Origin: a virus
Taxonomy: Duplodnaviria > Caudoviricetes
IMG/VR virus record: IMGVR_UViG_2834368228_000004
Span: 32,001-96,000 of that record
Strand: one strand, 5' to 3'
Length of the DNA stretch: 64,000 nucleotides
Shown here: one piece after another, positions 1-64,000 of the stretch
How positions within the stretch are numbered: the first letter of the stretch is position 1
Layout: each line of letters begins with the position of its first letter
Notes under the pieces: model-generated
The model's input: only the letters and a program-made list of their open reading frames with translations
What the model was told of the DNA's origin: nothing
Databases searched by the model: none
Translations under genes and position numbers: made by a program

Positions 1-1416
1 TGGTGCTAAGACTGTCTGCTCATATCCATTTGCAAAATGAGATTCTTTTTCGAAGCGGACACGAGGTGGCTTATCTTCAAATACTCCATTCTCATTAAAG
101 TCTGCTTTATATTGAGAGTAATAAGCTTTCGCATCTTCCGAAGAATATCTCCAATCTTTAATTGGGAGCATTGGATATGTGTATTTAGGCAGATCACTAT
201 TCATAACATAGTACTCAATCTTATTTGGCCTGTATGGCTGATTCTTTAATTTTAATACATCTGTATAGTGAGCAATTTCATAAACTTCACAATTAGGAAT
301 TCGCTCTTTAATTTCACGTTTCCACTTTTCAACCATAATACTTGGTGAAAAGACCAGTGCTCGATATGGTTTAACAGAACCATCATGACTGCGTACTGAT
401 TGTGTCACATAAGGAGCCACCATACCCAGAGGGGTTTTTCCGGCGCCCATTTCACCTACTATAAAGCAGTAATCATCTTCTTTTAACGTGTTAGCTACTC
501 CCATTACAGTATCTGCTTGTGGCGGGAATAGACCAGTTATACCGTTCTGATTAGCTGTTAGATTCACATCTTTAAAAGCTGGGCTATGCCTGTCTTTATG
601 TGGATCAAAACGAAGAGCAATATTCTGTTGAATACATTCAGCTAAATCTCCTGCAAAATGGCTTAAGTATTGATCAATTGATTCTAGCTTTGATAACACT
701 TCTTCTTGTGTATCATCTTCTAGGAGTGCAAAATCTAATTCATATGATTGTATTCCATTTGTAATGATATTTTCAAGCTGCTCATCAGTAACCCTTAATA
801 GACCAGCTTGGATAGGGGATTCATTACCAAACGTATATACAGATAAATACTCAAAATACTCATTTTCAATCATTTCATCTACAATGTACTCTTTCCATTC
901 TTCAATCATAGGAGTACCATAACGATCATTTAAAATTTTGTAGATTTGAGAATACATGTCACCATCCCAAGCAATAATGAATTCTGCTAAGTCATGAGGT
1001 AATTTTTGACCAGGTGCTGGATGGCCATTTGTTTCAATCCACTGAAAACGTTCACTCGTTTTTTCTTCAATGCTTTTAGAAACAATCAAAGCATGAGAGA
1101 TATCATCAATTCTTTGAGTATGAACCGTATACTTTTTCTTCTTTGTTTCGGTAAATGCTCGAATTCTTTTGTGATTTTTGTCAAATCGATATCCTTCTGC
1201 TCGATGAATCTCTGCAGTTTTATTTCCATCATTAAATAACCATGCAATTTGTTCTACTTTTGATGGACTGCCACTAATGCTAGCTAAATAAATGTGATCT
1301 GTATTGTTTATAGTTGAACTAATTATTAAATCTGTATAAGCTGTTGTTCGAATACCGTATCGGTTTGACCCATACATGCCAATTTCATAAAGCTCATCTG
1401 AATGAAATGTAGTCAC
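1..1416 (-). CDS. SF2 (SNF2/DEAD-like) helicase, N-terminal part; runs off the left edge of the window
   Basis: Not in the ORF track. GTG at 1416 after GGAGG; manual translation gives PPQADTV...GEMGAGKT (Walker A)...ALVFSPSIMVEKWKREI (motif Ia). Confidence 0.8.
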   Translation of the reverse strand, partial: MTTFHSDELYEIGMYGSNRYGIRTTAYTDLIISSTINNTDHIYLASISGSPSKVEQIAWLFNDGNKTAEIHRAEGYRFDKNHKRIRAFTETKKKKYTVHTQRIDDISHALIVSKSIEEKTSERFQWIETNGHPAPGQKLPHDLAEFIIAWDGDMYSQIYKILNDRYGTPMIEEWKEYIVDEMIENEYFEYLSVYTFGNESPIQAGLLRVTDEQLENIITNGIQSYELDFALLEDDTQEEVLSKLESIDQYLSHFAGDLAECIQQNIALRFDPHKDRHSPAFKDVNLTANQNGITGLFPPQADTVMGVANTLKEDDYCFIVGEMGAGKTPLGMVAPYVTQSVRSHDGSVKPYRALVFSPSIMVEKWKREIKERIPNCEVYEIAHYTDVLKLKNQPYRPNKIEYYVMNSDLPKYTYPMLPIKDWRYSSEDAKAYYSQYKADFNENGVFEDKPPRVRFEKESHFANGYEQTVLAP

Positions 1417-1436
1417 AAAAAATCCTCCTTTTTTAT

Positions 1437-2702
1437 TTACATTAATTTATGGAAATTGCCGCTATAATCAAGATATTTTACTGTAATATCATAAAAGTCT
1501 CTTACTTTTGTAGTTGTTTCACCATCTTCATCTTCTTCAATTGTTTCTCTAACTCGCTTTTGAGCTGTTCCTTTTACAAGATGCTGGTTTTCCCCTTTGC
1601 CAATAAATCCATTCAAATGACCTGATGTTAAGAGAAGCATAATATGCCCTTTATGCAAGGCAGTTGGAGCAATTGGATTATCTTCTGTTAATACTTGAGA
1701 ATAACTCTCTTGATAATTATTAATCAAATTACTTTTGTTTAATGCTCCCAAAACTTCTTGGGGTGTAATTGGACCAATACGGAACATCTCAACTGCATCT
1801 TTTGATTGTGTTGGTACAATATAAGAAGCAGCTGCTTGTGGTGAAATTTCCTCAATTTCACGATAGGATGTTAATTTAGTCTCAGCAAGTTGATAACCTT
1901 TGGTTCGATCAATTTTTCCATATTTATTTAATCGCTTTTTAGCAAGAATAATACATTTGTGAGTATAACTATACTCATCTTCCTCCAATCTAATAATCCG
2001 AATATCTTCATACTGATTAGCTAAACGTAATGTTATAGCAGTGTCTATCATCTCTTTTGGAGTAATCATCACAAGAATCCCTCCAGGCATTAGCTGATCC
2101 GTTGCCTTTGCGAGTAAAAAGTTATCTTCACGTTCAAATGTAATGCGCTTCTCTTTCTCTTTTAACACACGTCTAAATGCTAATTTGCGTTCTTTTACAG
2201 CCTTTTCCACTTTCCTCTCAATCTCTTCTGACTGTTTTTTTAATTCTTCTTTACTAATATTTTCAATACCTAAATCAATTTGGTCCACATCTATATTTTG
2301 TCTAACCTTCTCCAATCTTTCTCGTTCTTCAGCTTCAAAGTCGGGCTCAACCAAGTCATCAACTGAAGAAAAAATTTCATCAGTAACTACTTTATTAATA
2401 AACGGATCTACAATAGCAAGTGAAAAGGCTTCTTTTGAGATACGAGATTCTGCCTTATAATGTGAATGAGACACCTTTTCAAAGTCTCCACTATCATTCA
2501 TGGATTCTGCAAGATACAATTCATTTGTAGCTCCATATAAATGCTTATTACCTTCATGCTTCTTAGTTAAAAGCTTAATAGTTTCTCCATTACGTGCACG
2601 ATAATCAACAGCAGTTATTGGTTGATTCTTCGGAAAATCGAGGTACATGGATAAAATCTTTGTAGCATAATTACTCAATGGTCTATTCAAATCGTAATGC
2701 AT
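1437..2702 (-). CDS. DUF6094-like class I SAM-dependent methyltransferase-fold protein with degenerate motifs
   Basis: FLLAKATDQLMPGGILVMITP and C-terminal LHKGHIMLLLTSGHLNG...HLVKG; directly upstream of the helicase. Confidence 0.6.
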   Translation of the reverse strand: MHYDLNRPLSNYATKILSMYLDFPKNQPITAVDYRARNGETIKLLTKKHEGNKHLYGATNELYLAESMNDSGDFEKVSHSHYKAESRISKEAFSLAIVDPFINKVVTDEIFSSVDDLVEPDFEAEERERLEKVRQNIDVDQIDLGIENISKEELKKQSEEIERKVEKAVKERKLAFRRVLKEKEKRITFEREDNFLLAKATDQLMPGGILVMITPKEMIDTAITLRLANQYEDIRIIRLEEDEYSYTHKCIILAKKRLNKYGKIDRTKGYQLAETKLTSYREIEEISPQAAASYIVPTQSKDAVEMFRIGPITPQEVLGALNKSNLINNYQESYSQVLTEDNPIAPTALHKGHIMLLLTSGHLNGFIGKGENQHLVKGTAQKRVRETIEEDEDGETTTKVRDFYDITVKYLDYSGNFHKLM

Positions 2703-2719
2703 TTCAAATTCCCCCTTTT

Positions 2720-3136
2720 TTATTTATAAACAATATATTGCTTCAAATCTTGAATAACCGCATCAATTAAAGCGATAGGAACACCGGCATTAATAAATCC
2801 GAAAACATGCTTTAGTTTACGTCCATGATAAGATTTCTTATCAACAAAAATATCTCTAAATTCAGAAGGGCTATCTTTCTTTTCCGTTTCTGTAATAACA
2901 AAAGGAACAGGTGAGCTTAATTCATAAAATGAATCAGACTGAAGCTCAAAACGAACCAATACTCGATACCAACTCCCTTCGATATTGAAACGTTTATTCA
3001 AAATTTGAAACTTATTAGATGCCCTGTGATCACGGTACCAGCCTGCTTGAATCATATTGGGAAAAGTACCCTTATGAATATCTTTAAGTTTAACAGGTGA
3101 TGATAAATATAAATAAGCTGTAGCTAAATCCATCAT
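2720..3136 (-). CDS. hypothetical protein
   Basis: 138-aa ORF with RBS and an upstream TG-n-TATAAT promoter. Confidence 0.7.
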   Translation of the reverse strand: MMDLATAYLYLSSPVKLKDIHKGTFPNMIQAGWYRDHRASNKFQILNKRFNIEGSWYRVLVRFELQSDSFYELSSPVPFVITETEKKDSPSEFRDIFVDKKSYHGRKLKHVFGFINAGVPIALIDAVIQDLKQYIVYK

Positions 3137-3153
3137 TGTCTAACACTCCTATA

Positions 3154-3169
3154 ATGTAATGCATTACAT
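3154..3169. promoter_or_regulatory. perfect palindromic operator ATGTAATGCATTACAT immediately downstream of an extended -10 (TGTTATAAT, minus strand)
   Basis: 16-bp perfect palindrome; the core recurs more than 10 times, mostly between genes. Confidence 0.75.
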
Positions 3170-3235
3170 ATTATAACATGAAAATAGCGATCTGCGAACA
3201 AAAATCCACAAATCGCTAAAGAATTTAAGAGTATG

Positions 3236-3667
3236 CTATGAATTTTTCAGTTTTCCTGCCATATCCTCAATAAGATCTTGTGCGCTTTTATATCCTTTTG
3301 GATTAATTTTCATATTATAGTATGCAAATGATAAAACTGTTTCGATCAGTTGTGATTTTGTAATAGGATTACCACCATTTTTCCTATTCTGTTTACTAAA
3401 ATTAGATAAAAAATCATTTAAATCATAATTGTATAATTGCAAGTTAGTAGCAATTGGCATGATACCATAAGCTTCTTCACTTGCATCTGGATGTTTCACT
3501 TGTATTGCTTTACTAGGTAATTTGCTTGACTCCACTTCAATTGTTTGACTTTGTATAGGTTCTACTGCAGGTTTAGTTTCTGCTTTATTCACCTGTACTG
3601 TAGGTTGTATTACAGCAGATCCTTGTTGATGTGCTTGTCTTAGTAAGTCTTTTGCTCCCATAATCAC
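3236..3667 (-). CDS. hypothetical protein
   Basis: 143-aa ORF with RBS. Confidence 0.7.
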   Translation of the reverse strand: MIMGAKDLLRQAHQQGSAVIQPTVQVNKAETKPAVEPIQSQTIEVESSKLPSKAIQVKHPDASEEAYGIMPIATNLQLYNYDLNDFLSNFSKQNRKNGGNPITKSQLIETVLSFAYYNMKINPKGYKSAQDLIEDMAGKLKNS

Positions 3668-3748
3668 TCCTCCTATCGTTATGTATTATTTAATCATACC
3701 TAACGATTTAAAAGCAACTTTTTGTAAGGAAATATATTGTGTTATAAT

Positions 3749-4420
3749 TTATACAGGCTGTGGTATATTTTGATTTTGTGTATTACTTTGGTTGAGAAGT
3801 GCTTGCAGTCTATTCTCTACAGCCATGAGTTCTTCTAACGATAGTTCGTGGAAATTAGAAAACGGTCGGACTGATTGTGCACACACATTTTGTAAGTATT
3901 CTCCTGTATATCCTAATTGATTTAATTGTATAATAAGATTATTAACATGGTTATCATGCTGCTGTCGTTGTTTTCTTGCTTCTTCTACATATTGCACTTT
4001 TTCCATTTCTTCCTTAGAAGCAGAATTAGAATGATATCCAAGGTTATCTAAAGCTCGGCCAACTGCAGATTCTTCCGCATTTTCTACCCAAGCATTTCGG
4101 TCTGCACCATTTCCACCGGCAATTGATAAAGAGTATCCAGCAGCATCAGATTTTGCTAAGATTGCAATGGAAGACATAATTGTTCCAGCATTTTGTTGTG
4201 TTGCCTTTTGCGCTATATTCGATATACTTTCTATTGCTTCAACAGATAATTCATCTCTTACCTTTTTGTCTTTCCATATAAGAGCTCCAATTAATGCGTA
4301 ATTGAAGGACTGAGTTGGATCTGACAAGAACATAGGTAAAATAAGGCTGTCAGGAAAATCATTTTTTAATCGTGATTTTCTTTCTTTGACTGTTTCATAG
4401 TTTTCTAATTTCTTGGCCAT
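3749..4420 (-). CDS. Rad52/Sak-like single-strand annealing protein (putative)
   Basis: N-terminal YETVKER and WVENAEESAVGRALDNLG resemble phage Sak-type annealers. Confidence 0.5.
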   Translation of the reverse strand: MAKKLENYETVKERKSRLKNDFPDSLILPMFLSDPTQSFNYALIGALIWKDKKVRDELSVEAIESISNIAQKATQQNAGTIMSSIAILAKSDAAGYSLSIAGGNGADRNAWVENAEESAVGRALDNLGYHSNSASKEEMEKVQYVEEARKQRQQHDNHVNNLIIQLNQLGYTGEYLQNVCAQSVRPFSNFHELSLEELMAVENRLQALLNQSNTQNQNIPQPV

Positions 4421-4422
4421 AT

Positions 4423-4866
4423 CTATTCTCCTTTTGTATATTCTGATATATCTTTAATGCGACCAGATTTAACAGGATCGTTTTCACGTACTAACTTAGC
4501 GATAGATATTAGAGCTGACTCCGCTGTGTTACTACCAATTCCGTTCGCAAAATCCGTAACAATATCATGAATATCATTTACTCTTAGTAAATGCTCTCCA
4601 ACATGATTGCAATAAATGGCTTTATCAAAATCCTTACGGGAATATTGAATTAAGGATGCACCATTAATGGTTTTGTGATAATCAAATGGAATGTTATTCT
4701 TTTTCAAAAAAACTGGAAATGTATTTGTTAAATAACCTGATTTGACTGCTACTAAGCCATTATTGCGAACAATAGATTTAGTAGAATGGCTCTTTTCAAT
4801 TGCAGATAAATATGTTTCCAATACTTCTGTTATATAAATTTCTGGAAAAATGATTAAATGATTCAT
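4423..4866 (-). CDS. hypothetical protein (start revised to ATG 4866)
   Basis: AGGAG RBS upstream of MNHLII. Confidence 0.6.
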   Translation of the reverse strand: MNHLIIFPEIYITEVLETYLSAIEKSHSTKSIVRNNGLVAVKSGYLTNTFPVFLKKNNIPFDYHKTINGASLIQYSRKDFDKAIYCNHVGEHLLRVNDIHDIVTDFANGIGSNTAESALISIAKLVRENDPVKSGRIKDISEYTKGE

Positions 4867-4879
4867 ATTAAAAATCTCC

Positions 4880-5308
4880 TTATGTCTGAAAAGCTGTTGT
4901 AAGTTGCTGATCGTATCTTGCTTGCCTAAGTTTTTCTTTAATTGCATCATAAGATACTACCATTAAATCGGATATTTGACGAATATATAAATCTAACTCT
5001 ATAGGATCCTGGATCGTTAAAAGAACACCGATTATCTTGCTCAAACGCTCCTGTTGGGTTTGATTGATTTCATTGTAATGGTAAAGAATATTTTCTTGTG
5101 TTTCCTTATACACTTTAGTTATCTTATATTGACTTATTGGCTGTGTAAATTTATGAATATGATTTAATAAGCTTTCATTATAGTAGCCAAAAGAGATACA
5201 TAAAGAATCAGGATCCATACCATTTTCTAATGGATAGATAAATGTCTCAATATTATGTGCAGCTAATAGCTTATCATCTCTTTCTGCAGCTATTATACCA
5301 GCTGGGTC
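4880..5308 (-). CDS. dnaG: DNA primase, exon 2
   Basis: Reads DPAGIIAAERDDKLLAAHNIETFIYPLENGMDPDSLC, in frame with ORF 4880..5218; completes the TOPRIM DGD and DPD motifs. Confidence 0.85.
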   Translation of the reverse strand, partial: DPAGIIAAERDDKLLAAHNIETFIYPLENGMDPDSLCISFGYYNESLLNHIHKFTQPISQYKITKVYKETQENILYHYNEINQTQQERLSKIIGVLLTIQDPIELDLYIRQISDLMVVSYDAIKEKLRQARYDQQLTTAFQT

Positions 5309-5996
5309 CAGTTTGTTATCGTAAGGTTTTTTATCCTTACTTCTAGCCCATTACAGACTAGCTCGGCATATCTCTTCACCCACATCACTATATGTTTGGG
5401 TGGTGCGGCCTCGTGCCAGGATTATAGTCTGTTACTACAGGTTCACCTGGTATGCTCTGCCCCTGACTAAATCTTTACATTTAGCCTTCGGTTCGGGTTG
5501 CCCTTTCAATCAGGGAGGGTTTTCCCGCTTAGTTCCGCACTTATAATTCAACTAATTTCTTAATTGAACGGCAACACTTCATTATCGGTTAATAAGCGAA
5601 ATAAATCGTTCACGTTTCCTTGGAAGAGAAAAAGTTGAATCCTTATAAACATAATTATAAAACTTTAAAGCATTTCCTCTACCGCAATACTTTAAGTTAT
5701 ATATATTATCTCCATTTTTCTTTCTCTTAGTAAACTTTACGTTTGGATTTAAACCAGCTTCTTGAAGGTGACTTCTAATGTTTGAAAGTAAATTGTAAGT
5801 TCCGTCCACTGAGTAATGCCACATTCTTTTTCAATTTCAGGATTCCTACATCCATTTAAGTACATTTCAATAATCTTTTTTTCAATCTCTGGCTTAATTT
5901 TATTCCGTGTCAATTTATCTCATCCTTTGTCTCTTTGAGGTGTTTTTTATACATCTCAAGTATAACAAATAATTAACTGAAAATAAAGAAAATTCT
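5309..5996 (-). mobile_element. group I intron (688 nt) in dnaG
   Basis: Exon 1 ends in U (GAT GGT|) and the intron ends in G (AAACTG|GAC). P/Q/R/S-like core words: AAGCGGGAAA, GGCAACCCG, AACAGACTA, AAGAGATATGCCGA. Splicing restores MRDG-DPAG. Confidence 0.85.
5582..5913 (-). pseudogene. internally deleted LAGLIDADG homing endonuclease remnant inside the intron
   Basis: N-terminal HTH-like piece (LTRNKIKPEIEKKIIEMYLNG) joined out of frame to a C-terminal piece (YNLKYCGRGNALKFYNYVYKDSTFSLPRK); no LAGLIDADG motifs remain. Confidence 0.6.
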
Positions 5997-6902
5997 ACCA
6001 TCTCTCATTAGGATGACCTTCTTTGCCCCGGCACGCTTTAACAATTCAATCTGTGCTTGAGATAAAGCAACTCCCATTGTGGATACAGCATGCTTTAATC
6101 CATGACGATGTAAACTGATAACATCGGTCCATCCTTCAACAATTACAGCAGTTTTTGCTTCTCTTATATACTCTTTAGCGATGTGCATACCATATAGATG
6201 GTTTCTTTTATCAAAATTCTTCATGTCTTTATATTTTGGTACGAAGGATTTTCCATTACTTTTATTCTCTACATTTAATTCGTTTAATACACTTTGACCA
6301 AAAGGAACACGGCCAGTAAAAGAAACGATTTCACCGTGATAGTTAAACATAGGAAAAACAATTCGATTCTTTACATTAATAAAATTAGAATGAGGTTCTT
6401 TACCTCCATAGCCAAGTTTCCAAACCTTCATATCTAAGTGTGTAATACCACGATTACCTAAATACTGTAGAGACCTTTGATGTTCGCATAAATTCATATG
6501 AAATGCTTCTGAAACACGACTCATTAAATTAAAATAATCTCTTCTTTGATTAACAGCAGCTTGTTCTTCAGGCGACAATTGAGGGAGTGGGATTCCAACC
6601 ATTGACGCAAGCATTTCTACAGATTCTCCAAATGTAATGTTATTTATATGTTTTAAGAAAGATATGACATCACATGCAGTTACTTCCGAATGATTCTTGC
6701 TACCGGCTCCGCAAGCATGACAATAAAATGTATTATTATCAGAATTAACTTGCATGCTCGGTGTCTGATCATCATGAAAAGGACAGATGGCCAGATGAGA
6801 ATGCCCCATTTGCTCAACTTGGATATATTGAGACATAATATCAACAATATTAGCTCGCTGCTTTAATTCTTCAATAAACTCTGAGGGATAGTGTTGTGCC
6901 AT
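5997..6902 (-). CDS. dnaG: DNA primase, exon 1
   Basis: Zinc-binding CPFHDDQTPS...FYCHACG; RIVFP, FTGR, VEGWTDVISL, AVSTMG. Confidence 0.92.
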
Positions 6903-7196
6903 TTATGTGAAGCACCTCCTACTGTAAGATTGCAATAAAAATCTTTCTGTAATTAATAACTTAAAATTATTTTCTCATCATCATCTGAATCTAACTCAAC
7001 TTCATCAAGAGGAGCTTCTATATTTCTTACTGCTAATGCAACTTCATAATTTTGAGGATAGCATTTCAATTCATCAATCAATTTCTCTACTGTCCATTTC
7101 TCCTTCAAATCGATTCACTCCTTTATTTCATATATTAGATGAAATCATCTATCTTTTTTGCTGTTTGATTAAAACATCAAATTTTTATTGGATTGA

Positions 7197-7418
7197 CTAT
7201 TCATATCTGGGTTGGCCAATAATATTTACTAGGACTCTTTTTTGCTTGTGAGTAAGGGGGACTCCTGTTTTGGCTTTATTATAAACATCTGTAGCCATAT
7301 CTTTATAATCATTATCAGGTATATCTAAATTTAATTCATCAATTATTTGAACTAATGTTTCTTTACTTAATGATTGTAGTTGAGTATATATCCATTCAAT
7401 CTGTGATAGGTAAGACAT
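7197..7418 (-). CDS. hypothetical protein
   Basis: 73-aa ORF with G-rich RBS. Confidence 0.6.
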   Translation of the reverse strand: MSYLSQIEWIYTQLQSLSKETLVQIIDELNLDIPDNDYKDMATDVYNKAKTGVPLTHKQKRVLVNIIGQPRYE

Positions 7419-7904
7419 TTCTATTACCCCCCCTTATTTCACATTCTATTCGGACTTTTAATTAAAACCTTTCTGTCAGCAGTACATCTTGTTCGTGAGT
7501 AGGTTTGTCGCTTTCGATTCTAAACAACTTATTCACAGCTGCTTTATCGCCTTCATCATTCAAAAGATACACTGTTGCGTTTGGATTTCTAACCTGTAAT
7601 TCTTCTATCAATTGTTTTACTTTCATCATCTACACTCCTCCGCATTTTCTGTCAAATTCGAATTTTAGTCGGACTACTAAATAACATTCCGTTCAGCTAT
7701 CCAGCATTCGTCTCTGAATTTCTTTTGTTTAAGAGATTCTTCACGACAATTGAATGCCTTGCCTTCGTCAGCAAATACACCTTTTATCTCAATCTGATGG
7801 TCTCTCAAATAATGTTCATACAAGACGATAAAAACAGTCATTTTATTTCACCTCTCCTGTCGCATCTTCTATCGACTTCGAATTTTAATCGGAATTTGGA
7901 TTAC

Positions 7905-8105
7905 TTAAAGACCGTAATTTTCTCCAAAATCAGCTAAATGGTCTTGCAAAAACTCTGCAAACTCTTCAATAAATTGAGGGTCATTAACCATCTTTTTTAC
8001 GCCTTCTTTTGTCTTTTCAACGTTTGATGATACGTGCATCCCTTCATCGTCTAAATACTCCAACATATGTTCCATAGTGATTTCATAAGCGTTTCTAATA
8101 TCCAT
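7905..8105 (-). CDS. hypothetical protein
   Basis: 66-aa ORF with AAGGAG RBS. Confidence 0.6.
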   Translation of the reverse strand: MDIRNAYEITMEHMLEYLDDEGMHVSSNVEKTKEGVKKMVNDPQFIEEFAEFLQDHLADFGENYGL

Positions 8106-8312
8106 ATTTTTAGCTCCTTTACTCTACATTTTTTATCGAATATAAATCAAATCGTTTCAAATATTATATATCATTCATAATAAGTTGCATTTCATAGATT
8201 GCTTTTTTAGACAAGGACTGTTTATCCTTGTTTAACCACTCTTCACGCTTTTTCAAATTTGCTCATTTAATATCTCCCCTTTTCTCACTAGGAGAAGTAG
8301 TCTCTAAAACAT

Positions 8313-8322
8313 GCCGATAGGC
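8313..8322 (+). promoter_or_regulatory. GCC-GNNA-GGC mini-hairpin motif; other copies at 22611, 28396, 40899, 45458, 50111, 50700
   Basis: Seven copies, all in the same orientation, at gene junctions in the leftward arm. Confidence 0.7.
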
Positions 8323-8335
8323 AGTAAAGAAATTA

Positions 8336-9343
8336 CTACTCTAAGTTTAGAACATATCGAAATGCATCATTAATTAACTTTGTAATAGTATTTCTGAATT
8401 CTATTCGAGATAAGGCTAAAGCATGGTTTGGTTGATCTAAGAAACTATCCAATACACTTATAATATTTTGTTGAGCTAAGCGGATTCTCTTAGGATCTAA
8501 ATCAAACTTACCTCTATTATTATCCAATTCGCTACGAAGAATTTCATTTTCTTCTTGTAGTTTTGTCTTTTCTTCAAGATAAACATTACGCTCGTCAATT
8601 AACTGTTGAATTAATTCTTTGTTTTGAATGGTAGAAAGTTGTTCAGATAAGTCTTTTAAGTAAATAATATTTTGATGGATACTTTCATTCATAACAGCTA
8701 AGACTTCTCTATCCTGATGTGTCAATAAATTCTCTGGTGTAGGAACATGAGAAGATTGTTTTAAAAACAATTGAATTTTGTCATCAAGATTTAAATCGCC
8801 AGCGGAAAAGTCAATGCTCTTTTGAGGAACAAATTCTTTTTGCTTATCTGATTCTTCCTCATTTATTGCTGGCTCCTCTATGTGCTCTTCTACTTTATTT
8901 TCTGTTTTAATTTCATCTTCAACATTATCTTTAACAGGAGCTTCTTGTTCAACTTCTTCCACTTGCTGTCCCTGTTGTTCTTCCTTTTTTGAATTACTTT
9001 CAACAGTATCTAAAGCATTAGAGAAATCTTTCATTTTCTCTTGTAGTATAGTTCTATATTGATCTATATTGCCAGAGGTGAATATCTTTTTCTCAGGTAA
9101 GGCTTCTTGTTTCGAATCAGGCAAATAATAAAATTTACGATTATATTTTCCACGTTTATTTGAAAGTAACAAGCGTCCTTCATTTACAAGATTTTTAATA
9201 TGATAGTCAACTGTAGGACCTTTAACTCCATATTTTTTAGCTATCTCAGCAGTATTTATGAAGACTTCATCTTCGTTTCCATTTTCAAAAATATCAAGTA
9301 CATCATTATAAATTGTTTCTCTGTTTAATTGTTTTGAAGACAT
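8336..9343 (-). CDS. winged-HTH DNA-binding protein with coiled-coil C-terminus
   Basis: TAEIAKKYGVKGPTVDYHIKNLVNEG HTH, acidic linker, heptad region. Confidence 0.7.
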   Translation of the reverse strand: MSSKQLNRETIYNDVLDIFENGNEDEVFINTAEIAKKYGVKGPTVDYHIKNLVNEGRLLLSNKRGKYNRKFYYLPDSKQEALPEKKIFTSGNIDQYRTILQEKMKDFSNALDTVESNSKKEEQQGQQVEEVEQEAPVKDNVEDEIKTENKVEEHIEEPAINEEESDKQKEFVPQKSIDFSAGDLNLDDKIQLFLKQSSHVPTPENLLTHQDREVLAVMNESIHQNIIYLKDLSEQLSTIQNKELIQQLIDERNVYLEEKTKLQEENEILRSELDNNRGKFDLDPKRIRLAQQNIISVLDSFLDQPNHALALSRIEFRNTITKLINDAFRYVLNLE

Positions 9344-9435
9344 CTAAATTCCACCTCTCAAAAAGTTAGGTACTAACCATTATATACATGTCTCTGCAAA
9401 TATAGTCAAGTTAGTACCTGTAATGAGATTATATT

Positions 9436-11442
9436 TTATAAAAGTTCTGTTTTTGTTGTAATATCTTCTGGAATCTCCATAATGAAGCGGGATGGATCAT
9501 AAGACTGGACACCTTTACCATCATGTCTTGCACGCTGGTTAGTGTACGTAATGTATATCTTTTCTTCTGCACGAGTTAATGCAACATAAGCTAATCTACG
9601 TTCTTCTTCTACATCCTCTTGAGTGTTTGATCTCCAAGATGGGAATAAGCCTTCATTCCATCCAATATTAAACACGACAGGAAACTCCAATCCCTTTGAA
9701 GCATGCATCGTCATCATTTTTACAACATTTGGCTCATCTTCACCATCTTGTTTATAATCAGAGATGAGAGATATTTCTTGCATGAATTCATCTAAAGGTT
9801 TATCAGGATGATTTTCTTCATAATGAGCCATTAGATTAATAAACTCTTGAATATTATCTAAACGTTCTTCTTCATTCTTATCTTTTTCTGCACGTGTTCT
9901 GTACAACTTTTGCAATCCAGATTGTTCGATCACATATCTTGCAAAAGCTGATATAGACATATTTGAGTTTAGTTTTTCTTCGAAATGATCGAGAGTATCT
10001 AAAAATGATTTAATCTTACCAGCTGCAGCCTTTTTAATGGAATCAATTGTATCAATTCCTTTTAATGCTCGGTAAACACTAACAGAGTTACTAGTTGCAT
10101 ACTCTTCGATAGCAGTCTGTGAAGTCTTACCGATTCCTCTTGTAGGTTTATTTAGGATACGAAGCATAGCAGCATCATCTTTTCGATTGTAAATAACTCT
10201 CAAATAAGATGTTATATCTTTAATCTCTTCTCTTTCGAAAAACGATTGTCCACCAAAAACTTTGAAGGGGATGAAGTTGTGAACAAAGACTTGTTCTAAA
10301 GCCATCGATTGATATCCTGCTCGATAAAGAATAGATATATCTTTCCACTCGTATTTTTCAGACATAACAAGCTGCTTAATCTTAGTAGCTATAAAAGCTG
10401 CTTCTGTATATTCGCTTTGCAATTGGATTATATCAACATTCTCACCTTCATCCTTATTGGCACGCAATACTTTATCATAAGGAGCAGGATTATTAGATAT
10501 TAAACCATTTCCAGCTTTAACAACAACATTTGTTGATCGATAATTATCTTCTAATTTGATAACTGTACAAGGTGCGAAATGCCTTTCAAAATTCATGATT
10601 ATTCCAATGTCAGACCCTCTAAATCGATAAATCGATTGATCGGGATCGCCAACGGCAAACACATTCATATGTGGTGCTGCAAGTAAACGTAGTAAGTTAA
10701 ACTGTGACGGATTAGAATCCTGATACTCATCAGACATAATATAATGAAATTTATTCTGCCAATAAGCTGCAGCATCTGGATGTTCTTCTAGTAATGTAAC
10801 AACATTCATTATTAAATCACCGAAGTCCATTGCATTTGATTCTTGCATAATACGTTGATAGTGAGAATAAACCAGTGACATATCTTGTTCAGTCCGGGAT
10901 TCCGCATTGTTGTATGAACAATATTCAGGAGTCCATAAATTATTCTTTGCATCATCAATATAATGCATTGCTAAGCCAGGCTTATATTTTCCATCAAAAG
11001 AAAGAGACTTATAAATACGTTCGATAAGTTTTAATACATCATAGGAATCATAAATGATAAAGTTGGATCGATTATCTACTTGTTCATATCCCAATAAATG
11101 AGCATGTTTTCTAAGTATGCGCACACACAAGCTGTGAAACGTACCCATCCATACTTTATTCATATTGTCTTCACCAACAATTGCTTCCAGTCTATCTTTC
11201 ATTTCACGAGCAGCTTTATTCGTAAATGTAGCACAAAAAATACTTTCAGGAGCTACATTGTTAGCAATCATATTAGCAATACGAGTAGTTAGAGTGGATG
11301 TTTTTCCAGATCCTGCTCCCGCTATCACAAGATATCTCCCATCAATTGTAATAGCCGCTTCACGTTGATGTTCATTTAATTTTGCAAGCATTTGTGCGAC
11401 CTGAAAGATATTCAGGCCGACACCTAATGTTGAAGTAGTCAA
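9436..11442 (-). CDS. pcrA: ATP-dependent DNA helicase PcrA/UvrD
   Basis: AGAGSGKT, TFTNKAA, DEYQD, VGDPDQSIY, TMHASKGLEF, EERRLAYVALTRA. Confidence 0.95.
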   Translation of the reverse strand: MTTSTLGVGLNIFQVAQMLAKLNEHQREAAITIDGRYLVIAGAGSGKTSTLTTRIANMIANNVAPESIFCATFTNKAAREMKDRLEAIVGEDNMNKVWMGTFHSLCVRILRKHAHLLGYEQVDNRSNFIIYDSYDVLKLIERIYKSLSFDGKYKPGLAMHYIDDAKNNLWTPEYCSYNNAESRTEQDMSLVYSHYQRIMQESNAMDFGDLIMNVVTLLEEHPDAAAYWQNKFHYIMSDEYQDSNPSQFNLLRLLAAPHMNVFAVGDPDQSIYRFRGSDIGIIMNFERHFAPCTVIKLEDNYRSTNVVVKAGNGLISNNPAPYDKVLRANKDEGENVDIIQLQSEYTEAAFIATKIKQLVMSEKYEWKDISILYRAGYQSMALEQVFVHNFIPFKVFGGQSFFEREEIKDITSYLRVIYNRKDDAAMLRILNKPTRGIGKTSQTAIEEYATSNSVSVYRALKGIDTIDSIKKAAAGKIKSFLDTLDHFEEKLNSNMSISAFARYVIEQSGLQKLYRTRAEKDKNEEERLDNIQEFINLMAHYEENHPDKPLDEFMQEISLISDYKQDGEDEPNVVKMMTMHASKGLEFPVVFNIGWNEGLFPSWRSNTQEDVEEERRLAYVALTRAEEKIYITYTNQRARHDGKGVQSYDPSRFIMEIPEDITTKTELL

Positions 11443-11454
11443 TTTATAACCTCC

Positions 11455-12204
11455 TTATGAAAATGATGCTTCTGGTTCTGCATCCGGTTCAACCTCAGAA
11501 GAATCACTGTCTAAGTCTAATATAATTGATGTATAATCCTGAGAAAGCTGCATTAATAGAATTTGGAACGAATTTAAACGCTTTAGAGAAGTCAAATCTC
11601 TAATACCTTCATAATCGAGAGTCCACTCATTTTTCTTATTATGATCCCAGCGATGAATTCTTACTTCAAAATTCATTTCCTCATCATGTTCACATTCGAA
11701 TATAATCACTGCAGATTTATGACTGCTCCATGACCTCTCTTCATTGTATTCAACATAATAATTCACTTCTACACTTTCATAATGAGGACTATCTTCAAAA
11801 TAAACATCGAGACCATGTGTTTCTACATTTTCAGCAACATATTTCATCCACTCTTCAAATAAATCAGTCGCATTAATAGTACTTTTTCTTTCATAATCTA
11901 CTAGATGCTTAAAGTTTTTAATAATTTCCTTATTATCTACAGTGCTGTTCTTTAAGATATCAACAAGAACAGCATCTAACTTAACGATATATTCACTATA
12001 ATCATAGTTCTCAAGATATGGTACCATTACAGACTTGATTTTCTTTTCAATTATACTAGTGATTCCTCCATACCTATTAAATAATTGATCAGTTGCACTT
12101 CTTATACTACTTTCAAACTCTTTTGTAATGATTTCCTCAACTATTCCCTCTTCCATTTTTGATGAAATAATATCTTTAATATTGGTCTCCAAGTTTTTCT
12201 CCAT
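11455..12204 (-). CDS. hypothetical phage protein
   Basis: 249-aa ORF with RBS. Confidence 0.75.
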   Translation of the reverse strand: MEKNLETNIKDIISSKMEEGIVEEIITKEFESSIRSATDQLFNRYGGITSIIEKKIKSVMVPYLENYDYSEYIVKLDAVLVDILKNSTVDNKEIIKNFKHLVDYERKSTINATDLFEEWMKYVAENVETHGLDVYFEDSPHYESVEVNYYVEYNEERSWSSHKSAVIIFECEHDEEMNFEVRIHRWDHNKKNEWTLDYEGIRDLTSLKRLNSFQILLMQLSQDYTSIILDLDSDSSEVEPDAEPEASFS

Positions 12205-12227
12205 GTTTTTTCTCTCCCTTTTTTAAA

Positions 12228-14897
12228 TTAGATTCTTCGCTTTACTTGCTTCATTAAATGAGGATGATACTGTGATAGAACATTGTAAAGCTCATTGAAT
12301 GTGTCTTTAATGTCCCATTGTGCTTCGTCAGACGTTCTAAGATTAATTAAGTGGTAAGCTTCCCATAAGTCAAAATTAGCCACTACACGTCTCTTATGTG
12401 CGTTTAAAATAAGATAGTCCGCTTCTTGATCGAAACCTTTTTCTACAAAGCTTACATACTGTGCAAATACTTTTTCATGTAAGTTCACTAAGAGATGTTC
12501 TAAACCAGCTGCTTTAATTCTTGGTGGAATTACTAATCCATTTTGCATAGAAGGCCCAGCAAACATAAAATCTGTTTTGCGGTTATGTCGCAAGAGCTGA
12601 TGCCAATTTGCTTCTGATACTTTTAGCTCAACCTGATAATTAACAGACTTAAAAGCTTCTGGTGCTGTATCAAAATGTTTAATATCAAAGAGAAGCTGTT
12701 CAATAATTTGATTTCTTTTTGCATAATCTAATTCTCTGGCACGATTAAGTGCAACTGAATAAGGAATATTTGATTGCTGTACAAAATATAAAGCTAAAAT
12801 ATTTAAAACCTCATCAAGTTCAAGGCCGACAGTAAGAACTTTAACATCACGTTGTAAACCTTGATCATCTTGAGTGGAATTAAAATTAGATTCAATAACA
12901 GATTGATGTTTTTTCTGGTATGGAGAAGCATCTGCGTATTTTAGTAAGACTGGTAATACTTTTGTTATCTCTTCTTTCAACGCTTTACGCATATCTTTAA
13001 CTTCAGTGTATTTGCTTGTCTCTAATTGTGCTAAGCCATCTCTCCAAGCACGACCATTAGCAGTCATACCTAATTGAGTGTACATGGCTAAAGGTAATGC
13101 ATAACGAGCATCTTCAAATGCAAGCTTTTTTAATGCATTATAGTCAGAAGACAGTTCTTTATCGATTTTAGTTAATTCCTTAACATTTTTATCATTCTCT
13201 TTTTGTTTCTTCTTAAGCTGTTTAAATTCTATAGAATCGTGATATTCAGATTTCAAATCCTTATAGACTTCATCAATTAACTTCTCAAATACATCAAAAC
13301 ATTCATTCATAGACTGTTCAAATTCTTTATGTTCTTTGCTATTCTTTTTGAATGGATTATGCCAATCACCACGTTTAGGCTTTTGATATCGCTGACTGTA
13401 TTCTGTAATACTGTAAAATGTATTACTAAGTTCAAGATCTGCACTTGCTAGTCGAGATACCTTTTCAATACCGACATGTGCTACAGCATGTTCTGCAACG
13501 CTGTTTCCGCTAATATGAACTCTTCCATTTCGACGCACAATTAATGTGTGATACTTTGGCAACTCTGCACAATAAACTAAACCACTGTAATCCTCCCAGT
13601 CATCAAAAATGTCATATTGAACTTTATTAACCATCGATTCAAGTAGCTTTTTTGTAATAAATAATCTCCATCCATCCTTATGGTTTTCAGATTGTGCAGG
13701 TCGCTCATAACTAAGATATGAACTCCAGCCTAATAGTAAAACTAAATGTTGCACTTGATCTGCTAATGTTTTACTAGAAGTATCATATACCATTGATCCA
13801 TTTCTATGATCTTTACTTCCATCTGAATTCATTAAGCCATCAAATAAATAATGAAGAATTGTGGAATCAAGTTCTAGAAGATTATCTGGGATTTGTTTTT
13901 CTCTATTTTCGTCATAACATTTTGATAAGATATCACCAATATCATTATTGTTAGATGTGATATAGAACTTATAATTTTTATTTGCTGAAATTGATAAGCC
14001 TAACTGTTCACAGAGAGAATATAGATAATCAATTTTACGTTGTTTTTTAATATGAAACTGAACTGAATGTTTTGTTCGGGTATCAATGTAACCATCTCCA
14101 ATAAAAAAGCCAAAAAGTTGTAGTAATGGCTCAATTGGGTATCCATATAATGTATCGGAAACGTCCCCATTCCAATTTAATCCACCTAATCTAACCTTAT
14201 AACATTTGTCTTTTAAATCTTCAGCATTAATTAACTGATATTTACGAGTTTCGAATTCTTTAATCTTATGACGAGGCCATGCAAAAACCTTATGATTTGG
14301 TGTTACCATCATATCTATACGGTTTCGATCAACCTTATACATTGGTCCAGTATAAGGTTCTTCAATGAGTTTAACTGGCTTTAAATATTCAACTTCTAAA
14401 GAGTCAGGATTTACAGATGCTAATTTATCATCATCATTAACACTAAACCAGTTTTTAAATCCTTTCTCCGTAAGAACTTCAGTTTTCTCATCGTAGCAAC
14501 TATGTCCGTACCCGACAGTCCACTTTTCATGAAAATCTTTTGCTTTCTTATCAAGACTAGTAAAAGTGTCTTGCTTCGGAACTTCTATATCAAATTCTTT
14601 TAAAGCTATTTGTAAATGTTCCTTAAACGATTTAGGTGAACGGGATACCCATGCGAATAAAGTTGCAACAAACTCTTCTGGTAAGTTTTTAATGGCATAG
14701 ATGTTCCCTTCTGGATTGCTGACAAAAGGAGAGATATCGATTGTTTTTTCTGTTTGTTTATTCTCTGATGATTCAGTTTTTGTAGGTCTTTTCCTTGTTG
14801 TGTTTCTCTTTTCTACTGTAGAAGTCTTATTGGAATCATTGATTTCTTCCTTTACTTCGACTTTTGTATTCTTTTCTTCTTGTTTTGTATTTGACAT
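12228..14897 (-). CDS. thyX: FAD-dependent thymidylate synthase with tandem ThyX domains, intein-containing
   Basis: GYGHS|SVAEH, SQRY, EDARYALP, QLLRH, LRTSDEAQWDI; start revised to ATG 14897 after AGGAGG. Confidence 0.88.
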   Translation of the reverse strand: MSNTKQEEKNTKVEVKEEINDSNKTSTVEKRNTTRKRPTKTESSENKQTEKTIDISPFVSNPEGNIYAIKNLPEEFVATLFAWVSRSPKSFKEHLQIALKEFDIEVPKQDTFTSLDKKAKDFHEKWTVGYGHSCYDEKTEVLTEKGFKNWFSVNDDDKLASVNPDSLEVEYLKPVKLIEEPYTGPMYKVDRNRIDMMVTPNHKVFAWPRHKIKEFETRKYQLINAEDLKDKCYKVRLGGLNWNGDVSDTLYGYPIEPLLQLFGFFIGDGYIDTRTKHSVQFHIKKQRKIDYLYSLCEQLGLSISANKNYKFYITSNNNDIGDILSKCYDENREKQIPDNLLELDSTILHYLFDGLMNSDGSKDHRNGSMVYDTSSKTLADQVQHLVLLLGWSSYLSYERPAQSENHKDGWRLFITKKLLESMVNKVQYDIFDDWEDYSGLVYCAELPKYHTLIVRRNGRVHISGNSVAEHAVAHVGIEKVSRLASADLELSNTFYSITEYSQRYQKPKRGDWHNPFKKNSKEHKEFEQSMNECFDVFEKLIDEVYKDLKSEYHDSIEFKQLKKKQKENDKNVKELTKIDKELSSDYNALKKLAFEDARYALPLAMYTQLGMTANGRAWRDGLAQLETSKYTEVKDMRKALKEEITKVLPVLLKYADASPYQKKHQSVIESNFNSTQDDQGLQRDVKVLTVGLELDEVLNILALYFVQQSNIPYSVALNRARELDYAKRNQIIEQLLFDIKHFDTAPEAFKSVNYQVELKVSEANWHQLLRHNRKTDFMFAGPSMQNGLVIPPRIKAAGLEHLLVNLHEKVFAQYVSFVEKGFDQEADYLILNAHKRRVVANFDLWEAYHLINLRTSDEAQWDIKDTFNELYNVLSQYHPHLMKQVKRRI
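13503..14498 (-). mobile_element. intein with LAGLIDADG endonuclease (332 aa) in thyX
   Basis: Begins CYDEKTEVLT, block B VTPNH, LFGFFIGDG and LFDGLMNSDG, ends HISGN before Ser. Confidence 0.92.
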
Positions 14898-15024
14898 TAT
14901 TATTCCTCCTATGTAATGCATTAATGCACAGCATAGAGCTGATTGGTTGAAACTACCTTGTCAGGGGTGTTTCACCATCCTTTTTATATTTTTTATTCAG
15001 CCCTATGCTGTGCATTAATTAGGT

Positions 15025-15162
15025 TCACGGTAGGCAGGATTTGAACCTGCGTGGGAAGGTATTTCCAGAGGACCCTTCATACAAAGTATCAACATCTTGG
15101 TTTTTTATTTCCTTCCTCCCCGCTCGTCGGGGTGCGTTCGGCCAGCTTCGCTACTTCCGTGA
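15025..15162 (-). ncRNA. tRNA-like RNA (Ser-like) with a 5-nt anticodon loop and greatly enlarged variable arm
   Basis: Acceptor ACGGAAG/CTACCGT, D arm GCG-AAGCTGGCCGAA-CGC, CCCCG-ACGAG-CGGGG, T arm GCAGG-TTCAAAT-CCTGC, discriminator G. Confidence 0.7.
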
Positions 15163-15433
15163 TAATAAAGTGGATGGCTTCGCACTCAGTTGTGCCGGGA
15201 CGCAAGATCCTATCACATAGTTAACGCCATCCAAATTAACTAAGTGATATGTTTGTTACAGCAGTTTTCATCTGCCCACTCTTTGCTAACTGTTTGCGGG
15301 GTCAGTTTGAAAGAGCAAAAGTCAACCACTCCCCCAATATCAGACAATCTATTTATCTACTATTGGGGGAGTTCCAACATTGTTGGATGCTCCACATCTG
15401 CTGTACGATACCTAGAAAGTAGTAGGTTCCTTA

Positions 15434-15880
15434 TTATTTTTTTACTAAATCTTTCTTATGCTCTAAAAAGGTTTTATTAATTTGATCGTAATAAGATACA
15501 ATACCTTTGTTTTTTATGTCTTTGGAGTTAAATAAACCTATGACTCTTTTAATTGGTATAGATGATATTGAATCTCCATTAGCATCAGATATTGGCAATT
15601 TGATGCGTAAGAATTCTAATGATGGAGCTTCATAATTCCATTCAGATCCTTCAATTGTTTTAATCATTGTTTCTCCAAGTATTAGTCCATAAGCAAATAA
15701 TATAACTGTCACATCATCAGCTGGTTGATTCCGGGACAACTTAAGAATATGCTTTTCAATTTGTGTAAGAGATGGTCGTGTGAAACCAGGAAGCATATCT
15801 ACACGAATAATTTGTGGCACTATTTTATCTCTAATTTCATTAACTGTATCTTCAAAATTACTTAGTTCTACTTTTGACAT
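15434..15880 (-). CDS. hypothetical protein
   Basis: 148-aa ORF with RBS. Confidence 0.7.
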   Translation of the reverse strand: MSKVELSNFEDTVNEIRDKIVPQIIRVDMLPGFTRPSLTQIEKHILKLSRNQPADDVTVILFAYGLILGETMIKTIEGSEWNYEAPSLEFLRIKLPISDANGDSISSIPIKRVIGLFNSKDIKNKGIVSYYDQINKTFLEHKKDLVKK

Positions 15881-15902
15881 TTAAATGCTCCTCTAATCTC
15901 AA

Positions 15903-16109
15903 TTAAGTAAGGTCATTAAATACTGATAAATTACCGCTACCTTCGTAGAATTCAGGCTTTTTACCTTCATCTTTCTTCTGACCGGCATTTGCAAGACTAA
16001 CTTCAATCTCTTTTGTAACTTCAACACATGATGACCCTTGACCATTTAGTACTTCCATATTGATCTCTCCGCCTGGAGATATTTTAAATTTAACTTCAGT
16101 TAATTGCAT
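15903..16109 (-). CDS. DUF2997 family protein
   Basis: FKISPGGEINMEVLNGQGSSCVEVTKEIE...KPEFY pattern; near DUF1257 and the AAA ATPase. Confidence 0.8.
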   Translation of the reverse strand: MQLTEVKFKISPGGEINMEVLNGQGSSCVEVTKEIEVSLANAGQKKDEGKKPEFYEGSGNLSVFNDLT

Positions 16110-16135
16110 TTTGGACTCTCCTTTGTCTATCTTAA

Positions 16136-16453
16136 TTATTTTAAATTAAATGATGTGAAAAAATCTAAGTTATCTTCTGGTGTTGGACGACCAGCATTAT
16201 TCCATGATTTTGCATAATTTAAAACAGCTTCTATATCATTTCTAGGCTTTTCAATCTTATAAATTACTTCATCTTTATAGAATATTTCAATTAAAGAGGT
16301 TTCACCATAAACTTCGGTATCATCATATGATTCAAAACCTGTAGAAGAATCAATAGTAAGTATTTGACTAGCCATAGAATGTACTACAACATAAAATTTT
16401 TCCTTAAATGCATCCAGTATGGCTTTTTCTTCATCTGTAAATATATTTTGCAT
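16136..16453 (-). CDS. hypothetical protein
   Basis: 105-aa ORF with RBS. Confidence 0.65.
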   Translation of the reverse strand: MQNIFTDEEKAILDAFKEKFYVVVHSMASQILTIDSSTGFESYDDTEVYGETSLIEIFYKDEVIYKIEKPRNDIEAVLNYAKSWNNAGRPTPEDNLDFFTSFNLK

Positions 16454-16467
16454 AAAAAATCTCCTTT

Positions 16468-16743
16468 TTAAGCTGTTTTCAATTTAGGTGCTCTTTTTTT
16501 ACTTTCAAATTGAATCCAAGCTGCAAAAACAAACGTAGATGTTAAGTTAGCTAATCCAGCCGTACTTGACTGGAATGCAAATAATTTCAATAGTATTGTG
16601 CTTGCAAATAATCCATATGAAATATTAATAGCCCATCCAAGGATTGGGATTTTTAAAATCCAAACTAAAACCTTTTTAATCTTATATACAGGAGCAATTG
16701 TGGCTGCAGATGCTATAGCAACTGTAAAAAGAAACATAAACAT
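16468..16743 (-). CDS. small membrane protein
   Basis: Several hydrophobic segments; ATG 16743 follows GGAGG. Confidence 0.65.
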   Translation of the reverse strand: MFMFLFTVAIASAATIAPVYKIKKVLVWILKIPILGWAINISYGLFASTILLKLFAFQSSTAGLANLTSTFVFAAWIQFESKKRAPKLKTA

Positions 16744-16791
16744 ATTAAACACCTCCAGTTTTAATATGTAGATAGGGTGGATTAAACCACC

Positions 16792-17178
16792 CTATGCAAA
16801 CGTAGTTGCAAGAATTTCAATCTCGCCTTCTTGATTGAATTGAATATTCTCAAAGTTTACAGTCCATCGATTTTCTTCACATGTTTGGATAACTTGATAT
16901 TTTGAATGTAATTGGCTTATTTTATTTGTGAATTGCTTTTCTGACATGGGAACTTTAAACCAATCAGCTTGCAATTGTAATTCACCGCTTTTATCCTTTA
17001 TCCATCCTAATGGAAGAAGCTTACCATTAGAAACTACTGCTAGATCAGCTAAGCGCTTTTGACCATAGTAATCAGTAATCGTTGTATTCTCCTTGTACCC
17101 AAGACCCATATCTGACAATGAAGCTTTAATAAAATCTACATTTGACACGTTACACTCATAAACTGCAAAATGACTCAT
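16792..17178 (-). CDS. DUF1257 (Ycf35-like) protein
   Basis: MSHF N-terminus, DYYGQ, LQADW. Confidence 0.8.
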   Translation of the reverse strand: MSHFAVYECNVSNVDFIKASLSDMGLGYKENTTITDYYGQKRLADLAVVSNGKLLPLGWIKDKSGELQLQADWFKVPMSEKQFTNKISQLHSKYQVIQTCEENRWTVNFENIQFNQEGEIEILATTFA

Positions 17179-17219
17179 AAAAATATCCTCCTTGTAATTG
17201 TATATAATAAGAGCAAATG

Positions 17220-17618
17220 CTACTTATTTTTCATTCTTTCAGGCATATATGTTTCAGCAATCTTTTTAAGCAATTCGCTTCTTTCTTTTTGAACAGCTAT
17301 TACCTGGTTATAAACTGGCGTAGGCATTGTTTCCATTTCTTCATTTGTAAATCCTTCATTTGTTATCATCTCTCGAAGGCTTTTAAATGTATTAATTGTT
17401 TCTTTTACAATCGTATCTTTCATCTTATATTTAAAAACTACAAGATGACTGACTTTCTGGAAAAAGTCATTATATGCATGAGCAAGTTCTCTATATTCAC
17501 ACATAGCAAAATCGACAGCATGTCCTATAATTTCTTGATTATTATAATGATGTTCTTCAACTTTTGACTCGCTAAGCATCTCATAGATACGGGATTTCTC
17601 TTCTACTGGATCAAACAT
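17220..17618 (-). CDS. hypothetical protein
   Basis: 132-aa ORF with RBS. Confidence 0.65.
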   Translation of the reverse strand: MFDPVEEKSRIYEMLSESKVEEHHYNNQEIIGHAVDFAMCEYRELAHAYNDFFQKVSHLVVFKYKMKDTIVKETINTFKSLREMITNEGFTNEEMETMPTPVYNQVIAVQKERSELLKKIAETYMPERMKNK

Positions 17619-17634
17619 ATCTTCACCTCAGCTT

Positions 17635-19266
17635 TTAATTGAAATCAAACAGTAGCTCTTTTGGGTTGACTTCATCTTTATTCTTTTCTGTTTTAATTGG
17701 TTTACCATGAATAGCTTCATGCTCATAAGAAGATGCACATTTGGCAGATTGTTTTGCCCATGTTCGTAATTCTTGAAGAATTTCAGGGTTCCTTTGAACG
17801 ATTGGAATAACTAACTCAGTTTGTTCTACCAAGTCCTTTTCAGTCATCTGATAAGATTCACGTAACTCCTTCTTGTAACCTGCATATGCTCTTCTACCTG
17901 ATTCAGCAACTACTCTTTCGATCTCAGCACCTGTAAAGTTATTCATTAATTGAGCTACACGTTTAATTTGATTAGGCTCAAATGTGTTTTCATCTTTCTT
18001 TTCACCAATTTCATATCCACGTTTGCGAAGATGAATCTCTAAAATATCTTCTCTTTCTTCTTCTGAAGGAATAGAGACAAAGAAAAACTCATCAAATCGG
18101 CCAGCACGTGTTAACTCTGGAGGTAATTTAGAAATATCATTAGCAGTTGCAATAACAAATACAGGTGCTTCCTTATCCGATAACCAAGTTAATAATGATT
18201 GAACAACACGGGATAATGTTCCTCCATCTGATCTATCTGATGAGCCCACTCCACTAAGACCTTTTTCCAGCTCGTCAATCCAGAGAACACATGGAGATAC
18301 ATCTTCGGCAAGCTTTAATGCACGATCAATATTCTTTTCACTCTGGCCGACTTTCGAGTCCATGATTTTTGACATATTCATTTTTAATAATGGCAAATTC
18401 CAAAGATGTGCTAATGACTTTGCCATGAGAGATTTACCACTACCAGGAACACCAACTGTAATAGCTCCTCTTGCAGGATCGATATTATAGTCACGTGCTT
18501 CTGGATCAAAAGCATAGTAAGCATCGTTTAACCATTCTTTAAATATATCCATACCACCAACATTGTCCATGTTACCTAACTTTGTAATGTATTCCAATAA
18601 GCCAGTTTTGCGAATAACTTGCTCTTTTTCTGCCACTATCTCATCAAGTAAAATACGTTTATGTTTTGTAGCAGATTTCTTCAGAACATTATTAACTTCT
18701 GTACGTGTCATGCCGACCAAAGCATGGATAATAGCATCTCTTTCTCGACCTTCTGGCGTTGGAAGTTCTTTGCTTCTCAAAAACTTTTCCATTCCTTCTA
18801 AAAGTTCAATTACATCTTTTCGAGAAGGTAAATCATATCGAACAGTTGTAATTGATTTTTCAAGTTCTAAAGGTATTGATATCTGTGGAGACGTACAAAT
18901 AATTGGCTTATAGATAGAGCTTTTACTTTCTAAGTAATCACGCAACGCTCGTTTTGCTTGTGGATTAGACCAAAGATCATGTATATCTTTTAAAATAAAA
19001 ATAGATGGCTTATCATGAGCCGTAATTCTTTTAACAAAACTAATCGGATCATAATCTTTAAAAACTTCTTCTTCAGATAAAAGATCAACACCACCGCCAG
19101 TGATGGACCAAGAGTATATTTCAAATGACTTTAACTCAGCTAATGCTTTCATATCTTCAAGAAAACGCTCTTCTTCGTATGTTTCAACAAGTAAAGCTTT
19201 CCGCCTTGAATTTAATAGTGTTTGAATTTCATTAATACCACTCATTTCAAGTGTGTTTTCACTCAT
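17635..19266 (-). CDS. Ycf46-like AAA+ ATPase
   Basis: TYEEER, EKEQVIRKTGLLEY, GVPGSGKS, WIDELEKG, TANDISKLPPELTRAGRFDE. Confidence 0.88.
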   Translation of the reverse strand: MSENTLEMSGINEIQTLLNSRRKALLVETYEEERFLEDMKALAELKSFEIYSWSITGGGVDLLSEEEVFKDYDPISFVKRITAHDKPSIFILKDIHDLWSNPQAKRALRDYLESKSSIYKPIICTSPQISIPLELEKSITTVRYDLPSRKDVIELLEGMEKFLRSKELPTPEGRERDAIIHALVGMTRTEVNNVLKKSATKHKRILLDEIVAEKEQVIRKTGLLEYITKLGNMDNVGGMDIFKEWLNDAYYAFDPEARDYNIDPARGAITVGVPGSGKSLMAKSLAHLWNLPLLKMNMSKIMDSKVGQSEKNIDRALKLAEDVSPCVLWIDELEKGLSGVGSSDRSDGGTLSRVVQSLLTWLSDKEAPVFVIATANDISKLPPELTRAGRFDEFFFVSIPSEEEREDILEIHLRKRGYEIGEKKDENTFEPNQIKRVAQLMNNFTGAEIERVVAESGRRAYAGYKKELRESYQMTEKDLVEQTELVIPIVQRNPEILQELRTWAKQSAKCASSYEHEAIHGKPIKTEKNKDEVNPKELLFDFN

Positions 19267-19284
19267 TTATATTTCCCTCCAATT

Positions 19285-20130
19285 TCAAATTTCAATGTCT
19301 GCAAACTCATCGACAATTGACTGTTTTCTTATTGCACTTTTAATATCTTCTAATACTTCATGACGTTTACTAATAAGATCGGTTATCCTATCTGGATCCT
19401 TTACTTCATTTAACTTAATTAAGGACTGTTCTTTAACTAATGAGTATTGAGCATCTGACTCTTTAAAATCTTCTACTCCAATGATTTTGCAGCGCAATGA
19501 AATGTCACAAAAATCTCCGTCATCAATGCTTGTAATATCTTTCTCTTGACTAGGAACAACAGTGAAAATTTTATTATCTGCTAGTGAATAAAATTTAAAA
19601 CAGCATTTTTTAAATTCTGTCTGTTTAATTATAGTTGTTTGCAATATATCTTTAATATGAACGGAAAGATCATCATTGAAATACTGAAACTGTAATCTTT
19701 CAAATGTTGAGATATGGTTAGTTCCATTATTAAGTGAGATTAACCCTACACCGCCTTTAAAGACATATAGCTCTTTTAACTGAATAAGAAACTTATCACT
19801 ATATCTCTCTTTAAGATATGAATGAAAAACTTCTAACTCCTTCTTCATGATAGGATGACTCTCTATTTTATGATTTATATTGTCAGCATCGATTTTCTTG
19901 ATTGTATCTAATAATATGGCCTTAAATGTATCAATTCTTAATCGCAATTTTGTAAACATGCTTTTATCGATATAAAATGGTATAGAAATTATATCATCTT
20001 CCACCTTTATCTCAGATGTAACAGTATGTTTTTTGCTTGTTTTTATATCATAGTATAACTGATCAGAAAATGGATTTATATCAGTTACTTTATTCAAATC
20101 AATTGTATCTTGATCTATAAGACTCATCAT
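19285..20130 (-). CDS. hypothetical protein
   Basis: 281-aa ORF. Confidence 0.7.
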   Translation of the reverse strand: MMSLIDQDTIDLNKVTDINPFSDQLYYDIKTSKKHTVTSEIKVEDDIISIPFYIDKSMFTKLRLRIDTFKAILLDTIKKIDADNINHKIESHPIMKKELEVFHSYLKERYSDKFLIQLKELYVFKGGVGLISLNNGTNHISTFERLQFQYFNDDLSVHIKDILQTTIIKQTEFKKCCFKFYSLADNKIFTVVPSQEKDITSIDDGDFCDISLRCKIIGVEDFKESDAQYSLVKEQSLIKLNEVKDPDRITDLISKRHEVLEDIKSAIRKQSIVDEFADIEI

Positions 20131-20153
20131 GACACATCTTCCTTTTCATATTC

Positions 20154-20969
20154 TTATAAACTCTCATCTAAATGCTTTTTATATCTGTTTTCACATAAAG
20201 AAGAGCAATAATCTTCCGTTTGAGTAGAACCCCCACAAGCTTTACAATGGTTACTTGAATTAAACTCATTCATATACTCATCAGCATACTTGTAGATAAA
20301 TTGATTGTCTTTATTTTGGCGTGTCATTGTTTCAGATGCAAAAATAACACGTTGATTAGCGGAACCTATAAATCCACCATCATGCATATACTTAGCAATC
20401 GTTAGACGCTGCTCATGCTTGTACTCACCATCAACAATGATATCAATGTATCTCATCAATTCGAGAACATCATCAGTAGTAAGTATTTCAAATTTAACTA
20501 AAGTTGGATTCCCTTCTGCATCTGTCTTCTTAATCTCAAATGAAGCTGAATAATCCTTTAATTGTTCTAACATGGCATCCTGGTGTCTTTCTTTAGACCA
20601 ATAAAAATTCAACCCGTGCTTCATTAAGACATCTAACTTATACATTGTATACATGACAATATGAAAGGTAGGATCTTTCTTCTTAAGTTCTTTTGCGACT
20701 TTGCCAATAGCTCTACCTTGTAAAATTGGCTCTCCACCGCAAAATGTTACTTGACGATTCCATGCATCTCTATCTATAATCTCAATGATTTCATTGATTG
20801 TCAGTTTTCGATACTTACCTTCAAACGTCCATGTTGTTTGATTAAAGCAACCTTCACAAGGACTAACAACTCCACGAATACAACCCTTTGTAAAGAGTTC
20901 TAATCGTTTTCCAGGTCCAGCAGTTAAGGCATTCTTGGTCACACCAATAAAACGCATAAAATCTACCAT
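20154..20969 (-). CDS. NrdG-like radical SAM activating enzyme
   Basis: GPGKRLELFTKGC...CEGCFN, VTFCGGEP, IDIIVDGEY, GSANQR. Confidence 0.8.
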   Translation of the reverse strand: MVDFMRFIGVTKNALTAGPGKRLELFTKGCIRGVVSPCEGCFNQTTWTFEGKYRKLTINEIIEIIDRDAWNRQVTFCGGEPILQGRAIGKVAKELKKKDPTFHIVMYTMYKLDVLMKHGLNFYWSKERHQDAMLEQLKDYSASFEIKKTDAEGNPTLVKFEILTTDDVLELMRYIDIIVDGEYKHEQRLTIAKYMHDGGFIGSANQRVIFASETMTRQNKDNQFIYKYADEYMNEFNSSNHCKACGGSTQTEDYCSSLCENRYKKHLDESL

Positions 20970-21137
20970 GTAATGCACCTCTTTTATAAAAATGTAATGC
21001 CTTACTTTTATTAGTTTAAAACAAAAGCTTAGGAAAAGCAACCAAAAATAGTGATATTTTGAAAAAACTGCAGATAATCCTAGATAATTAAACGTAACAC
21101 ACTGTGAGCATACGGATTCTAGGCTTATCTGCAGTAA

Positions 21138-21797
21138 TCATTGCATATTTGAAATTATAACAGTTGCTTCTTCAATATGACTTGTAGCTGTTATGATATA
21201 ATCTGTACATTCATTTATTAAATCTACATCTAAAGTATCAATAGCAGTTGGATAATTATCTACGACAAATTGATAATTATCAGCTGCAAGCAACAATTCG
21301 CTATGTGAATCTTCAAATTTCTCTGGAGGTTCTAATGATCTAATTTCTCCAATTAAACTTTCTAACTCTAATAGTTCAAATGCTACTGAAATCACCCAAT
21401 CCTCACTATAAAGTAAGGTTACATCTTGACCTGCTTCACCTGTCAATATTGAAAGAGATTCCATTGTACTAGCAAAGCCTGTCATAACTTCAACCATAGC
21501 TAACTCATAGTCCATTTCAAGTGATAAATCAGAACTTGATTCAACTGTTTCTGTAGATGAAGTTTCAGACTTATTTCTTGATGTATCTTCTAAATCTGAT
21601 TCTTCCTTTTCTACTTCTTGTTCCTCTTGTTCGCTTTCTTCTGGTGTTCTTTCACCGCTTCCTTCTGCTGTCTCTTTATCACTGTCTTCTGTGGGAGCTG
21701 CTGTCTCTGAACAGGCCGCTACAGTGAATAATAACATCATTAAGATTAGTACCATGTAAGTTTGTTTTTTATTAAATAGCTGTTTTAAAATATTCAT
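21138..21797 (-). CDS. acidic lipoprotein
   Basis: Signal peptide with lipobox VAAC. Confidence 0.75.
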   Translation of the reverse strand: MNILKQLFNKKQTYMVLILMMLLFTVAACSETAAPTEDSDKETAEGSGERTPEESEQEEQEVEKEESDLEDTSRNKSETSSTETVESSSDLSLEMDYELAMVEVMTGFASTMESLSILTGEAGQDVTLLYSEDWVISVAFELLELESLIGEIRSLEPPEKFEDSHSELLLAADNYQFVVDNYPTAIDTLDVDLINECTDYIITATSHIEEATVIISNMQ

Positions 21798-21864
21798 TAA
21801 AAATCCTCCCTAAAATTAAATAAAGGAGAACTTCTCAAATAAGAAATTCTCCTTTATAGTGTAG

Positions 21865-22557
21865 TTATTTTATGTTTGATCTGATGGTTAAGCTTTCAGT
21901 AGGCATTGTTAAAGCAAATCCATTAGGGAGTTTCTCTTTAAACTTAGGAAGCTCCCTTTCGATTACTTCTTCTCTTATTTCTTTCTCACGCTTTTTCGTA
22001 ACTTTTTTACTTTCACTCAACTGCTTCTCTCTATCTACTTCAAGCTCTACTATAGAGCTTACAATCTCTTCAAATTCATTCATGTAATACTTTTCAGATA
22101 ATCCTGTATCTAAAGGACCTGGCTTAATAAACTTTTCTAGCATATTCTGCTCAGCAAAATGCTGTCTAACCTCATCTTCATTTTCAACTTTTATTTTATG
22201 GGGTTTCTTTTGTAAATATGCAGTACCAATATCAAGTGATAATTTTTTACCTTTATTATCATTTCGAACAAAATTATCTACGATAGAATCAATTGCTGCA
22301 ATGTCTTCATTTTTTTTGTTAATTCTACGGTCCCAGTCTCTCATGATCGCAGATTTCATTGCTTTCATTTTTTCAATATCTTTTTTATTATATTCACGAG
22401 CCAACATCATTTTACGAATTGTGTATTCGTCCAATTCAGAGCGTACATATCCTCCTCCTTGTTCTACATTTCCAAGCATTTCTGCCATCATTTCTTGTAA
22501 AGATCCAGCTGCTTCTTCTCCTTCAAATACTAATGCATCAAGTAATTCTGCACTCAT
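21865..22557 (-). CDS. Mu Gam-like host-nuclease inhibitor (putative)
   Basis: Coiled coil followed by KKLSLDIGTAYLQK. Confidence 0.55.
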   Translation of the reverse strand: MSAELLDALVFEGEEAAGSLQEMMAEMLGNVEQGGGYVRSELDEYTIRKMMLAREYNKKDIEKMKAMKSAIMRDWDRRINKKNEDIAAIDSIVDNFVRNDNKGKKLSLDIGTAYLQKKPHKIKVENEDEVRQHFAEQNMLEKFIKPGPLDTGLSEKYYMNEFEEIVSSIVELEVDREKQLSESKKVTKKREKEIREEVIERELPKFKEKLPNGFALTMPTESLTIRSNIK

Positions 22558-22614
22558 ATTATATTCTCCTCTCAGACAATTGTTTTTAAATTTTTTAAAT
22601 CATAAAATAAGCCG

Positions 22615-23226
22615 TTAGGCGTTAAGAGAAAATTTTGTATCTCTTAATCTTTTTAAACGTTTCTCAATAGAGTTAACTGAACGATTTAATATATTAGCAA
22701 TATCTTTCTGTTTCATATTTTGGTTATAATACATATTCCATAGCTTTGTATCTTTAGCTGGAGTCCAATACTTCCCTTTATTTGAAGGTAATTGCACATC
22801 TATGGATATTTGCTCATCTAACCATTCTGGTTCTGGATTTAAAACTCTTCGCTCAATTCGTGACCAAATATAAAGATCTCTATTATTGCTGGCCCAATTC
22901 CAAAACCTTTTTACATCAATATAGTAAGGTTGGTTTTTTGAATTATTTCCTTTGAAGTAGAGTTTTTCACCTGGAAGACCTTTTTCATGTATATGCCTTA
23001 TTATTGTACTAGTATCCACATGAAGTGTTTTAGCTAATTCATTAGCAGAAAACATTCCAGTTTCTATGTGCTTTGTTGCACCCAATCTCTCCAATTGTCT
23101 TTGGACAGATCCTGGAGTTCGATTAAGACGTTTTGCTATAGCCTTAATTGTCTTGACTCTCCCTACTAGGAATAAGAGTTCTTCGTTTGCTTCTTCTGTC
23201 CAAGGATTTATATATTGATTAGACAA
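22615..23226 (-). CDS. multi-HTH DNA-binding protein
   Basis: WTEE...IAKRLNRTPGSV and WTPAKD...IANILNRSVNSI repeats. Confidence 0.75.
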   Translation of the reverse strand: MSNQYINPWTEEANEELLFLVGRVKTIKAIAKRLNRTPGSVQRQLERLGATKHIETGMFSANELAKTLHVDTSTIIRHIHEKGLPGEKLYFKGNNSKNQPYYIDVKRFWNWASNNRDLYIWSRIERRVLNPEPEWLDEQISIDVQLPSNKGKYWTPAKDTKLWNMYYNQNMKQKDIANILNRSVNSIEKRLKRLRDTKFSLNA

Positions 23227-23239
23227 ATGAATCCCCCTT

Positions 23240-23770
23240 TTATTCTTCTTTTTGCAATAAGCGAATCTGTTCTACAAGGGTTTGAATAGTTTGAACGTAA
23301 GATAAGATAACATCAAACTCAATTGCCACATAATCAGTATCAGATCCTTTGAAGCGAAAAGGTAGAAAATAATATTCTTTTCCCATTTGAGAAGCTTCTT
23401 TCTTAATACCATCAAGCCACTCTTTCTTGATAGTTATTTGCTTCACTCCTCTTGCATCTCTAGAACCTCTTTCTTTAAACTCTGCTAAGGAAGCTGTAAT
23501 CTCTTCTTCCGTTATCATATCTCCTAATGCAAAGTGTAAGGCTCCACTAGCAATTTGCCTGCGAGCGACTTCTTTCGCTTGTTTTACAGTTGTATTGTAT
23601 TTTTTAGTACCTTGATTTTCAAAATCAATTCCTTGTTTTATGTGCTTATTTTGATTTGATCGAGTTCGTAGTGTTGTTTTTTCTTTATGGGGACTATACA
23701 TATTAAAATTAAAGCATTTATAGCAAGATTTGTTTAAATTTGCGCATTCTTCTGCAAATTTGCACTCCAT
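23240..23770 (-). CDS. PD-(D/E)XK nuclease, Holliday-junction resolvase-like
   Basis: GIDFE...SGA...GDMI...AEFKE...ITIKKEWL; N-terminal Cys cluster; start revised. Confidence 0.6.
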   Translation of the reverse strand: MECKFAEECANLNKSCYKCFNFNMYSPHKEKTTLRTRSNQNKHIKQGIDFENQGTKKYNTTVKQAKEVARRQIASGALHFALGDMITEEEITASLAEFKERGSRDARGVKQITIKKEWLDGIKKEASQMGKEYYFLPFRFKGSDTDYVAIEFDVILSYVQTIQTLVEQIRLLQKEE

Positions 23771-23850
23771 GTTATACACCTCGGTTAAATTAAGGAGGAG
23801 ACTCAAAATTGAGAACTCCCCCTTAATGCATTTCATTACCATTTTGAAAA

Positions 23851-24330
23851 TTAAGCTTCTAATAAGCTTCTTTCTAGATTTAAAAGTGAATTGTTTGTAA
23901 TTTTTGCGCCAGACTTCACATGAAGGGTTTGAATAATCGACTCTAAGATATAATAATGTCCATTAAAGACATCCTCTAAATCAAATAAATCTATATGATC
24001 ATTTTGCTGAAAGGGTAATACAGCTTCAGGAACAGGATATCTTTGAGCGAGTTGTATCCCAGCAGCTCTTCTAGCAAGATCATTTTGGCCTCTATAATTA
24101 TCACGCAAAACATTTTTTATAAGGCGTGTAATTGCATCCTTATTTCTACGAGCCTTTGCAAAATAGAAGTTCACTTCTGAGAAAAAATTCGCAAGGTTTA
24201 CATTAAAATCATGTAATGTTGTAGTATCATTTACAGTTGGCACTAACAACTCATTATTTCGACAACTTAAATTGTCGACGATGGTTTCCCACTCATTTAA
24301 ATTTTCCATTAGCAATCTTTCTAATATCAT
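23851..24330 (-). CDS. hypothetical protein
   Basis: 159-aa ORF. Confidence 0.7.
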   Translation of the reverse strand: MILERLLMENLNEWETIVDNLSCRNNELLVPTVNDTTTLHDFNVNLANFFSEVNFYFAKARRNKDAITRLIKNVLRDNYRGQNDLARRAAGIQLAQRYPVPEAVLPFQQNDHIDLFDLEDVFNGHYYILESIIQTLHVKSGAKITNNSLLNLERSLLEA

Positions 24331-24343
24331 CTATAATCACCTA

Positions 24344-24628
24344 TTAAAATAAATTAGCAACCTCATTTGTCCTTGATCCCATAGAGATATCATTAGCAAC
24401 TTCAGAAAGCTTAAATAAGTAAATATTCTGTAATTCTTTTTTTATCTCACTTGCTAGTGATGGAGTTAAAGATATCTCTTGTTTTAACTCTTGAATCAAG
24501 CGTTGAGTATCATTGCTTGATGAATGATACTCTATTTCTTGAATCATTTTAAATAACTCATTTGCAAAATATAAGACTTTCTCGCTGCTAGCACCAGTTG
24601 TATGTGTTATGGATAACAAATCGTACAC
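24344..24628 (-). CDS. hypothetical protein
   Basis: 94-aa ORF. Confidence 0.6.
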   Translation of the reverse strand: MYDLLSITHTTGASSEKVLYFANELFKMIQEIEYHSSSNDTQRLIQELKQEISLTPSLASEIKKELQNIYLFKLSEVANDISMGSRTNEVANLF

Positions 24629-24631
24629 CCC

Positions 24632-25177
24632 TCAGTTTTTTTCTTTGAAAATTAATGCTTTTGTGTCTTCGCCCAATTCAGTTATGCCAATAATATTCTC
24701 TTCACTCAATATTGATAAACCATTTTCATATGATTTAACAATATCTTGAAGCCCTGTAATTAACCCCTGTTGCTCTTTAACTTGTTTTAGCAAGTGATCT
24801 TTTTCAGCTTGTAAGGATCGGATTGTATCATCTTTTGTTTTCATTAGTGCCTGAAAGCGATTCAAGCTACTGTTTAGATCTGAAGCCATTGTAAGAATGT
24901 CATTAACTTCTTTCTCTTCATCTGGAACACCATAGTATATAATCTCATTCGATTCGGTCTTATCACTTGAAGGGACTATACCTATAATACCTTCAGATTG
25001 AAGAATTCGAACACTACGATGAACTGTAGCATCACTTAACCCAATGTTCTCACCAATTTTGGCCATTGATTCTCTTAAGCGTCCATCAGTCTCCTTTGAT
25101 TTTTCTTGAATATAGTCATGCACTTTCTTAGCACTTGGCTTTAAGCGACCTAATATTTCATTCTCATTCCTTGCCAT
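24632..25177 (-). CDS. winged-HTH regulator with coiled coil
   Basis: MAKIGENIGLSDATVHRSVRILQSEG; two operator-like palindromes upstream. Confidence 0.75.
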   Translation of the reverse strand: MARNENEILGRLKPSAKKVHDYIQEKSKETDGRLRESMAKIGENIGLSDATVHRSVRILQSEGIIGIVPSSDKTESNEIIYYGVPDEEKEVNDILTMASDLNSSLNRFQALMKTKDDTIRSLQAEKDHLLKQVKEQQGLITGLQDIVKSYENGLSILSEENIIGITELGEDTKALIFKEKN

Positions 25178-25343
25178 CGTATTACCCCTCCAGTTTTTTC
25201 GATAACATTATTATTCACATAAGTCCTCCATTATAATACATTACATTTTATATTTTGTAAAAGCATTACAATATTATGCACTAAAAATTAAATGTTATTT
25301 GAGATAACGATAGAAAAGGAAATATATAGATCGTTTCGTATCA

Positions 25344-25619
25344 TTAAACTTTAATTCCACGGATGTCTCTAATTTCCTCTATCTCTTTATCATTGTATGT
25401 TCGATAATTGTTTTTTGGATTCCTTCTAGGCTTGGGAATTAGACCTCTTTCTTCCCAGTAGATAATGGTATCTCTGTGAACTCCAACTTTTTTCGCTGCT
25501 TCTGACAATTTATACTCTCGAATAATTGTAATCACTCCTTTGTTGCTGTAAACGAAATTGCCACTGATTAAAAGCCATTTGCATGTGTTGAAATAATTCC
25601 TCGTATTTAGAAGGCTCAT
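25344..25619 (-). CDS. small MerR-type HTH protein (true start probably near 25530)
   Basis: LSEAAKKVGVHRDTIIYWEERGLIPKPRRNPKNNYRTY. Confidence 0.8.
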   Translation of the reverse strand: MSLLNTRNYFNTCKWLLISGNFVYSNKGVITIIREYKLSEAAKKVGVHRDTIIYWEERGLIPKPRRNPKNNYRTYNDKEIEEIRDIRGIKV

Positions 25620-26139
25620 GTATTATATCTTCTAAGGAATGTGTTACCACAAAATCAGAACCATTAATAAGTGTTTTTCCTTGACCAGGAAAATCTATTT
25701 GATCAGATAATGAATTTGCCGGTCCATAGCCAAGAGCAACTATCATCTTTGGTTGAATGACGATAACTTCAGACGATAGGTGCTTATGGCAAGGATCTAC
25801 AGCTTCAACAGACTTCTTAATAGAGGTTAAATAAATATGATCTAAATCTACATGCAATTGTCTAATAATGTGAGATAAAATTTGACCATGTTCAGTTTCA
25901 AAGTGAACATCATAAGGAGTCTCACCCACAATCATAAAAGATGCATGCATATTGTTTAATGGCAATGTATAATCTCCTTCATGATATGAACACGTACTAC
26001 AACTCATAATACTTGTTTTCAAATGAAAATGAGAAATTCCATTACTCCTATTAACAAAGGAAGGATAAGAATTGTAATAATCAGGTTTAAATATAATAGG
26101 AGATATATCTGACATATCAAATGCAAAATCATCTTTCAT
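25510..26139 (-). CDS. uracil-DNA glycosylase family 4-like protein, divergent
   Basis: CSTC, FMIVGETP, IYLTSIKK, QPKMIVALG, VTH. Confidence 0.6.
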   Translation of the reverse strand: MKDDFAFDMSDISPIIFKPDYYNSYPSFVNRSNGISHFHLKTSIMSCSTCSYHEGDYTLPLNNMHASFMIVGETPYDVHFETEHGQILSHIIRQLHVDLDHIYLTSIKKSVEAVDPCHKHLSSEVIVIQPKMIVALGYGPANSLSDQIDFPGQGKTLINGSDFVVTHSLEDIIHEPSKYEELFQHMQMAFNQWQFRLQQQRSDYNYSRV

Positions 26140-26153
26140 AAATGAACTCTCCT

Positions 26154-27263
26154 TTATTCAGTTAATTGTAATTCTTCTTCTATATCTTCTTCCATGCTTG
26201 TAGCATCGATAAACTGTACATCTTTTGGTATACGGCCTTGAACAATATCATTGATATACTTAAATAATTCAGGTGACTCTTTCAATACTCTCTCTAAAGT
26301 ATCCTTACCTTGCCATTTTAATTCTTTACCTTGTTCATCTAAGTAAGGAGATTTAGAATCTTCAGGATCTGCTCCTAAGAAGTAATAAGCTCCTTTTCGA
26401 TGAATGATACCCATTTCAATAGCAACATTCATAATATCTTTTGATGTGTCAAATAAGGTGTCATAGTAATAATCAACTTCAGATTTTGTAAATGGTCTAG
26501 CTACTTTGTTTTTCTTAACAGAAAGAGTCATTGTTTGACCATAAACCATATCACCTTTTTTAATTTCTTTCTTTCTTACTTCTACTCGAATAGAAGCAAA
26601 GAATTTCAATGCACGGCCTCCTGGAGTCGTCTCCGGGTTTCCGTACATTACTCCAACCTTCTCACGAATCTGATTAATACAAATAATTAATACATCGTTT
26701 TTTAATGCTGGAGCAGTAATTTTTCGAAGTGCTTTAGATACCATTCGTGCTTGTAAACCCACTTGATTATCTTCATTACTTCCTTCAATCTCTTTTTTAG
26801 GAGTTAGAGCAGCAACTGAATCAATAACAACAAGTCCTACTTCACCGGAGTGAATCATTGCTTCGGTAGTATCAAAGGCTTGCTCCCCATAATCTGGCTG
26901 ATTAATAAGCATTCCAGTTTCTTCTGAAACATCTACTCCTAAACGCTCAACATGGAGTGGATCTAAAGCGTGCTCTGCATCTATATAGCACACATTAGGT
27001 CTTTTGGAGAAAAGGTGATTAGGATCTTTAGCTAATTTTTGATATTGAGCAACAGTTTGTAGAGCAATTGTTGTTTTTCCGCTTGATTCTGGTCCATATA
27101 ATTCTATAACTCTACCAAGTGGCCATCCACCAATTCCAAGCGCATAATCAAAACTAGGTATAGCAGTTGGAACTGGTTGGACTTTAACACTTTCTGTATC
27201 TTCAAACGAAAAGACTGTACCAGCCCCTAACTTTTTGTTCATCATATCTTTAAAGTTAGACAA
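26154..27263 (-). CDS. recA: recombinase RecA
   Basis: GPESSGKTT, IDAEHALD, DSVAAL, INQIREKVGVMYGNPETTPGGRALKF. Confidence 0.97.
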   Translation of the reverse strand: MSNFKDMMNKKLGAGTVFSFEDTESVKVQPVPTAIPSFDYALGIGGWPLGRVIELYGPESSGKTTIALQTVAQYQKLAKDPNHLFSKRPNVCYIDAEHALDPLHVERLGVDVSEETGMLINQPDYGEQAFDTTEAMIHSGEVGLVVIDSVAALTPKKEIEGSNEDNQVGLQARMVSKALRKITAPALKNDVLIICINQIREKVGVMYGNPETTPGGRALKFFASIRVEVRKKEIKKGDMVYGQTMTLSVKKNKVARPFTKSEVDYYYDTLFDTSKDIMNVAIEMGIIHRKGAYYFLGADPEDSKSPYLDEQGKELKWQGKDTLERVLKESPELFKYINDIVQGRIPKDVQFIDATSMEEDIEEELQLTE

Positions 27264-27265
27264 AA

Positions 27266-27619
27266 TTATTTCACTCCCTCATATGTAGCAATGAATTCAT
27301 CGGAAGCATCTTTTGCTTGCTTAATGGTTTGCAAAAGCTTTCGAATTTCTTCTGATTGCTCTGGGTTTTGTTTTGCAATTTTTGTTAGTTCTGCTCCTCG
27401 TTGATTCAAATGTCTAGACGCATGCTGCATAGTTGTAACTAATACATGATCGGGAGCTTCTTCTTCATCTTTAGCAAAATCAAAACAAATGTCATACGTT
27501 TCTTTAAACATTTTTACTTTTGCGGTTTTTGATGGTACGCCCTTATCTAAATAGTAAGCATATATGCCTTTCAAAAAACGATGAAAGGCATATATTGGCT
27601 TAGCTGGTTTCCTACTCAT
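27266..27619 (-). CDS. hypothetical protein
   Basis: 117-aa ORF between ssb and recA. Confidence 0.7.
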   Translation of the reverse strand: MSRKPAKPIYAFHRFLKGIYAYYLDKGVPSKTAKVKMFKETYDICFDFAKDEEEAPDHVLVTTMQHASRHLNQRGAELTKIAKQNPEQSEEIRKLLQTIKQAKDASDEFIATYEGVK

Positions 27620-27635
27620 CTGACAACAACTCTCC

Positions 27636-28346
27636 TTATTGTCCTACGAACTGTCCTTGAGGTGGTCCAAATTGTTGTCCTTGTGGTTGTTGAGGAGCTA
27701 CACCTGGTCCACCGAAACCACCTTGTGGAGGTACAAACCCACCTTGTGGTTGCTGTCCTTGGAACTGCTGTGGATTTCCTTGATTTTGGAAATTGTTCTG
27801 CTGTGTCTGTTGTTGCTGTCCAGAACCAGAATTATTACCTTTATTTTGACCAGCACCAAGTCCCATTAATTCATTCACACGAATTGTTGGGTAATAGTCA
27901 TAAATTGCTTTACCATTTGGATCTAACACATCTTGACCATTGTTTTGACGCTTTCTGCGTTTCAAATGAGGAATACCTTTCACAAAAACTTGACGACCAG
28001 ACTTACAATAATCCATTAGGAAATCATGCGTAGACGATCTTCCACCTTGATTCACCCACACTTCAATATTCCAAAAATCTGTTGGAGCATCTTGTCCACG
28101 ATGATTGTTTGCAATAGTTGCTTTTGCGACTTTTGCACCACTTGACATGACTTCTGATTTCGGGTCTTCTGTTAAACGAGCAATGATTGTGATTTCAGAA
28201 AAACTTGGTGAATTTGAACCTCCACCATTACCACCTGTATTTTGATTAGGGTTAAATTGACCTTGAGGTTGTTGAAACCCTCCTTGAGGTTGTTGGAAAC
28301 CTCCTTGTGGCTGTTGAAATCCATTGTTATTAAATCCGTTATTCAT
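27636..28346 (-). CDS. ssb: single-stranded DNA-binding protein with Q/G/N-rich tails
   Basis: OB fold (ARLTEDP, TDFWNIEVW, GRQVFVKG) flanked by GFQQPQG repeats. Confidence 0.85.
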   Translation of the reverse strand: MNNGFNNNGFQQPQGGFQQPQGGFQQPQGQFNPNQNTGGNGGGSNSPSFSEITIIARLTEDPKSEVMSSGAKVAKATIANNHRGQDAPTDFWNIEVWVNQGGRSSTHDFLMDYCKSGRQVFVKGIPHLKRRKRQNNGQDVLDPNGKAIYDYYPTIRVNELMGLGAGQNKGNNSGSGQQQQTQQNNFQNQGNPQQFQGQQPQGGFVPPQGGFGGPGVAPQQPQGQQFGPPQGQFVGQ

Positions 28347-28409
28347 AATTATTTCTCCTCTCAGTTTTTGAGTTTTTATTTTTTCTACTGAACTAGCCGA
28401 CAGGCGTTA

Positions 28410-28592
28410 TTAGTTTACATATTGCAAATAGTAATATATTGAATTTCCTTGAATTTTAATATCAAAGATTTTTACCTTTTCAAGACCTTTATTAGTCTTA
28501 ACTTCAAGTTCTAAATCGACTTCTAAATCTTTATCTTTTGGATACATGAAATCTATTTCATATCCTTCAGGAAAAATAAGCACATTTCTCAT
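28410..28592 (-). CDS. hypothetical protein
   Basis: 60-aa ORF coupled to the upstream gene. Confidence 0.55.
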   Translation of the reverse strand: MRNVLIFPEGYEIDFMYPKDKDLEVDLELEVKTNKGLEKVKIFDIKIQGNSIYYYLQYVN

Positions 28593-28951
28593 TAAGATGC
28601 TTCTTTAATGTCCAATACTGCAGCATCAAAAGCAACAATAGAGTAATCTTTTTTATAGTCATCTTTAATTTTCCGAAGGAGAACATTCACATATCCATTA
28701 AAAGTAAGGTAGTTTCCAACTTCAATAAAATCAAAATTACTTTTCATCATAGGAGAAACAAAAATAAATATTGTTCCTACATGATCATCTAATTCTAAGA
28801 TATAATGTGATGAAAGCAGCTTGATGTCATCTGTAATAGGAGGTATTATTGATAAAATTTTTCCTGCTACCACAACAGAATCAAGATGATTACACTCATT
28901 CTTAATTTGCTCTGAAAAATGAGTCGCATATTTTTCCAACTTCTCGAACAA
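28592..28951 (-). CDS. OB-fold nucleic-acid-binding protein (putative)
   Basis: VVVAGKI...LELDDHVGTIFIFV resembles DnaE-type OB domains. Confidence 0.5.
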   Translation of the reverse strand: MFEKLEKYATHFSEQIKNECNHLDSVVVAGKILSIIPPITDDIKLLSSHYILELDDHVGTIFIFVSPMMKSNFDFIEVGNYLTFNGYVNVLLRKIKDDYKKDYSIVAFDAAVLDIKEAS

Positions 28952-28953
28952 AA

Positions 28954-29220
28954 TTAATTCCCCCTATCACCCTTCATTTGACGATGAAGTTCTTCTAAAA
29001 TCATAGATAAATCTTCTTGGTTTATAAACTTGTTTTGAAGTAATAAATTAAGCATTGCATTTGTTAACATATAAGAAGAAAAAATCATTTCATCTTTTGA
29101 AGGAAGTAATGAACCTTCTTCAAACATGGTAAGCTTTACTTTATTTTCCTCTTCGTTTTCATCTGGAAGCACTTCTTTTAAAAAATTAAGTTCTTGCTCA
29201 TCTCTACCCAAGACAGACAT
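28954..29220 (-). CDS. hypothetical protein
   Basis: 88-aa ORF with RBS. Confidence 0.65.
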   Translation of the reverse strand: MSVLGRDEQELNFLKEVLPDENEEENKVKLTMFEEGSLLPSKDEMIFSSYMLTNAMLNLLLQNKFINQEDLSMILEELHRQMKGDRGN

Positions 29221-29225
29221 CTCCT

Positions 29226-30002
29226 TTATAGTATCTTTAGTTGAACTTGATGCTTTCCACTTGTAATAGATGCCTGGTTAATATAAATATCAACCTTATG
29301 TCCTTGGATAGCAGACCCAGTATCATCAGCTCTTCGCTTTTCAGTGCTGCCATCTGGGTATTTAATCATTACCCATGAACCAAGTGGAATAACATCAGGA
29401 TCTACGGCTATTGTCACTCCAGATTCTACCTTCTTTCCACTAGCAGTTACACCATATCCAATGTCTCCTGGATTTTTGCCAGTTGATTGATAGTTAGCAT
29501 CATAATACGTTGCTGTAAAAGTTCTCCACTCTTCATCCTTACTAGTCTCATGGGATAACAGTTGTAGATTACTCTCTTTAGCAGATTTTACTTCTTGTTT
29601 TGCTTCTAAATCACTTTTCAACTTTTTAATATCCTGCTCCAAAGATTGACGCTCTTCTTTTAAACCATCAATCTTTTGTTGCCGCTCTTTCAATGTTGAA
29701 TTTTTATCCTCAATCTCTTGTTCAGCTTCAAGTAATGAACGTTCAACATTTTTCTTTTTTTGCTCTAAATCATTCAGAGCTTCTTGGTAAGACTTGTTCA
29801 TTTCTATGACATTTTCATGTTCCCTTTTTAGCTGTATATGAGCATTTATTAGAGAATAGAGGTGATATGAAGCGACACTAAGCGTAATCAGCGCAATTAC
29901 AGTGACAATAATCGCTTTTCCTTGCAGTTTCTTCATAATAGAACTCCTTTTAATCTCCCCTGCATCTGACACTATGTTATCACTTTCCATAGGTTTATGC
30001 AA
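29226..30002 (-). CDS. membrane-anchored coiled-coil protein with a 3D (MltA-like) domain
   Basis: TM segment, coiled coil, FTATYY, TASG, IAVDPDVIPLGS, ADDTGSAIQGHKVDIY. Confidence 0.88.
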   Translation of the reverse strand: MHKPMESDNIVSDAGEIKRSSIMKKLQGKAIIVTVIALITLSVASYHLYSLINAHIQLKREHENVIEMNKSYQEALNDLEQKKKNVERSLLEAEQEIEDKNSTLKERQQKIDGLKEERQSLEQDIKKLKSDLEAKQEVKSAKESNLQLLSHETSKDEEWRTFTATYYDANYQSTGKNPGDIGYGVTASGKKVESGVTIAVDPDVIPLGSWVMIKYPDGSTEKRRADDTGSAIQGHKVDIYINQASITSGKHQVQLKIL

Positions 30003-30309
30003 TACATTACATAAAATAAAATGAAATACATTACACTCTTTTTGTTAACAGTAATCTACTATCTCCCAAATCATCTACAATTTCATCTGTCAGTACAGTT
30101 ATTTTTTTAAATTCCTGGTCAAACGATGGTTTACTTTTATACCCTAAAGATAATAACCCTGTTTTAAAATAGTGATAATCTATAGGAGTTATATAAACTA
30201 TCATAGGTAGAATACCTCCTTAAATTAACATAGCCTAATAAGGAATTAAAAACCCTATTAGGCTATGTATATATGTGTAGAAAACAATCTATTATAAAGT
30301 TTCAATCCT

Positions 30310-30771
30310 TTAATTTAAGATATACCATACCCCTGTAAGTGCAGAGTCAAATGGAACTACGAAATCTGTTGTTCTTAATTTTGTAGGATCAAATGTAAAT
30401 GACCTATCTTCATAATCCAAAGCTATTTTCTTCCCTTTTAGGAAAGCATTATGTGCATCTTCGTAAGAAACCATAATATCAGTCTCTTTCTTTTTAAACA
30501 CATCGTTCATTAAGTCTTCTGTCAATTTGATAGGGCTACCGTCAAGTGTCATATAATGAACTTTATCATCCACGACAACCTTTTTAAACTCGAATCCAGT
30601 GTTCTTTCCAATAAAAGTCTCATTAATAACAGGATGATTAACTACATCATAGATTGTATACAAATCTTCTTTCTTATCAACAGTCTCTTCTTCCATTAAA
30701 TTAATACCGATTTGTGACAAAAAATTTATAATACGTTTTTCGTCTGCTAAAGAATTTTCTAATTGAAACAT
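30310..30771 (-). CDS. hypothetical protein
   Basis: 153-aa ORF; sigA-like TAGACA-17-TATAAT promoter and an operator palindrome upstream. Confidence 0.7.
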   Translation of the reverse strand: MFQLENSLADEKRIINFLSQIGINLMEEETVDKKEDLYTIYDVVNHPVINETFIGKNTGFEFKKVVVDDKVHYMTLDGSPIKLTEDLMNDVFKKKETDIMVSYEDAHNAFLKGKKIALDYEDRSFTFDPTKLRTTDFVVPFDSALTGVWYILN

Positions 30772-30839
30772 TTAAACACTCCTCTATTTTTATGGTAATG
30801 CATTTCATGTGGTATTATAACAGTTTCAAATAATAATGT

Positions 30840-31198
30840 CTATTCTTCATTAGACATAATATAACCTTCTGGTATTGTTACAGGCTCCATTCGATTAACT
30901 AATGCACTTCTTTGCATGCGAGCCATATCTATGATCCAAATTTTATTTCCATTTTTCATAACATCAACGCTTCTTTAGAGTAAGAGTCGGATCTTAACCA
31001 TTGAATAGTGTTGAAATCAAGTTTTTCTGTTTTTGTTTTAGGTATTTTTAATGATGATTTATTTCTTGTATTTGAAGTTTCAATTTTTGGAAGCCAATAA
31101 GACATATTCTCTTTGTTATTCTTTGCTGCAGCATATTCATCTCTTTCCATTTTTTCAAAATCTACTTCTGTAGGAAATTTAAAATTAGGAATACTCAT
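30840..31198 (-). pseudogene. probable internally deleted gene (N- and C-terminal fragments in different frames)
   Basis: ORF 30956..31198 stops where another frame reads SVDVMKNGNKIWIIDMARMQRSAL to a stop at 30840. Confidence 0.45.
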
Positions 31199-31623
31199 TA
31201 TCCTTTTTTAGCTCCTTTTACAACAGGGACAACCTGCTTTTCTTTTTTATCAATTAACATTTCTGTTCGTTCCTTAGATAGCTCTGGAAAGTCCATTTCT
31301 AAATAAGAGCGTAAAGTTTCTAATGTCATATCGCTTTCAGGAACAGGTACTTGGTGTCCAGCATAATAAACAGTGTACTCTGTATCAACCTTATCTTCTG
31401 GCTTAGCTTTCTTTGCATTTGAAGATTTCTTCTTCTTAGGTTCCTCTTTTTTCTCTTCAGGAGCATCAAATAACGAAAACTGACCGTTTTCTTCTACGTT
31501 AACTGATTCCTCATTTGTTTCTGCAGCATTATCATCTTTCTTTTCATCTGAATCTATTTGCTCTAACTGTGTACCAAAAGTTACCTCTTGTTCTTTTTCA
31601 TTTTCAAATTCTAATTGTGACAT
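31198..31623 (-). CDS. ubiquitin-like protein (PRTRC protein C-like) with acidic N-terminal extension
   Basis: VYYAG...TLETLRSYLEMDFPELS...ends KGAKKG; in an operon with E1 and E2. Confidence 0.65.
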   Translation of the reverse strand: MSQLEFENEKEQEVTFGTQLEQIDSDEKKDDNAAETNEESVNVEENGQFSLFDAPEEKKEEPKKKKSSNAKKAKPEDKVDTEYTVYYAGHQVPVPESDMTLETLRSYLEMDFPELSKERTEMLIDKKEKQVVPVVKGAKKG

Positions 31624-31650
31624 ATAAATTCTCCTTTTTTATTGTATTGA

Positions 31651-32337
31651 TTAATTTACTATTAATGAAGTGCTCCAGCCTGCAAATGTTTTACCTGTTT
31701 CTTTTAGCTTGCTATAATCAAATTTTGTATGTTGCGTTTCTTCTAAAATTTGACGTAATGGCTTATTGAACTTATTTGTACTGCCTTGATGATACAAATG
31801 ATCATTAAATGGTTCCGATAACCAAGTCATCGGGTAGGTTTGCAATTGAACAAGGTCCTTTACTTCTTGATTATTGTAATAACATAGTGAACCATTCCCT
31901 TCAAAAACATTTGCATATGGAAAAATATATAAAAGTGATTCATCACGTAAGAAACGATCTTTATAGCAAAACACGTATTTATTAACAATACGATTATTTC
32001 TCACAAATAAAGCAAACACTAAATTTGGAACAGGTACTTGTTCAAAAGAATGATTATGATATCTAATATCCACATTCACTTCTGGATGGTTTAAGAAAAC
32101 AATATCAGTTTCATCGCTAAGTTTTGAATATTTTACAGTATTCATAGGAAGAGATGGAGATACAACTACAGGAGTTGGCTTCTCAATAACTTCTATATCA
32201 TCATCAGCCTTCATAGATTCAATAAGTTGCTGAACAAGATCTTGAACATTCATATAAATTTCATGCTTCGCACCTGCCTTTTCAATTATAACTTGAGCTG
32301 GCTTAAACTCATTTAGTATGATGGTTGCTTTGTTCAA
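31651..32337 (-). CDS. prokaryotic E2 family D protein (PRTRC protein B-like)
   Basis: VPVPNLVF, LYIFPYANVFEGNGSLC, FNDHL. Confidence 0.75.
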   Translation of the reverse strand: MNKATIILNEFKPAQVIIEKAGAKHEIYMNVQDLVQQLIESMKADDDIEVIEKPTPVVVSPSLPMNTVKYSKLSDETDIVFLNHPEVNVDIRYHNHSFEQVPVPNLVFALFVRNNRIVNKYVFCYKDRFLRDESLLYIFPYANVFEGNGSLCYYNNQEVKDLVQLQTYPMTWLSEPFNDHLYHQGSTNKFNKPLRQILEETQHTKFDYSKLKETGKTFAGWSTSLIVN

Positions 32338-32773
32338 CTATACTCCCCTCCTTCAAATAAAACTCTTTAAGAAAATTTTGAGTATTAGATAGTAATGGAA
32401 AGAATGACATAGAATCTTCCAATAGGATTTCAATCCCATTACTTGTATATTTTGCTTCTCCTGTCATTGAAAAGTCAAAGGAAGAATGGATAGCATCTCT
32501 TAAATCCTCTAAAAATCCTTTTTGATCCTTTATACAATCTGATATAACAAAATTAAGAATGAATCCAATATCTATAACATCCTCCAATTCGTTAAACTCA
32601 ATAATAGGATATCTTGTTATTATTTGATCTAGATAAAGTTTAAATGCATGATATGGTGAAGTACTATTGTAATTAAAGTATTCAATTGCATAATTATTTA
32701 CATGCATCATCTTACTCATTTGAATGACTTGAACTCTTTCTAACATATCTAACCTAAACTCTTCTGATATCAT
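32309..32773 (-). CDS. hypothetical protein in the E1/E2 operon
   Basis: 154-aa ORF overlapping its neighbours. Confidence 0.65.
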   Translation of the reverse strand: MISEEFRLDMLERVQVIQMSKMMHVNNYAIEYFNYNSTSPYHAFKLYLDQIITRYPIIEFNELEDVIDIGFILNFVISDCIKDQKGFLEDLRDAIHSSFDFSMTGEAKYTSNGIEILLEDSMSFFPLLSNTQNFLKEFYLKEGSIVEQSNHHTK

Positions 32774-33099
32774 ATGAATGCAACACTCCTTTGGATTCCC
32801 TTCATCCTTGACAGTTCATTAATACATGTAATTATTTTTTCTTGTTGAAGAATTTCATGGTCATAATCTTCAGGCTCTAAAGTCATCTCCATTGAAGGCC
32901 AATAAGTTATAAAGTCAAAATACCACTCTAAATCTTCTTCTGAAAAATTAGACAAGAAATCCTCTGTTATCATCGAATTTCTAGAAATAATATCATCCAT
33001 TGTTAATAACCGATCATAGATATGAACTCTTTCACTATCTAAGGAAGTTGTATTACATATTTTCTTACCAAAAGCAGATAAATTAAATTCTTGTTTCAT
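32770..33099 (-). CDS. hypothetical protein in the E1/E2 operon
   Basis: 109-aa ORF with ATGA overlaps. Confidence 0.65.
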   Translation of the reverse strand: MKQEFNLSAFGKKICNTTSLDSERVHIYDRLLTMDDIISRNSMITEDFLSNFSEEDLEWYFDFITYWPSMEMTLEPEDYDHEILQQEKIITCINELSRMKGIQRSVAFI

Positions 33100-33899
33100 G
33101 AAACCATGTCCTTTGTTAAATAAGTTGGTGAAACAATATTATTACGAGCATTAAAATTTGTGTAATGCGATACAATTTCATGGTCTGCAAGAATAGTATT
33201 TAAATAACCATTCATAATAAGAGCAGCCATCTCATTTGTTTGCATACGCTGAGGGTAATTAACTACTTGTTGACCGCAAGCTTCCATTGGAAGACGAGAA
33301 TCTTTGTCAGTCAAAATGTTCTCATATACACCTCCGACAGGAGCAAGAATGGTTTTAGAACTCCTTCGATAGCCGCAGACTACTTGACCTGAATACCCAC
33401 TTTCTTTGGATGCTTCTGGATCTACAGAGTCAATACCACTATCTAAATAAATTATCGTATTAGATGATTCGAAATACTTATGCATAATCTGCCTACTTGC
33501 ATTATTATCGACACAACCGATTAAAATTTGAATAGGAGAACCGAATGAATATTCAATATTAAAAAGTTCATGTAAGTTATCAGGTGAGTTAATATATTCA
33601 TCTTTATAAAAAATTGGAATCTGATATGCATTACTGTATCTCTCAGCTAATACTTTTGCTTTTGGCTGGTCTAAATCTTGGCTAATAAATGGCTGTCTTT
33701 GTAGATTTTTTGGCTCGACGATATCTCCATCAATAATTTTATAGGAGAACTCAAGGTTCTTATCCTTTTCTGAAAGAGCATATAGTAATTTAGATAAACG
33801 TTGAACCAAATAACCACCATTTCCACCAGCACCTACTTGAACAATATTGAAAAAATTTCGTGAGTAGTTAGAAGATAAGTCTATTGTTGGGTAATACAT
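33096..33899 (-). CDS. ThiF/E1-like adenylyltransferase (PRTRC type)
   Basis: VGAGGNGG, DGDIVEPKNLQRQ, KAKVLAERY, IGCVDNNASR, LDSG. Confidence 0.9.
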   Translation of the reverse strand: MYYPTIDLSSNYSRNFFNIVQVGAGGNGGYLVQRLSKLLYALSEKDKNLEFSYKIIDGDIVEPKNLQRQPFISQDLDQPKAKVLAERYSNAYQIPIFYKDEYINSPDNLHELFNIEYSFGSPIQILIGCVDNNASRQIMHKYFESSNTIIYLDSGIDSVDPEASKESGYSGQVVCGYRRSSKTILAPVGGVYENILTDKDSRLPMEACGQQVVNYPQRMQTNEMAALIMNGYLNTILADHEIVSHYTNFNARNNIVSPTYLTKDMVS

Positions 33900-34085
33900 T
33901 TCAGGCTCCTTTCACAACATTAAATAGTCATTTTATATTTACGATAATATTTATAGATATCATGATTTTCTTCAATTACTCTAAAATTATTTAATTTCAT
34001 TGAAGACTCATCTTCAATGCATTCTTTTTCATCATCGTAAGCCCGCTCAATAATTGTGTTTATCGAAAATGATATTTCTTTCATT

Positions 34086-35024
34086 TCAAGATTCTCCTTC
34101 TAAAATATCATCTATTTGCAAATCTAATTCATGTATTGTGCCTTTAGAGATTCGTCCTCGATACTTATCATGGTCATATAAATCTTTTTGTAATTGTTTT
34201 AATCCTTTCAGATAACGACTATTCTTTAATAGTAAAGTTATATATTGATGATTTGTATAATTACGGCCTTCAGGAGCATGTGATTTAAATACTCCTTCTA
34301 GCTTATCTACTTGTTCTGATAGTTCATCTTTCTGCTGTAACACTTCCATGATTTCCATCACATTGTTTTGAATCTTTCTTGCCATTTCTTCTAAATGCTG
34401 ACTCATTTCATAGCCTCCAATAATTTACTTGCTTTACGTCCACCATCAAGTTTGATAGATGATGGTAAAAAACCCTCCAGGTAGTTACGTCCATCAGCAT
34501 AAAACTGCAAGACTAAATTATAGAGCTGAATATCTTCAAGAGCTTGATTATGGTGTTCTGATAAAACTTCAAATCTTTCTTTCAACTTTATTTTTTCATC
34601 TACCTGTTTATATAGCCATACTAGTTCAAGTGAAGTAACTTCTGATAAATGTTTTTCTCTTATTCCTGTCAATACTTCCTCCTCAGTCATTTAACCCCTC
34701 CAATGCTAAGTTAATTTGTTTAATAAGTGCCCAATGCTGTATGCTGTATCCATCTTTTTTATGTTCAATTGCTTCTTTTCGTATGTTTTCCAAGGCCCGC
34801 TTGTAGTTCTGATTTTCATCCCGCAAATCATTAATCATGTCGGCTAATTTTCCCATCTTTGTTAAATCTTTTAGCCTTAAATTCTCTAACTCTTTCACAC
34901 GTTCTGCTTGTTGAATTACATATTCTGCCTTTTCGATATCGGAATCTTCCATACCCCACTCTTCTCTAATAGCATCTATCATACTTAAGACTACAAGTTT
35001 TGCTTCTTCCAAGTGTTCACTCAT
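34086..35024 (-). CDS. three small coupled hypothetical phage proteins (34086..34406, 34403..34690, 34683..35024)
   Basis: Overlapping starts and stops; two begin with similar MS(Q/E)HLEE. Confidence 0.6.
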
Positions 35025-35057
35025 TCTAATTCTCCTTTCAAGAGGTTGATTAGTTAG

Positions 35058-36935
35058 TCAACCTCTATTTTTAGCTTTCTCTTTTCGCTTTAGCATTTTA
35101 TTTAATGCTAATTTAGTAAAGTCTTGTGATGATGGCTTCATTCTTCCACCTTCCAATATAGACGATGCTAGTGAAGCTTTTCTTTCCAATGTTTGAATCA
35201 AATCCTCTTCATATGTTTCTCCCATCACATAATACATAATTGTGATATTCGGATTCGGATTCCCTGTACGGTCAATTCGCCCATTACGTTGTTCAATCAT
35301 TGTTGGATCCCAAGGCATATCAATATGAATTAAGTATGCTGCCACCTGCAAGTTCAAACCAGTAGAAGCAGAATCAGTACCAACAAAGACTTTACAATAT
35401 GGATTATTAACAAATTGCTCTTTAGCATATTCCTTATCCCGCTCAGATATTTCACCTGAATACATGACGCTATTAGGAATCTGATTATAAATAAGACGAA
35501 CCATTCTTTCGAATCTAGAAAAGATAACAACTTTAGCATTTGGCTCATCATGTTCCAGTTGCTTAAAGAAATCAATTAATTGTTCTAATTTTGGAGACTT
35601 TTTCATCTCATTATCAGTTAGGCTCAATTCACTTATCATATTATGAGCTAACGATGATTCCGACATTTTAAATAGCTCTGGGGAATCTGTATTAGTTAAT
35701 AAGAAACTCGTATAACCTTGTATCAGACCATCATAATACTCTTGCAATTGTTCACCATACATAAGCTGTCCATTAATAACTTTCCCATTAGGTGGTGAGC
35801 TACGAGACTGATCTTTTATTTCTTCAATCTTATCCAATAAGTAGGATTCTATTTTCTCCTGTGTAGCGGTAGTCTCCAGGAAGATATGGTCATGTTTCAC
35901 TTTTGGCAGCTGTTGTTGAATTTCTGGCATCTCTTTAGTTCTTCGAATAAAGTGAGGAGCAATACGATAGTATAATTCTCCTTCATTTTGATAGCCGTTT
36001 ATTCCAAAGCGTGGATGATATTTACAGTATCTTTCTCTAAAATACTCCCATGGACCTAATATGTCTTCATTTATGAAATGGTATAAGCTCCAAATTTCCT
36101 CTGCTTTTGATTGTATTGGTGTAGCCGTAGCAATTATCCTATATGGAATATTAGTTAACTTATAAGCTCCTTCAGCATTTTGTGATGGGTTAAGATTCAA
36201 CATTTTATCGGTTACACCAGTTTTTATTTTTTGAGCTTCATCTAAAGCAACAATATCAAAATTCATAGAATGAATTAGCTTTAAATACTTTTGATTACGT
36301 AGCATTTCATAATTGATAATTAAAAAGCGACAACTTTTATCCTTCTTAAATTGCTTCATTTGCTTTTCTCGCTGTGAAGGTATTCCGTAAACAGGTATAG
36401 CTGACTCACCCATAAACTTAGTGACCTCTTTAGCCCATTGTCGCTTAATGCTACTTAGTGTAACGATTAGTGCTTGTTTAGCTTTACCTTGATTAAATAA
36501 TATTTGACAAGATCCAAGGACTTGATTCGTTTTACCTAACCCTACGCCATCAAATATAGCAGCATTTCCTCGATCTGCTAAGAAGTGAGCACCCACTTTT
36601 TGATACCCATACGGCTGTAAAAGCCAATTTTTAAAATCATGCTCATCTTTCCACTTTAGATGCTTTGTTACTAACTCTTGTTTAACAGGTAAATCTTTTA
36701 CTATTTCTTCTAACGGCTGCATCCAAACAATTTGATTACCAAATTCATGAAGTAGGTCTTCAATTGTCTCTTGAGGAAACATCCACTCACCAGTACTTGC
36801 CTTAAATGATCTTTGTCTAATATTACGTATTTTTTCTAATGTATATTCAAATGTTTCCATATTATCAAGAATACGGACATATATGTTCCCATATTGTTTT
36901 CGAACTTGAATCAAAAAAGATTCACCTCCAAACAT
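35058..36935 (-). CDS. SNF2-family helicase
   Basis: DGVGLGKT, DEAQKIK, TATP, GLNLQ, QRNGRIDRTG. Confidence 0.9.
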   Translation of the reverse strand: MFGGESFLIQVRKQYGNIYVRILDNMETFEYTLEKIRNIRQRSFKASTGEWMFPQETIEDLLHEFGNQIVWMQPLEEIVKDLPVKQELVTKHLKWKDEHDFKNWLLQPYGYQKVGAHFLADRGNAAIFDGVGLGKTNQVLGSCQILFNQGKAKQALIVTLSSIKRQWAKEVTKFMGESAIPVYGIPSQREKQMKQFKKDKSCRFLIINYEMLRNQKYLKLIHSMNFDIVALDEAQKIKTGVTDKMLNLNPSQNAEGAYKLTNIPYRIIATATPIQSKAEEIWSLYHFINEDILGPWEYFRERYCKYHPRFGINGYQNEGELYYRIAPHFIRRTKEMPEIQQQLPKVKHDHIFLETTATQEKIESYLLDKIEEIKDQSRSSPPNGKVINGQLMYGEQLQEYYDGLIQGYTSFLLTNTDSPELFKMSESSLAHNMISELSLTDNEMKKSPKLEQLIDFFKQLEHDEPNAKVVIFSRFERMVRLIYNQIPNSVMYSGEISERDKEYAKEQFVNNPYCKVFVGTDSASTGLNLQVAAYLIHIDMPWDPTMIEQRNGRIDRTGNPNPNITIMYYVMGETYEEDLIQTLERKASLASSILEGGRMKPSSQDFTKLALNKMLKRKEKAKNRG

Positions 36936-37063
36936 AACTAAAACTATTATAACAGAACTTTTGAGAAAGCAAATAAAAATAGGAGATATTTAGAGGAAAA
37001 AGTTTATTAGAGGCTATATAATGCGCTACAATCATCATGTAACGCATTATATAGTTTATTATC

Positions 37064-37984
37064 CTAAAATACATTACCTGTTGGGACCATATTTTGTGTA
37101 AAAGCATTAGGAGCTGTATTTGATTGTACATTATTAAATGCATTAACAGGCTGCTGCATATTAAAAGGAGAATTGGAAGGTATTTGATTATTCCAATTCG
37201 AGCCTGATTCATTTGACGTAAACAATTCATTAGATTTCTCAAGGACAATCTCAATGATTGCTTTTTCATATACAGATGCAAGTAATTGACGCTCATTTGA
37301 TGTCTCTTGAAGATATACAATATCCGTTGTCACTTCATCAATTTGAACAAGTCCCTGCTGATTAACTTGACCAGCGGCTTTAATTGTAGAGATGCCATCA
37401 TTTTTATAGATTGGAACATAACGTTTTTTCTTAGGTAACATTTGAGCGTTATATCGATCAACAAATACATCTGCTTGTTGGTTATAAGCAGAATCATAAC
37501 CTACAAGATAAGGTTGATTTGTCTCATTTGAAATTGTAATAAAGAAATTAATTGATAATAAATGAAGAGGTGAAGCATCATCTGTTATCGTTAACTTAAT
37601 GTTTACTCCATTCTTCCTCTCTAAAGCAGTAAACCACAACTTTTCATTAGGCTGATAAGTAGCAAAGTTTGTATCATATCGCTGTTCAACATTAACTCCT
37701 TGTTTAAATTGTGAGTATACCTGTTGCACCAGTGTATATAGATTATTAAATTGAGGAATACGAACTTCTGAGAAGTGACCAAAGTAATCCATTGCTCTAC
37801 CATTAAATTTAGATTTATCAATTTTATAAAGAAGCTCCCATCCAGAAGTAATACTAGTTGAGTTATCTCTAACAACTACTGGATACTTCCCATATTGAGG
37901 TGTATTGTGAACTTCTACATTTATATTTTTAGATACCATTTCTTTAATTTGATTTAAAATAGCTGACATGTATATCATCTCCAA
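37064..37984 (-). CDS. hypothetical protein with N/Q-rich tail
   Basis: 306-aa ORF. Confidence 0.7.
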   Translation of the reverse strand: MEMIYMSAILNQIKEMVSKNINVEVHNTPQYGKYPVVVRDNSTSITSGWELLYKIDKSKFNGRAMDYFGHFSEVRIPQFNNLYTLVQQVYSQFKQGVNVEQRYDTNFATYQPNEKLWFTALERKNGVNIKLTITDDASPLHLLSINFFITISNETNQPYLVGYDSAYNQQADVFVDRYNAQMLPKKKRYVPIYKNDGISTIKAAGQVNQQGLVQIDEVTTDIVYLQETSNERQLLASVYEKAIIEIVLEKSNELFTSNESGSNWNNQIPSNSPFNMQQPVNAFNNVQSNTAPNAFTQNMVPTGNVF

Positions 37985-38043
37985 TTATTTGTTTTTTATT
38001 ATGTTGATTCTTCTATTGATTGTAATGCGTTACTTATACAAGT

Positions 38044-38706
38044 TTAAAAGTATCCTTTTTCTCTAAAGGAAGCATACTTTTCACCAGCAATTACAATGTG
38101 ATCTATAAGCTCTATACCTACAACTTCCCCTGCCTTTTGCATTCTTTGTGTTGATTTAATGTCTTCAGGTGAAATTGTTGGACTCTGGCTTGGATGATTA
38201 TGTCCAATAATTATACTAGCTGATGACATTCTTAAAGCTTCTTTATACACCTCTCTGGGATGAACAAGACATGCATTTAAAGAACCCTTGAAGATTGTTT
38301 TCTCACCAATGACTTTATGTTTAGTATCTAGAAATAAAACAACAAAATGTTCTTGTTTATAATGTTTAATATAATGAAAGTAATCTACAGCATCTGGAAT
38401 ATTTAAAATAAATTGATTTGATTGCTTTTCACGTTTAACTAGTCGCTTTCCTAATTCAATAGATGAAAGAATCCTAGATGCAAGTGCTTCCCCCACTCCA
38501 TTGATAGAAATCAAGTCATGATAAGATAATTCCAACATACCAATTTTTTCATCTAACTGAATCAATGTAGATACGATATCATCTGTCATAGATTTTTTAG
38601 GAAGCTGGCCAATTATCAAAGTAAGTAGCTCCCTATTCGTTAAATGTTCAAATTCATAACCTTTACTCATATAGTGTGCTTTTGCTTCTTTCACAAATAT
38701 TGACAT
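38044..38706 (-). CDS. radC: RadC family JAB-domain protein
   Basis: GVGEA, QEHFVVLFLD, VHPREV, HNHPS...S..D, LIDHIVI. Confidence 0.92.
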   Translation of the reverse strand: MSIFVKEAKAHYMSKGYEFEHLTNRELLTLIIGQLPKKSMTDDIVSTLIQLDEKIGMLELSYHDLISINGVGEALASRILSSIELGKRLVKREKQSNQFILNIPDAVDYFHYIKHYKQEHFVVLFLDTKHKVIGEKTIFKGSLNACLVHPREVYKEALRMSSASIIIGHNHPSQSPTISPEDIKSTQRMQKAGEVVGIELIDHIVIAGEKYASFREKGYF

Positions 38707-38724
38707 GTAATCACTTCCTTGGAT

Positions 38725-39159
38725 TTAATAGATAGTATCTTTATCAATGATTTCTCCAACACGATTCTTCTCAATATAGTAAATACGATTTCTTTGTAAT
38801 GCATTAGGTTTACTCATTATGCTTCCTAAATATCTATCTGCTTCCTTAGAGCAGTCAAATCCTTCAAATGTTTTCTTACCTTCATTTTCTGATAGAATTT
38901 CAATCGTATGAACGATAGTTGAACCAAACTTTTCTTTTTCTGTATAGGCTAAATCGAAAGCATTATCTAAATCCCAACGCTTTCTCCAACCGCCAAATTC
39001 AACATGAAAACCTGGGAACTCACGATTTGAATTGTCAAGAGTATCAATCATTTTGATAGCTTCATCATAGCTTAAATCACCAAGATCTAATTGAACAGTT
39101 GTTTTACATTTTGAACATACTGTAGTAGCCATACGCACTTTATTTTCAACTTGAGACAT
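38725..39159 (-). CDS. hypothetical protein with CxxC
   Basis: 144-aa ORF with strong RBS. Confidence 0.7.
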   Translation of the reverse strand: MSQVENKVRMATTVCSKCKTTVQLDLGDLSYDEAIKMIDTLDNSNREFPGFHVEFGGWRKRWDLDNAFDLAYTEKEKFGSTIVHTIEILSENEGKKTFEGFDCSKEADRYLGSIMSKPNALQRNRIYYIEKNRVGEIIDKDTIY

Positions 39160-39276
39160 ATTATCTCCTCCTAAATTTATTTCTAATTATATCTTCTAAA
39201 GCATGTAAAATTAACAAGAAAGGGAGAAATATCAATTCTCCACTTAGACAAATCAAAATAAATAAAAATCCATATA

Positions 39277-39513
39277 TCATACAATCATATTTGATAATAC
39301 ATCTAGTCTTCCCTCAATTGAATCAAGTTCTGACTCAATTAATAATATTTGTGACATGAGAAGTGTAGCTGCTTGATGATTATGATTAGATAAAGCAAGT
39401 TCAACGTCCTCATCAAGTTTTTCTATCAATTCAAGTAAATAGTTTTTGTTGGTTTTTAATCCATTGTTTTCTAATTTTGAAGCTAAATGTTGGTGTGATT
39501 TAATTTTTATCAT
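39277..39513 (-). CDS. hypothetical protein
   Basis: 78-aa ORF. Confidence 0.6.
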   Translation of the reverse strand: MIKIKSHQHLASKLENNGLKTNKNYLLELIEKLDEDVELALSNHNHQAATLLMSQILLIESELDSIEGRLDVLSNMIV

Positions 39514-39661
39514 ATAAACACCTTCCTATATTTAAATTTAATTATTGAATTAAAAAAGAACTACTTTTAGTAGCTCTGTAAGAAGAAATCATTACTATAA
39601 AAAAAAGGAGTTGCGAGCTCCATTGTAGGCTCATGTAATTAAGCCTACTAGCAGACCGTAA

Positions 39662-39778
39662 CTACATCGATAATATTGGATACATAATTATACCTATTAT
39701 GATACCTGTTCCAATTAATCCCAATGTAATATCTAAAAGAGATAAATCATTCCAAGGATGCTTATTGTTTTCACTCAT
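39662..39778 (-). CDS. 38-aa single-TM peptide, not in the ORF track
   Basis: GAGGTG RBS; MSENNKHPWNDLSLLDITLGLIGTGIIIGIIMYPILSM. Confidence 0.55.
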   Translation of the reverse strand: MSENNKHPWNDLSLLDITLGLIGTGIIIGIIMYPILSM

Positions 39779-39790
39779 ACTGTTACACCT

Positions 39791-40129
39791 CTAATGTGAT
39801 TTCTTTACCAGTGGTATTAAATAAGTTTCTCCTGCATAAACAACACTGCTAGATAAATTATTTTCATCTATTGTAATTTGAGCCAAGTCTAAAACATTAT
39901 AAGGACCATTATAATCTTTATTTACTTTAGAAATAGCGGTTACAATAGTGTCCCCCTCTTTCATCTGATAAGAAATAAAGTCTACATCATAGTCACTTGG
40001 CATAGCTTGTCTAATTGCAATGAAAATTAAAATGACAACAATGAATGCTATTAAATAAATTTGAACATCAGTAGTCCAATAATCAGCTAAACGTTTTCTT
40101 CGCCTTTTTAACGCACCTGAAGCTTCCAT
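39791..40129 (-). CDS. TM plus LysM-like protein (YneA-like architecture)
   Basis: One TM segment, then YQMKEGDT...ENNL...VYAGETYLIP. Confidence 0.65.
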   Translation of the reverse strand: MEASGALKRRRKRLADYWTTDVQIYLIAFIVVILIFIAIRQAMPSDYDVDFISYQMKEGDTIVTAISKVNKDYNGPYNVLDLAQITIDENNLSSSVVYAGETYLIPLVKKSH

Positions 40130-40148
40130 TAATATTCCTCCTATTTAG

Positions 40149-40646
40149 CTATGATATAGCTACTTCATATAATTCCTTTTTGGCTTTCATGACATACTCA
40201 CTAGACTTATGAATCGTATACAATTGATTCTCTTGATTCGGGTATGGCTTTTCATAATGCACTTTATAACTAATTGTTTTCTCTTGAAGTAATTGAAATA
40301 CTTCTTGCCATAGATCTGCATGCTTTAAAAAACCACCATCCTTTCTCCTCCACTCTTTTTTCTCCCAGATAAACATGTTTTTATTTAATCCAGCAGATAC
40401 ATTTGGAATGTTTGTGTGAATATGAATGATAGAGCGATTTTTAATATTACGTAGGCCCTCAACGATAGCTTTAAGAGTCATACGAGTAACAGTTGTGTCT
40501 ATTGCATAGCCACCTATGTTCTTTTTATATGGAGTTCCACTTATGACAGAGTAAAGCATAGTTGCATATCCACCATTACCATCTTTATCAGCAGTTCCTG
40601 TCACATACATATCAATGCGTAGTTGATCAAATTCTTTCTTGCTCAT
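40149..40646 (-). CDS. RNase H-like protein, divergent active site
   Basis: GNGGYA, TTVTRMTLKAIVEGL, WEKKEWRRKDG...HADLWQ; several catalytic acidic residues appear substituted. Confidence 0.7.
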   Translation of the reverse strand: MSKKEFDQLRIDMYVTGTADKDGNGGYATMLYSVISGTPYKKNIGGYAIDTTVTRMTLKAIVEGLRNIKNRSIIHIHTNIPNVSAGLNKNMFIWEKKEWRRKDGGFLKHADLWQEVFQLLQEKTISYKVHYEKPYPNQENQLYTIHKSSEYVMKAKKELYEVAIS

Positions 40647-40870
40647 ACAGCAGTCCCCTCTCTTGTAGTCTTTCGTACATAATGATTAAAATAATGTTCT
40701 AAAATTGGTTTTAAGATAATCGGATTATTAACTATAGATATGAATTTCTTTCTGGTAGTCTGTAAATCTCCCTTATAAATGTAAAAAGAATAAGACTTAT
40801 AACGAATCAGTATTGCAAATTGGTTTCTATGTGATTTGATATGATAATTAACTTTTGATAAATCGATCAT
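40643..40870 (-). CDS. hypothetical protein
   Basis: 75-aa ORF with strong RBS. Confidence 0.6.
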   Translation of the reverse strand: MIDLSKVNYHIKSHRNQFAILIRYKSYSFYIYKGDLQTTRKKFISIVNNPIILKPILEHYFNHYVRKTTREGTAV

Positions 40871-40957
40871 TATTGGTTCCTCCTTCTTTCCTCTAACTGC
40901 CGATAGGCAAAAATTATCTACTTATATAGCCTATAAGCTATGTAAAATGATATATTT

Positions 40958-41243
40958 CGAGTTATTCAATAGCTAAACAATAGAGTATATCAAAGTTCGC
41001 TTTATGAACTATCATATATATCGAGTTCCATCATAGCTTATGAGATATGAAATCTTACATATAGCGAGTGTTCTCATAGTTGGTGTATTGTTTTAGACAT
41101 TGACACATGACATAAGTCGAGTTCACTCATAGGAATTGATATGTGACTTATGAGATGAAACGAGTTAATAAATAGCTTAGTATGTACGACCATTTACACA
41201 GCTGCTTACGAGCTATTAAGGAGAGCGAGCTTTTCATATGGCT
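40958..41243 (+). repeat. helically phased direct repeats CGAGTT-N5-ATAGCT
   Basis: Copies at 40958, 41022, 41065, 41118, 41161 and a degenerate one at 41226. Confidence 0.75.
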
Positions 41244-41277
41244 TTAAATATGGTTTAATATAGCTATATGAAAGGAT

Positions 41278-41886
41278 GTGAGGGTCATGGAAGTAGAATT
41301 TGTTACATTGGGGAATGCTTCAAAAATAATTGATACACCAGCTCCAACATTACGTGGTTGGGCAGACAAGCTAGAAGAGCTGCAAGTTCATTATTTAGAG
41401 CGGAATCATAGAGACGAACGAATCTTCTATGAAAGTGACATCAAGATATTTAGATACATGGCTGAACAAAAAAGCAAATATAATAGAAAGACAACAACAA
41501 CAGATATAGCCTATGTGATTGCTGAAAATGATAAATTTGAGTTGCGTCAAAAAGGTAGTGTTCCAGCAGTGCCAAAACATAAAGCTCAATTGTCAGAAAT
41601 AGACTTAGAGCATTTAGTGCAACAAAGAGATTTTCAAGAATTCATAGGTGGCATCATTCAACGTGCAACAGACGGTCTCTCGGAAGAGATAAGCGAAAAA
41701 GTATCTAATAATATGAGAGTCGAGTTAAATAACAAGCTCGATGATATTGAAGAAAGACGAATTAAAAGGATGGATCAATACCTAGCAGAGCAGCGTGAAA
41801 CACAAAAGATGATAGAAGAATACTTGAAACTTCCTGCATACAAAAAGATATTTAGTAAGAATCCGATGAAGAACACAAAAAAGTAG
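41278..41886 (+). CDS. MerR-like HTH, coiled coil and C-terminal amphipathic tail (TubY/RacA/DUF3967-like)
   Basis: ASKIIDTPAPTLRGW...ERIFYESDI, coiled coil, KLPAYKKIF. Confidence 0.7.
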   Translation: MRVMEVEFVTLGNASKIIDTPAPTLRGWADKLEELQVHYLERNHRDERIFYESDIKIFRYMAEQKSKYNRKTTTTDIAYVIAENDKFELRQKGSVPAVPKHKAQLSEIDLEHLVQQRDFQEFIGGIIQRATDGLSEEISEKVSNNMRVELNNKLDDIEERRIKRMDQYLAEQRETQKMIEEYLKLPAYKKIFSKNPMKNTKK

Positions 41887-41917
41887 TAGTGCTAATCAAA
41901 GCTCTGCTACTTTTTTG
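41879..41917. terminator. probable bidirectional intrinsic terminator
   Basis: A-tract, hairpin, T-tract between convergent genes. Confidence 0.6.
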
Positions 41918-41985
41918 TTATTTTGTTACAAAATATATTGTCTATAAATATATTGATATTTAATCACGAAACAACAAAATATTTT

Positions 41986-42459
41986 CTAACTCTTATAAAG
42001 GAAGATGTTTTTCTTATACTTATGAGAATAATACTCCAGTATTTCATGGCTTCGCTTCAACTCATAAGGGGTTAATTTCTGACCTATGAGGTAGGGGAAG
42101 CCGATCTTAATTCCTGGTGATACTTTTTTTACATCATCAGGAAGAGTGAGTAAAATATCAAACATTTTATCTAAAGATGAAGGGAAAGCACTGTAATCTA
42201 GATGACGACCTCTGCCATAAGAGTATTGACCATATAGATTGAATATAATAATAGGCTTGTCAGACTCATAGGCAAAAGATAACTCACCTAATTTTTCTTC
42301 AGGTGAGTAGGGGAGTTGGCTATCCATTGATTGAGCCATTGGATATTTGTCGTTAATTTCACTAGCTATACCATAATCCATATCTGAAAAACAATTCATA
42401 ACATGAGCTATGACCGTACAATCACTTGTTAGCAAATTAGTGTTCACAGTATATAGCAT
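41986..42459 (-). CDS. macro domain protein (phage Poa1p/Appr-1-p type)
   Basis: IAHVMNC...MDYGIA...FNLYGQ...IGFPYLIG. Confidence 0.75.
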   Translation of the reverse strand: MLYTVNTNLLTSDCTVIAHVMNCFSDMDYGIASEINDKYPMAQSMDSQLPYSPEEKLGELSFAYESDKPIIIFNLYGQYSYGRGRHLDYSAFPSSLDKMFDILLTLPDDVKKVSPGIKIGFPYLIGQKLTPYELKRSHEILEYYSHKYKKNIFLYKS

Positions 42460-42705
42460 AACTAATTCACCACTCGTATAACTATCCAGCCCTTTGGCTT
42501 ATTCAATAATGAACCGGTATATACAATAGATTCAACAAAACCACTTTTTGGGCAGGTTCTCTCAATCAGATATTTTTTAAAATACATAAAATCACTCCTT
42601 ATAGATATTCTTCACATACAGGACAAGAAATCTCTTCTTTTTCAAATATTACTACACGTTCATTTGAACAAACAGAGCAATCCATAAAAAACATCTCCTC
42701 ATAAT

Positions 42706-43146
42706 TTAAATATCTATTTTAGATTCCAAAAAATCTTGTATGTGATAGGGTGATAGCTCACCATCATAAGTCACTACACAAGGACATTCTTTACGAAAGA
42801 AAAAGATATCAGTTGTAAGTCTTTCAATTTGAGGATTCTTAGTTGCATAATACAACTCACTTTCAGCTATGATATGAAAGTCATAGCTTTTTAATAGTGA
42901 GGTATGTATTGGTTCATTGTTAGTTGGTTCTTCATTATAAAATGATATTAATGTTTTCGTATTTAGCTCACCCATATATTCTATATTATGAGATTGAGAG
43001 CGAGCTATATATAGGCTGTGATTCTCACGTTTATAAATTCCGATATCAACCATATCGAATCGGAAAGTTACTTTCTCTTCCTCTAAAAGATGCTGCCAGA
43101 TAGGGGAGGAGATTATAGAGCCAATGTATATGTCATTATTATTCAT
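42706..43146 (-). CDS. hypothetical protein
   Basis: 146-aa ORF. Confidence 0.6.
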   Translation of the reverse strand: MNNNDIYIGSIISSPIWQHLLEEEKVTFRFDMVDIGIYKRENHSLYIARSQSHNIEYMGELNTKTLISFYNEEPTNNEPIHTSLLKSYDFHIIAESELYYATKNPQIERLTTDIFFFRKECPCVVTYDGELSPYHIQDFLESKIDI

Positions 43147-43162
43147 ATTTTATCAATCCATA

Positions 43163-43453
43163 CTAATTAGTAATTTCCTCATTGTTTGGCTTAAAAAATT
43201 CAACACAATCAACTTTAACAATTTTCAAGTCGCTTCTATGTGCTTTAAACTTTTTACCATTTACAGATTTAAAGGTAAAATTATTGTGCTTATTATTATA
43301 GAACATATCTTTATCGAAATGGGGATCAATGTTTTTAAGATACGCTTTAAAAACCATACGTTTACTTCTGTATGTCCATATACTAAGAGTTACAACAACA
43401 TCTTTTGATTTAGATATTTCTCTTAAAAGCTGTTTATAATTATAAAACTGCAT
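43163..43453 (-). CDS. hypothetical basic protein
   Basis: Probable start MQFYNY after AGGA. Confidence 0.5.
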   Translation of the reverse strand: MQFYNYKQLLREISKSKDVVVTLSIWTYRSKRMVFKAYLKNIDPHFDKDMFYNNKHNNFTFKSVNGKKFKAHRSDLKIVKVDCVEFFKPNNEEITN

Positions 43454-44186
43454 GTTTATTTCCTTTCTCAACAGAATGAACAATATAGTTATCTTCATTG
43501 ATTTCTAGACAATTGAGTTGACCACTATATGCACAGCCACCATCAATTCCGATACGTTTTCCAACAAAAAAAGGTTCATGAGAGTCATGAAAATTGATAC
43601 ACGGTGTATGGCCGTGTACAATTGTGAAATCATGAGGATGTTCTTTTTTATAAAAATCCTCTCTAATCCAAATCATTTCTTCAGCTGGAGTAAGAATCCA
43701 ATCAGATAGAGATGGATCAATACCTGCATGAACAAATAAATAGTTATCTAATTTATGGAAAAGAGGAAGGTGATAAAAGAATCTAACATGCTCACTAAAA
43801 TTATTGTTAATAAACTTCCTTGCTTCATGTAAAGATTCAAAAGTCACTCCTTCAGTAAACCATTCATACCCAACATAGCTTTCAATTGTAGAAAGTCCAC
43901 CATTTGATAAAAACAGTTGATCATTAACACCACTATTTGTAAGTAAAAAATCCAAAAACATTTGATCGTGGTTACCACGTAATGCAATAGCTCCATCATC
44001 TACTAGATTCATAATTAAATCAATAACTTGCTTTGACTTCTGACCACGATCAACATAATCACCAACTAAAATTAATTGATGTTTATAAGAATTATAATTC
44101 ACCTTATGCAGTATCTCCTTAAGCTGGTCATAACATCCATGTATATCACTTATTGCTAATATAGTCTTTTTCATATAAATCCTCAT
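43440..44186 (-). CDS. Ser/Thr protein phosphatase (calcineurin-like metallophosphoesterase)
   Basis: SDIHG, GDYVDRG, RGNHD, VHAG, HGHTP, IDGGC. Confidence 0.92.
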   Translation of the reverse strand: MRIYMKKTILAISDIHGCYDQLKEILHKVNYNSYKHQLILVGDYVDRGQKSKQVIDLIMNLVDDGAIALRGNHDQMFLDFLLTNSGVNDQLFLSNGGLSTIESYVGYEWFTEGVTFESLHEARKFINNNFSEHVRFFYHLPLFHKLDNYLFVHAGIDPSLSDWILTPAEEMIWIREDFYKKEHPHDFTIVHGHTPCINFHDSHEPFFVGKRIGIDGGCAYSGQLNCLEINEDNYIVHSVEKGNKHAVL

Positions 44187-44189
44187 TTC

Positions 44190-44522
44190 TTAGGGTTCTA
44201 AAATATCTGTCAAAGAAAGTCCAGTATTGTCAATAATCTCTTTATCAAGAGCTTCAAAATACGTGTGTAAACTGCCTTCTAAATTAATATCTAAATAGCA
44301 AGCAGCCATTATTACACTGGTTAAAAGACTAGATAATTCAGGACCTAAATCAGCAGTATTTCTTTTCAAAAGCTTTGTTGATAACTTACCTAAATCAGAT
44401 GTGATTTTCAATATTTGACCAGATGCAAGTTTAAATCTTTTACTATCACTAGTTTCAGATAGCGGTCCATCAAAATGGTCATTCAATGCTATTAACGCTT
44501 GCTGTATATTTTCAATTTGCAT
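44190..44522 (-). CDS. hypothetical protein, possibly degenerate MazG-like
   Basis: Helical pattern ELSSLL...LDINLE. Confidence 0.5.
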   Translation of the reverse strand: MQIENIQQALIALNDHFDGPLSETSDSKRFKLASGQILKITSDLGKLSTKLLKRNTADLGPELSSLLTSVIMAACYLDINLEGSLHTYFEALDKEIIDNTGLSLTDILEP

Positions 44523-44582
44523 ATTTAATTTTTCTCCTTTATTTATATAGTATTTATGTTATGTGTTTAACGACAGTTATTA

Positions 44583-44879
44583 TTACCAATCATAGTAGGG
44601 GAGGTATTCAGCAATTTCTACATCTCTATCAAAAATAATCCATTCTGCTTCCATAACTAGACATGTAGATATAACATAAGCAAGACTATAGGGAAGAGAC
44701 ATTAAATCTATTTCATCTGTTATAGGAATAAACCAGCCATACTCTGATTTTGGATAAATGATTAAGTCTCCAGGGCCAAAACCTGTAGAGACCCATTGTT
44801 CTATTTGTTGAGCCACATCTTCTTTAAGATGAGAAGTAGATAGCTCAACAGCTTTAAATGTTCTTGGTGATTTAATCAT
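44583..44879 (-). CDS. DUF5983-like phage protein
   Basis: ELSTSHL, YGWFI, WIIFDRD, LPYYDW; start revised. Confidence 0.65.
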   Translation of the reverse strand: MIKSPRTFKAVELSTSHLKEDVAQQIEQWVSTGFGPGDLIIYPKSEYGWFIPITDEIDLMSLPYSLAYVISTCLVMEAEWIIFDRDVEIAEYLPYYDW

Positions 44880-47800
44880 TATAAACAACCTCCTTGATAT
44901 CGTTAATCTTACAGATTTCTTTAATGATACGTGTTTGTTTATCTTCATCCATATCATAATCCAAATCATAAGTATCAAGAGTATCAAAATCTTCTTGCTC
45001 ATTATCACTGTGGAGATAGACTTGAAAATACCCTTCATCACTAGACTCCTGAAGTGATACGTGATAAATATCCGTAACTTCTTCTAACATTTCCTCAATC
45101 TTTTCTCTTACATCTGCTTGATGTCCTGATAGAATCATTTCACCCTTTACATATAGCTCATAATCTTTTTCGCCCCACTTATAGTAGTCTGGCTTATTTT
45201 GCTTACCTGATTTATCTAGCAATTCCATAGTAATATAGGGGACATCTTCATCATTGTGCACTGTTCTATAAAACGTTTTAAACTTTTCTTCTATATTTTT
45301 ATCTTCTAAAGCCTTGTGTTTCACATGTTTAAGGAAGTCGTAATACATAAACTCACTGACAGACACTTCCTTTCCTTCAAGTAAGCTTTCTATATATCCA
45401 TCAAATCGTTCTTGGCTCACAATAAAACCCCCAATTATTATTTACTTCACAGCATTAGCCGACAGGCGGTTTAGATTTAATCATTTCCTTTCTGAGTTTC
45501 AAAACCTTTGATCTGCCACCATCCGTAGGATTCCTTGTCTGCTTCCTCATCATAATGTGCCAGTTGCCCAGAGCTATAACCTTTATTAATCATATGCTTG
45601 ATGTAGTCTTCATCAATTTCAGATAGATTCTTGTTCTCATCCATTTCAAACCAGTATTCGATTTCATGAAATAGAAGCATAGCCTTCATAATTGTACTCT
45701 CCTTTACTATTGATACTGTTCAATAGTTCATTTCTTATGTGCTCCTTTTCAATTGCTAACATAAATGGATATCACCAAGAACTTTTAGTTTATTGTAATC
45801 ACGTTTATTACTTTTTGCTTTTATAATATATATATATATATAATGGCAACTACTATTATAATCTTTATCTTCAACCTTTTTTATGATTTCAGTCTGAATA
45901 CTTTTTGCATTATATTCCAAGTAGTCAATTACTTCGTTATCATCTTCTCCCCAGGTTTTAATCCTAAAGGATTTATTAAATAGCATGATTTTCTCCTTTT
46001 TTAGAAGACAACACTAAGGGAAGGGGATTACCTGAAGCGTCAGTCTTAGATAAGACTTCAATCATTGCATGTTCATAAAATAAAGTTTTATCTATGTTGT
46101 TATGCTTTGAGATAACATCATATGAATACTGACGGATTTCATCGTCCGAGAGCTCAGTCATATTAGAATGATAGAGAGTATACGTAAGAGTTAACTCGTC
46201 TTCTAAGATAAAGCTAACTTTATATTCTTGTTCAGACAATACTGGAGCGGCCAGTTTAGTTTCTATAGAACGCAATTCATTAGTAAATCCATACATGACG
46301 GCTAACTGCTGAATCTCTTGACTACCAATAAAAGAAGCCAATAATTTATTGTTGATAGATTTATTCATTTTCATTCTCCTTTTCTCGATAAAATTATAGA
46401 TTTTAAATTAAAATGTTATTTTCAATAATCAAAATACCTAAAAAACCAGATACAGTTGAGACTACTTTCATACTCCCTTTCTCTACTATTATATGCCCCT
46501 TATTTGCACCAAATAGAAAATCGTTAGGTGATTCATACTGTAGCTCTAAGTTATCAATATGAAACTGGTTACTTAATGCTCTCTTTATTTTATCTAACAT
46601 TCTCTTCTCTCTCCTTTTTGGATAAAATTATAGTTTTAACCTGTTTTTAAATAGGATTGCAAATGATTCTTTGAAGCTCTCTGCTAAGTTTTCATCAAAG
46701 AATCGAACACCTTCAATAAAATCATAAACTTGATTTTCAAATGTTCTTGCTTTGTCTTGATTATTTGGTTTAATAGCCCATTCCCAGTAACCAACATATT
46801 GTTTAAACTCTTTTTCGATCTCTTGATTTGATAAAATTCGCTCTCTTTCATAATCCAATACTTTTGCATCTGTTTCTGAATTTTTAACTCCAAATGCTTT
46901 ACGGATGATGCTAATTTGTATCATTACACGTTGACTTTGTTCTCTGGTGTACAATGGTTGGGTATCTAATTCAATAACTTTTTTCATTAATTCTTTATTA
47001 TTCATTTGTTATTCCTCCAAACAATTAATGTACGTGCCTTTCTAGATATAATTTCATAGCATCAAAAAACAATTCAGTAAGAATATATCTCTGATCTACA
47101 TCTGTTGGTTCAATAATATTATTATCTATAAAAAACTTAAGTGAATTAACATATGCCTTTTCTTCACTTTCAGGAGAAATAATAGCAACTTTAGAACGTT
47201 CATCTTCAATCTTAACTTCTTCAATCAATTGCCATGCAAGTGTAGCGATAGTAATAGCTTCATGTTTTTTATTCATATCGATAGTCAATGTAATTACTCC
47301 TTTATATTTTATTCGAACTATGCACTAACTTTTTTTAAAACATTCTTCACGATATAATTGCCCATCTATCAATAACCAACCTTCTTTATACTGTTGTGCC
47401 TTGTACATTTCGCCTAGTATAAAGTCGTAATTGTTATGCCATTTAACATAAATAACATCCATCGTCTAACACCTCACTGGTTCGGATTTTATTCGGACTA
47501 TGCAGTAACTTTTAATTGTTCGTTTGCTAATTTAATGCCTAATAGATAAGCCACGAAACACATTGGCAACTTCTTTCCGAATTCGGATAAGATTGAAAAA
47601 TCTTCGCCATCGAAATAATAAAATGAGTTGTCCATATAATAATTAAAAAGCTCTCTTTCCAATTCTTTTGGTGTACATACGGATTCTATAGTGCCTTTCA
47701 GAAATTTATATATTTCTTTAGCTTCTTTAAGCGACTTATCTTCTGCATCATAAGTATTTTCTTCATACCAATCTTTCAAATCGTTTTTGGCTTTCCGTTC

Positions 47801-50642
47801 ATCAAAATACCAGCGTTCTCTTGAATGGCATGATAGTTTTCCTAGCAAATATCCTAGATCTATATTGTTAAAACTTTGCGGAGTAGCTATCCATGTCAAA
47901 TTGAAAATTGCATCACCAATATCTCCTGAAACATATAATCTTGAACCGCAGAAAATATATCTTACTGAATAAATAGATGTTCCTGGCTCTCTCCAATCTA
48001 AGATAGTTATACCGTCATACTCAGTTATTTTTGCTTCATGATTATTGAACCATTTATCCTTTATTTCCTGTTCCATTTCTTCAATTTCTCTCATTTTTAC
48101 CACCCTTTCAATGCTTTGTATTTTCTATCAAATTCGAATTAGTTATTCTCATAAAACATTATAAGCTTCGATGGTTCTTGTTCCACTGGTTGAAGTTTCA
48201 CTTTCGTATAATCAACCTTATATAATTCATCAGTGTCTACTTCAAATCGACCCATCTTTTTTACAACAAAAGCCAAGAAGTGTTGGGCCTGAGCTTTCTG
48301 CCTTTCTAATTCTCTTATTTGTTTCTCAGTTTCCTTTAACCTGTCGATAACATCTTGAAACATAACAATCCTCCTATACAAATAAATTAAGTTCCTCTAT
48401 CTTTTCAAACAGATTAGTATATAAAGTAGAGTTCTTTGGAATCTTAGTAAACTCTGTTCTGTTATCATCAAGCTGTTTCATCTTAAAGAAGTCTGATGAT
48501 AACAGAAAACCAAACAATTCCTCATCGTTATGTCCAAGAATGGAAGACACATCATGTAGCTCTTCAAAGTTATGTAATAAGCAATACAAGTAATCACGAT
48601 AATATAGATCATTTTGAAGAACAAACTTATCTGTCTTAAGAAGACTATCCTCTAAACTTTCAAGGACAGATTTATCTATCCAATGAATAGGGTCATGCAA
48701 GTAACTTAGATCTCCATCTTCATCAAAAGGAATTATATCTAAAACATCGTCTTTAGCATTGCTCATATCAAACACTCCTCCAAATAGTTAATCATACGTA
48801 AATATATTTCCGGTCACGCAATAGCTCTTCAGTAATTTCACCAGAAGGAATAGCTTTCTTAGCTAACTCTAATAACTCAGAGTCCTTACCTTGAATGACA
48901 ATACGAACTCCTTTTTTAGAATTATATACATTTACTTGAACGGTATCGATTGTATCAAATCCTTCAAGAATACATTGAACACCATATGAAATAGGCTTTC
49001 TTTCACAAACAACAGCATTAATGCCAGAAGCCCAACTACCAACAAATCCATTAACTAATGCATTAAACAATTCGTCTTTATTCAATAGAAAAACCTCCAA
49101 TATAATATATCTACCATGAAATCCACATAGCAACTACGTCACCATTTTCAAGTCCTAATATTTCAGACATTGCCTTGAAATACATTTCAATTTCATCTAA
49201 CTCAACATTTTCTCGATGATCCCAATCTATATGCATTCGTATGTACATATCATTATGAACACGATACCTTGAGAGGATGTACTTCTTCCAGAAATCATCC
49301 TTACTCATATACCCATTAGCCTCCATATGATACATAACTTTGAATAAATCAAAGACACGATTATCTTTAATCTCTAAGACATCAGTATTACATTTAGGGC
49401 AAAACAACTCATAGTGCATCTCGAGAACATAACCACAATTCTTACATTCTCCGTAGTGCATAGTAAAAACCTTCTTTCTCTAATTATGGAATATTCAGAC
49501 ACTTACACTCCTCCTAAAAGAAAAAGATATACCTCTTACTAATAGGGGAGAGACATACATACTTAACCTATAAAGAAACAATACTCACAACAACCATGTG
49601 CTTGAAAGAAATCTGACTCTGTATTATCACAAGAGCAATCATCATTCTTCTTTGATTCATCTACAATATCATTAGACTGCATTATGCAACCTCCTCACAT
49701 AAGTCATCTACATAATGCCATATCTCACCAACAAATTGGTCAACTAAATCTCCATCAGCTTCAACAAATACACTCATTGAAGTCTTATTAGAGTAACCAA
49801 ACTCTTTTACAAGTTTACGTAAGAAATCTTCTAGGCTACTATGATCATGAAAACTAATCATTCTATTGCTAACAACTAAAGTATACTCATGCATAAATTA
49901 ACCTCCAATATAATATAATGCTTACAATCATTTATTATTAAGTGAATAAGAAGACATTAACTCCTCTTGTTTACAAGCACAACCACCAAAGGGGTCTTCC
50001 AGTGTACGGCATTTCAAACAGCAAGAACTATCCTGCATTTCATCAATAATATAATCAGATTGCATCAACATAAACAACACTCCTATTATAATAATACTTC
50101 TACACAATTAGCCGACAGGCAATTATTCAATACTATACAATTCATTAAAATAAACATACCATTCATCTAGCTTAGATAATATGCGTTTATTAATTAACGT
50201 ATAACGCTTATGAGAACTTTCAAGAAGCAGGTCTTCATAGTAATAGATTACCTCATGATAGTTATATAAATCTTCGATGTTATTATCCATTACCATACAC
50301 TCCTGCTGTTTAAAGAATATTCAGACATCTATACAAGCCACCCCAATTTTAAAAGAGTGGTTAATAATACATATCAGAGAGGGGATAGTATGTAAGTATA
50401 ATATAAAGACTATGTAAGAAATATTAATCCCCTCTAACTACTAGAAACTATATAGCAAATGTTATCTCATCTTTACCAACAGATTCATCTACTACATCAA
50501 TAGAATGAAAATACCATTCGTCTATCTTTCTTTCTAATCGACTAAGCTTTCTTTGATCCCCTTGTGGTTTCAACTTGTTTTGAATAAGCTCTTCATAATA
50601 CCCTAACCTATAGTGGAACTTGGCACATTCTCTCTCTGTCAT
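44872..50642 (-). other. array of about 16 small leftward hypothetical genes (44872..45420, 45477..45689, 45756..45986, 45976..46374, 46403..46600, 46628..47005, 47025..47288, 47498..48103, 48139..48381, 48374..48775, 48792..49133, 49111..49461, 49682..49894, 50448..50642 and shorter ones)
   Basis: Tightly packed ORFs, most with a clear RBS; typical phage early or accessory region. Confidence 0.7.
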
Positions 50643-51937
50643 GCTAATACCTTCTCCTTTGTTATTCTATCTCTTTTATATATTTATATCTTCGTAACTG
50701 CCGATAGGCATCCCAAATTAAGTTCGATTAACTTACTATGTAATACACTACATCATCATAACACACAATACATTAGATTATAGTAAATATCTATACGAAC
50801 ACATACGAACAAATAGTGAACAATTTGTGACAGTTAAAGTATAATGTAGCGAAACCTTAGGAATTCCCCGTCTTAATACTATGTGAGAGGGTTTTACAAC
50901 AAACATCGAAAACTAACAGTGAAAACCTCATACTTACAGTGTAGGCATAATGAAAAAAGATAGCCTCATCAAAAAGATAGCAAACTACTAGAGAAAATGT
51001 AATACTCTTCAAGAATAGTCCTCCAAGTATAGAAAGCTACGACACCATCATCGAGTTAACCGGTACCTCCCAGCCATAGCGTGAGGATGATGTCGTCCGT
51101 GGCCCCCGTATGCCCTTTTGGAAACAGCATAAATCTAAAACCTTCGAGTCAATGTATGTACGTTTGACAAGGGAGTAAGAAAATTGATACCACCAAGCTT
51201 TCATATAGTATTTCCCTCGTGTTCCGCTTCCATATATAACCGCCATACATATAAGTGACATCACCATAAAATACATACTTCTTACCACAATAGCATGACA
51301 GTGCTCATACTTCTTAACACTAATAAAATACGCCAATACTATATAGTATGCTGTCAACATATCACCTATAGATGACACACCTTACATAGTACACTGACAG
51401 TATGGTCGCCTGTAGTAAACTTGGGGAATGTAGGGTGCCGGCAGTGTTGCCGATAATAATAAACCCACCACATGTAGGAGCTACCACACCCACTGGGAGG
51501 TGAATGAGATTGTCTGACGGGAGTTGCAATGTTACCGAAGGTTAAATGTCACGTTGGCATCAGGGAAGCTGAGAGAGCCTTCTATTTAATCCTGAGCGGT
51601 TTAGCGATAAGAAGGATGGTAGCATGCGGTGTGTGTGGGTGTTGAGTAGAACACGTACAATGTGTGAGTGTTCGGATGGTGGCGTACGGATAATGCGAGA
51701 CTGATATATACTTTTGCTCGGTCAAAGTATGCTATGTGTGTGGTGAAAGGCGAACAATGATAGGGAGCGGATGGTGTGGATAGCCTTCTCCGAAGGTAGA
51801 GAGGGAGGGAGAGAGGGTAGTATGTTGAGGGTTATCATATATGAGGATGTAGCATGCACACCCGAAGGGTGGGAGAACCCCTATCCGAAGGAGTTCTCCA
51901 TTGTCATACTTGGGTGATTAAGCTATAATTACAGTTA

Positions 51938-54900
51938 TTAAGCGCCTAGCTTGATTAGCTTCCCTACTTCTAGGTTAACAGTGCGAGTACCTTTGCCGAG
52001 GTTACAAGCATCTACTGATAACATGAACTTATCATGACCTAGTAGTGGGGAAATGTTGTTTCTTGAGTTATATGCAAAACCTACTTCAGTCTTATTAATG
52101 AATAGCTTATACTTGTCACCTACACCTTGAATAAAGATGCTTTGAGTAGATAAGCCTTCTAATACTGTGTCTAATGTAAACTTCTCTTGAATGTCATCTG
52201 GAATACATACAGCAACAGTGAAGTTATTATCAATCACTTGATTAGATACAATTTGATCTTGCTTCGGTTTATTCTCCATGTAAGAAAGAGTTTGAATGAA
52301 TGCTTCACGTGTAATCGTCCAAGGGAATGAAAGACCTGCATCTTGTTTACGATCTACATATGTTGCATAGTATGCTGCATATCCGATATCTTTAGCTGGA
52401 TACTGGCTCATTAGTTCTGCTACTCTGTCACGAGCTTGTTCAGCAATCGTACCGATGTGAGTTGAAACCATCTCATCGATTTCATTCATTTTAAGTTCAC
52501 GTTCTCCTTCTTCAAGGTTGCCACTCATAATCTTATTCTTATATTCTTCTGCTCCTCTGTATGTTTGACGAACAGCGCCACCGTAACCTGCTTTGATTTG
52601 TTTTACTTGATTCAATAGCATGTTAAAGTAGTTTGGATCTAAGTTGAATGAACTGTTCATCTTAGTAAGCAATGAGTAGCTGTTAGCATCTTGATACATA
52701 ACTTCTATTTTGTTAGTAAGCTCTTTATCTTCAAAGTCTTGTACCATTTCCATTAGTCTAGATAATACGGATCCTACATCATGTCCGTCTTTACCTTTAC
52801 GGCTTGCCAACCAGTTAGGCTTATTCCATACTCTTCTGCCTAATCCTTTATTGAAGTAAGATAGCTCTTCAGGTGGGTTAACCATGAAGTCTAATGTTTC
52901 TTTCATCACTTCTTGATAAGCACCACCGTGTTTAGCTGCATCAATTTCCCATCCTTGTACAAGGCGAAGAATGTTGATCCAGTTTTCATACTTGTTAATA
53001 CGTTGTAGCATATTATCTTTCTCTTGAGGTGATGCATCTTTAATCATATAGTCATAGCCGATACCACGAACACCATCAGCTAAGATACTAGCGATGTTTG
53101 TTGCTAATCCGATTTTGTTAGGCTTCAACGTTCTGATAACATAGTCGATACCTAGTTTATGAATCTCTTCATAAAGAGCGGTTGTTTTCTGTCTATCTGT
53201 GAAAGTAACACGATAGTTGCTTTGGCTAACAACCATGTCAACTGGTAAGCGATACACACCAGTCATTGGCTTAGAGTATGGAACACCATCTCCAAGAAAT
53301 TCTACTTCTCCATTCACATCTGTGAAAGAGATATCCATTAATGGTGGGAATACTTTACGTTGTAATGCTTCTACAACTGCTGGCTCTGTAACAGTTAATG
53401 CTGTATCACCATCGTTGTCTGCTCCACCCATTGCGAATGTAGCAAAGTCATGAACACTCATAACTAGCAAGTTACGGAATCCACCTTTACGAGAAGCTTG
53501 ATTATACACTTCAATACCACGATTACGTAGTACTTGCCACTCACCTTTAGCAATCATTGGATTACGACCAGCCGCTACATACAAAGGTGATTTATCTTTG
53601 TGTGCAGATGGGATGTAAGCTTCATTTGGTTGAATGTGATAGTCACCACGATTAGTAATCATCAGTTGACCTTCATCATTACGCACTTCATATTTTGTAC
53701 CAGCTTCTAGTACAGCATATGGATCTTGAATCATGTAGCGGTAGTGTCCTTCTACTGGAATGTTACCAGTTTTCCACTCTTGAATCTTTTCTTTCAACAC
53801 ATCTAATGCATAACGTTTCATTTGTACATCATCGTAGGACCATTCGAACATATCCAAGAAAGTAGTAAACGTGGATACACGAGATTGATCTAACAGATAG
53901 TGTTCTACTTCTGCATCAAGTAAATCGGAATCAATGACTTTATCTAATCCGACATACTTCTTCATAAGAGATGGATCATGCAATGCATTACCGATTTCAT
54001 CTAAATGTGGTTTCAATACATTCCACAAGTCATTAACATTGAGTGAAGAAGCTTGAATGAATTGATATGGCATATCAGTGTAAGACTTAACTTTACTCAT
54101 TGGCTTGTTGAACATAGCAATACGTAATTGTGGTACAAAGTTAGGGTTAGATTTGAATAGTAACTCAAAGCTACCTTTTACTGCTGACTTAAGTGCAACT
54201 ACATGTGCATCATAATAGCTGCGTAAGTTAGGAACAAAGATCATTAAGCCTTTTACAAATGGAGTAATACGAATTTGCCATGCATCATTGAACTGGCCAA
54301 ACTCCGCTCCAAGTGTATGATACATTTCTTCATCACAGAATAAAGCTCCATCAGCTGCAGTTAGTGTAATTGGATGCTCACTTGCATCGAATACTCTGAA
54401 CTCTTGACGTTCCTTATCCCAAGCACGGTACGTACCAGTGTTGATTTCAACAAAGCGGTCTTCTACCAATGCAATCGTATGAGTTCCACCAGTTAGATAT
54501 TGATCTCCAGTCTCAATATTAGTGACTACTTCGTTACCAAAGCGGACTGTCTTAGATGCAATACTGTTCGTACCAGCTAGTCCTGGACGAGTCATCATTT
54601 TGTCTACATCGATTACATAGTTGCCATCACGATCTACTTTTGCATAAGCTAAGAAATCATGTCCAAGCACACGATATGCATCGATAGGGGACATTACATT
54701 TGTATCAATGAATACTGCTTGCAATAGTCTTGCTTGTGAAGCTGAGCGTAATAAGAAGAATGCATGACTTTCATCACCATGCTCATTCATGTAATAGAAA
54801 CCTTCTTTCATAACTTTCGTACGAAGCTCTACTAATTCATGATCTTCTTCAGTGTAATCCATTTCATCCTCTGGAAGCTCAATGTACAAGTCTGCAAAGA

Positions 54901-55474
54901 AGATGTGACGCATTGGCAGCATAACACGTTGTTTAATCAATTGACCATCCTTCGTGAATTCAATTACTTCAGAAGCGGATGCAAAGCTTTCACTTAGGAA
55001 TGACTCACTGATCTCTTTGTAAGAATCAACATTCACTTCAGTATAATCAATTGTAGAATATACTTTATCTTCACGTAGCTCCATGCTATTTATCTTAGCA
55101 ATAGGAACAAGAACACCTTTACGTGTTGGTGCATATACACGATTAGCTAGTTTGTGTGAACTAACAAACTCTTTGAAGTAGCGAAACTGATTAGATGGTA
55201 CATCAGCAATAGATGGATCTTTAAGAATATCAAGTAGTACATTACCTTTTGACATAGCATTTAATACACGAGCAAAGTTCTTAGAGTTACGTGACTTGAA
55301 TCCTTCAGCAACAGAAAGAGCTGCTAAGATATCTTGTACAGTAAATAGGTATCCATTTTCTTGTAGTAGTGAGCGATTTTCGATAGTTGTGTTCATAGTT
55401 AAAACATCTCCTTTAGTTTGGTTGTTTAATTTAGTTGATAAAGATTTCGCAGTTTGATTTTTCATAGTAATCAT
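51938..55474 (-). CDS. YonO-like single-subunit RNA polymerase (eukaryotic RdRP / double-psi beta-barrel fold)
   Basis: Ordered motifs RSASQAR, KMMTRPGLAGT, ADG, AWQIR...KG, GRNP, GGADNDGD (catalytic DxDGD), IG...N, IDAAKHG. Confidence 0.85.
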   Translation of the reverse strand: MITMKNQTAKSLSTKLNNQTKGDVLTMNTTIENRSLLQENGYLFTVQDILAALSVAEGFKSRNSKNFARVLNAMSKGNVLLDILKDPSIADVPSNQFRYFKEFVSSHKLANRVYAPTRKGVLVPIAKINSMELREDKVYSTIDYTEVNVDSYKEISESFLSESFASASEVIEFTKDGQLIKQRVMLPMRHIFFADLYIELPEDEMDYTEEDHELVELRTKVMKEGFYYMNEHGDESHAFFLLRSASQARLLQAVFIDTNVMSPIDAYRVLGHDFLAYAKVDRDGNYVIDVDKMMTRPGLAGTNSIASKTVRFGNEVVTNIETGDQYLTGGTHTIALVEDRFVEINTGTYRAWDKERQEFRVFDASEHPITLTAADGALFCDEEMYHTLGAEFGQFNDAWQIRITPFVKGLMIFVPNLRSYYDAHVVALKSAVKGSFELLFKSNPNFVPQLRIAMFNKPMSKVKSYTDMPYQFIQASSLNVNDLWNVLKPHLDEIGNALHDPSLMKKYVGLDKVIDSDLLDAEVEHYLLDQSRVSTFTTFLDMFEWSYDDVQMKRYALDVLKEKIQEWKTGNIPVEGHYRYMIQDPYAVLEAGTKYEVRNDEGQLMITNRGDYHIQPNEAYIPSAHKDKSPLYVAAGRNPMIAKGEWQVLRNRGIEVYNQASRKGGFRNLLVMSVHDFATFAMGGADNDGDTALTVTEPAVVEALQRKVFPPLMDISFTDVNGEVEFLGDGVPYSKPMTGVYRLPVDMVVSQSNYRVTFTDRQKTTALYEEIHKLGIDYVIRTLKPNKIGLATNIASILADGVRGIGYDYMIKDASPQEKDNMLQRINKYENWINILRLVQGWEIDAAKHGGAYQEVMKETLDFMVNPPEELSYFNKGLGRRVWNKPNWLASRKGKDGHDVGSVLSRLMEMVQDFEDKELTNKIEVMYQDANSYSLLTKMNSSFNLDPNYFNMLLNQVKQIKAGYGGAVRQTYRGAEEYKNKIMSGNLEEGERELKMNEIDEMVSTHIGTIAEQARDRVAELMSQYPAKDIGYAAYYATYVDRKQDAGLSFPWTITREAFIQTLSYMENKPKQDQIVSNQVIDNNFTVAVCIPDDIQEKFTLDTVLEGLSTQSIFIQGVGDKYKLFINKTEVGFAYNSRNNISPLLGHDKFMLSVDACNLGKGTRTVNLEVGKLIKLGA

Positions 55475-55492
55475 TTCTCCTTTTATTAGCTA

Positions 55493-55930
55493 TTAGTTGT
55501 ATAGGCCTAAGATATCGGCTACAATATCTCTTGTGAGATTCTCTTCGATCAGGAAGCAAATCTCTGAACGGTCTACTAAACCGTAGACATCAAAGTGGAA
55601 GACCAACACAGGTCTTGGAAACTTATGGTGAGCGTTGCCATATCGTCTCAAAACATGTATGGTAACGCCCTCCAACATATACTTCTTAACATACTTCACA
55701 TAATTCTTGGAGTCAGACAAGGTGACGTCAACAGGGACATCACCAATGAAACAGTCTGTTCCATAATAAAAATCTTCTTCCTCTGTAGAAGGACGATACT
55801 CTTCATAGAAGAGGTCCTCAAATAGATCCAATACGTATGCTTCTACATATTCACCATGACTCATATTGCTACGATAAGACGTACTCATTTCTGCTTCTCC
55901 TCTCTTAGAACTGGATAAGTGATTAAGCAT
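55493..55930 (-). CDS. hypothetical protein, possible PD-(D/E)XK fold
   Basis: E...GTDCFIGDVPVDVT. Confidence 0.6.
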   Translation of the reverse strand: MLNHLSSSKRGEAEMSTSYRSNMSHGEYVEAYVLDLFEDLFYEEYRPSTEEEDFYYGTDCFIGDVPVDVTLSDSKNYVKYVKKYMLEGVTIHVLRRYGNAHHKFPRPVLVFHFDVYGLVDRSEICFLIEENLTRDIVADILGLYN

Positions 55931-56088
55931 TCGATTACATTACTTCTAACCGAATAAACCCCATATCTTGCACGATGTTTCTTGTCATATCCGATAAAGA
56001 TTGAATATAGATAACCAAAGTCATCGTCATAACCTAAATACTCGCCATTTGTTACTAGTCTTCTAAATGAAACTCTCATAGTTAACAC
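55885..56088 (-). CDS. hypothetical protein
   Basis: Small ORF with AGGAG RBS. Confidence 0.55.
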   Translation of the reverse strand: MLTMRVSFRRLVTNGEYLGYDDDFGYLYSIFIGYDKKHRARYGVYSVRSNVIECLITYPVLREEKQK

Positions 56089-56319
56089 TCCTTTTGTTTG
56101 TTTTTAAGTTGATTAAAGTAATACATTTCAAACAGGCATAAGCCTCTCATAGACAGCGAGCGGTCACTCTAAGAGAACCATCTATGGCATCTGTTTAACC
56201 CAATACAGTGGGATGTTCACATGCTTCAACGTGCTGAGTGGTCTAAGACCCATGCCTATCTTCGACCACTACATAGATAGGGTGAGGGGATGTTCCTGAA
56301 GCAACGACAACATAGCTAG

Positions 56320-56805
56320 TTAAGCTATCAATGAATAAGCGAATACATCAAACACTTCACTAAGCCCTACAAAGCCTTCATGCATAACTGTTGATATGAA
56401 GTAGATAGGTGCTATAGCAAGCAAGATACCTGTTGATGATAAGAGACCAACACTTAAATGTTTGAATGCTGTTGCAACCATATCTCTACCAGTAGCTAGA
56501 TGCTTGTATCTGTTGTAGTAGGAGATCATCTTTACTCCTGCATAGAATGTTGCACTAACAGGTATAAACAAGGCTCCTTGTGTGACAAGGCCTGCTGCAA
56601 ATGAAGTTGTTGTCACTAGAGCAGCTGATTTCCAATGCTTAGCCGACAGTTCCTTCACGTTCTTGTAAGCTGAGCCTAGCCCTCGCTTTACAGAAGTGAC
56701 AGCTTTAGATGCCTTAAACTTACTCCAACCTTTCTTCACACTCTCTAAAACATCAGCAAATACATTACCTTTCATGTCTTCTTTCGCTTGTACTGTGATA
56801 ATCAT
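56320..56805 (-). CDS. membrane protein
   Basis: Several hydrophobic segments; AAAGGA RBS. Confidence 0.7.
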   Translation of the reverse strand: MIITVQAKEDMKGNVFADVLESVKKGWSKFKASKAVTSVKRGLGSAYKNVKELSAKHWKSAALVTTTSFAAGLVTQGALFIPVSATFYAGVKMISYYNRYKHLATGRDMVATAFKHLSVGLLSSTGILLAIAPIYFISTVMHEGFVGLSEVFDVFAYSLIA

Positions 56806-56853
56806 GGTAAATCCTTTCTATATGCTCGGTTTTATGTCATGAGCTGGACTAGT

Positions 56854-56922
56854 TTGACTTGTCTTATCAATGCAGGGATAGTCAATCACCTACAGACACC
56901 CCTCCTCTAGGGTGTTTCGACA
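56854..56922 (-). ncRNA. type II hammerhead ribozyme, U3-A8 core variant, with pseudoknot
   Basis: TGTC-GAAA-CACCC..GGGTG-TC^TGTAGG..CCTGCA-TTGATAA-GACA; loop TTGACT pairs with downstream AGTCAA. Confidence 0.85.
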
Positions 56923-57099
56923 TTAAAGGGATATGATTGTGTATCCTTCAGCATCTACTCCAAGATTTACTTCTGCTTTCTTAACCGCATTAATAATCAA
57001 GTGCTGATTGTATCCTCGTTTCATTAAGTCTCCGAAACGAATAACCTTTCCTTGTCCTTTGATTTGCTTGAATAGAGTTACCAGTGTGTTTGTTTGCAT
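56923..57099 (-). CDS. 58-aa hypothetical protein, first gene of the leftward arm; not in the ORF track
   Basis: AAAGGA RBS; MQTNTLVTLFKQIKGQGKVIRFGDLMKRGY. Confidence 0.6.
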   Translation of the reverse strand: MQTNTLVTLFKQIKGQGKVIRFGDLMKRGYNQHLIINAVKKAEVNLGVDAEGYTIISL

Positions 57100-57299
57100 T
57101 CTTCATCATCCTTTTCAATTAGTAGTAGGGGGTGGGGGCGACAAACGCCTATTAGAAAACCCTATTAAAAAAGGTGCTACCCTACGCAATTTTTTTATAA
57201 AAAATGTCCCATATAGGGATTTCCCCATGTTTGTGGGATGACAATTGAGAAAGTTTGTTATACACTGTTTGTAATGCATTACATAAAAGGAGGTAAGTT

Positions 57300-57671
57300 A
57301 TGAGTAGATTAAAGCTTGTGGATTTAGAGTCGGAGTCTGTCGAATATAAGGAATTAAAAAATAAAAAAATATATAGGCCAACTGCCATACCTTATGTGTA
57401 CTTTAATTACTGTTGTGAGAATAAAGGTGACTTCACACTATTGAAATATGACCCTATCTTTGGAACTGATGTCATCATTTCGAAGTCATTAGGTTTTATA
57501 AAGATTCCATATAAACTGTTGGAGAAATTAAAAGCCTGGTATAACAGAAAGCTTATGTATATCGCAATTAACCTTCACAACAAGCGAAAGATTGATTTAC
57601 CTGAAGGAGTTAGGTTGAGCTTATTAGATGTATGGAACCTTAGGAAAGAAAAGAAAAAAGGAGTGAAGTAA
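57300..57671 (+). CDS. hypothetical protein
   Basis: AAAGGAGG RBS; perfect operator at 57270-57283 upstream. Confidence 0.7.
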   Translation: MSRLKLVDLESESVEYKELKNKKIYRPTAIPYVYFNYCCENKGDFTLLKYDPIFGTDVIISKSLGFIKIPYKLLEKLKAWYNRKLMYIAINLHNKRKIDLPEGVRLSLLDVWNLRKEKKKGVK

Positions 57672-57674
57672 ACG

Positions 57675-58031
57675 ATGAGAATAACAAATGAGGAAATTGC
57701 AAATCTATGTCACAGCATAAACAAAGCATACTGTGAAAGTATTGGTGATTACTCCCAACCTTCGTGGGAAGATGCCCCTGGATGGCAGAAGAAAAGCGCT
57801 ATTGCAGGTGTAGAGTTCCACATGAATAATGAAGTAACTCCAGAGGATTCTCATGAAAGCTGGAGTAAACAGAAAATATTAGATGGATGGAAATTTGGAG
57901 AAGTAAAGGATCCTATTAAAAAAGAGCATCCTTGTTTAGTTCCTTACAGTGAGCTGCCACCAGAACAAAGAGTGAAAGACTACTTGTTTAAAGATGTCGT
58001 AGATACCGTGAAAGCATTAAGGGAAAATTAA
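57675..58031 (+). CDS. RyR-domain phage protein
   Basis: SHESW...GWKFGEVKD..KKEHPCLVPYSELPPEQRVKD. Confidence 0.85.
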   Translation: MRITNEEIANLCHSINKAYCESIGDYSQPSWEDAPGWQKKSAIAGVEFHMNNEVTPEDSHESWSKQKILDGWKFGEVKDPIKKEHPCLVPYSELPPEQRVKDYLFKDVVDTVKALREN

Positions 58032-58032
58032 T

Positions 58033-58260
58033 ATGTTAACTTTCATGATAATCTGGGTTCTTACTTCAAGTGTCTCTTGGATTTTGGCAAGAATTTCATT
58101 AAAGATAAGTAGAAGTCCAGTTACTTTCATTGATCTACTATATGTCTTAATACCATTTTTAAATATGATTTCTATAATTTTTTCGATGGTATATCTTGTC
58201 AGAAAATACATCCAGAAGAAAAATATAAAGGTGAATTGGAATAAGTTTTTTAGACTATGA
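58033..58260 (+). CDS. small membrane protein
   Basis: Two hydrophobic segments. Confidence 0.6.
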   Translation: MLTFMIIWVLTSSVSWILARISLKISRSPVTFIDLLYVLIPFLNMISIIFSMVYLVRKYIQKKNIKVNWNKFFRL

Positions 58261-58270
58261 GACTAATAGT

Positions 58271-58546
58271 GTGAAAATAAAAAAGGAGAAAAGTAAAATG
58301 CGAACACTTTATGAGATTGTTGAAGACATGCAAGCTAGTAAGATGCCAACACATGAAGAATGCTATTATGCTCTGCAAGTATATCGTTCCATGTTTAATA
58401 TAGAACATCGCAAGTATAGAGAGGAACTAACAAGAAAAGAAAGAAGCTCAAAGTGGTATCGAGAACAATCTGCTGAACTAAGCTTTGATATGTATAAAGC
58501 CGCATTATCTACATCACCAAAGGAATGGATGGGGGAGGGAAAATAA
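58271..58546 (+). CDS. hypothetical protein
   Basis: ORF with RBS before MRTLYE. Confidence 0.6.
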   Translation: MKIKKEKSKMRTLYEIVEDMQASKMPTHEECYYALQVYRSMFNIEHRKYREELTRKERSSKWYREQSAELSFDMYKAALSTSPKEWMGEGK

Positions 58547-59082
58547 TGTTAAAACCAGCTTTACTTTTTAAAGATCAACTAGAAAGTAAATTTATCGAAA
58601 CGGCTTACGAGGAAAAATATAAATATTACGTTAGCAATAACTATGTTGATTTCGAACTAAACCTACAGCGGGATAGTTGGACTGCAATCGAATTTGTCAG
58701 TATCGACAAAGATAATAATCTATTAGGATTTCTTGGAGCAAGGATTGATAGAAATTCAAATTCTGTCAGCTCATTGAGTGTAATCAATTTCTATGATGTT
58801 AACTACACATTCTCTAAAGATTTTCGACAGTTTTTAGATGACCTTTTATTTAAATTTAACTTCAATAAAATCAAATTCAGTGTTGTAGTTGGTAATCCTG
58901 CCGAAAAGATGTATGACAAGTATGTAGAGCATTACGGTGGGAGGATAGTTGGTATTTTTAAAGAGCATGTAGTTCTTACTGACAATCATTATTATGATTG
59001 GAAAACCTATGAAGTTTTCAGAAAAGATGTATTAAATAAAAGAGATAAAAAGGGGGTGACAAACAGTGGGGTGGAAGTATGA
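58546..59082 (+). CDS. GNAT (RimJ/RimL-like) acetyltransferase-fold protein
   Basis: FNFNKIKFSVVVGNPAEKMYDK...GGRIVGIFKEH; start revised to MLKPA. Confidence 0.6.
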   Translation: MLKPALLFKDQLESKFIETAYEEKYKYYVSNNYVDFELNLQRDSWTAIEFVSIDKDNNLLGFLGARIDRNSNSVSSLSVINFYDVNYTFSKDFRQFLDDLLFKFNFNKIKFSVVVGNPAEKMYDKYVEHYGGRIVGIFKEHVVLTDNHYYDWKTYEVFRKDVLNKRDKKGVTNSGVEV

Positions 59083-59245
59083 GGTTAAATATCTAAATGG
59101 CTTAGGTGTGAAAGATTTATACACAAATAACTGGTTCGAGTTTATAAAGACTCGAATTGCTAAGAAGGTTATATATTATAAAGTGTACAAATGAAGCTTA
59201 CGGTAGAACAAGTTTTGGTTAGAAGATAGTTAAAGGAGTGATTCT

Positions 59246-59713
59246 ATGACACAAGAAAAAATTGAAAAAAGTAAACAGGATACATTGAAACACATCGACG
59301 AAGTGCGAAATGCAATACAGGCTGCCATTAAAGAATTAGAATGTCGAGCAAAGTATCATGATCAATCAAAGTTAGAAGAACCTGAGCTCTCTATCTTTGC
59401 AGAATATGGTCCCAGGTTGAAAGAAACAACCTACGGTTCAGATGAATATAAAAATAATTTAAAAGAAATGAATAAAGCCTTGCAGCATCACTATGAAAAT
59501 AACACACATCATCCAGAGTATTATGAAAACGGAGTAAGTGGAATGGACATCTTCGATGTCATTGAAATGCTTTGTGATTGGGTTGCAGCATGCAAGAGAC
59601 ATGATGACGGTGACGTTATGAGAAGCCTAGAGATTAATAAAAATAGATTTAACTTAGATAACCAGCTGTATCAAATATTCAAAAATACATTTGAAAGAAA
59701 TATCTTAGAATAA
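59246..59713 (+). CDS. DUF5662 / HD-like protein
   Basis: HDQSK, HHYENNTHHPEY, EMLCDW. Confidence 0.8.
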   Translation: MTQEKIEKSKQDTLKHIDEVRNAIQAAIKELECRAKYHDQSKLEEPELSIFAEYGPRLKETTYGSDEYKNNLKEMNKALQHHYENNTHHPEYYENGVSGMDIFDVIEMLCDWVAACKRHDDGDVMRSLEINKNRFNLDNQLYQIFKNTFERNILE

Positions 59714-59727
59714 GGGAGATTATTAAC

Positions 59728-60258
59728 ATGAAGAATATATGGTTAAAAATTAAAAGCTTTTTTAAGAAGAAAAAAGAAGTTGAGATTCATCCGAGGTGGC
59801 ATAGATTCCATGAGCTAGATGCAGACCGTATTTATATACTAGCAGATAGAGCCACAGGTAAAACATTTAATATGTTTTATCATTTATTAGAGAGTGATAA
59901 CGAAACTGCTTTATGGGTATGTCATTCCTATTTTAATTTAGATTATCTAATAAAGATAATAAGTGAAGAGTTCGATTTAAAACTTGAAAGATCTGGAACA
60001 ATATTCAATATAAAGTATAAAGGTAAAGAGAAAAAGGTTTATTTCATATCTTCAAAAGGATTTGTAAATACAAAAGGTTTACGTGTGGATGCAGTGTATG
60101 TAGACGATGCCAAATTAAATATGAGTCTCATTAATGCCCTTACACCTGTTTCAAACAAATTAATCATTACAGATGATAGAGAATTTAACTTTATTGATTC
60201 AAAAGAATCTGTAGATTTCTTGTTTAATACAATGGATGCCCATCTCATAATTAAATAA
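59728..60258 (+). CDS. short P-loop ATPase-like protein (terminase-ATPase-like fragment)
   Basis: RATGKT and GLRVDAVYVDDA. Confidence 0.5.
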   Translation: MKNIWLKIKSFFKKKKEVEIHPRWHRFHELDADRIYILADRATGKTFNMFYHLLESDNETALWVCHSYFNLDYLIKIISEEFDLKLERSGTIFNIKYKGKEKKVYFISSKGFVNTKGLRVDAVYVDDAKLNMSLINALTPVSNKLIITDDREFNFIDSKESVDFLFNTMDAHLIIK

Positions 60259-60414
60259 TAATAAATTTAAAAAAGTTTACAAAAGCACTTGTAATGCATT
60301 ACATTTTGATGTAATATGTATTTAAGGTATGATTGATGAGTTTTCAGTTTTCCAACTCCTTTCGAATTTGTGATTATCATTAGACATGTATCCCCCATAC
60401 ATGTCTAAAAAAAT

Positions 60415-60486
60415 TGGGATATAGCTCAGCGGTAGAGCAATCGGCTGTTAACCGATAGGTCGTAGGTTCGAAACCTACTATCCCAG
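60415..60486 (+). tRNA. tRNA-Asn(GTT), CCA not encoded
   Basis: Full cloverleaf; ATCGG-CTGTTAA-CCGAT. Confidence 0.93.
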
Positions 60487-60492
60487 TAATAT

Positions 60493-60572
60493 GTTCCCTA
60501 CTAGATGGTAGTTGACTCCATAGCGAGTGTACAGTAACTATGGACGAGGAGGTTCGATTCCAACAGGGAGCG
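60493..60572 (+). ncRNA. aberrant tRNA-like RNA
   Basis: Acceptor GTTCCCT/AGGGAGC, GGTTCGATTCC T loop, anticodon-position stem CCATAG/CTATGG with a 14-nt loop. Confidence 0.6.
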
Positions 60573-60578
60573 GCATAA

Positions 60579-60653
60579 TGCGGTGTAGCTCAGTTTGTGT
60601 AGAGCGCTTGGTTTGGGTCCAAGAGGTCGCAGGTTCAAGTCCTGTCACTGCAA
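60579..60653 (+). tRNA. tRNA-Pro(TGG), CCA not encoded
   Basis: Cloverleaf; CTTGG-TTTGGGT-CCAAG. Confidence 0.9.
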
Positions 60654-60671
60654 TCGATAATATTAAAAGAA

Positions 60672-61480
60672 ATATCGGCTTGGCGATGATAGCTATGCGT
60701 GAGTATAGTAAAGGTGGTTTGACAAACTGCCGCTACATATGTAGTCAATCCAAGCACTACGACTTTCCAGGTCTTCATGTAACCAATGGAGATAGCTTTT
60801 GAAATCAAAGGAGAGTTCCTTGCGAGGGCAACGCTGTAGCGAGGTGGCATTAGGTGGCACTGATGCGCTCCACGCCAATTTGATTAAAAAGTGAGAAAGA
60901 ATCGGAAGGCTATCAGTTTGAGGTTTGACAACCAAAGGCGTTAGTCAATGTCTAAAGAGACCTGTCAACTACATATAAGATTGGCACAGTACCTTTAGGG
61001 ATCGTTCGAGTAACTAGTCGGTGAAAGAACAGGGTGGTGTGTGGTATTTTGTTCTCCAAAAGGGAATGAAGCCACTGGAACAGCACATCATCAGTTGAAA
61101 GGATAAATAATAAATTATAGTTTCTTATTTGGGAATAAGAGTCCAATACAACATATTACATTACAGTGAAAGCCTGTTCCACGAAATAACGAAAGCGACT
61201 TAATCCTTCACTCCATGAGAATGAAGGGGCTGATGAGTCTCGCAAGGCTCAAAAGCTTTTGTTCCGATTTGCAAGGTTCTCTTAGCGGAGATTTGTAGCG
61301 TGGCAACGTTGACTGAATTTGAAGAGCAGAGTAGTTATTTCGATGTGTCATATTATGCTAGACACATTAAACTAAAGCAGTCGTGGTCATTACTTGAGCG
61401 CTTATAGGTTCAAGTGGACACGTGAGGAATACATAATCTCACTAAAGATGACTAAGAAAGAGTTTAGTCTCAGCTCTTTC
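60672..61480 (+). ncRNA. large ornate ncRNA of about 800 nt, GOLLD-like
   Basis: No credible ORF, GC above background, many hairpins, directly follows tRNAs in a phage-like element. Confidence 0.6.
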
Positions 61481-61659
61481 ATTACATACTATTTTTCTCG
61501 GAAGGAGTTAAGGTTTTTCCTCCAGTTTTTCCTTAACACCTTCCGAGAGGGATAGTAAGTGCACTTCCTGTTCATATATAAACCACCTTTCCGTTAATTA
61601 AGTTTTAAATCACTTACTATCTCTTAATTAGGATTGTAAAATTCCTTCCAAAAATGGGG

Positions 61660-61697
61660 AGCAGCTTTTAGCCATGTAGCTGTTCTTCATTTTTTTT
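61660..61697 (+). terminator. intrinsic terminator of the RNA operon
   Basis: GCAGCT..AGCTGT hairpin followed by a T-tract. Confidence 0.55.
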
Positions 61698-61717
61698 GTT
61701 TTTAATAGAGAAAAGAC

Positions 61718-61806
61718 TTGCCTTTTATGGCATATATAGGTAAAATGACATTAAGTTAAAAATGTTAACAAATTAAACATACTAAACATAATAAACATTT
61801 TAAACA
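61718..61806 (+). promoter_or_regulatory. sigA promoter (TTGCCT-17-TAAAAT) followed by parC-like iterons with 9-bp period
   Basis: TAAACA-like units at 61756, 61765, 61774, 61783, 61792, 61801. Confidence 0.7.
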
Positions 61807-61826
61807 AATGAAGGGTGGAAGGAAAA

Positions 61827-62984
61827 ATGGCAAACGAAAAGAAGCAGATGCATCTAGTGGCAGTCGATGTAGGTTTTGGGGGATTAAAGTACATGTCAAA
61901 CAGCAAGCCAGAGCCACAGGTTATACCAAGTGGAGTTGTTACTGGTGTACCAGCAAGTAGACCATTACTATCATCAAGTGATATTAATATTAATGAGTTA
62001 GTAGTCCAAACAGAAGAAGGCACATACTTTGTTGGAGAGAATGCGTTAGGTATGCCAGTAGAAGAGAATGTTAGTGTGCGTACAGAAAAGCGTAATCGTG
62101 CTCATGATGTAAAAAGCCGAGTTTTATTCCACACTGGAATTGGTTTAAGCTTACCTGATATAGATGGAAAATATGAAGTTACAATTGTGACTGGTCTTCC
62201 AAACAGTGACTACGACAAAAGCATTCATGATGATTTACGAGCTTTCTTAGAAAAAGATTTTACAGTAGAGTTTTACTTGGATAGAGAAAATAGTATAAAA
62301 AAAGAGGTAAAAGTAGCTAAAGTAATTATCTTGCGTCAGCCAGAGGGAACAGTTACGTATAATCAATTTAGATTTGATCCTGAATCGTTCATTGTGCCGT
62401 CTAACAGTCGTGCTGATTATCTTGGAGTAATTGATTTCGGACATGTTTCTACTGACTATGCGCTATTTAGAAATGGAGTAGTAATAGAAGACCCAACCAA
62501 AAACAAGTCAACTATCGGTGTAACAGAAGTGTATAAACGTCTTCGTCAAGCTGTAGAATTGAAGTTCAGTGACATGGGCTATATGTTCCACCCTTCAGAT
62601 CAAGATCTTGATTATGCGATTCAAACAAACCATATCCGTTATCGCAATCAAGACTTTGATATATCAGATGAAATTGAAATGGTTGTTAGGGATCGTGCAA
62701 GACCTATTACTGATTCAATTACTACTGCCTGGGGCAATGAAGCGAACCGTCTTCAATTGATTATTGCGACTGGTGGAGGAGCTCATGTTTATGCTCAAGA
62801 AGTAAGAAGGAATTTTGAGTCAGAGAATATCCAAGGATTCATTATTATGGAAAATTCTAGGTTCACAAATCTCTTAGGATTCTACATGTATGGAGCATTG
62901 GAGCTATCAGATACTTATGGTACTGAAAAAGTAATGGAGCTATATGTGAATCCGGTTAAGGAGTTGCATGAGCATGTCGCATAG
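61827..62984 (+). CDS. ParM/StbA-family actin-like partition ATPase
   Basis: VAVDVGFGGLK, VTGLP, QPEG, IDFGHVSTD, TGGGA. Confidence 0.9.
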   Translation: MANEKKQMHLVAVDVGFGGLKYMSNSKPEPQVIPSGVVTGVPASRPLLSSSDININELVVQTEEGTYFVGENALGMPVEENVSVRTEKRNRAHDVKSRVLFHTGIGLSLPDIDGKYEVTIVTGLPNSDYDKSIHDDLRAFLEKDFTVEFYLDRENSIKKEVKVAKVIILRQPEGTVTYNQFRFDPESFIVPSNSRADYLGVIDFGHVSTDYALFRNGVVIEDPTKNKSTIGVTEVYKRLRQAVELKFSDMGYMFHPSDQDLDYAIQTNHIRYRNQDFDISDEIEMVVRDRARPITDSITTAWGNEANRLQLIIATGGGAHVYAQEVRRNFESENIQGFIIMENSRFTNLLGFYMYGALELSDTYGTEKVMELYVNPVKELHEHVA

Positions 62985-63159
62985 TGATAAGCAAATGCTT
63001 GTAGCTCGAATCAGAAAAGACGATCATATTTTGAGAGATTACTTTAATGATATAAAACAGAGTGATCGAGCATACGAAGTCAGAAGATTGCTTGAAAAAG
63101 CTATCATCATAGAACAAAAAGAAAAAGAAGAAATACGAAAATTAAAAGAGGAACAGTAA
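62968..63159 (+). CDS. ParR-like small DNA-binding adaptor
   Basis: 63-aa RHH-like ORF overlapping the end of parM. Confidence 0.65.
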   Translation: MSMSHSDKQMLVARIRKDDHILRDYFNDIKQSDRAYEVRRLLEKAIIIEQKEKEEIRKLKEEQ

Positions 63160-63228
63160 CTCCATCTCATTTGAAGAGTTATTTCAAGCAATTTAGAGCA
63201 ATTCTATCATTTGAATATAAGCATGCCA

Positions 63229-63262
63229 AGGCAGAGTACAAGAGATGTATTCTGCCTTTTTT
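63229..63262 (+). terminator. intrinsic terminator
   Basis: AGGCAGAGTACA..TGTATTCTGCCT followed by a T-tract. Confidence 0.8.
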
Positions 63263-63403
63263 GCGTGGATTTAGCGACGTTTATTAATATGTTAGGACGT
63301 TGTAGAATTAAGATACGGGCCTACTGCACCGCCTCATACAGGACCATTGGTTTAGGGGGATCGAGTGAGTAGAGCCTTTTTTTGATATAGGGAGGTGCAA
63401 ATC

Positions 63404-64000
63404 ATGGGAAAGACTGGCCCGAAAACAGAAGCTGGATTAGCAACGGTTTCAGCAAATTCAAGAGAGCTTGACCACTCTGCATGGACAAAAAATCCAGAAG
63501 CTGTAGAAGCAATAGAAACAGCAAAGCGATTAAGAAATACAAAGCACGGAATGTATGCTGCAGTGCCAATTATCTGTAAAGCAGATGGTTGTCCATATGC
63601 TCAGTCATGTCCGTTACTAGAAATGGCACAAGCACCATATGGTGAAAAGTGTCCAATAGAAATAGCAGCTATTGAAGATTTGTTTGGCAGATATGCAGAA
63701 CACTTTGATATTAATTTAGATAATAAAAAAGCTGGAGATACAGTTGATTTGATGATGGTAAAAGATCTGGTTGATGCTGATATAGGAATACTGCGATGCG
63801 ATAGTAAGATGGCTTGGGACGCTGACTATATCATACACAACACAGTTGGGGTAACTGATAACGGTGATCCAATTACAAAACAGGAGCTTCATCCTTTAAC
63901 AGATTATCGAGAGAAATTAGTTAACCGCAAACATAAAACCTTCCAACTGTTGAACTCCACACGTAAAGACAAAGTAGGATCAAAAATAACGGTATCTGCT
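63404..64000 (+). CDS. putative terminase small subunit-like protein, truncated by the window edge
   Basis: GGAGG RBS; MGKTGPKTEAG...TKHGMYA, Cys cluster, QELHP. Confidence 0.5.
   Translation, partial: MGKTGPKTEAGLATVSANSRELDHSAWTKNPEAVEAIETAKRLRNTKHGMYAAVPIICKADGCPYAQSCPLLEMAQAPYGEKCPIEIAAIEDLFGRYAEHFDINLDNKKAGDTVDLMMVKDLVDADIGILRCDSKMAWDADYIIHNTVGVTDNGDPITKQELHPLTDYREKLVNRKHKTFQLLNSTRKDKVGSKITVSA

Follow-up and report, generated by a model that had tools for sequence, protein, structure and literature searches.

Oriented mini-hairpins as candidate promoters of a QDE-1/YonO-type RNA polymerase in a jumbo phage-like element

Phage-encoded RNA polymerases and the promoters they read

The early promoters of phage N4 carry a loop with a 5' G and a 3' A, closed by a C:G pair, on a stem whose bases are free as long as they pair (PMC4496689). 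In the Bacillus thuringiensis phage 0305phi8-36, 14 phage-specific promoter candidates of 21 bp were proposed as targets of the RdRP-like protein gp99 (Hardies et al. 2007, PMC2147016), and these were published as a linear 21-bp logo, not as a hairpin, and without transcript data (PMC2147016). For YonO of the Bacillus prophage SPbeta, the promoter sequence of P(YonO) was explicitly left undefined (Forrest et al. 2017, PMC5467207). Thermus phage P23-45 encodes a virion RNAP fused to the tape measure protein and a non-virion RNAP, gp64, with distinct promoter motifs (bioRxiv 10.1101/2022.12.01.518664).

The window analyzed here, a 64,000-nt stretch of DNA from a tailed virus (Caudoviricetes), encodes on its minus strand (51938..55474) a 1178-aa single-chain two-barrel RNA polymerase of the QDE-1/YonO type, the proposed reader of the motif described below. 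The protein matches the Pfam RdRP profile PF05183 at 32.1 bits (cut-off 23.8), and the signature G-G-A-D-x-D-G-D is invariant in 13 homologues. Its AF2 model (pLDDT 80.7) finds QDE-1 and RDR2 as best PDB matches (E 1.8e-15), and the polymerase has the QDE-1 fold. YonO belongs to the same superfamily of single-chain two-barrel DNA-dependent RNAPs; it is shorter (gene of 2520 nt, about 840 codons). A tblastn search of a phage collection with the 1178-aa polymerase returned Bacillus phage BUCT082 as the sole match (21% of the query aligned, at 22.7% identity), leaving SPbeta unmatched.

Seven oriented copies of the motif in the window

The 10-mer GCCGNNAGGC occurs seven times in the window, on the + strand only, starting at 8313, 22611, 28396, 40899, 45458, 50111, and 50700, against a shuffle mean of 0.16 and with no shuffle containing seven. 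Both these positions with their single orientation and the + strand loop variants (GATA three times, GACA three times, GTTA once) bear out a preliminary description of this DNA. On the sense (-) strand the motif reads GCCT[AG][TA]CGGC. It is sharp, as a one-mismatch search for GCCGNNAGGC yielded just two extra matches, which is chance level, and a search with GCCNNNNGGC added a single site, at 42489, with a different loop. All seven sites lie downstream of the polymerase gene in short gaps, 28–57 nt ahead of a start codon led by a Shine-Dalgarno (SD) sequence, in good agreement with the roughly 30–60 nt before leftward starts given earlier, and the seven genes that follow are early and replication genes. 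The earlier remark that obvious sigA boxes are lacking likewise holds, with no sigma-A-like -35/-10 pair of at least 9/12 within -120..+20 at six of the seven sites. A 'Gam-like gene' named earlier is not confirmed, since no downstream gene matches Gam in Pfam or PHROGs.

Site 1 (50686..50711, minus strand, as are all sites below; 10-mer at 50700) is the first motif copy, 1.2 kb beyond the polymerase stop codon; it reads tGCC-TATC-GGCa plus tail and precedes the ATG of ORF 50448-50642 by 57 nt. Sites 2 and 3 share GCC-TGTC-GGC: at site 2 (50097..50122) it is followed by taattgtGTAGAAG and, after about 40 nt, by the RBS-led ATG of the small ORF 49928-50107; at site 3 (45444..45469) it is followed by taatgctGTGAAG, with 37 nt to the GTG of ORF 44872-45420 and the stop codon of ORF 45477-45689 lying 9 nt before. 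The same stem and loop recur at site 5 (28382..28407), followed by tagttcaGTAGAA, 49 nt from the ssb gene (27636-28346), with a recA/UvsX-like gene (26154-27263) further downstream; this is the ssb-recA placement reported previously. Site 6 (22597..22622; GCC-TAAC-GGC) lies 53 nt from ORF 21865-22557, and the TAA of its loop doubles as the stop codon of a multi-HTH gene (22615-23226). Site 7 (8299..8324), tGCC-TATC-GGCa followed by tgttttAGAGA, lies 13 nt past the stop of ORF 8336-9343 and precedes a 7-codon mini-ORF by 47 nt and a 66-aa ORF (7905-8105) by 207 nt, with the primase gene further downstream. Within ORF 33096-33899, CTCC-TGTC-GGAG at 33331..33344 on the minus strand, with gtgtatATGAGAA after it, may be a further copy with a variant stem or a chance occurrence.

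Site 4 (40885..40910; tGCC-TATC-GGCa followed by gttAGAGG) lies 28 nt from the ATG of ORF 40643-40870, after which comes an RNase H gene. It occupies a divergent gap of about 400 nt behind an inverted gene for a 202-aa protein (41278..41886, + strand), which breaks the leftward array just upstream of the site with a local reversal of GC skew, an arrangement also found in a 69%-identical relative. The convergent junction upstream of site 4 holds a conventional two-way intrinsic terminator (41874..41919, no strand assigned) composed of an A-run, a long hairpin, and a T-run (segment MFE -23.8 kcal/mol, z -3.5). Together, terminator and inverted gene imply that leftward transcription must restart on the site 4 side.

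Covariation, loop chemistry, and placement across related elements

Our comparative set comprised 11 related elements of roughly 90–230 kb, several of them incomplete, which provided 79 aligned sites. While the stem sequence varies across these sites, 92% of stem cells pair; the stem covariation score is 0.707 versus 0.151 in shuffled alignments (0/500), with slid controls at or below 0.12. Even the core stem is swapped, GCC, GGC, CGC, and GTC all being found, and the non-Watson-Crick stem cells read from the alignments comprise about three sense G.T and about four sense A.C, favoring neither strand. When the loop and tail served as the sole anchor, stems had either 0–2 or 4–5 consecutive Watson-Crick pairs, the 4–5-pair stems occurring on the sense strand only. 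Because the stem changes in sequence and yet stays paired, the hairpin is real, and the motif constitutes a true structural element with a defined orientation. The strictly one-sided orientation along a replication-gene arm and the palindromic outer GCC/GGC could also suit some other one-strand DNA role, such as signaling where lagging-strand synthesis is primed or binding a duplex-DNA regulator; we regard this as highly improbable, given that arms which change in sequence while staying paired cannot be recognized by their bases in duplex DNA and that tight coupling to SD-led starts would be unexpected of priming sites.

Most of the 79 sites have a sense-strand T..C loop, equivalent to G..A on the template strand, closed by a C:G pair; the exceptions are the G010 clade, with loop ATCC and a template strand that is not G..A, and a few T:A-closed sites. 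Beyond the hairpin, a T-rich tail leads to a purine at +11 after a 5-bp stem (G004, G009) or at about +8 (the window, G001), and the tail has a specific sequence, ATTCAT-N3-GA. Loops and tails fall into classes that match the clades of the polymerase, a correspondence confounded by genome-wide relatedness. The C-(GNNA)-G hairpin of the preliminary description is supported by compensatory stem changes, and read on the template strand its loop has the chemistry that N4 hairpin promoters need.

Compensatory stem changes fit an RNA hairpin equally as well as a DNA hairpin. The motif could accordingly be a stem-loop that a protein recognizes in long transcripts, between cistrons or in 5' untranslated regions, where it might be processed by a dedicated endoribonuclease, stabilize the end that cleavage leaves behind, or load an antiterminator as nut/boxB sites do. 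Its constant loop suggests a sequence-specific binder, the sites fall between genes of a co-directional array, and intercistronic RNase III sites and boxB hairpins provide precedents in T7 and lambda. Nonetheless, we consider this role unlikely, if the strongest competitor to promoter function. Closed by C:G, the G-N-N-A complement of the loop corresponds to the DNA loop of the N4 type, whereas U-N-N-C is not known as a stable or recognized loop in RNA. No other promoter class was found feeding the arm: shuffles contain more sigma-A-like sites, and none is present near six of the seven hairpins. Site 4 comes after the inverted gene and terminator. Furthermore, the purine at a fixed distance past the T-rich tail resembles a start site, and the variable distance between hairpin and RBS excludes a translational operator.

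Placement follows the downstream gene. Across the 11 elements, 61 copies are in sense and 8 in antisense orientation; of those no more than 80 kb from the polymerase gene, 55 are found downstream of it and one upstream. The first copy is found 0.4–1.5 kb past the polymerase stop in seven of the ten elements carrying the 10-mer and 4–25 kb past it in the other three, and there are 7–16 sites over 45–60 kb. From site to next SD-led start the median is 44 nt (IQR 35–75; window 28–57 nt), compared with 45 nt from the upstream stop to the site (IQR 3–297; window -6 to 1077 nt), so that site position tracks the downstream gene and not the upstream one. The motif is tied to elements with this polymerase family and starts right after the polymerase gene. 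The small GC-rich stem, with a T-rich tail within 1–3 nt in several clades, and the many sites 0–10 nt past a stop codon would also suit polymerase-specific terminators or attenuators punctuating the array, as exemplified by the conserved 26-nt terminator motif of the P23-45 virion RNAP. This is very unlikely in light of the placement, which does not track the upstream stop, and of the tail, which is the specific ATTCAT-N3-GA instead of a plain U-run. Moreover, the window stems of 3–4 bp are not followed by a T-run; those of L033, a member of a distant polymerase clade, reach 9 bp and lead into purine-rich ATGAAA or ATAGA, again without T-runs; the sole clear convergent junction in the window has an ordinary long-hairpin terminator; and site 4 has no co-directional gene within 1 kb upstream.

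Candidate reading enzymes and comparison with known systems

The same layout recurs in distant relatives, which makes the polymerase's promoter the most likely identity of the hairpin. In L033, seven hairpins carry a TAAC loop on covarying stems that reach 9 bp. In 0305phi8-36, we recovered about 19 sense-oriented hairpins with loop TCGC, tail TTTTGTA, a covarying outer stem, and a CGT/ACG core, and its published 21-bp sites are the same kind of hairpin. Like the elements studied here, 0305phi8-36 is a jumbo phage with structural and non-structural arms, the latter of which has an RdRP-family polymerase close to its head and a repeated motif with a T..C loop in its short gaps; it differs in its loop, core stem, and tail sequences, and gp99 is only remotely similar (best stretch E 1.8e-8 against the family profile). 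The system had previously been called undescribed, which is correct insofar as the 0305phi8-36 paper did not call its sites hairpins but overlooks that promoters for gp99 had already been proposed there.

The likeness to N4 early promoters encompasses a small hairpin with a variable paired stem, a C:G-closed template loop with a 5' G and a 3' A (sheared G.A), a short and fixed spacing to the start, which is predicted here, and no requirement for sigma factors; N4 also uses SSB, and one of our sites is followed by an ssb gene. N4 has a 3-nt loop on a 5–7-bp stem, in contrast to a 4-nt loop on stems of 3–5 bp (up to 9 bp in L033), and three sites at the first-injected end instead of 7–16 over 45–60 kb. 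As N4 early promoters are read by a T7-like single-subunit enzyme and the candidates here are two-barrel enzymes of the QDE-1/YonO type, any likeness is convergent.

With about even confidence, we propose from these sequence comparisons that the sites are structure-specific promoters of the N4 kind, and that the 1178-aa polymerase encoded by the element itself reads them; promoter function, the template DNA strand as the thing read, and the identity of the reading enzyme are each inferred. The seven sites would then form a middle/early class that drives the replication arm in this jumbo phage-like element. The polymerase gene, at the head of the arm, is preceded by no hairpin site and thus would need another route of expression, through the host or an injected virion enzyme. 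Its product would recognize a mini-hairpin with a GC-rich stem of 3–5 bp, of any sequence that pairs, and a template-strand G-N-N-A loop closed by C:G; the T-rich stretch past the hairpin would melt, and initiation at a purine about 8–11 nt beyond would give leaders of 15–45 nt, RBS included. Unaided extrusion of the window hairpins from duplex DNA is doubtful, because their stems of 3–4 bp are too weak, at -2.6 to -3.7 kcal/mol when folded as ssDNA.

Co-occurrence cannot single out the 1178-aa enzyme, because the structural arm, where retained (eight relatives), always encodes a giant virion-type protein of about 2260–2350 aa, in seven of the eight with a K-A-D-S-D-G-D-type (D-x-D-G-D) loop near residue 1830–1920. 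This protein could be a polymerase that is injected, like those of N4, crAss-like phages, and P23-45, and N4 hairpin promoters are indeed read by a virion enzyme. Alternatively, a phage factor could redirect the host polymerase to the sites, for example the multi-HTH, sigma-70 region 4-like protein encoded in the arm at 22615-23226. Promoters read by such another enzyme seem unlikely to us. An injected early enzyme should serve the polymerase gene too, yet in the 11 elements the sites start after that gene, the single upstream copy within 80 kb excepted, and their number and spread point more to an enzyme abundant inside the cell than to one injected as a few molecules. In addition, the same hairpin architecture stands beside the RdRP-type polymerases of L033 and 0305phi8-36, and Pfam does not recognize the giant protein as a polymerase.

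P23-45 offers a parallel, with two phage-encoded two-barrel polymerases, one of them in the virion module and each with its own promoters, and a cascade in which the gene of the second enzyme is expressed first and its product then acts on promoters of a separate class. The P23-45 promoters are all sigma-independent. They are, however, linear AT-rich and GC-rich boxes with no hairpin reported, and gp64-type enzymes give weak fold matches to the 1178-aa polymerase model.

YonO differs from the promoter system proposed here in serving late structural genes from one start rather than a replication arm from many sites, and YonO-like loci of Lachnospiraceae phages contain no such hairpins in their 20-kb flanks. 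In SPbeta, TCATTTATGARG occurs exactly twice, with both copies in the yonN-yonK gap and no T..C-loop mini-hairpin directly before either. This box resembles the ATTCAT-N3-GA tail of our elements, and one copy lies within the primer-extension amplicon used for start mapping.

Distribution and setting of the motif in the window

The GC-rich 10-mer GCCGNNAGGC is present in seven copies in the 64-kb window (sites 8313, 22611, 28396, 40899, 45458, 50111 and 50700), on the + strand in all seven cases, against a mean of 0.16 copies per dinucleotide-preserving shuffle and with seven never reached; the positions and single orientation reported in the preliminary description were thus reproduced. When one mismatch was tolerated, only two extra matches were recovered, both at chance level, indicating that the motif is sharply defined. 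Since nearly all genes between ~1 and ~57,400 run leftward, the sense-strand form of the motif is GCCT[AG][TA]CGGC. Every copy falls in a short gap, and at six sites the next Shine-Dalgarno-led start follows after 57, ~40, 37, 28, 49 and 53 nt, in agreement with the earlier claim that six sites lie about 30–60 nt ahead of leftward starts; measured from the upstream stop codon, the motif lies at -6 to 1077 nt. The remaining site, 8313, is separated by 47 nt from a mini-ORF (8245–8268, - strand) and by 207 nt from the following ORF. This mini-ORF has a strong ribosome-binding site and an ATG with a frame of only seven codons, and could represent a leader peptide, a frameshift, or a sequencing error in a small gene.

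We also searched for sigma-A-like promoters, defined as -35/-10 hexamers with 16–18 nt spacing and at least 9 of 12 matching positions within -120 to +20 of each site. None was found at six of the seven window sites, as had been described from inspection, and the region as a whole contains fewer such pairs than shuffled sequence. At the Rfam gathering threshold, the motif sites matched no family, and the polymerase cassette (51103–57138) contained no hammerhead match.

The window corresponds to the replication arm of a large phage-like element, encoding a primase, two helicases, a RecA/UvsX-like recombinase, an SSB, an RNase H, and an anaerobic ribonucleotide reductase activase-like protein, with the gene for the 1178-aa polymerase (51938–55474, - strand) heading the leftward array. 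All seven sites lie 3' of this gene and none on its 5' side. The 560 nt directly after its stop codon (51379–51937) carry no ORF of at least 60 aa and no Rfam family at the gathering threshold; in the 69%-identical nearest relative, the matching gap measures 1.1 kb and already contains two hairpin sites. Among other genes of the arm, 22615–23226 (- strand), whose TAA stop codon forms the loop of hairpin 22611, encodes a 203-aa protein with three helix-turn-helix units, sigma-70 region 4-like matches (Sigma70_r4_2, E 1.4e-9) and a match to the PHROG 'transcriptional regulator, D5-like', making it a candidate factor for another temporal transcription class. An 897-aa ORF (12228–14921, - strand) combines thymidylate-synthase/PhoH-like and LAGLIDADG homing-endonuclease matches, which suggests an intein-containing gene; a neighboring gene in a relative matches the Pfam families Intein_splicing and LAGLIDADG_3. 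Beyond the polymerase cassette, the rightward arm carries two tRNA genes (60415–60486 and 60579–60653, + strand) adjoining a full-length GOLLD RNA (61032–61476, + strand; Rfam RF02032, 205.9 bits vs a gathering score of 150).

Covariation, loops and tails across related elements

Homologs of the polymerase, 28–69% identical, were recovered from contigs and one 'plasmid' of ~90–230 kb, several of them incomplete, originating from Virgibacillus, Paenibacillus, Alicyclobacillus and metagenomes; assemblies of Virgibacillus salexigens, Paenibacillus rhizovicinus and Alicyclobacillus shizuokensis isolates are among the carriers. Ten related records (G001–G010) were taken whole and oriented by the polymerase gene. 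Over 11 elements, GCCT[AG][AT]CGGC occurs 61 times on the strand of the polymerase and eight times on the opposite strand. Ten elements carry the 10-mer; the first copy lies 0.4–1.5 kb past the polymerase stop codon in seven of them, and 4–25 kb past it in the other three; the 191-kb closest relative has zero copies across its 118-kb structural arm. Over 79 sites, the distance from the motif to the next Shine-Dalgarno-led start has a median of 44 nt (IQR 35–75), and that from the upstream stop to the motif a median of 45 nt (IQR 3–297). The element is therefore positioned relative to the following gene.

In relatives of higher GC content, the 10-mer is flanked on either side by two bases that pair with those opposite and co-vary with them, and the GCC/GGC core is replaced by GGC/GCC, CGC/GCG, GTC/GAC and others, with the loop and downstream tail remaining constant. 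Using loop and tail as the sole anchor, the five flanking positions form either 0–2 or 4–5 consecutive Watson–Crick pairs, the latter class being found on the sense strand only. An ungapped alignment of the 79 sites, from 11 elements, gave a covariation of 0.707 vs 0.151 when shuffled (reached in 0 of 500) and at most 0.12 with slid partners; 92% of stem cells are paired and all five stem pairs have changed on both sides, many sites having been picked because their three inner positions pair. No such selection applied to the outer two pairs, which are still paired in 77–85% of sites and comprise four pair types. By manual count, the non-Watson–Crick cells include about three sense G.T and about four sense A.C, so that wobble pairs favor neither strand. 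These observations confirm the motif as a family-wide, covarying hairpin element. Compensatory stem changes would fit an RNA hairpin equally well, so that a role at the RNA level, in processing, stabilization or antitermination, has to be weighed against a DNA promoter; we consider it unlikely.

Predicted single-stranded DNA hairpin stabilities range from -2.6 to -3.7 kcal/mol in the window, where stems are 3–4 bp, and from -6.6 to -10.8 kcal/mol in the relatives. The template-strand G-N-N-A loop closed by C:G, first noted from the sequence alone, holds at all seven window sites and at most of the 79 aligned ones; all five sites of G010 (loop ATCC) depart from it, as do a few that are closed by T:A. 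On the sense strand, the loop is TRTC in the window, G001–G004 and G006, TGAC in G007 and G009, TAAC or TGAC in G005 and G008, and ATCC with a CCCC stem in G010, the most divergent record. A recurrent sub-type, CGCC-TNNC-GGCT, whose fourth stem position is mismatched as C.T (A.G on the template strand), was observed in the window (45456–45469, 28394–28407 and 22609–22622), G001 (148235), G002 (153157) and G003 (3695 and 3971); its occurrence in four lineages suggests a tolerated or selected non-canonical pair.

A T-rich block, specific to each lineage, comes after the stem, and a purine then follows at constant spacing. In the window and the relative nearest to it, this tail is TT..(G)T(A)GAA, T giving way to the purine at about +7/+8; the other tails are ATTCAT-N3-GA(T/A)(G/A) in G003, G004, G007 and G009, with the purine at +11 in all G004 and G009 sites; TTTT(A)GGG in G006; and GGCTTTTTGA in G005 and G008. 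The loop classes are congruent with the polymerase tree, as would be expected of a polymerase–promoter pair and equally of anything diverging along with the genome.

A hairpin followed by T-rich sequence could also serve as a terminator specific to the phage polymerase. However, window stems are short and their tails (agttacgaag, taattgtgtagaag) lack a T-run, the tails are sequence-specific, and in the distant viral contig L033 long stems are followed by purine-rich sequence. Moreover, upstream of site 40899 lie an inverted gene (41278–41886), opposite to the leftward array, and a conventional two-way terminator (41874–41919, acting in both directions), an arrangement shared by the 69%-identical relative. 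Leftward transcription must therefore restart there. We regard the terminator role as quite improbable.

Three further classes were considered and rejected: an intrinsic terminator, as the window sites have no stable GC-rich stem with an immediate T-run; a duplex-binding palindrome or box, because the stem arms change sequence; and a translational operator, because the distance from motif to ribosome-binding site varies. Any other role carries very little probability.

The adjoining polymerase and a second candidate reader

The 1178-aa protein matches the Pfam RdRP family PF05183 over residues 524–803 (32.1 bits vs a curated cut-off of 23.8; E 6.9e-8). Its second barrel contains the metal-binding loop G-G-A-D-N-D-G-D (residues 680–687), and G-G-A-D-x-D-G-D is invariant across 13 homologs of 30–69% identity. 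A sequence-only search of PDB with the polymerase profile gave no match; fold comparison alone succeeded, the AF2 model (pLDDT 80.7, pTM 0.71) retrieving Neurospora QDE-1 (E 1.8e-15, TM 0.42–0.54) and plant RDR2 as the best hits. By family score, loop and modeled fold, the protein is predicted to be a QDE-1/YonO-type single-chain two-barrel RNA polymerase. Searches for close cultured relatives by megablast and by tblastn against a phage collection returned nothing useful.

Of the mechanisms considered, the one best supported is that the sites constitute a hairpin-type promoter class for this enzyme, to which we give about even odds. In such a scheme, the polymerase would be made from its own motif-free gene and would then serve the hairpin promoters 3' of it. 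T7 promoters likewise begin after gene 1. Within 80 kb of the polymerase gene, 55 copies lie past its stop codon and one upstream of its start. A giant protein of ~2260–2350 aa, encoded in the structural arm, co-occurs with the motif as well, in all eight relatives that retain that arm.

This giant protein (G001 70383–77162, - strand, equivalent to 10383–17162 of its locus piece L078; counterparts in G002–G008) is flanked by two other ~2000-aa proteins and has a K-A-D-S-D-G-D-type loop near residue 1830–1920 in seven of the eight cases, no regular-expression match for the loop being found in the 2308-aa ORF of G004. Judged from this loop, it is a possible second RNA polymerase, injected with the DNA, for which phages P23-45 (bioRxiv 10.1101/2022.12.01.518664) and N4 (PMC4496689) provide precedents. 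A Pfam search with one relative's protein identified no polymerase family, only weak exonuclease-like N-terminal matches. If the giant protein is such an enzyme, co-occurrence with the motif cannot separate the two candidate readers. The genomic layout, however, favors the 1178-aa enzyme, because the motif is never found ahead of that enzyme's own gene in the window and begins soon past it; hairpin promoters read by another enzyme are a rather improbable explanation.

Comparison with N4, distant polymerase clades and SPbeta

In N4 early promoters, variable stem bases do not matter so long as the hairpin can form; extrusion and stability require a C:G closing pair together with the 5' G and 3' A of the template loop, which make a sheared G.A pair; and the start is measured off by a short spacer, template +1 being C and the RNA beginning with G (PMC4496689). 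Extrusion in N4-type promoters takes place from supercoiled duplex, with SSB stabilizing the hairpin. Like N4, the window family changes stem bases with pairing kept, at all five pairs, and at most sites has a template loop with 5' G and 3' A closed by C:G. A purine follows the T-rich tail at a set distance and may mark a start. Unlike N4, its loop has 4 nt rather than 3 nt, and the adjoining polymerase has a predicted QDE-1 two-barrel fold, whereas the N4 virion enzyme is a T7-like single-subunit polymerase. The sites therefore resemble N4 promoters in their workings rather than as family members, and are possible functional analogs.

Similar hairpins accompany more distant polymerases. In L033, which belongs to an AT-rich viral clade and whose polymerase fragment is only ~27% identical, seven sense-oriented hairpins (12687–19860) lie 3' of the gene, with covarying stems of up to 9 bp and a constant TAAC loop followed directly by ATGAAA, ATAGA or ATGGGA; L071, of the same clade, has hairpins at 933, 12135 and 13193. 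The hairpins of this clade would be the best natural substrates for a hairpin-recognition test. The RdRP-like gp99 of the Bacillus thuringiensis phage 0305phi8-36 is a remote relative of the polymerase, and the right arm of this phage contains ~19 hairpins in sense orientation, in which the outer stem covaries, the core is CGT/ACG, the loop TCGC and the tail TTTTGTA. They correspond to the '21-bp phage-specific promoter candidates' of Hardies et al. 2007, which were proposed as gp99 targets and not presented as hairpins (PMC2147016). The two sets share a T..C loop hairpin and a T-rich tail and differ in sequence, and the features underlying those candidates recur in the window: a self-similar motif of ~21 bp in short non-coding gaps of a non-structural arm with an RdRP-family polymerase. 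The window family, L033 and 0305phi8-36, which represent three deeply separated polymerase clades, thus all have loops that begin with T and end with C on the sense strand (G..A on the template). No such hairpins were found beside more distant YonO-like genes of Lachnospiraceae phages (20-kb flanks, 5-bp stems).

Hairpin promoters have a precedent in N4, and phage-specific promoters beside an RdRP-like polymerase were proposed in 2007; the new findings here are that the sites are hairpins, that their stems covary and that they extend across the polymerase class. We tentatively propose, with somewhat less than even confidence, that the divergent QDE-1/YonO-type phage polymerases of the window family, the L033 clade and gp99 recognize promoters by shape, through a template-strand mini-hairpin with a sheared G.A loop, a stem free in sequence as long as it pairs, and a short melting tail. 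If true, this would be a sigma-free solution independent in origin from the T7-like N4 virion enzyme, and would define what YonO-class polymerases read; if a hairpin is what the enzyme reads, two unrelated polymerase folds would each have evolved structure-specific promoter recognition. YonO-type polymerases are single chains related both to every cellular RNA polymerase and to the polymerases of eukaryotic RNA silencing. Being compact and conserved (hairpin, 4-nt loop, tail and purine) and represented in many genomes by natural stem-swap variants, the element supplies a concrete template for assays of initiation in vitro and for initiation-complex structures, and, in the hairpin case, could provide Gram-positive hosts with a small orthogonal transcription system.

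For YonO itself, both the promoter and any cofactor need were stated as unknown in the paper that showed it to be an RNA polymerase (PMC5467207). In the 134-kb SPbeta genome, the box TCATTTATGARG has exactly two copies, both in the yonN–yonK gap, where the YonO-dependent start was mapped. A ~24-nt box ending in TCATTTATGA(A/G)GG has two copies in this gap, the sole exact ones in SPbeta (4430–4610 of the record piece L163, equivalent to SPBc2 60435–60603, - strand). No T..C mini-hairpin precedes either box. One TCATTTATGAGG box lies inside the amplicon of the published primer-extension primers, the resolution to which it is placed relative to the published start (position 2225998 of strain 168). 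The box resembles the ATTCAT-N3-GA tail of the G003, G004, G007 and G009 hairpins, and we regard it as a candidate core of the YonO promoter, a lead rather than evidence.

Follow-up and report, generated by a model that had tools for sequence, protein, structure and literature searches.

The DNA analyzed here, referred to as the window, is a stretch of 64,000 nt from a roughly 190-kb Bacillus-type phage-plasmid; all coordinates are window positions, and minus denotes the gene strand. An uninterrupted ORF of 1178 aa encodes a large single-chain polymerase, which is found in a single copy per genome when the window and its relatives are compared. An AGGAG ribosome-binding site lies 2 nt ahead of the first ATG and 11 nt ahead of the second, and the public gene call begins with MKNQ, corresponding to 1175 aa; because of this spacing and this call we prefer the second ATG, and the true start is probably 55465. 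The gene and the regions of its product map as follows.

51938..55474, minus strand, polymerase gene
55124..55378, minus strand, N-terminal helical region, aa 33-117, outside the part aligned with QDE-1 and RDR2 and conserved in full-length relatives
54065..54382, minus strand, first double-psi barrel region, aa ~365-470, with invariant D375, G376, R402, K408 and G409 and nearly invariant Q400
53390..53767, minus strand, second double-psi barrel region, aa ~570-695, assigned from conservation and the model
53405..53428, minus strand, metal-binding loop GGADNDGD, aa 683-690, assigned from translation and conservation
52922..53119, minus strand, long helices after the barrel, aa 786-851, with invariant N786, T792 and WEIDxAKHGG motif; candidate bridge helix in the model
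52265..52921, minus strand, helical neck/head-like region, aa 852-1070, within the QDE-1/RDR2 alignment and holding a Y..TY...SFPW motif common to RDR2
51941..52252, minus strand, C-terminal alpha/beta domain, aa 1075-1178, missing from QDE-1, RDR2 and the shorter YonO-like relatives

The initial annotation read the motif series of eukaryotic RdRPs, with a catalytic GADNDGD, in this protein, and translation, profile matching and conservation all bear this out. The Pfam RdRP family (PF05183) matches residues 524-803 with 32.1 bits (E 6.9e-8), above the curated gathering cut-off of 23.8 bits, and a precomputed PF05183 hit is present in 19 of the 28 homologous clusters listed. Across these 28 homologues the three aspartates D686, D688 and D690 are invariant, as are G684, A685 and G689 of the same loop, D375, R402 and K408 of the first barrel, and the W842-E-I-D ... 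K848 .. G850-G851 motif, with Q400 nearly so; this conservation of catalytic residues far exceeds chance. A PHROGs search with the polymerase returned no family, and nothing matched the single protein in a sequence search of solved structures or the 48-60 kb region in a megablast search of cultured phages. The sole tblastn match of the window protein among cultured phages is an SPbeta-type YonO, and the polymerase of a relative termed G1 (33% identical to that of the window) found none in the same search. Look-ups of 20 clusters hit by the family profile gave hardly any named protein.

An AlphaFold model of the polymerase (pLDDT 85.7) bears out the YonO/RNAi-RdRP fold that had been proposed for it. 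Foldseek retrieves QDE-1 (E 3e-17) and RDR2 (best chains E about 1e-16) with probability 1.00, and VIA-align gives Z scores of 21.6 for RDR2 and 19.0-19.2 for QDE-1 (rmsd 4.2-4.4 A over 590-694 residues), the alignment spanning model residues 118-1070, about 950 residues. The predicted structure thus has the slab-catalytic-neck-head architecture of QDE-1 (PDB 2J7N, 7Y7Q-T) and RDR2 (7W82, 7ROZ, 7EU1), with the Asp triad in the same loop and a first-barrel D/Q/R at matching spacing that would correspond to QDE-1 D709/Q736/R738. The similarity is structural, with 12-15% sequence identity and a nonsignificant E of 1.2 for the family profile against the solved chains. Those enzymes are eukaryotic and act together with Dicer/Argonaute or Pol IV; their template is RNA, and QDE-1, a dimer with a regulatory C-tail, accepts single-stranded DNA as well. 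The phage protein has additional domains at its N and C termini and belongs to a DNA phage. More distant matches include Thermus phage gp64-type RNAPs (Z 11.8-12.6), crAss gp66 (Z 9.7), and the beta-prime subunits of multisubunit enzymes (Z about 8), which match at the metal-binding barrel and in the long helices that come after it. With hhalign, YonO aligns to residues 237-706 (probability 94.8%), so that the N- and C-terminal extensions of the window protein stay outside the match, and the family profile hits two representatives of YonO-type clusters, P0157 (E 9e-18) and P0168 (E 2e-16). A YonO-type protein of BUCT082 is also found (phmmer E 2.4e-11), although it is shorter (924 aa), carries DFDYD in place of DNDGD as its metal-binding motif, and has no Pfam RdRP hit at E up to 0.01.

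These relationships bear on the template. Membership in the PF05183 RdRP family, RNAi polymerases as the closest solved structures, and the finding that one QDE-1 active site serves RNA and DNA templates (PMC9508822) would all suit an enzyme whose main activity is RNA-templated, copying phage or host RNAs into double-stranded or antisense RNA for regulation or counter-defence; the window further carries GOLLD, tRNAs, a hammerhead-like element, and a 1.2-kb gene-free stretch adjoining the polymerase gene on its downstream side. We regard this as very unlikely. No Dicer- or Argonaute-like partner appears among the ORFs scanned. The nearest studied phage homologue, YonO, is a processive DNA-dependent enzyme, the family profile reaches YonO at E about 1e-17 as opposed to E 1.2 for the solved eukaryotic RdRPs, and a DNA phage with no sigma factor of its own needs a transcriptase for phage-specific signals. 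The gene-free stretch is poorly conserved in relatives, apart from one 92-nt stretch at 75%, and an Rfam search of it returned nothing.

Folded alone, the C-terminal domain is predicted with a pLDDT of 91.8 and faintly resembles small nucleic-acid-binding barrels (Z 6.5 for lp_0118, 4.5 for HIRAN, and 4.0 for SmpB), a likeness that we treat as a lead; Foldseek with the isolated domain gave nothing below E 0.1, and the ESM Atlas gave no usable match to it and, for residues 30-245, low-score RdRP clusters only. In an Enterococcus relative with a shorter, 963-aa polymerase, the 493-aa ORF that follows was considered as the missing C-terminal part and rejected, the two showing no similarity.

The two arms of the genome diverge at about 57.25 kb, and the polymerase is the fifth ORF of the leftward arm, near its start as had been annotated, after four small ORFs. 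The head of this arm contains the following features.

55493..57099, minus strand, four small ORFs and structured spacers upstream of the polymerase in the same orientation, with no hairpin site in any
57270..57283, no strand assigned, perfect palindrome TGTAATGCATTACA at the arm divergence point

The palindrome is a candidate operator heading the polymerase operon. A scan for sigma-70-type promoters over 49.5-58.5 kb yielded 30 sites where 34 would be expected and gave no convincing candidate for the polymerase operon; inspection of the divergent region by eye revealed no leftward promoter. The proposal that the polymerase is made early therefore draws on the position of its gene near the arm start, since a convincing promoter for the operon was not found. 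A ribozyme reported to punctuate this operon proved to be a sub-threshold Hammerhead_II match (24.4 bits against a threshold of 37).

Full-length relatives of the polymerase are encoded on phage or plasmid replicons of 190-260 kb in Bacillus, Paenibacillus and Virgibacillus, and the carriers include B. licheniformis, B. paralicheniformis, B. halotolerans, B. thuringiensis, and Paenibacillus strains with “plasmids” of 200-260 kb. The relatives point to a phage or prophage as carrier of the gene: their IMG/VR records are rated 100% complete, one of them with terminal repeats, the Virgibacillus relative has a terminase gene in its flank, and the arm is filled with replication genes. The polymerase is syntenic at the head of the nonstructural arm in the window, the Virgibacillus relative, G1, a second relative termed G2, B. 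licheniformis pSCDB14, and the B. thuringiensis jumbo phage 0305phi8-36. In the last of these, gp99 (ORF099, ABS83659.1) is a single chain of 1218 aa of the Pfam05183 family, annotated as a “hypothetical DNA-directed RNA polymerase,” and like the window polymerase it is the first large gene of the leftward nonstructural arm. The family profile matches gp99 at E 4e-12 and 3e-10, and the fold matches BFVD entry A7KVB1 (1218 aa; E 3.7e-19), whose length and accession series lead us to identify it with gp99; at about 15% identity, gp99 and the window polymerase are beyond the reach of tblastn.

The initial annotation had further proposed that the polymerase transcribes middle genes from mini-hairpin sites. 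With the consensus GCCTRWCGGC, the window contains seven such sites, all on the gene strand, where 1.6 would be expected on both strands; none of 100 shuffles gave seven. The series starts only once the polymerase gene has been passed, in front of genes for replication and recombination.

50700..50709, minus strand, mini-hairpin GCCTATCGGC, first downstream of the polymerase gene
50111..50120, minus strand, mini-hairpin GCCTGTCGGC, then TAATTGTGTAGAAG
45458..45467, minus strand, mini-hairpin GCCTGTCGGC
40899..40908, minus strand, mini-hairpin GCCTATCGGC, unit with the SNF2 helicase gene
28396..28405, minus strand, mini-hairpin GCCTGTCGGC, unit with recA
22611..22620, minus strand, mini-hairpin GCCTAACGGC, unit with the AAA ATPase, ThyX and UvrD helicase genes
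8313..8322, minus strand, mini-hairpin GCCTATCGGC, unit with the DnaG-type primase gene

The genes behind these candidate promoters thus encode a DnaG-type primase, UvrD, ThyX, an AAA ATPase, RecA and an SNF2 helicase, and none of the sites precedes structural genes. With 3-4 base pairs, the hairpins have little stability as single-stranded DNA (-1.8 to -3.3 kcal/mol). All hairpin classes, in the window and in relatives, show a similar spacing to a T-rich stretch and GTA/GTG, followed by a ribosome-binding site, and every site stands on the coding strand at a fixed short distance before that ribosome-binding site and the start codon. This placement argues against single-strand initiation signals at which the polymerase would make RNA primers for DNA replication instead of mRNA. 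RNA polymerases do prime replication in some phages, and small hairpins of a single-strand type located in a replication arm would fit such a role; the leftward arm, however, has its own DnaG-type primase, and we consider priming extremely improbable.

Since the stem sequence is invariant in the window lineage, support for the hairpin structure comes entirely from the relatives, where the same layout recurs, even in distant ones, with an altered hairpin, the loops varying among at least four lineages. G1 has 15 SCCTCCGGS sites on the gene strand and 0 on the other, and the outer pair covaries perfectly in 15/15 (C..G nine times, G..C six times). In G2, seven hairpin sites follow the polymerase gene directly and lie on its strand, and pSCDB14 has CCCCATCCGGGG sites. 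In 0305phi8-36 the motif is GTTCGCAC between variable paired flanks, as compared with GCCTRWCGGC in the window; its 16 sites are flanked by a constant C-G pair and three covarying positions, each paired in 14-16 of 16 and with 3-4 pair types. The covariation in G1 and 0305phi8-36 supports pairing, that is, a structured signal.

Hardies, Thomas and Serwer proposed in 2007 that gp99 is a polymerase with a phage-specific middle promoter motif (PMC2147016), and the role we propose is essentially theirs; the words hairpin, stem, inverted repeat and palindrome are absent from that text as descriptions of the motif (PMC2147016). We find it somewhat probable that the window protein is an active, nonvirion, single-chain two-barrel RNA polymerase that is produced in the infected or induced cell, is not packaged in the virion, and transcribes from DNA the phage's genes for replication, recombination and nucleotide metabolism. 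First, the short leading operon of the leftward arm (57.1 to 51.9 kb) would be read by a different enzyme, host RNA polymerase controlled through the TGTAATGCATTACA operator or else a giant tail-slot RNA polymerase. The new polymerase would then initiate at bipartite signals made up of a GC mini-hairpin with a T/C-rich loop (GCC-TRWC-GGC), ~7 mostly T-rich bases, and GTAGAA/GTGAAG, with the start point probably at the purine-rich box, 15-45 nt ahead of the start codon. The strand-specific sites downstream of the gene, the recurring layout, the covariation and the failure to detect a sigma factor in three related genomes agree with middle-gene transcription from the mini-hairpins, without proving it. 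No Sigma70_r2 domain was found in G1, G2 or 0305phi8-36 (positive controls matched in 10 bacteria); a search of the relatives for the T7-like RNAP family gave no match, its positive controls being silent as well.

The strongest competing account is that the hairpins are promoters of a giant virion polymerase, or RNA-level signals (processing sites, 5' stabilizers, or terminators), and that the RdRP-like enzyme serves other genes, for example late structural ones; we judge it unlikely. Two relatives, G1 and G2, do encode a further two-barrel polymerase, a giant ORF (2304/2307 aa) with RYPTFH...ADSDGD (weak hhalign), a pairing like that in Thermus phage P23-45, where Chaban et al. (2024) described a nonvirion RNAP, gp64, with its own promoter class, and a tape-measure-fused virion RNAP, gp96 (PMC10770324). 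For our main reading, gp64 is a precedent. There, the nonvirion two-barrel enzyme is among the first-expressed genes and is paired with a giant tail-slot polymerase; it is, however, half the size (about 590 aa), its host is Thermus, and its GC-rich promoter is not described as a hairpin (PMC10770324). The giant second polymerase of G1 and G2 could itself be the reader of the hairpins, which counts against our main reading. A profile of the giant polymerase finds no match in 0305phi8-36, which has both hairpins and gp99; this speaks against the giant enzyme as reader, but it is a weak test with two sequences in the profile and no positive control there.

In both the window and 0305phi8-36, the density of hairpin sites is highest in the small, early-looking genes just behind the polymerase gene, as it might be for promoters of a virion enzyme or RNA signals. 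The polymerase gene and the four ORFs preceding it nevertheless have no hairpin in any lineage with good sites, which would be odd if an injected enzyme read the sites first. As for terminators, the hairpin and T-run of 0305phi8-36 have the look of an intrinsic terminator as well, and upstream of gp99 there are two degenerate copies, but no site in the window or G1 carries a T-run of sufficient length to terminate transcription. RNA processing may matter, given the hammerhead-like element in the upstream operon. Transcription of late genes has a precedent in YonO of SPbeta, which Forrest et al. (2017) proved to be DNA-dependent and processive, which uses a single start site to transcribe the operon of late structural and lysis genes, and whose promoter is still to be determined (PMC5467207). 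The structural operons of G1 instead carry TATAAT boxes and the TGTAATGCATTACA palindrome and no new motif. Two points still weigh against our main reading: YonO, the only characterized homologue, serves late genes and not replication genes, and QDE-1, the closest solved structure, accepts RNA as well as DNA templates.

The family bears on how single-chain two-barrel RNA polymerases locate promoters when they have no sigma or TFIIB-like factor. One possibility, which we hold to be on balance doubtful, is that extruded single-stranded DNA mini-hairpins serve as sigma-free promoters recognized by a two-barrel polymerase of RNAi architecture; the family-specific C-terminal barrel, with its faint likeness to HIRAN and SmpB nucleic-acid binders, might be what recognizes the hairpin. 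The early promoters of coliphage N4 contain a small DNA hairpin with conserved loop bases at a fixed distance upstream of the start, and the injected N4 virion RNA polymerase, which has a T7-like fold, reads these hairpins without a sigma factor. The likeness to N4 is one of mechanism on paper only: the stems in the window are shorter, and the two-barrel fold of the window polymerase means that it is not a member of the N4 system. If hairpin recognition held, it would be convergent with the N4 virion polymerase, polymerase and hairpin loop would have co-diverged throughout a clade of Bacillota phage-plasmids, and the promoter problem of YonO would become solvable. The family offers a test set for this, with a confident model, candidate promoters in at least four lineages, covariation, and cultured carriers together with 0305phi8-36. 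According to the model, the slab-catalytic-neck-head body plan of RNAi polymerases is present in full in DNA phages, which bears on the proposed phage origin of eukaryotic RdRPs. Among the sequencing runs listed, no RNA run contained window DNA; it is present in 20 DNA runs from soil and animal-gut metagenomes in six studies.

The polymerase gene at 51938–55474 (minus strand) translates as a single long, stop-free ORF of 1178 residues; the ribosome-binding site is better placed for the second ATG at 55465, which would give 1175 aa, and the public gene call agrees. The 1178-aa numbering is used here. The protein carries GGADNDGD at residues 683–690 and scores 32.1 bits against the Pfam RdRP family (PF05183; curated threshold 23.8), while neither PHROGs nor a search by sequence against solved structures returned a match. 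A word-index homologue search retrieved 28 homologous clusters of 879–1281 aa, the named ones from Virgibacillus, Paenibacillus, and Alicyclobacillus and mostly on contigs of 187–229 kb; when a profile was run over 1.8 billion representatives, 508 clusters came up at E ≤ 1e-3. Invariant across the 28 aligned clusters are D375, G376, R402, K408, G409, G684-A685-D686, D688-G689-D690, N786, T792, W842-E-I-D845, K848, and G850-G851, with Q400 nearly so. The motif, the Pfam score, and the invariant Asp residues bear out the initial annotation, which had recognized an RdRP-family motif series with a catalytic GADNDGD.

The same annotation had proposed a YonO/RNAi-RdRP fold, and structure prediction agrees. 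An AlphaFold model built with a homologue alignment (mean pLDDT 85.7, pTM 0.76) has as its top Foldseek matches in the PDB the fungal and plant RNAi polymerases QDE-1 (E 3e-17) and RDR2 (best chains about 1e-16), followed by the Thermus phage RNA polymerases 8F72 and 8F5M and the crAss-like virion polymerase 6VR4. The VIA-align scores are Z 21.6 with maize RDR2, 19.0–19.2 with QDE-1 (rmsd 4.2–4.4 Å over 590–694 residues, model span 118–1070), 11.8–12.6 with the Thermus phage polymerases, 9.7 with crAss gp66, and about 8 with beta-prime/Rpb1 chains over model residues 560–912. On the strength of these alignments, the model contains the two barrels, a neck/head-like region, and the long helices that follow the metal loop; the full-length match to RNAi polymerases at the level of structure is new here. 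QDE-1 D709, Q736, and R738 bind a metal and the product strand (PMC9508822), and the spacing of D375, Q400, and R402, rather than a residue-level alignment, leads us to infer that these are their equivalents. Residues 1–117 and 1075–1178 fall outside the QDE-1/RDR2 match. Folded alone, the C-terminal part forms a confident alpha/beta barrel (pLDDT 91.8) with weak likeness to lp_0118 (Z 6.5), HIRAN (Z 4.5), and SmpB (Z 4.0); a HIRAN row also appears when the polymerase is searched against a viral structure library. The gene very probably encodes an active two-barrel RNA polymerase.

The sole match among 50,697 cultured phage records is the SPbeta-type YonO of phage BUCT082, for which hhalign gives 94.8% probability against the family profile across residues 237–706 and phmmer an E of 2.4e-11 against the window polymerase, so that the suggested kinship with YonO holds. 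The BUCT082 protein has the metal motif DFDYD, in contrast to DNDGD here, and no Pfam match at E up to 0.01. With the family profile, YonO cluster representatives score E about 1e-17 and solved eukaryotic RdRPs E 1.2, which by sequence places the family much nearer YonO; among solved structures, the eukaryotic enzymes are the best fold matches. The best matches in the viral structure library are uncultured-phage "RNA dependent RNA polymerase" proteins and A7KVB1, taken from its 1218-aa length and accession series as gp99 of the Bacillus thuringiensis jumbo phage 0305phi8-36; the family profile finds gp99 in that genome at E 4e-12. Hardies et al. (2007) placed this orf99 in Pfam05183 and argued that it is DNA-directed (PMC2147016), YonO was shown in 2017 to act on late genes as a DNA-dependent polymerase, its promoter being left open (PMC5467207), and Iyer et al. 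(2021) listed YonO-like enzymes for 0305phi8-36 and phage c-st. Given these precedents, the window polymerase is a well-supported member of an already known branch. It is probably a DNA-dependent phage transcriptase; RNA-templated activity is possible, if unsupported.

Nine PLSDB "plasmids" of 200–260 kb carry homologues annotated as hypothetical protein, full-length in eight, from B. licheniformis, B. paralicheniformis, B. halotolerans, B. thuringiensis, Paenibacillus, and Cytobacillus. In IMG/VR, two relatives are classed as complete viruses, and one of these has terminal repeats. Together, these records place the element in a jumbo phage-plasmid clade with cultured hosts, and the cultured carriers across this clade are new here. 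Enterococcus elements of 205–216 kb encode a shorter, 963-aa relative (L037 10001–14422, Enterococcus sp., 216-kb contig); the 493-aa ORF that follows it does not detectably resemble the C-terminal region that this relative lacks. In G2, a 228,841-bp Paenibacillus rhizovicinus "plasmid", positions 12840 and 224610 share the same sequence context 211.8 kb apart, which suggests that about 17 kb of the record is terminally redundant.

The window divides into two divergent arms at about 57.25 kb. Leftward lie a 58-aa ORF, a hammerhead-like spacer, a 161-aa membrane protein, a structured spacer, two small ORFs, and the polymerase, confirming its position near the start of this arm with four small ORFs ahead of it. 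Farther left are an SNF2 helicase, RecA, an AAA ATPase, an intein-bearing ThyX, a UvrD helicase, and a DnaG-type primase, an order kept in Virgibacillus and other relatives. Features of the region are as follows.

3155–3168, 57270–57283, and 60290–60303: perfect palindrome TGTAATGCATTACA, three copies in the window against 0.03 expected
12228–14921, minus strand: ThyX with LAGLIDADG intein-type insertion, 897 aa
50710–51937: 1.2-kb stretch with no called gene, directly after the polymerase gene
56824–56849, minus strand: element GTCCAGCTCATGACnnnAAACCGAGC, single copy, identical in four relatives (L033–L036)
56853–56922, minus strand: sub-threshold Hammerhead_II match between the first two operon ORFs
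57675–58031, plus strand: RyR-domain protein, second gene of the rightward arm
60414–61476, plus strand: tRNA-Asn, tRNA-Pro, and full-length GOLLD RNA (205.9 bits), rightward arm, preceded by the palindrome
61815–62984, plus strand: ParM/Alp-type actin, kept beside the terminase side in relatives

The actin fits plasmid-like maintenance. A ribozyme had been placed in the polymerase operon; a match does lie there, yet at 24.4 bits it falls below the Hammerhead_II threshold of 37, and it reads UUGAUAA in place of the required core CUGAUGA. The Virgibacillus relative L033 (about 8440–8500) has the canonical CTGATGAG and CGAAAC. Element GTCCAGCTCATGACnnnAAACCGAGC, immediately 5' of the ribosome-binding site of the membrane-protein gene, may be an RNA leader element. 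The gene-free stretch is C/A-rich and poorly conserved, with several CTTCGG-type hairpins.

The candidate promoters ahead of the replication and recombination genes, mini-hairpins of sequence GCCTRWCGGC, occur seven times in the window, all on the gene strand and downstream of the polymerase gene (1.6 expected on both strands; none of 100 shuffles reached seven). Each lies 28–57 nt ahead of a start codon that has a ribosome-binding site, and about 7 bases past each hairpin comes GTAGAA/GTGAAG. Relatives carry their own versions, the loops across lineages being TRWC, TCC, ATCC, and TCGC.

Hairpin signals in relatives (polymerase identity to the window protein; signal; sites)
Virgibacillus L033, L034, L035 (61–69%); GCCTRTCGGC, downstream of the gene; 4, 4, and 1
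Paenibacillus G2, 50% GC (36%); GCCTRTCGGC + nnCATTCnTnnTGA; 7, gene strand
Relative G1 (33%); SCCTCCGGS + nnATTTGGTGAAAA; 15 on the gene strand, 0 on the other
B. licheniformis pSCDB14, polymerase WP_080623693.1 (28%); CCCCATCCGGGG + nnTTT..GTGA; at least 3
0305phi8-36 (about 15%); GTTCGCAC + TGTnTTGTA; 16, gene strand

The 15 sites in G1 compare with about 0.4 expected from base composition, and at the outer pair nine of them have C..G and six have G..C, with zero mismatches. In 0305phi8-36, the flanks hold a constant C-G pair and three positions paired in 14–16 of the 16 sites through three to four pair types, a clear pattern of covariation. These lineage-specific, covarying signals are new here; a GGGCTACGCCC class downstream of the Enterococcus polymerase is a tentative possibility. 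The window hairpins form only weakly as isolated DNA strands (−1.8 to −3.3 kcal/mol). For 0305phi8-36, Hardies et al. proposed a 21-bp phage-specific motif as the orf99 middle promoter, citing the absence of a sigma factor, and their text never applies hairpin, stem, inverted repeat, or palindrome to it (PMC2147016). No Sigma70_r2 was detectable in G1, G2, or 0305phi8-36 by a search that was positive in ten control bacteria. We lean toward the window polymerase as the reader of the hairpin signals of the replication arm. In L033 (13878), G2 (103251), and L004 (13721), no ORF lies behind the first hairpin site past the polymerase gene, so the first transcript is possibly non-coding.

Palindrome TGTAATGCATTACA, one copy of which (57270–57283) sits at the arm divergence point, is kept in G1 (about 11 intergenic copies), G2, L004, L033, and L034, usually directly 3' of a TATAAT box. 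We read it as a candidate operator of a clade-wide regulator on host-type promoters, an arrangement that would be apt for a phage-plasmid. Ahead of operons on both arms of G1 and G2, structural ones included, it stands right behind TATAAT boxes, which suggests that this polymerase does not act on the structural genes. For the polymerase operon itself, a sigma-70-type scan of 49.5–58.5 kb and inspection of the divergent region by eye assigned no promoter.

G1 and G2 each also encode, among giant structural genes, an ORF of 2304 and 2307 aa, respectively.

G1 68191–75105 (L025:8191–15105): giant ORF
G2 48186–55109 (L012:8186–15109, minus strand): giant ORF

Both have an N-terminal RNase H/DnaQ-like part and RYPTFH...ADSDGD at a conserved position near residue 1870, and both align weakly by profile with the metal-binding barrel, features by which we identify them as a predicted second two-barrel RNA polymerase. 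A scheme with two polymerases, as in Thermus phage P23-45 (PMC10770324), is therefore likely, the giant ORF having been seen in G1 and G2.

In the SPbeta-like BUCT082, a 1.7-kb gene-free, hairpin-rich stretch (L001 6950–8660) runs from the HU gene after the yonO homologue to yonK and contains a DUF3800-VIII RNA match at 8335–8400. Its relative position is that of the unannotated non-coding RNA reported for SPbeta, which lies upstream of yonK at the start site used by YonO (PMC5467207).

Follow-up and report, generated by a model that had tools for sequence, protein, structure and literature searches.

We analysed a 64-kb stretch of viral DNA (64,000 nucleotides, hereafter the window), in which the genes on the side considered here all lie on the minus strand and start from a divergent region at ~57100–57300. 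A 58-aa open reading frame (ORF; 56923–57099, minus strand), with no match in Pfam or PHROG, ends in a TAA stop codon at 56925–56923, and this codon directly precedes the first base of a candidate type II hammerhead ribozyme (56854–56922, minus strand). On the same strand follow a near-invariant 26-nt H-type pseudoknot (56824–56849) and a stretch (56803–56819) that holds the Shine-Dalgarno sequence AGAAAGGA (56819–56812) and the ATG (56805–56803) of the next gene, a 161-aa ORF (56320–56805) that is the first cistron past the ribozyme. Beyond it come a partly conserved gap of 232 nt, ORFs of 67 and 145 aa, and a gene for an 1178-aa protein (51938–55474, minus strand). Relatives of the 58-aa protein are encoded in two other contigs, namely L001, a viral contig of 191 kb with a provirus classification that was found via this protein (62–64% identity), and L009, a contig of 197 kb (43% identity). 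In L001 the Shine-Dalgarno sequence and start codon are conserved and a syntenic 161-aa ORF follows them.

The 1178-aa protein matches the Pfam family PF05183 (RdRP, E = 6.9e-8) and contains GGADNDGD, which fits the DxDGD signature by which two-barrel polymerases bind metal. A weak tblastn match was found in Bacillus phage BUCT082 (23% identity) and no sequence match in the PDB. Judged by Pfam and motif, the “polymerase” of the original prediction is a YonO-like, two-barrel, single-chain RNA polymerase. That prediction also had the ribozyme punctuating the polymerase operon, of which the shared strand and the synteny leading up to the polymerase gene hold good; the term itself is an overstatement because there is only one hammerhead, and the polymerase starts 1.4 kb downstream of it. 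From strand and synteny we infer that the ribozyme and the polymerase gene are co-transcribed over this distance.

Several further features surround this gene set. The leader of the 58-aa gene (57125–57150, minus strand) contains a hairpin, GGCG-UUUGU-CGCC, followed by the C-rich run CCCACCCCC, and both are nearly identical in L001 (2950–2975). No good sigma-70 promoter was seen near this conserved leader, which may be an operon start signal. Scans for terminators and sigma-70 promoters around the hammerhead returned nothing that would account for the hairpins there. The 232-nt gap (56088–56320, minus strand; L001:3788–4152) has blocks in common with its L001 counterpart, for example UAGAGU-R-ACCGCUCG, and had no match in Rfam; the L001 gap additionally holds a small ORF-like insert. 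On the opposite strand, ~4 kb from the hammerhead, lies a GOLLD RNA (Rfam RF02032; 61032–61476, plus strand; 205.9 bits, E = 1e-56), just downstream of two tRNA genes (60415–60486 and 60579–60653, both plus strand).

A script that located each element of the ribozyme and printed its pairs recovered the whole of the predicted structure, base for base, from its start immediately after the stop codon to its last pseudoknot base. The ends of the RNA enter via stem II (4 bp; UGUC 56922–56919 with GACA 56863–56860), and stems I and III are closed by loops, giving the three-helix topology of type II. The GAAA segment from G12 to A15.1 (56918–56915) leads into stem III (7 bp with a 6-nt loop; 56915–56909 with 56902–56896), which is closed by the required A15.1-U16.1 pair (A56915-U56896). 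The triplet GUC (56897–56895), which fits the N-U-H sequence required at a cleavage site, places C17 at 56895 and N1.1 at U56894, with the predicted cut between C56895 and U56894, where the original prediction had put it. Stem I (6 bp with a 12-nt loop) pairs UGUAGG (56894–56889) with CCUGCA (56876–56871). The catalytic core strand (56864–56870) reads UUGAUAA in place of the canonical CUGAUGA: U4, G5, A6 and A9 are retained together with GAAA, and positions 3 and 8 are exchanged on both sides and still paired, which bears out the proposed compensatory substitution of U3-A8 for C3-G8. The predicted pseudoknot of loop I was likewise recovered, with UUGACU (56880–56885) and AGUCAA (56859–56854) forming 6 bp, in comparison with the at least 4 bp that usually mark the tertiary contact of type II, and it abuts the 3′ side of stem II without a gap. 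The minimum-free-energy fold computed with ViennaRNA is the same three-way junction, at −21.8 kcal/mol (z = −2.4).

The gene order of L001 is that of the window: a 59-aa gene, a hammerhead, the 26-nt motif, the 161-aa gene and, after two small genes, a large ORF, which takes the place of the window polymerase and runs past the end of the fetched locus. The L001 hammerhead (L001:3183–3254) has the canonical CUGAUGA core, a GUA cleavage site and, in the same place, a loop I pseudoknot (UGACC/GGUCA). Between these two sequences, on which the covariation is based, there are four two-sided compensatory changes, namely stem II pair 3 (C-G in the window, U-A in L001), core pair 3-8 (U-A, C-G), stem III pair 6 (C-G, U-A) and one terminal pair in the pseudoknot (U-A, C-G). 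Another three changes are one-sided and keep the pairing through G-U wobble, none of the pairs formed in both copies is broken, and each copy has one extra end pair without a counterpart in the other (in stem II and in the pseudoknot). A joint change of core positions 3 and 8 with the other core bases fixed is what would be expected under selection for catalysis, and not under decay. In L009 no hammerhead follows the homologous gene, and the ribozyme is therefore lineage-specific and dispensable in the L009 lineage. A BLAST search with the locus gave no match among GenBank phages or PLSDB plasmids, the 161-aa protein had no relatives in viral contigs, and alignment of the 58-aa protein found none in metagenome or genome contigs; a protein database contained one copy of the latter, 98% identical.

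The 26-nt element, which was no part of the original prediction for this site, starts 4 nt past the end of the hammerhead pseudoknot (56854), ahead of the next ribosome-binding site. It reads GUC-CA-GCUC-AU-GAC-AUAAAACC-GAGC, in which stem 1 is formed by GUC/GAC and stem 2 by GCUC/GAGC, i.e. by the hairpin loop pairing with sequence past an A-rich NUNAAAC linker, and it resembles the coremin and xrRNA-WCC elements of RNA viruses. The window and L001 stretches are identical bar one variable position. A scan in which stem 2 was left free returned the covarying variants GUUC/GAAU, GCUU/AAGC and GCUU/AAGU, whose G-U pairs occur on the sense strand only. The motif was present in 77 metagenome stretches and 26 Streptococcus genome loci, and among 65 unique copies there are 58 that have a start codon with its ribosome-binding site downstream on the same strand. 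Outside the window, the near-invariant pseudoknot (GUC-CA-GCUC-AU-GAC-NUNAAACC-GAGC) and its variants are found at L001:3260–3285, in the contig G002 (L066, L068–L071), and in L073–L175 and L176–L246; the element is thus widespread, in phage contigs, in integrative elements of streptococci and in some contigs that resemble RNA viruses.

The motif occurs in several distinct settings. G002 (158 kb) has five copies, four of them ~45 nt downstream of promoters of the TGnTATAAT type, and a Shine-Dalgarno sequence follows 4–6 nt after the motif in four of the five, the exception being the most divergent copy. In two annotated Streptococcus loci (L153 and L172) the motif stands before integrative-element genes, beside genes for FtsK-like and sigma-70-region-4 proteins. 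Ten unique copies in gut-phage contigs carry the variant GUCCAUGCCAUGACGUUAAACCGGCU after a conserved tRNA 3′ end. Three of these loci were scanned for tRNAs; there the sites lie inside tRNA arrays (L177:11354–11375, L198:2607–2628 and L222:5116–5137), and this variant starts 2 nt past the 3′ end of a tRNA-Met. Another variant, GUCCAGUUCAUGACUUUAAACCGAAU, is found at L234:1251–1272 (minus strand) in a 3.5-kb contig resembling a small RNA virus, where an ORF of 706 aa lies on one side of it and an ORF for a coat protein (Pfam Viral_coat S domain) on the other; the motif is also present in small contigs of similar kind (L006, L007, L218 and L229). The element was considered as a promoter and rejected on the grounds of its G002 copies, which lie ~45 nt after promoters with a Shine-Dalgarno sequence 4–6 nt behind, and of its G-U covariation on the sense strand. 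It was likewise rejected as a known Rfam family, there being no match, and as a class 3 xrRNA of the ST9a/SCNMV type, to whose published ST9a sequence it bears no likeness; a literature search for the motif sequence found nothing relevant.

Proximity to a hammerhead is the exception for this motif. None of the 77 metagenome loci (582 kb) has a hammerhead beside it, the two unique copies out of 65 with one upstream are those of the window and L001, and of 44 other hammerheads only that of L001 stands beside the motif. The adjacency of hammerhead and pseudoknot is new, and among the loci examined it is confined to the lineage of the window and L001.

Taken as a whole, the stretch 56922–56854 of the minus strand is very probably a functional type II hammerhead within an early, polycistronic RNA of a large phage. 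During folding the pseudoknot, whose 6 bp join loop I to the 3′ tail, would dock stem I against stem II, and the core, GAAA together with UUGAUAA (in which U3-A8 replaces the isosteric C3-G8), would catalyse an internal transesterification after C56895. The cut would part the 58-aa cistron from the downstream cistrons. If the RNA cuts, hammerhead chemistry gives the downstream fragment a 5′-OH, and the type II topology places a hairpin at both new ends: the upstream product would finish in the G+C-rich 7-bp hairpin of stem III with a 2′,3′-cyclic phosphate, and the downstream product would begin with its 5′-OH at U56894, base-paired in the stem I hairpin. Past this end the downstream RNA would present first the coremin-like pseudoknot, then the ribosome-binding site with the 161-aa gene, and later the YonO-like RNA polymerase gene. 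The analysis itself shows the sequence, its fold, its conservation and its covariation; cleavage in vivo, and its consequences for the stability of the mRNA, are what we infer.

Self-cleavage could also serve the opposite end. The glmS ribozyme is a self-cleaving RNA in an mRNA leader, and its 5′-OH end decides the fate of the downstream message; RNase J1 is said, in work from 2007 attributed to Collins and colleagues, to degrade this 5′-OH product in Bacillus subtilis. A hammerhead that cuts as a negative regulator of this kind would not yield a stable mRNA but expose the downstream message, including the polymerase gene, to 5′-to-3′ decay by an RNase J1-type enzyme, and the sequence itself does not dictate what becomes of the downstream fragment. 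However, the 6-bp hairpin of stem I would keep the new 5′ end base-paired, and the conserved coremin-like pseudoknot stands between the cut and the ribosome-binding site; both structures are easier to read as protective, and the arrangement is kept in L001. The glmS ribozyme is metabolite-dependent and destabilising, whereas for the hammerhead no ligand is implied and the structures downstream of it suggest protection. We regard glmS-like decay as unlikely.

For comparison with other viral type II hammerheads, a pattern derived from the shared stem III, in which all four Y...R core combinations were allowed, returned 57 viral loci with 45 unique canonical-core sites, all CUGAUGA; the UUGAUAA core of the window occurred in none of these 45 other unique sites sharing its stem III. 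Three matches with CUGAUAA or UUGAUGA cores (two unique, L011 and L045, with L043 a duplicate of L011) have no hammerhead fold and were set aside as chance, as was L016, which has a G at the cleavage position and does not fold as a hammerhead either. A further five copies with canonical cores (L037, L057, L059 and one additional copy each in L018 and L048) were beyond our simple parser, either because stem I contains a mismatch or because a hairpin is inserted behind the core, which leaves a tally of 39 canonical viral hammerheads (45 minus L016 and these five). In most of the tally stem II measures 3 bp and stem III 7 bp; stem I has 7–8 pairs, the pseudoknot 3–6 bp, and the cleavage site is GUC in 35 of the 39. 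A stop codon abuts the ribozyme in 24 of the 39 and is found no more than 9 nt upstream in 31, and the next Shine-Dalgarno sequence is as a rule 1–28 nt behind it. The window copy falls inside all of these ranges but one, the distance to the ribosome-binding site, which from the ribozyme end is about 37 nt in the window (39 nt in L001). Most of the tallied ribozymes end a few nt before the next ribosome-binding site, and in four loci (L018, L048, L053 and L061) two type II hammerheads 0.6–3 kb apart flank single genes.

In Rfam the closest family is RF02276 (Hammerhead_II), which a permissive local scan matched end to end with 24.4 bits (E = 0.013 in 601 nt). This score does not reach the gathering score of 37 bits, and a scan at that cut-off did not report the hammerhead; nor was it in the list from a whole-window scan at E ≤ 1, the E-value scaled to the window being ~1. 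The Rfam match by itself is insufficient to establish the call. Since the canonical ortholog of L001 scores only 29.3 bits, the shortfall is a property of the subfamily as well as a penalty for U3-A8. The low score, the two core positions that are off consensus and the absence of a UUGAUAA core from all other members of the sampled subfamily could nonetheless be read as marks of a hammerhead descendant that is catalytically crippled and kept solely as a structured spacer, which might for instance uncouple translation or stabilise the 3′ end of the cistron before it. We find this highly unlikely, because both core changes make up one isosteric pair swap that is known to keep activity (PMC3088659), whereas decay would be expected to give single, unpaired hits in the core; in addition, no damage is seen in the other core bases, A15.1-U16.1, the GUC triplet or the pseudoknot, and there is covariation with L001 in the helices.

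To gauge how often such a structure arises at random, we used a descriptor of our own (GAAA, A15.1-U16.1, N-U-H, a CUGAUGA or UUGAUAA core and contiguous stems) in a strict form, with stems II, III and I of at least 3, 5 and 5 bp, and in a relaxed form with at least 2, 4 and 4 bp. In 300 dinucleotide-preserving shuffles of the 64-kb window, searched on both strands, the strict form had no match and the relaxed form five in total. In the window itself the hammerhead site, with its 4, 7 and 6 bp plus the 6-bp pseudoknot, is the sole strict match. A covariance model trained on 32 other viral type II hammerheads, with the window and L001 copies left out, gave the window site 54.3 bits (rough E = 5e-13), with the next best site in the window at 11 bits, and L001 49.9 bits. 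There is some circularity in the 54.3 bits, since the pattern that collected the training set came from the window site: some 22 positions match by construction, and independent evidence is limited to the spacing and tail together with stems I and II. GAAA, UGAUNA and similar short motifs are common in AT-rich phage DNA and one weak relaxed-descriptor match lies elsewhere in the window, but given the shuffles, the gap between 54 and 11 bits and an orthologous canonical hammerhead at the same position with compensatory changes, a chance resemblance within an intergenic hairpin region is vanishingly improbable and for practical purposes refuted; chance origin of the hammerhead is excluded. The weak match itself (near 43150–43230, minus strand; stems of 2, 4 and 4 bp, a UUGAUAA core) is AT-rich and lies mostly inside coding sequence, and was rejected as a hammerhead at the level of chance.

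The pseudoknot behind the hammerhead invites comparison with coremin (xrRNA-C) and its Watson-Crick variant xrRNA-WCC, which are known from RNA viruses, those of plants among them (Dilweg et al. 2019, 10.1101/522318; PMC10520033; PMC10321173). The element and the Xrn1-resistant coremin motif GUCCGAAGACGUUAAACUAC have GUCC...GAC-NU-N-AAAC in common, i.e. a 3-bp stem GUC/GAC followed by N-U-N-AAAC (GUUAAAC in coremin). The element itself has GUC...GAC-AUAAAAC, and the pattern of GUC/GAC plus UNAAAC has one match in the window against 0.03 expected. As in xrRNA-WCC, the loop of hairpin 1 pairs with the 3′ part of the spacer (stem 2, GCUC/GAGC) to give a small H-type pseudoknot, and as with coremin there are intergenic positions in RNA-virus-like contigs. 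Unlike coremin, the element has an octaloop, CAGCUCAU, that departs from the YGAD / YGNNAD consensus, a stem 2 of 4 Watson-Crick pairs, and a spacer that lacks the CUA essential in the coremin of BNYVV, beet necrotic yellow vein virus, and continues with CCGAGC. A second hairpin common to the copies was not seen by eye, and the flanks downstream of the motif are not conserved. The hosts also differ, being phages and streptococcal mobile elements, for which the relevant nuclease would be RNase J and not Xrn1.

The possible functional coupling of hammerhead and coremin-like pseudoknot is, in our opinion, the most interesting point of the locus. The two might form one mRNA-maturation module, in which a programmed 5′-OH end is made and RNase J-type decay from it is then blocked upstream of the ribosome-binding site; this is a speculative proposal, and a distinctly unlikely one. 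The cut site is 46 nt upstream of the pseudoknot and 75–82 nt upstream of a strong ribosome-binding site, a spacing that lends itself to a concrete model (cut, block the exonuclease, translate) joining two poorly understood phage RNA elements. What precedes the motif is a promoter, a tRNA 3′ end or the cut site of a hammerhead, and because RNA 5′ ends arise at all three, these settings fit an end-protecting role, without being proof of it. If the proposal were true, it would provide a defined and stable message for the early operon leading to the phage RNA polymerase, and would thus bear on how an operon encoding the phage's own YonO-like enzyme is expressed. The pseudoknot would then be a general guard of 5′ ends, used by eukaryotic RNA viruses as well as by mobile elements of Firmicutes.

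As for the ribozyme itself, natural type II hammerheads with a pseudoknot between loop I and the 3′ tail were described by Perreault et al. 2011 (PMC3088659), who reported that fast cleavage requires this pseudoknot, the rate dropping 20- to more than 100-fold when it is truncated. The same work placed type II hammerheads between prophage genes, proposed that they cut long phage transcripts into gene-length mRNAs, and reported U3-A8 in several natural hammerheads, such covariants cleaving in vitro. A descriptor with the U3-A8 core later gave about 1,300 hits in Penelope-like elements of Schistosoma (Cervera and de la Pena 2014, PMC4209133). Hence the type II architecture with its pseudoknot, the place between prophage genes and the natural occurrence of U3-A8 covariation have all been known since 2011, and the core variant of the window is rare but documented. 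Since the tolerance of 3-8 exchanges is reported to depend on context (Przybilski and Hammann 2007), the rate of the window ribozyme may be reduced.

Set against the type II family RF02276, the window ribozyme has the same open stem II, GAAA and (C/U)UGAU(G/A)A cores, A15.1-U16.1 pair and GUC site, the same pseudoknot, at least 4 bp long, by which loop I pairs with nucleotides directly 3′ of stem II, and the same place between co-directional phage genes, directly after a stop codon. It departs from typical members in that its 3-8 pair is U-A and not C-G, in its score under the Rfam gathering cut-off, and in the second conserved RNA element that fills the about 37 nt before the ribosome-binding site. 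With the natural U3-A8 variants it shares the two-sided swap of the sole Watson-Crick pair within the catalytic core. The U3-A8 ribozymes of Schistosoma retroelements are minimal type I hammerheads, however, whereas that of the window is a type II stabilised by a pseudoknot, and unlike in the known variants the swap here lies between two orthologous phage loci (U-A in the window, C-G in L001). The window and L001 therefore make up a natural pair for measuring the cost of the core swap in its native, pseudoknot-stabilised context.
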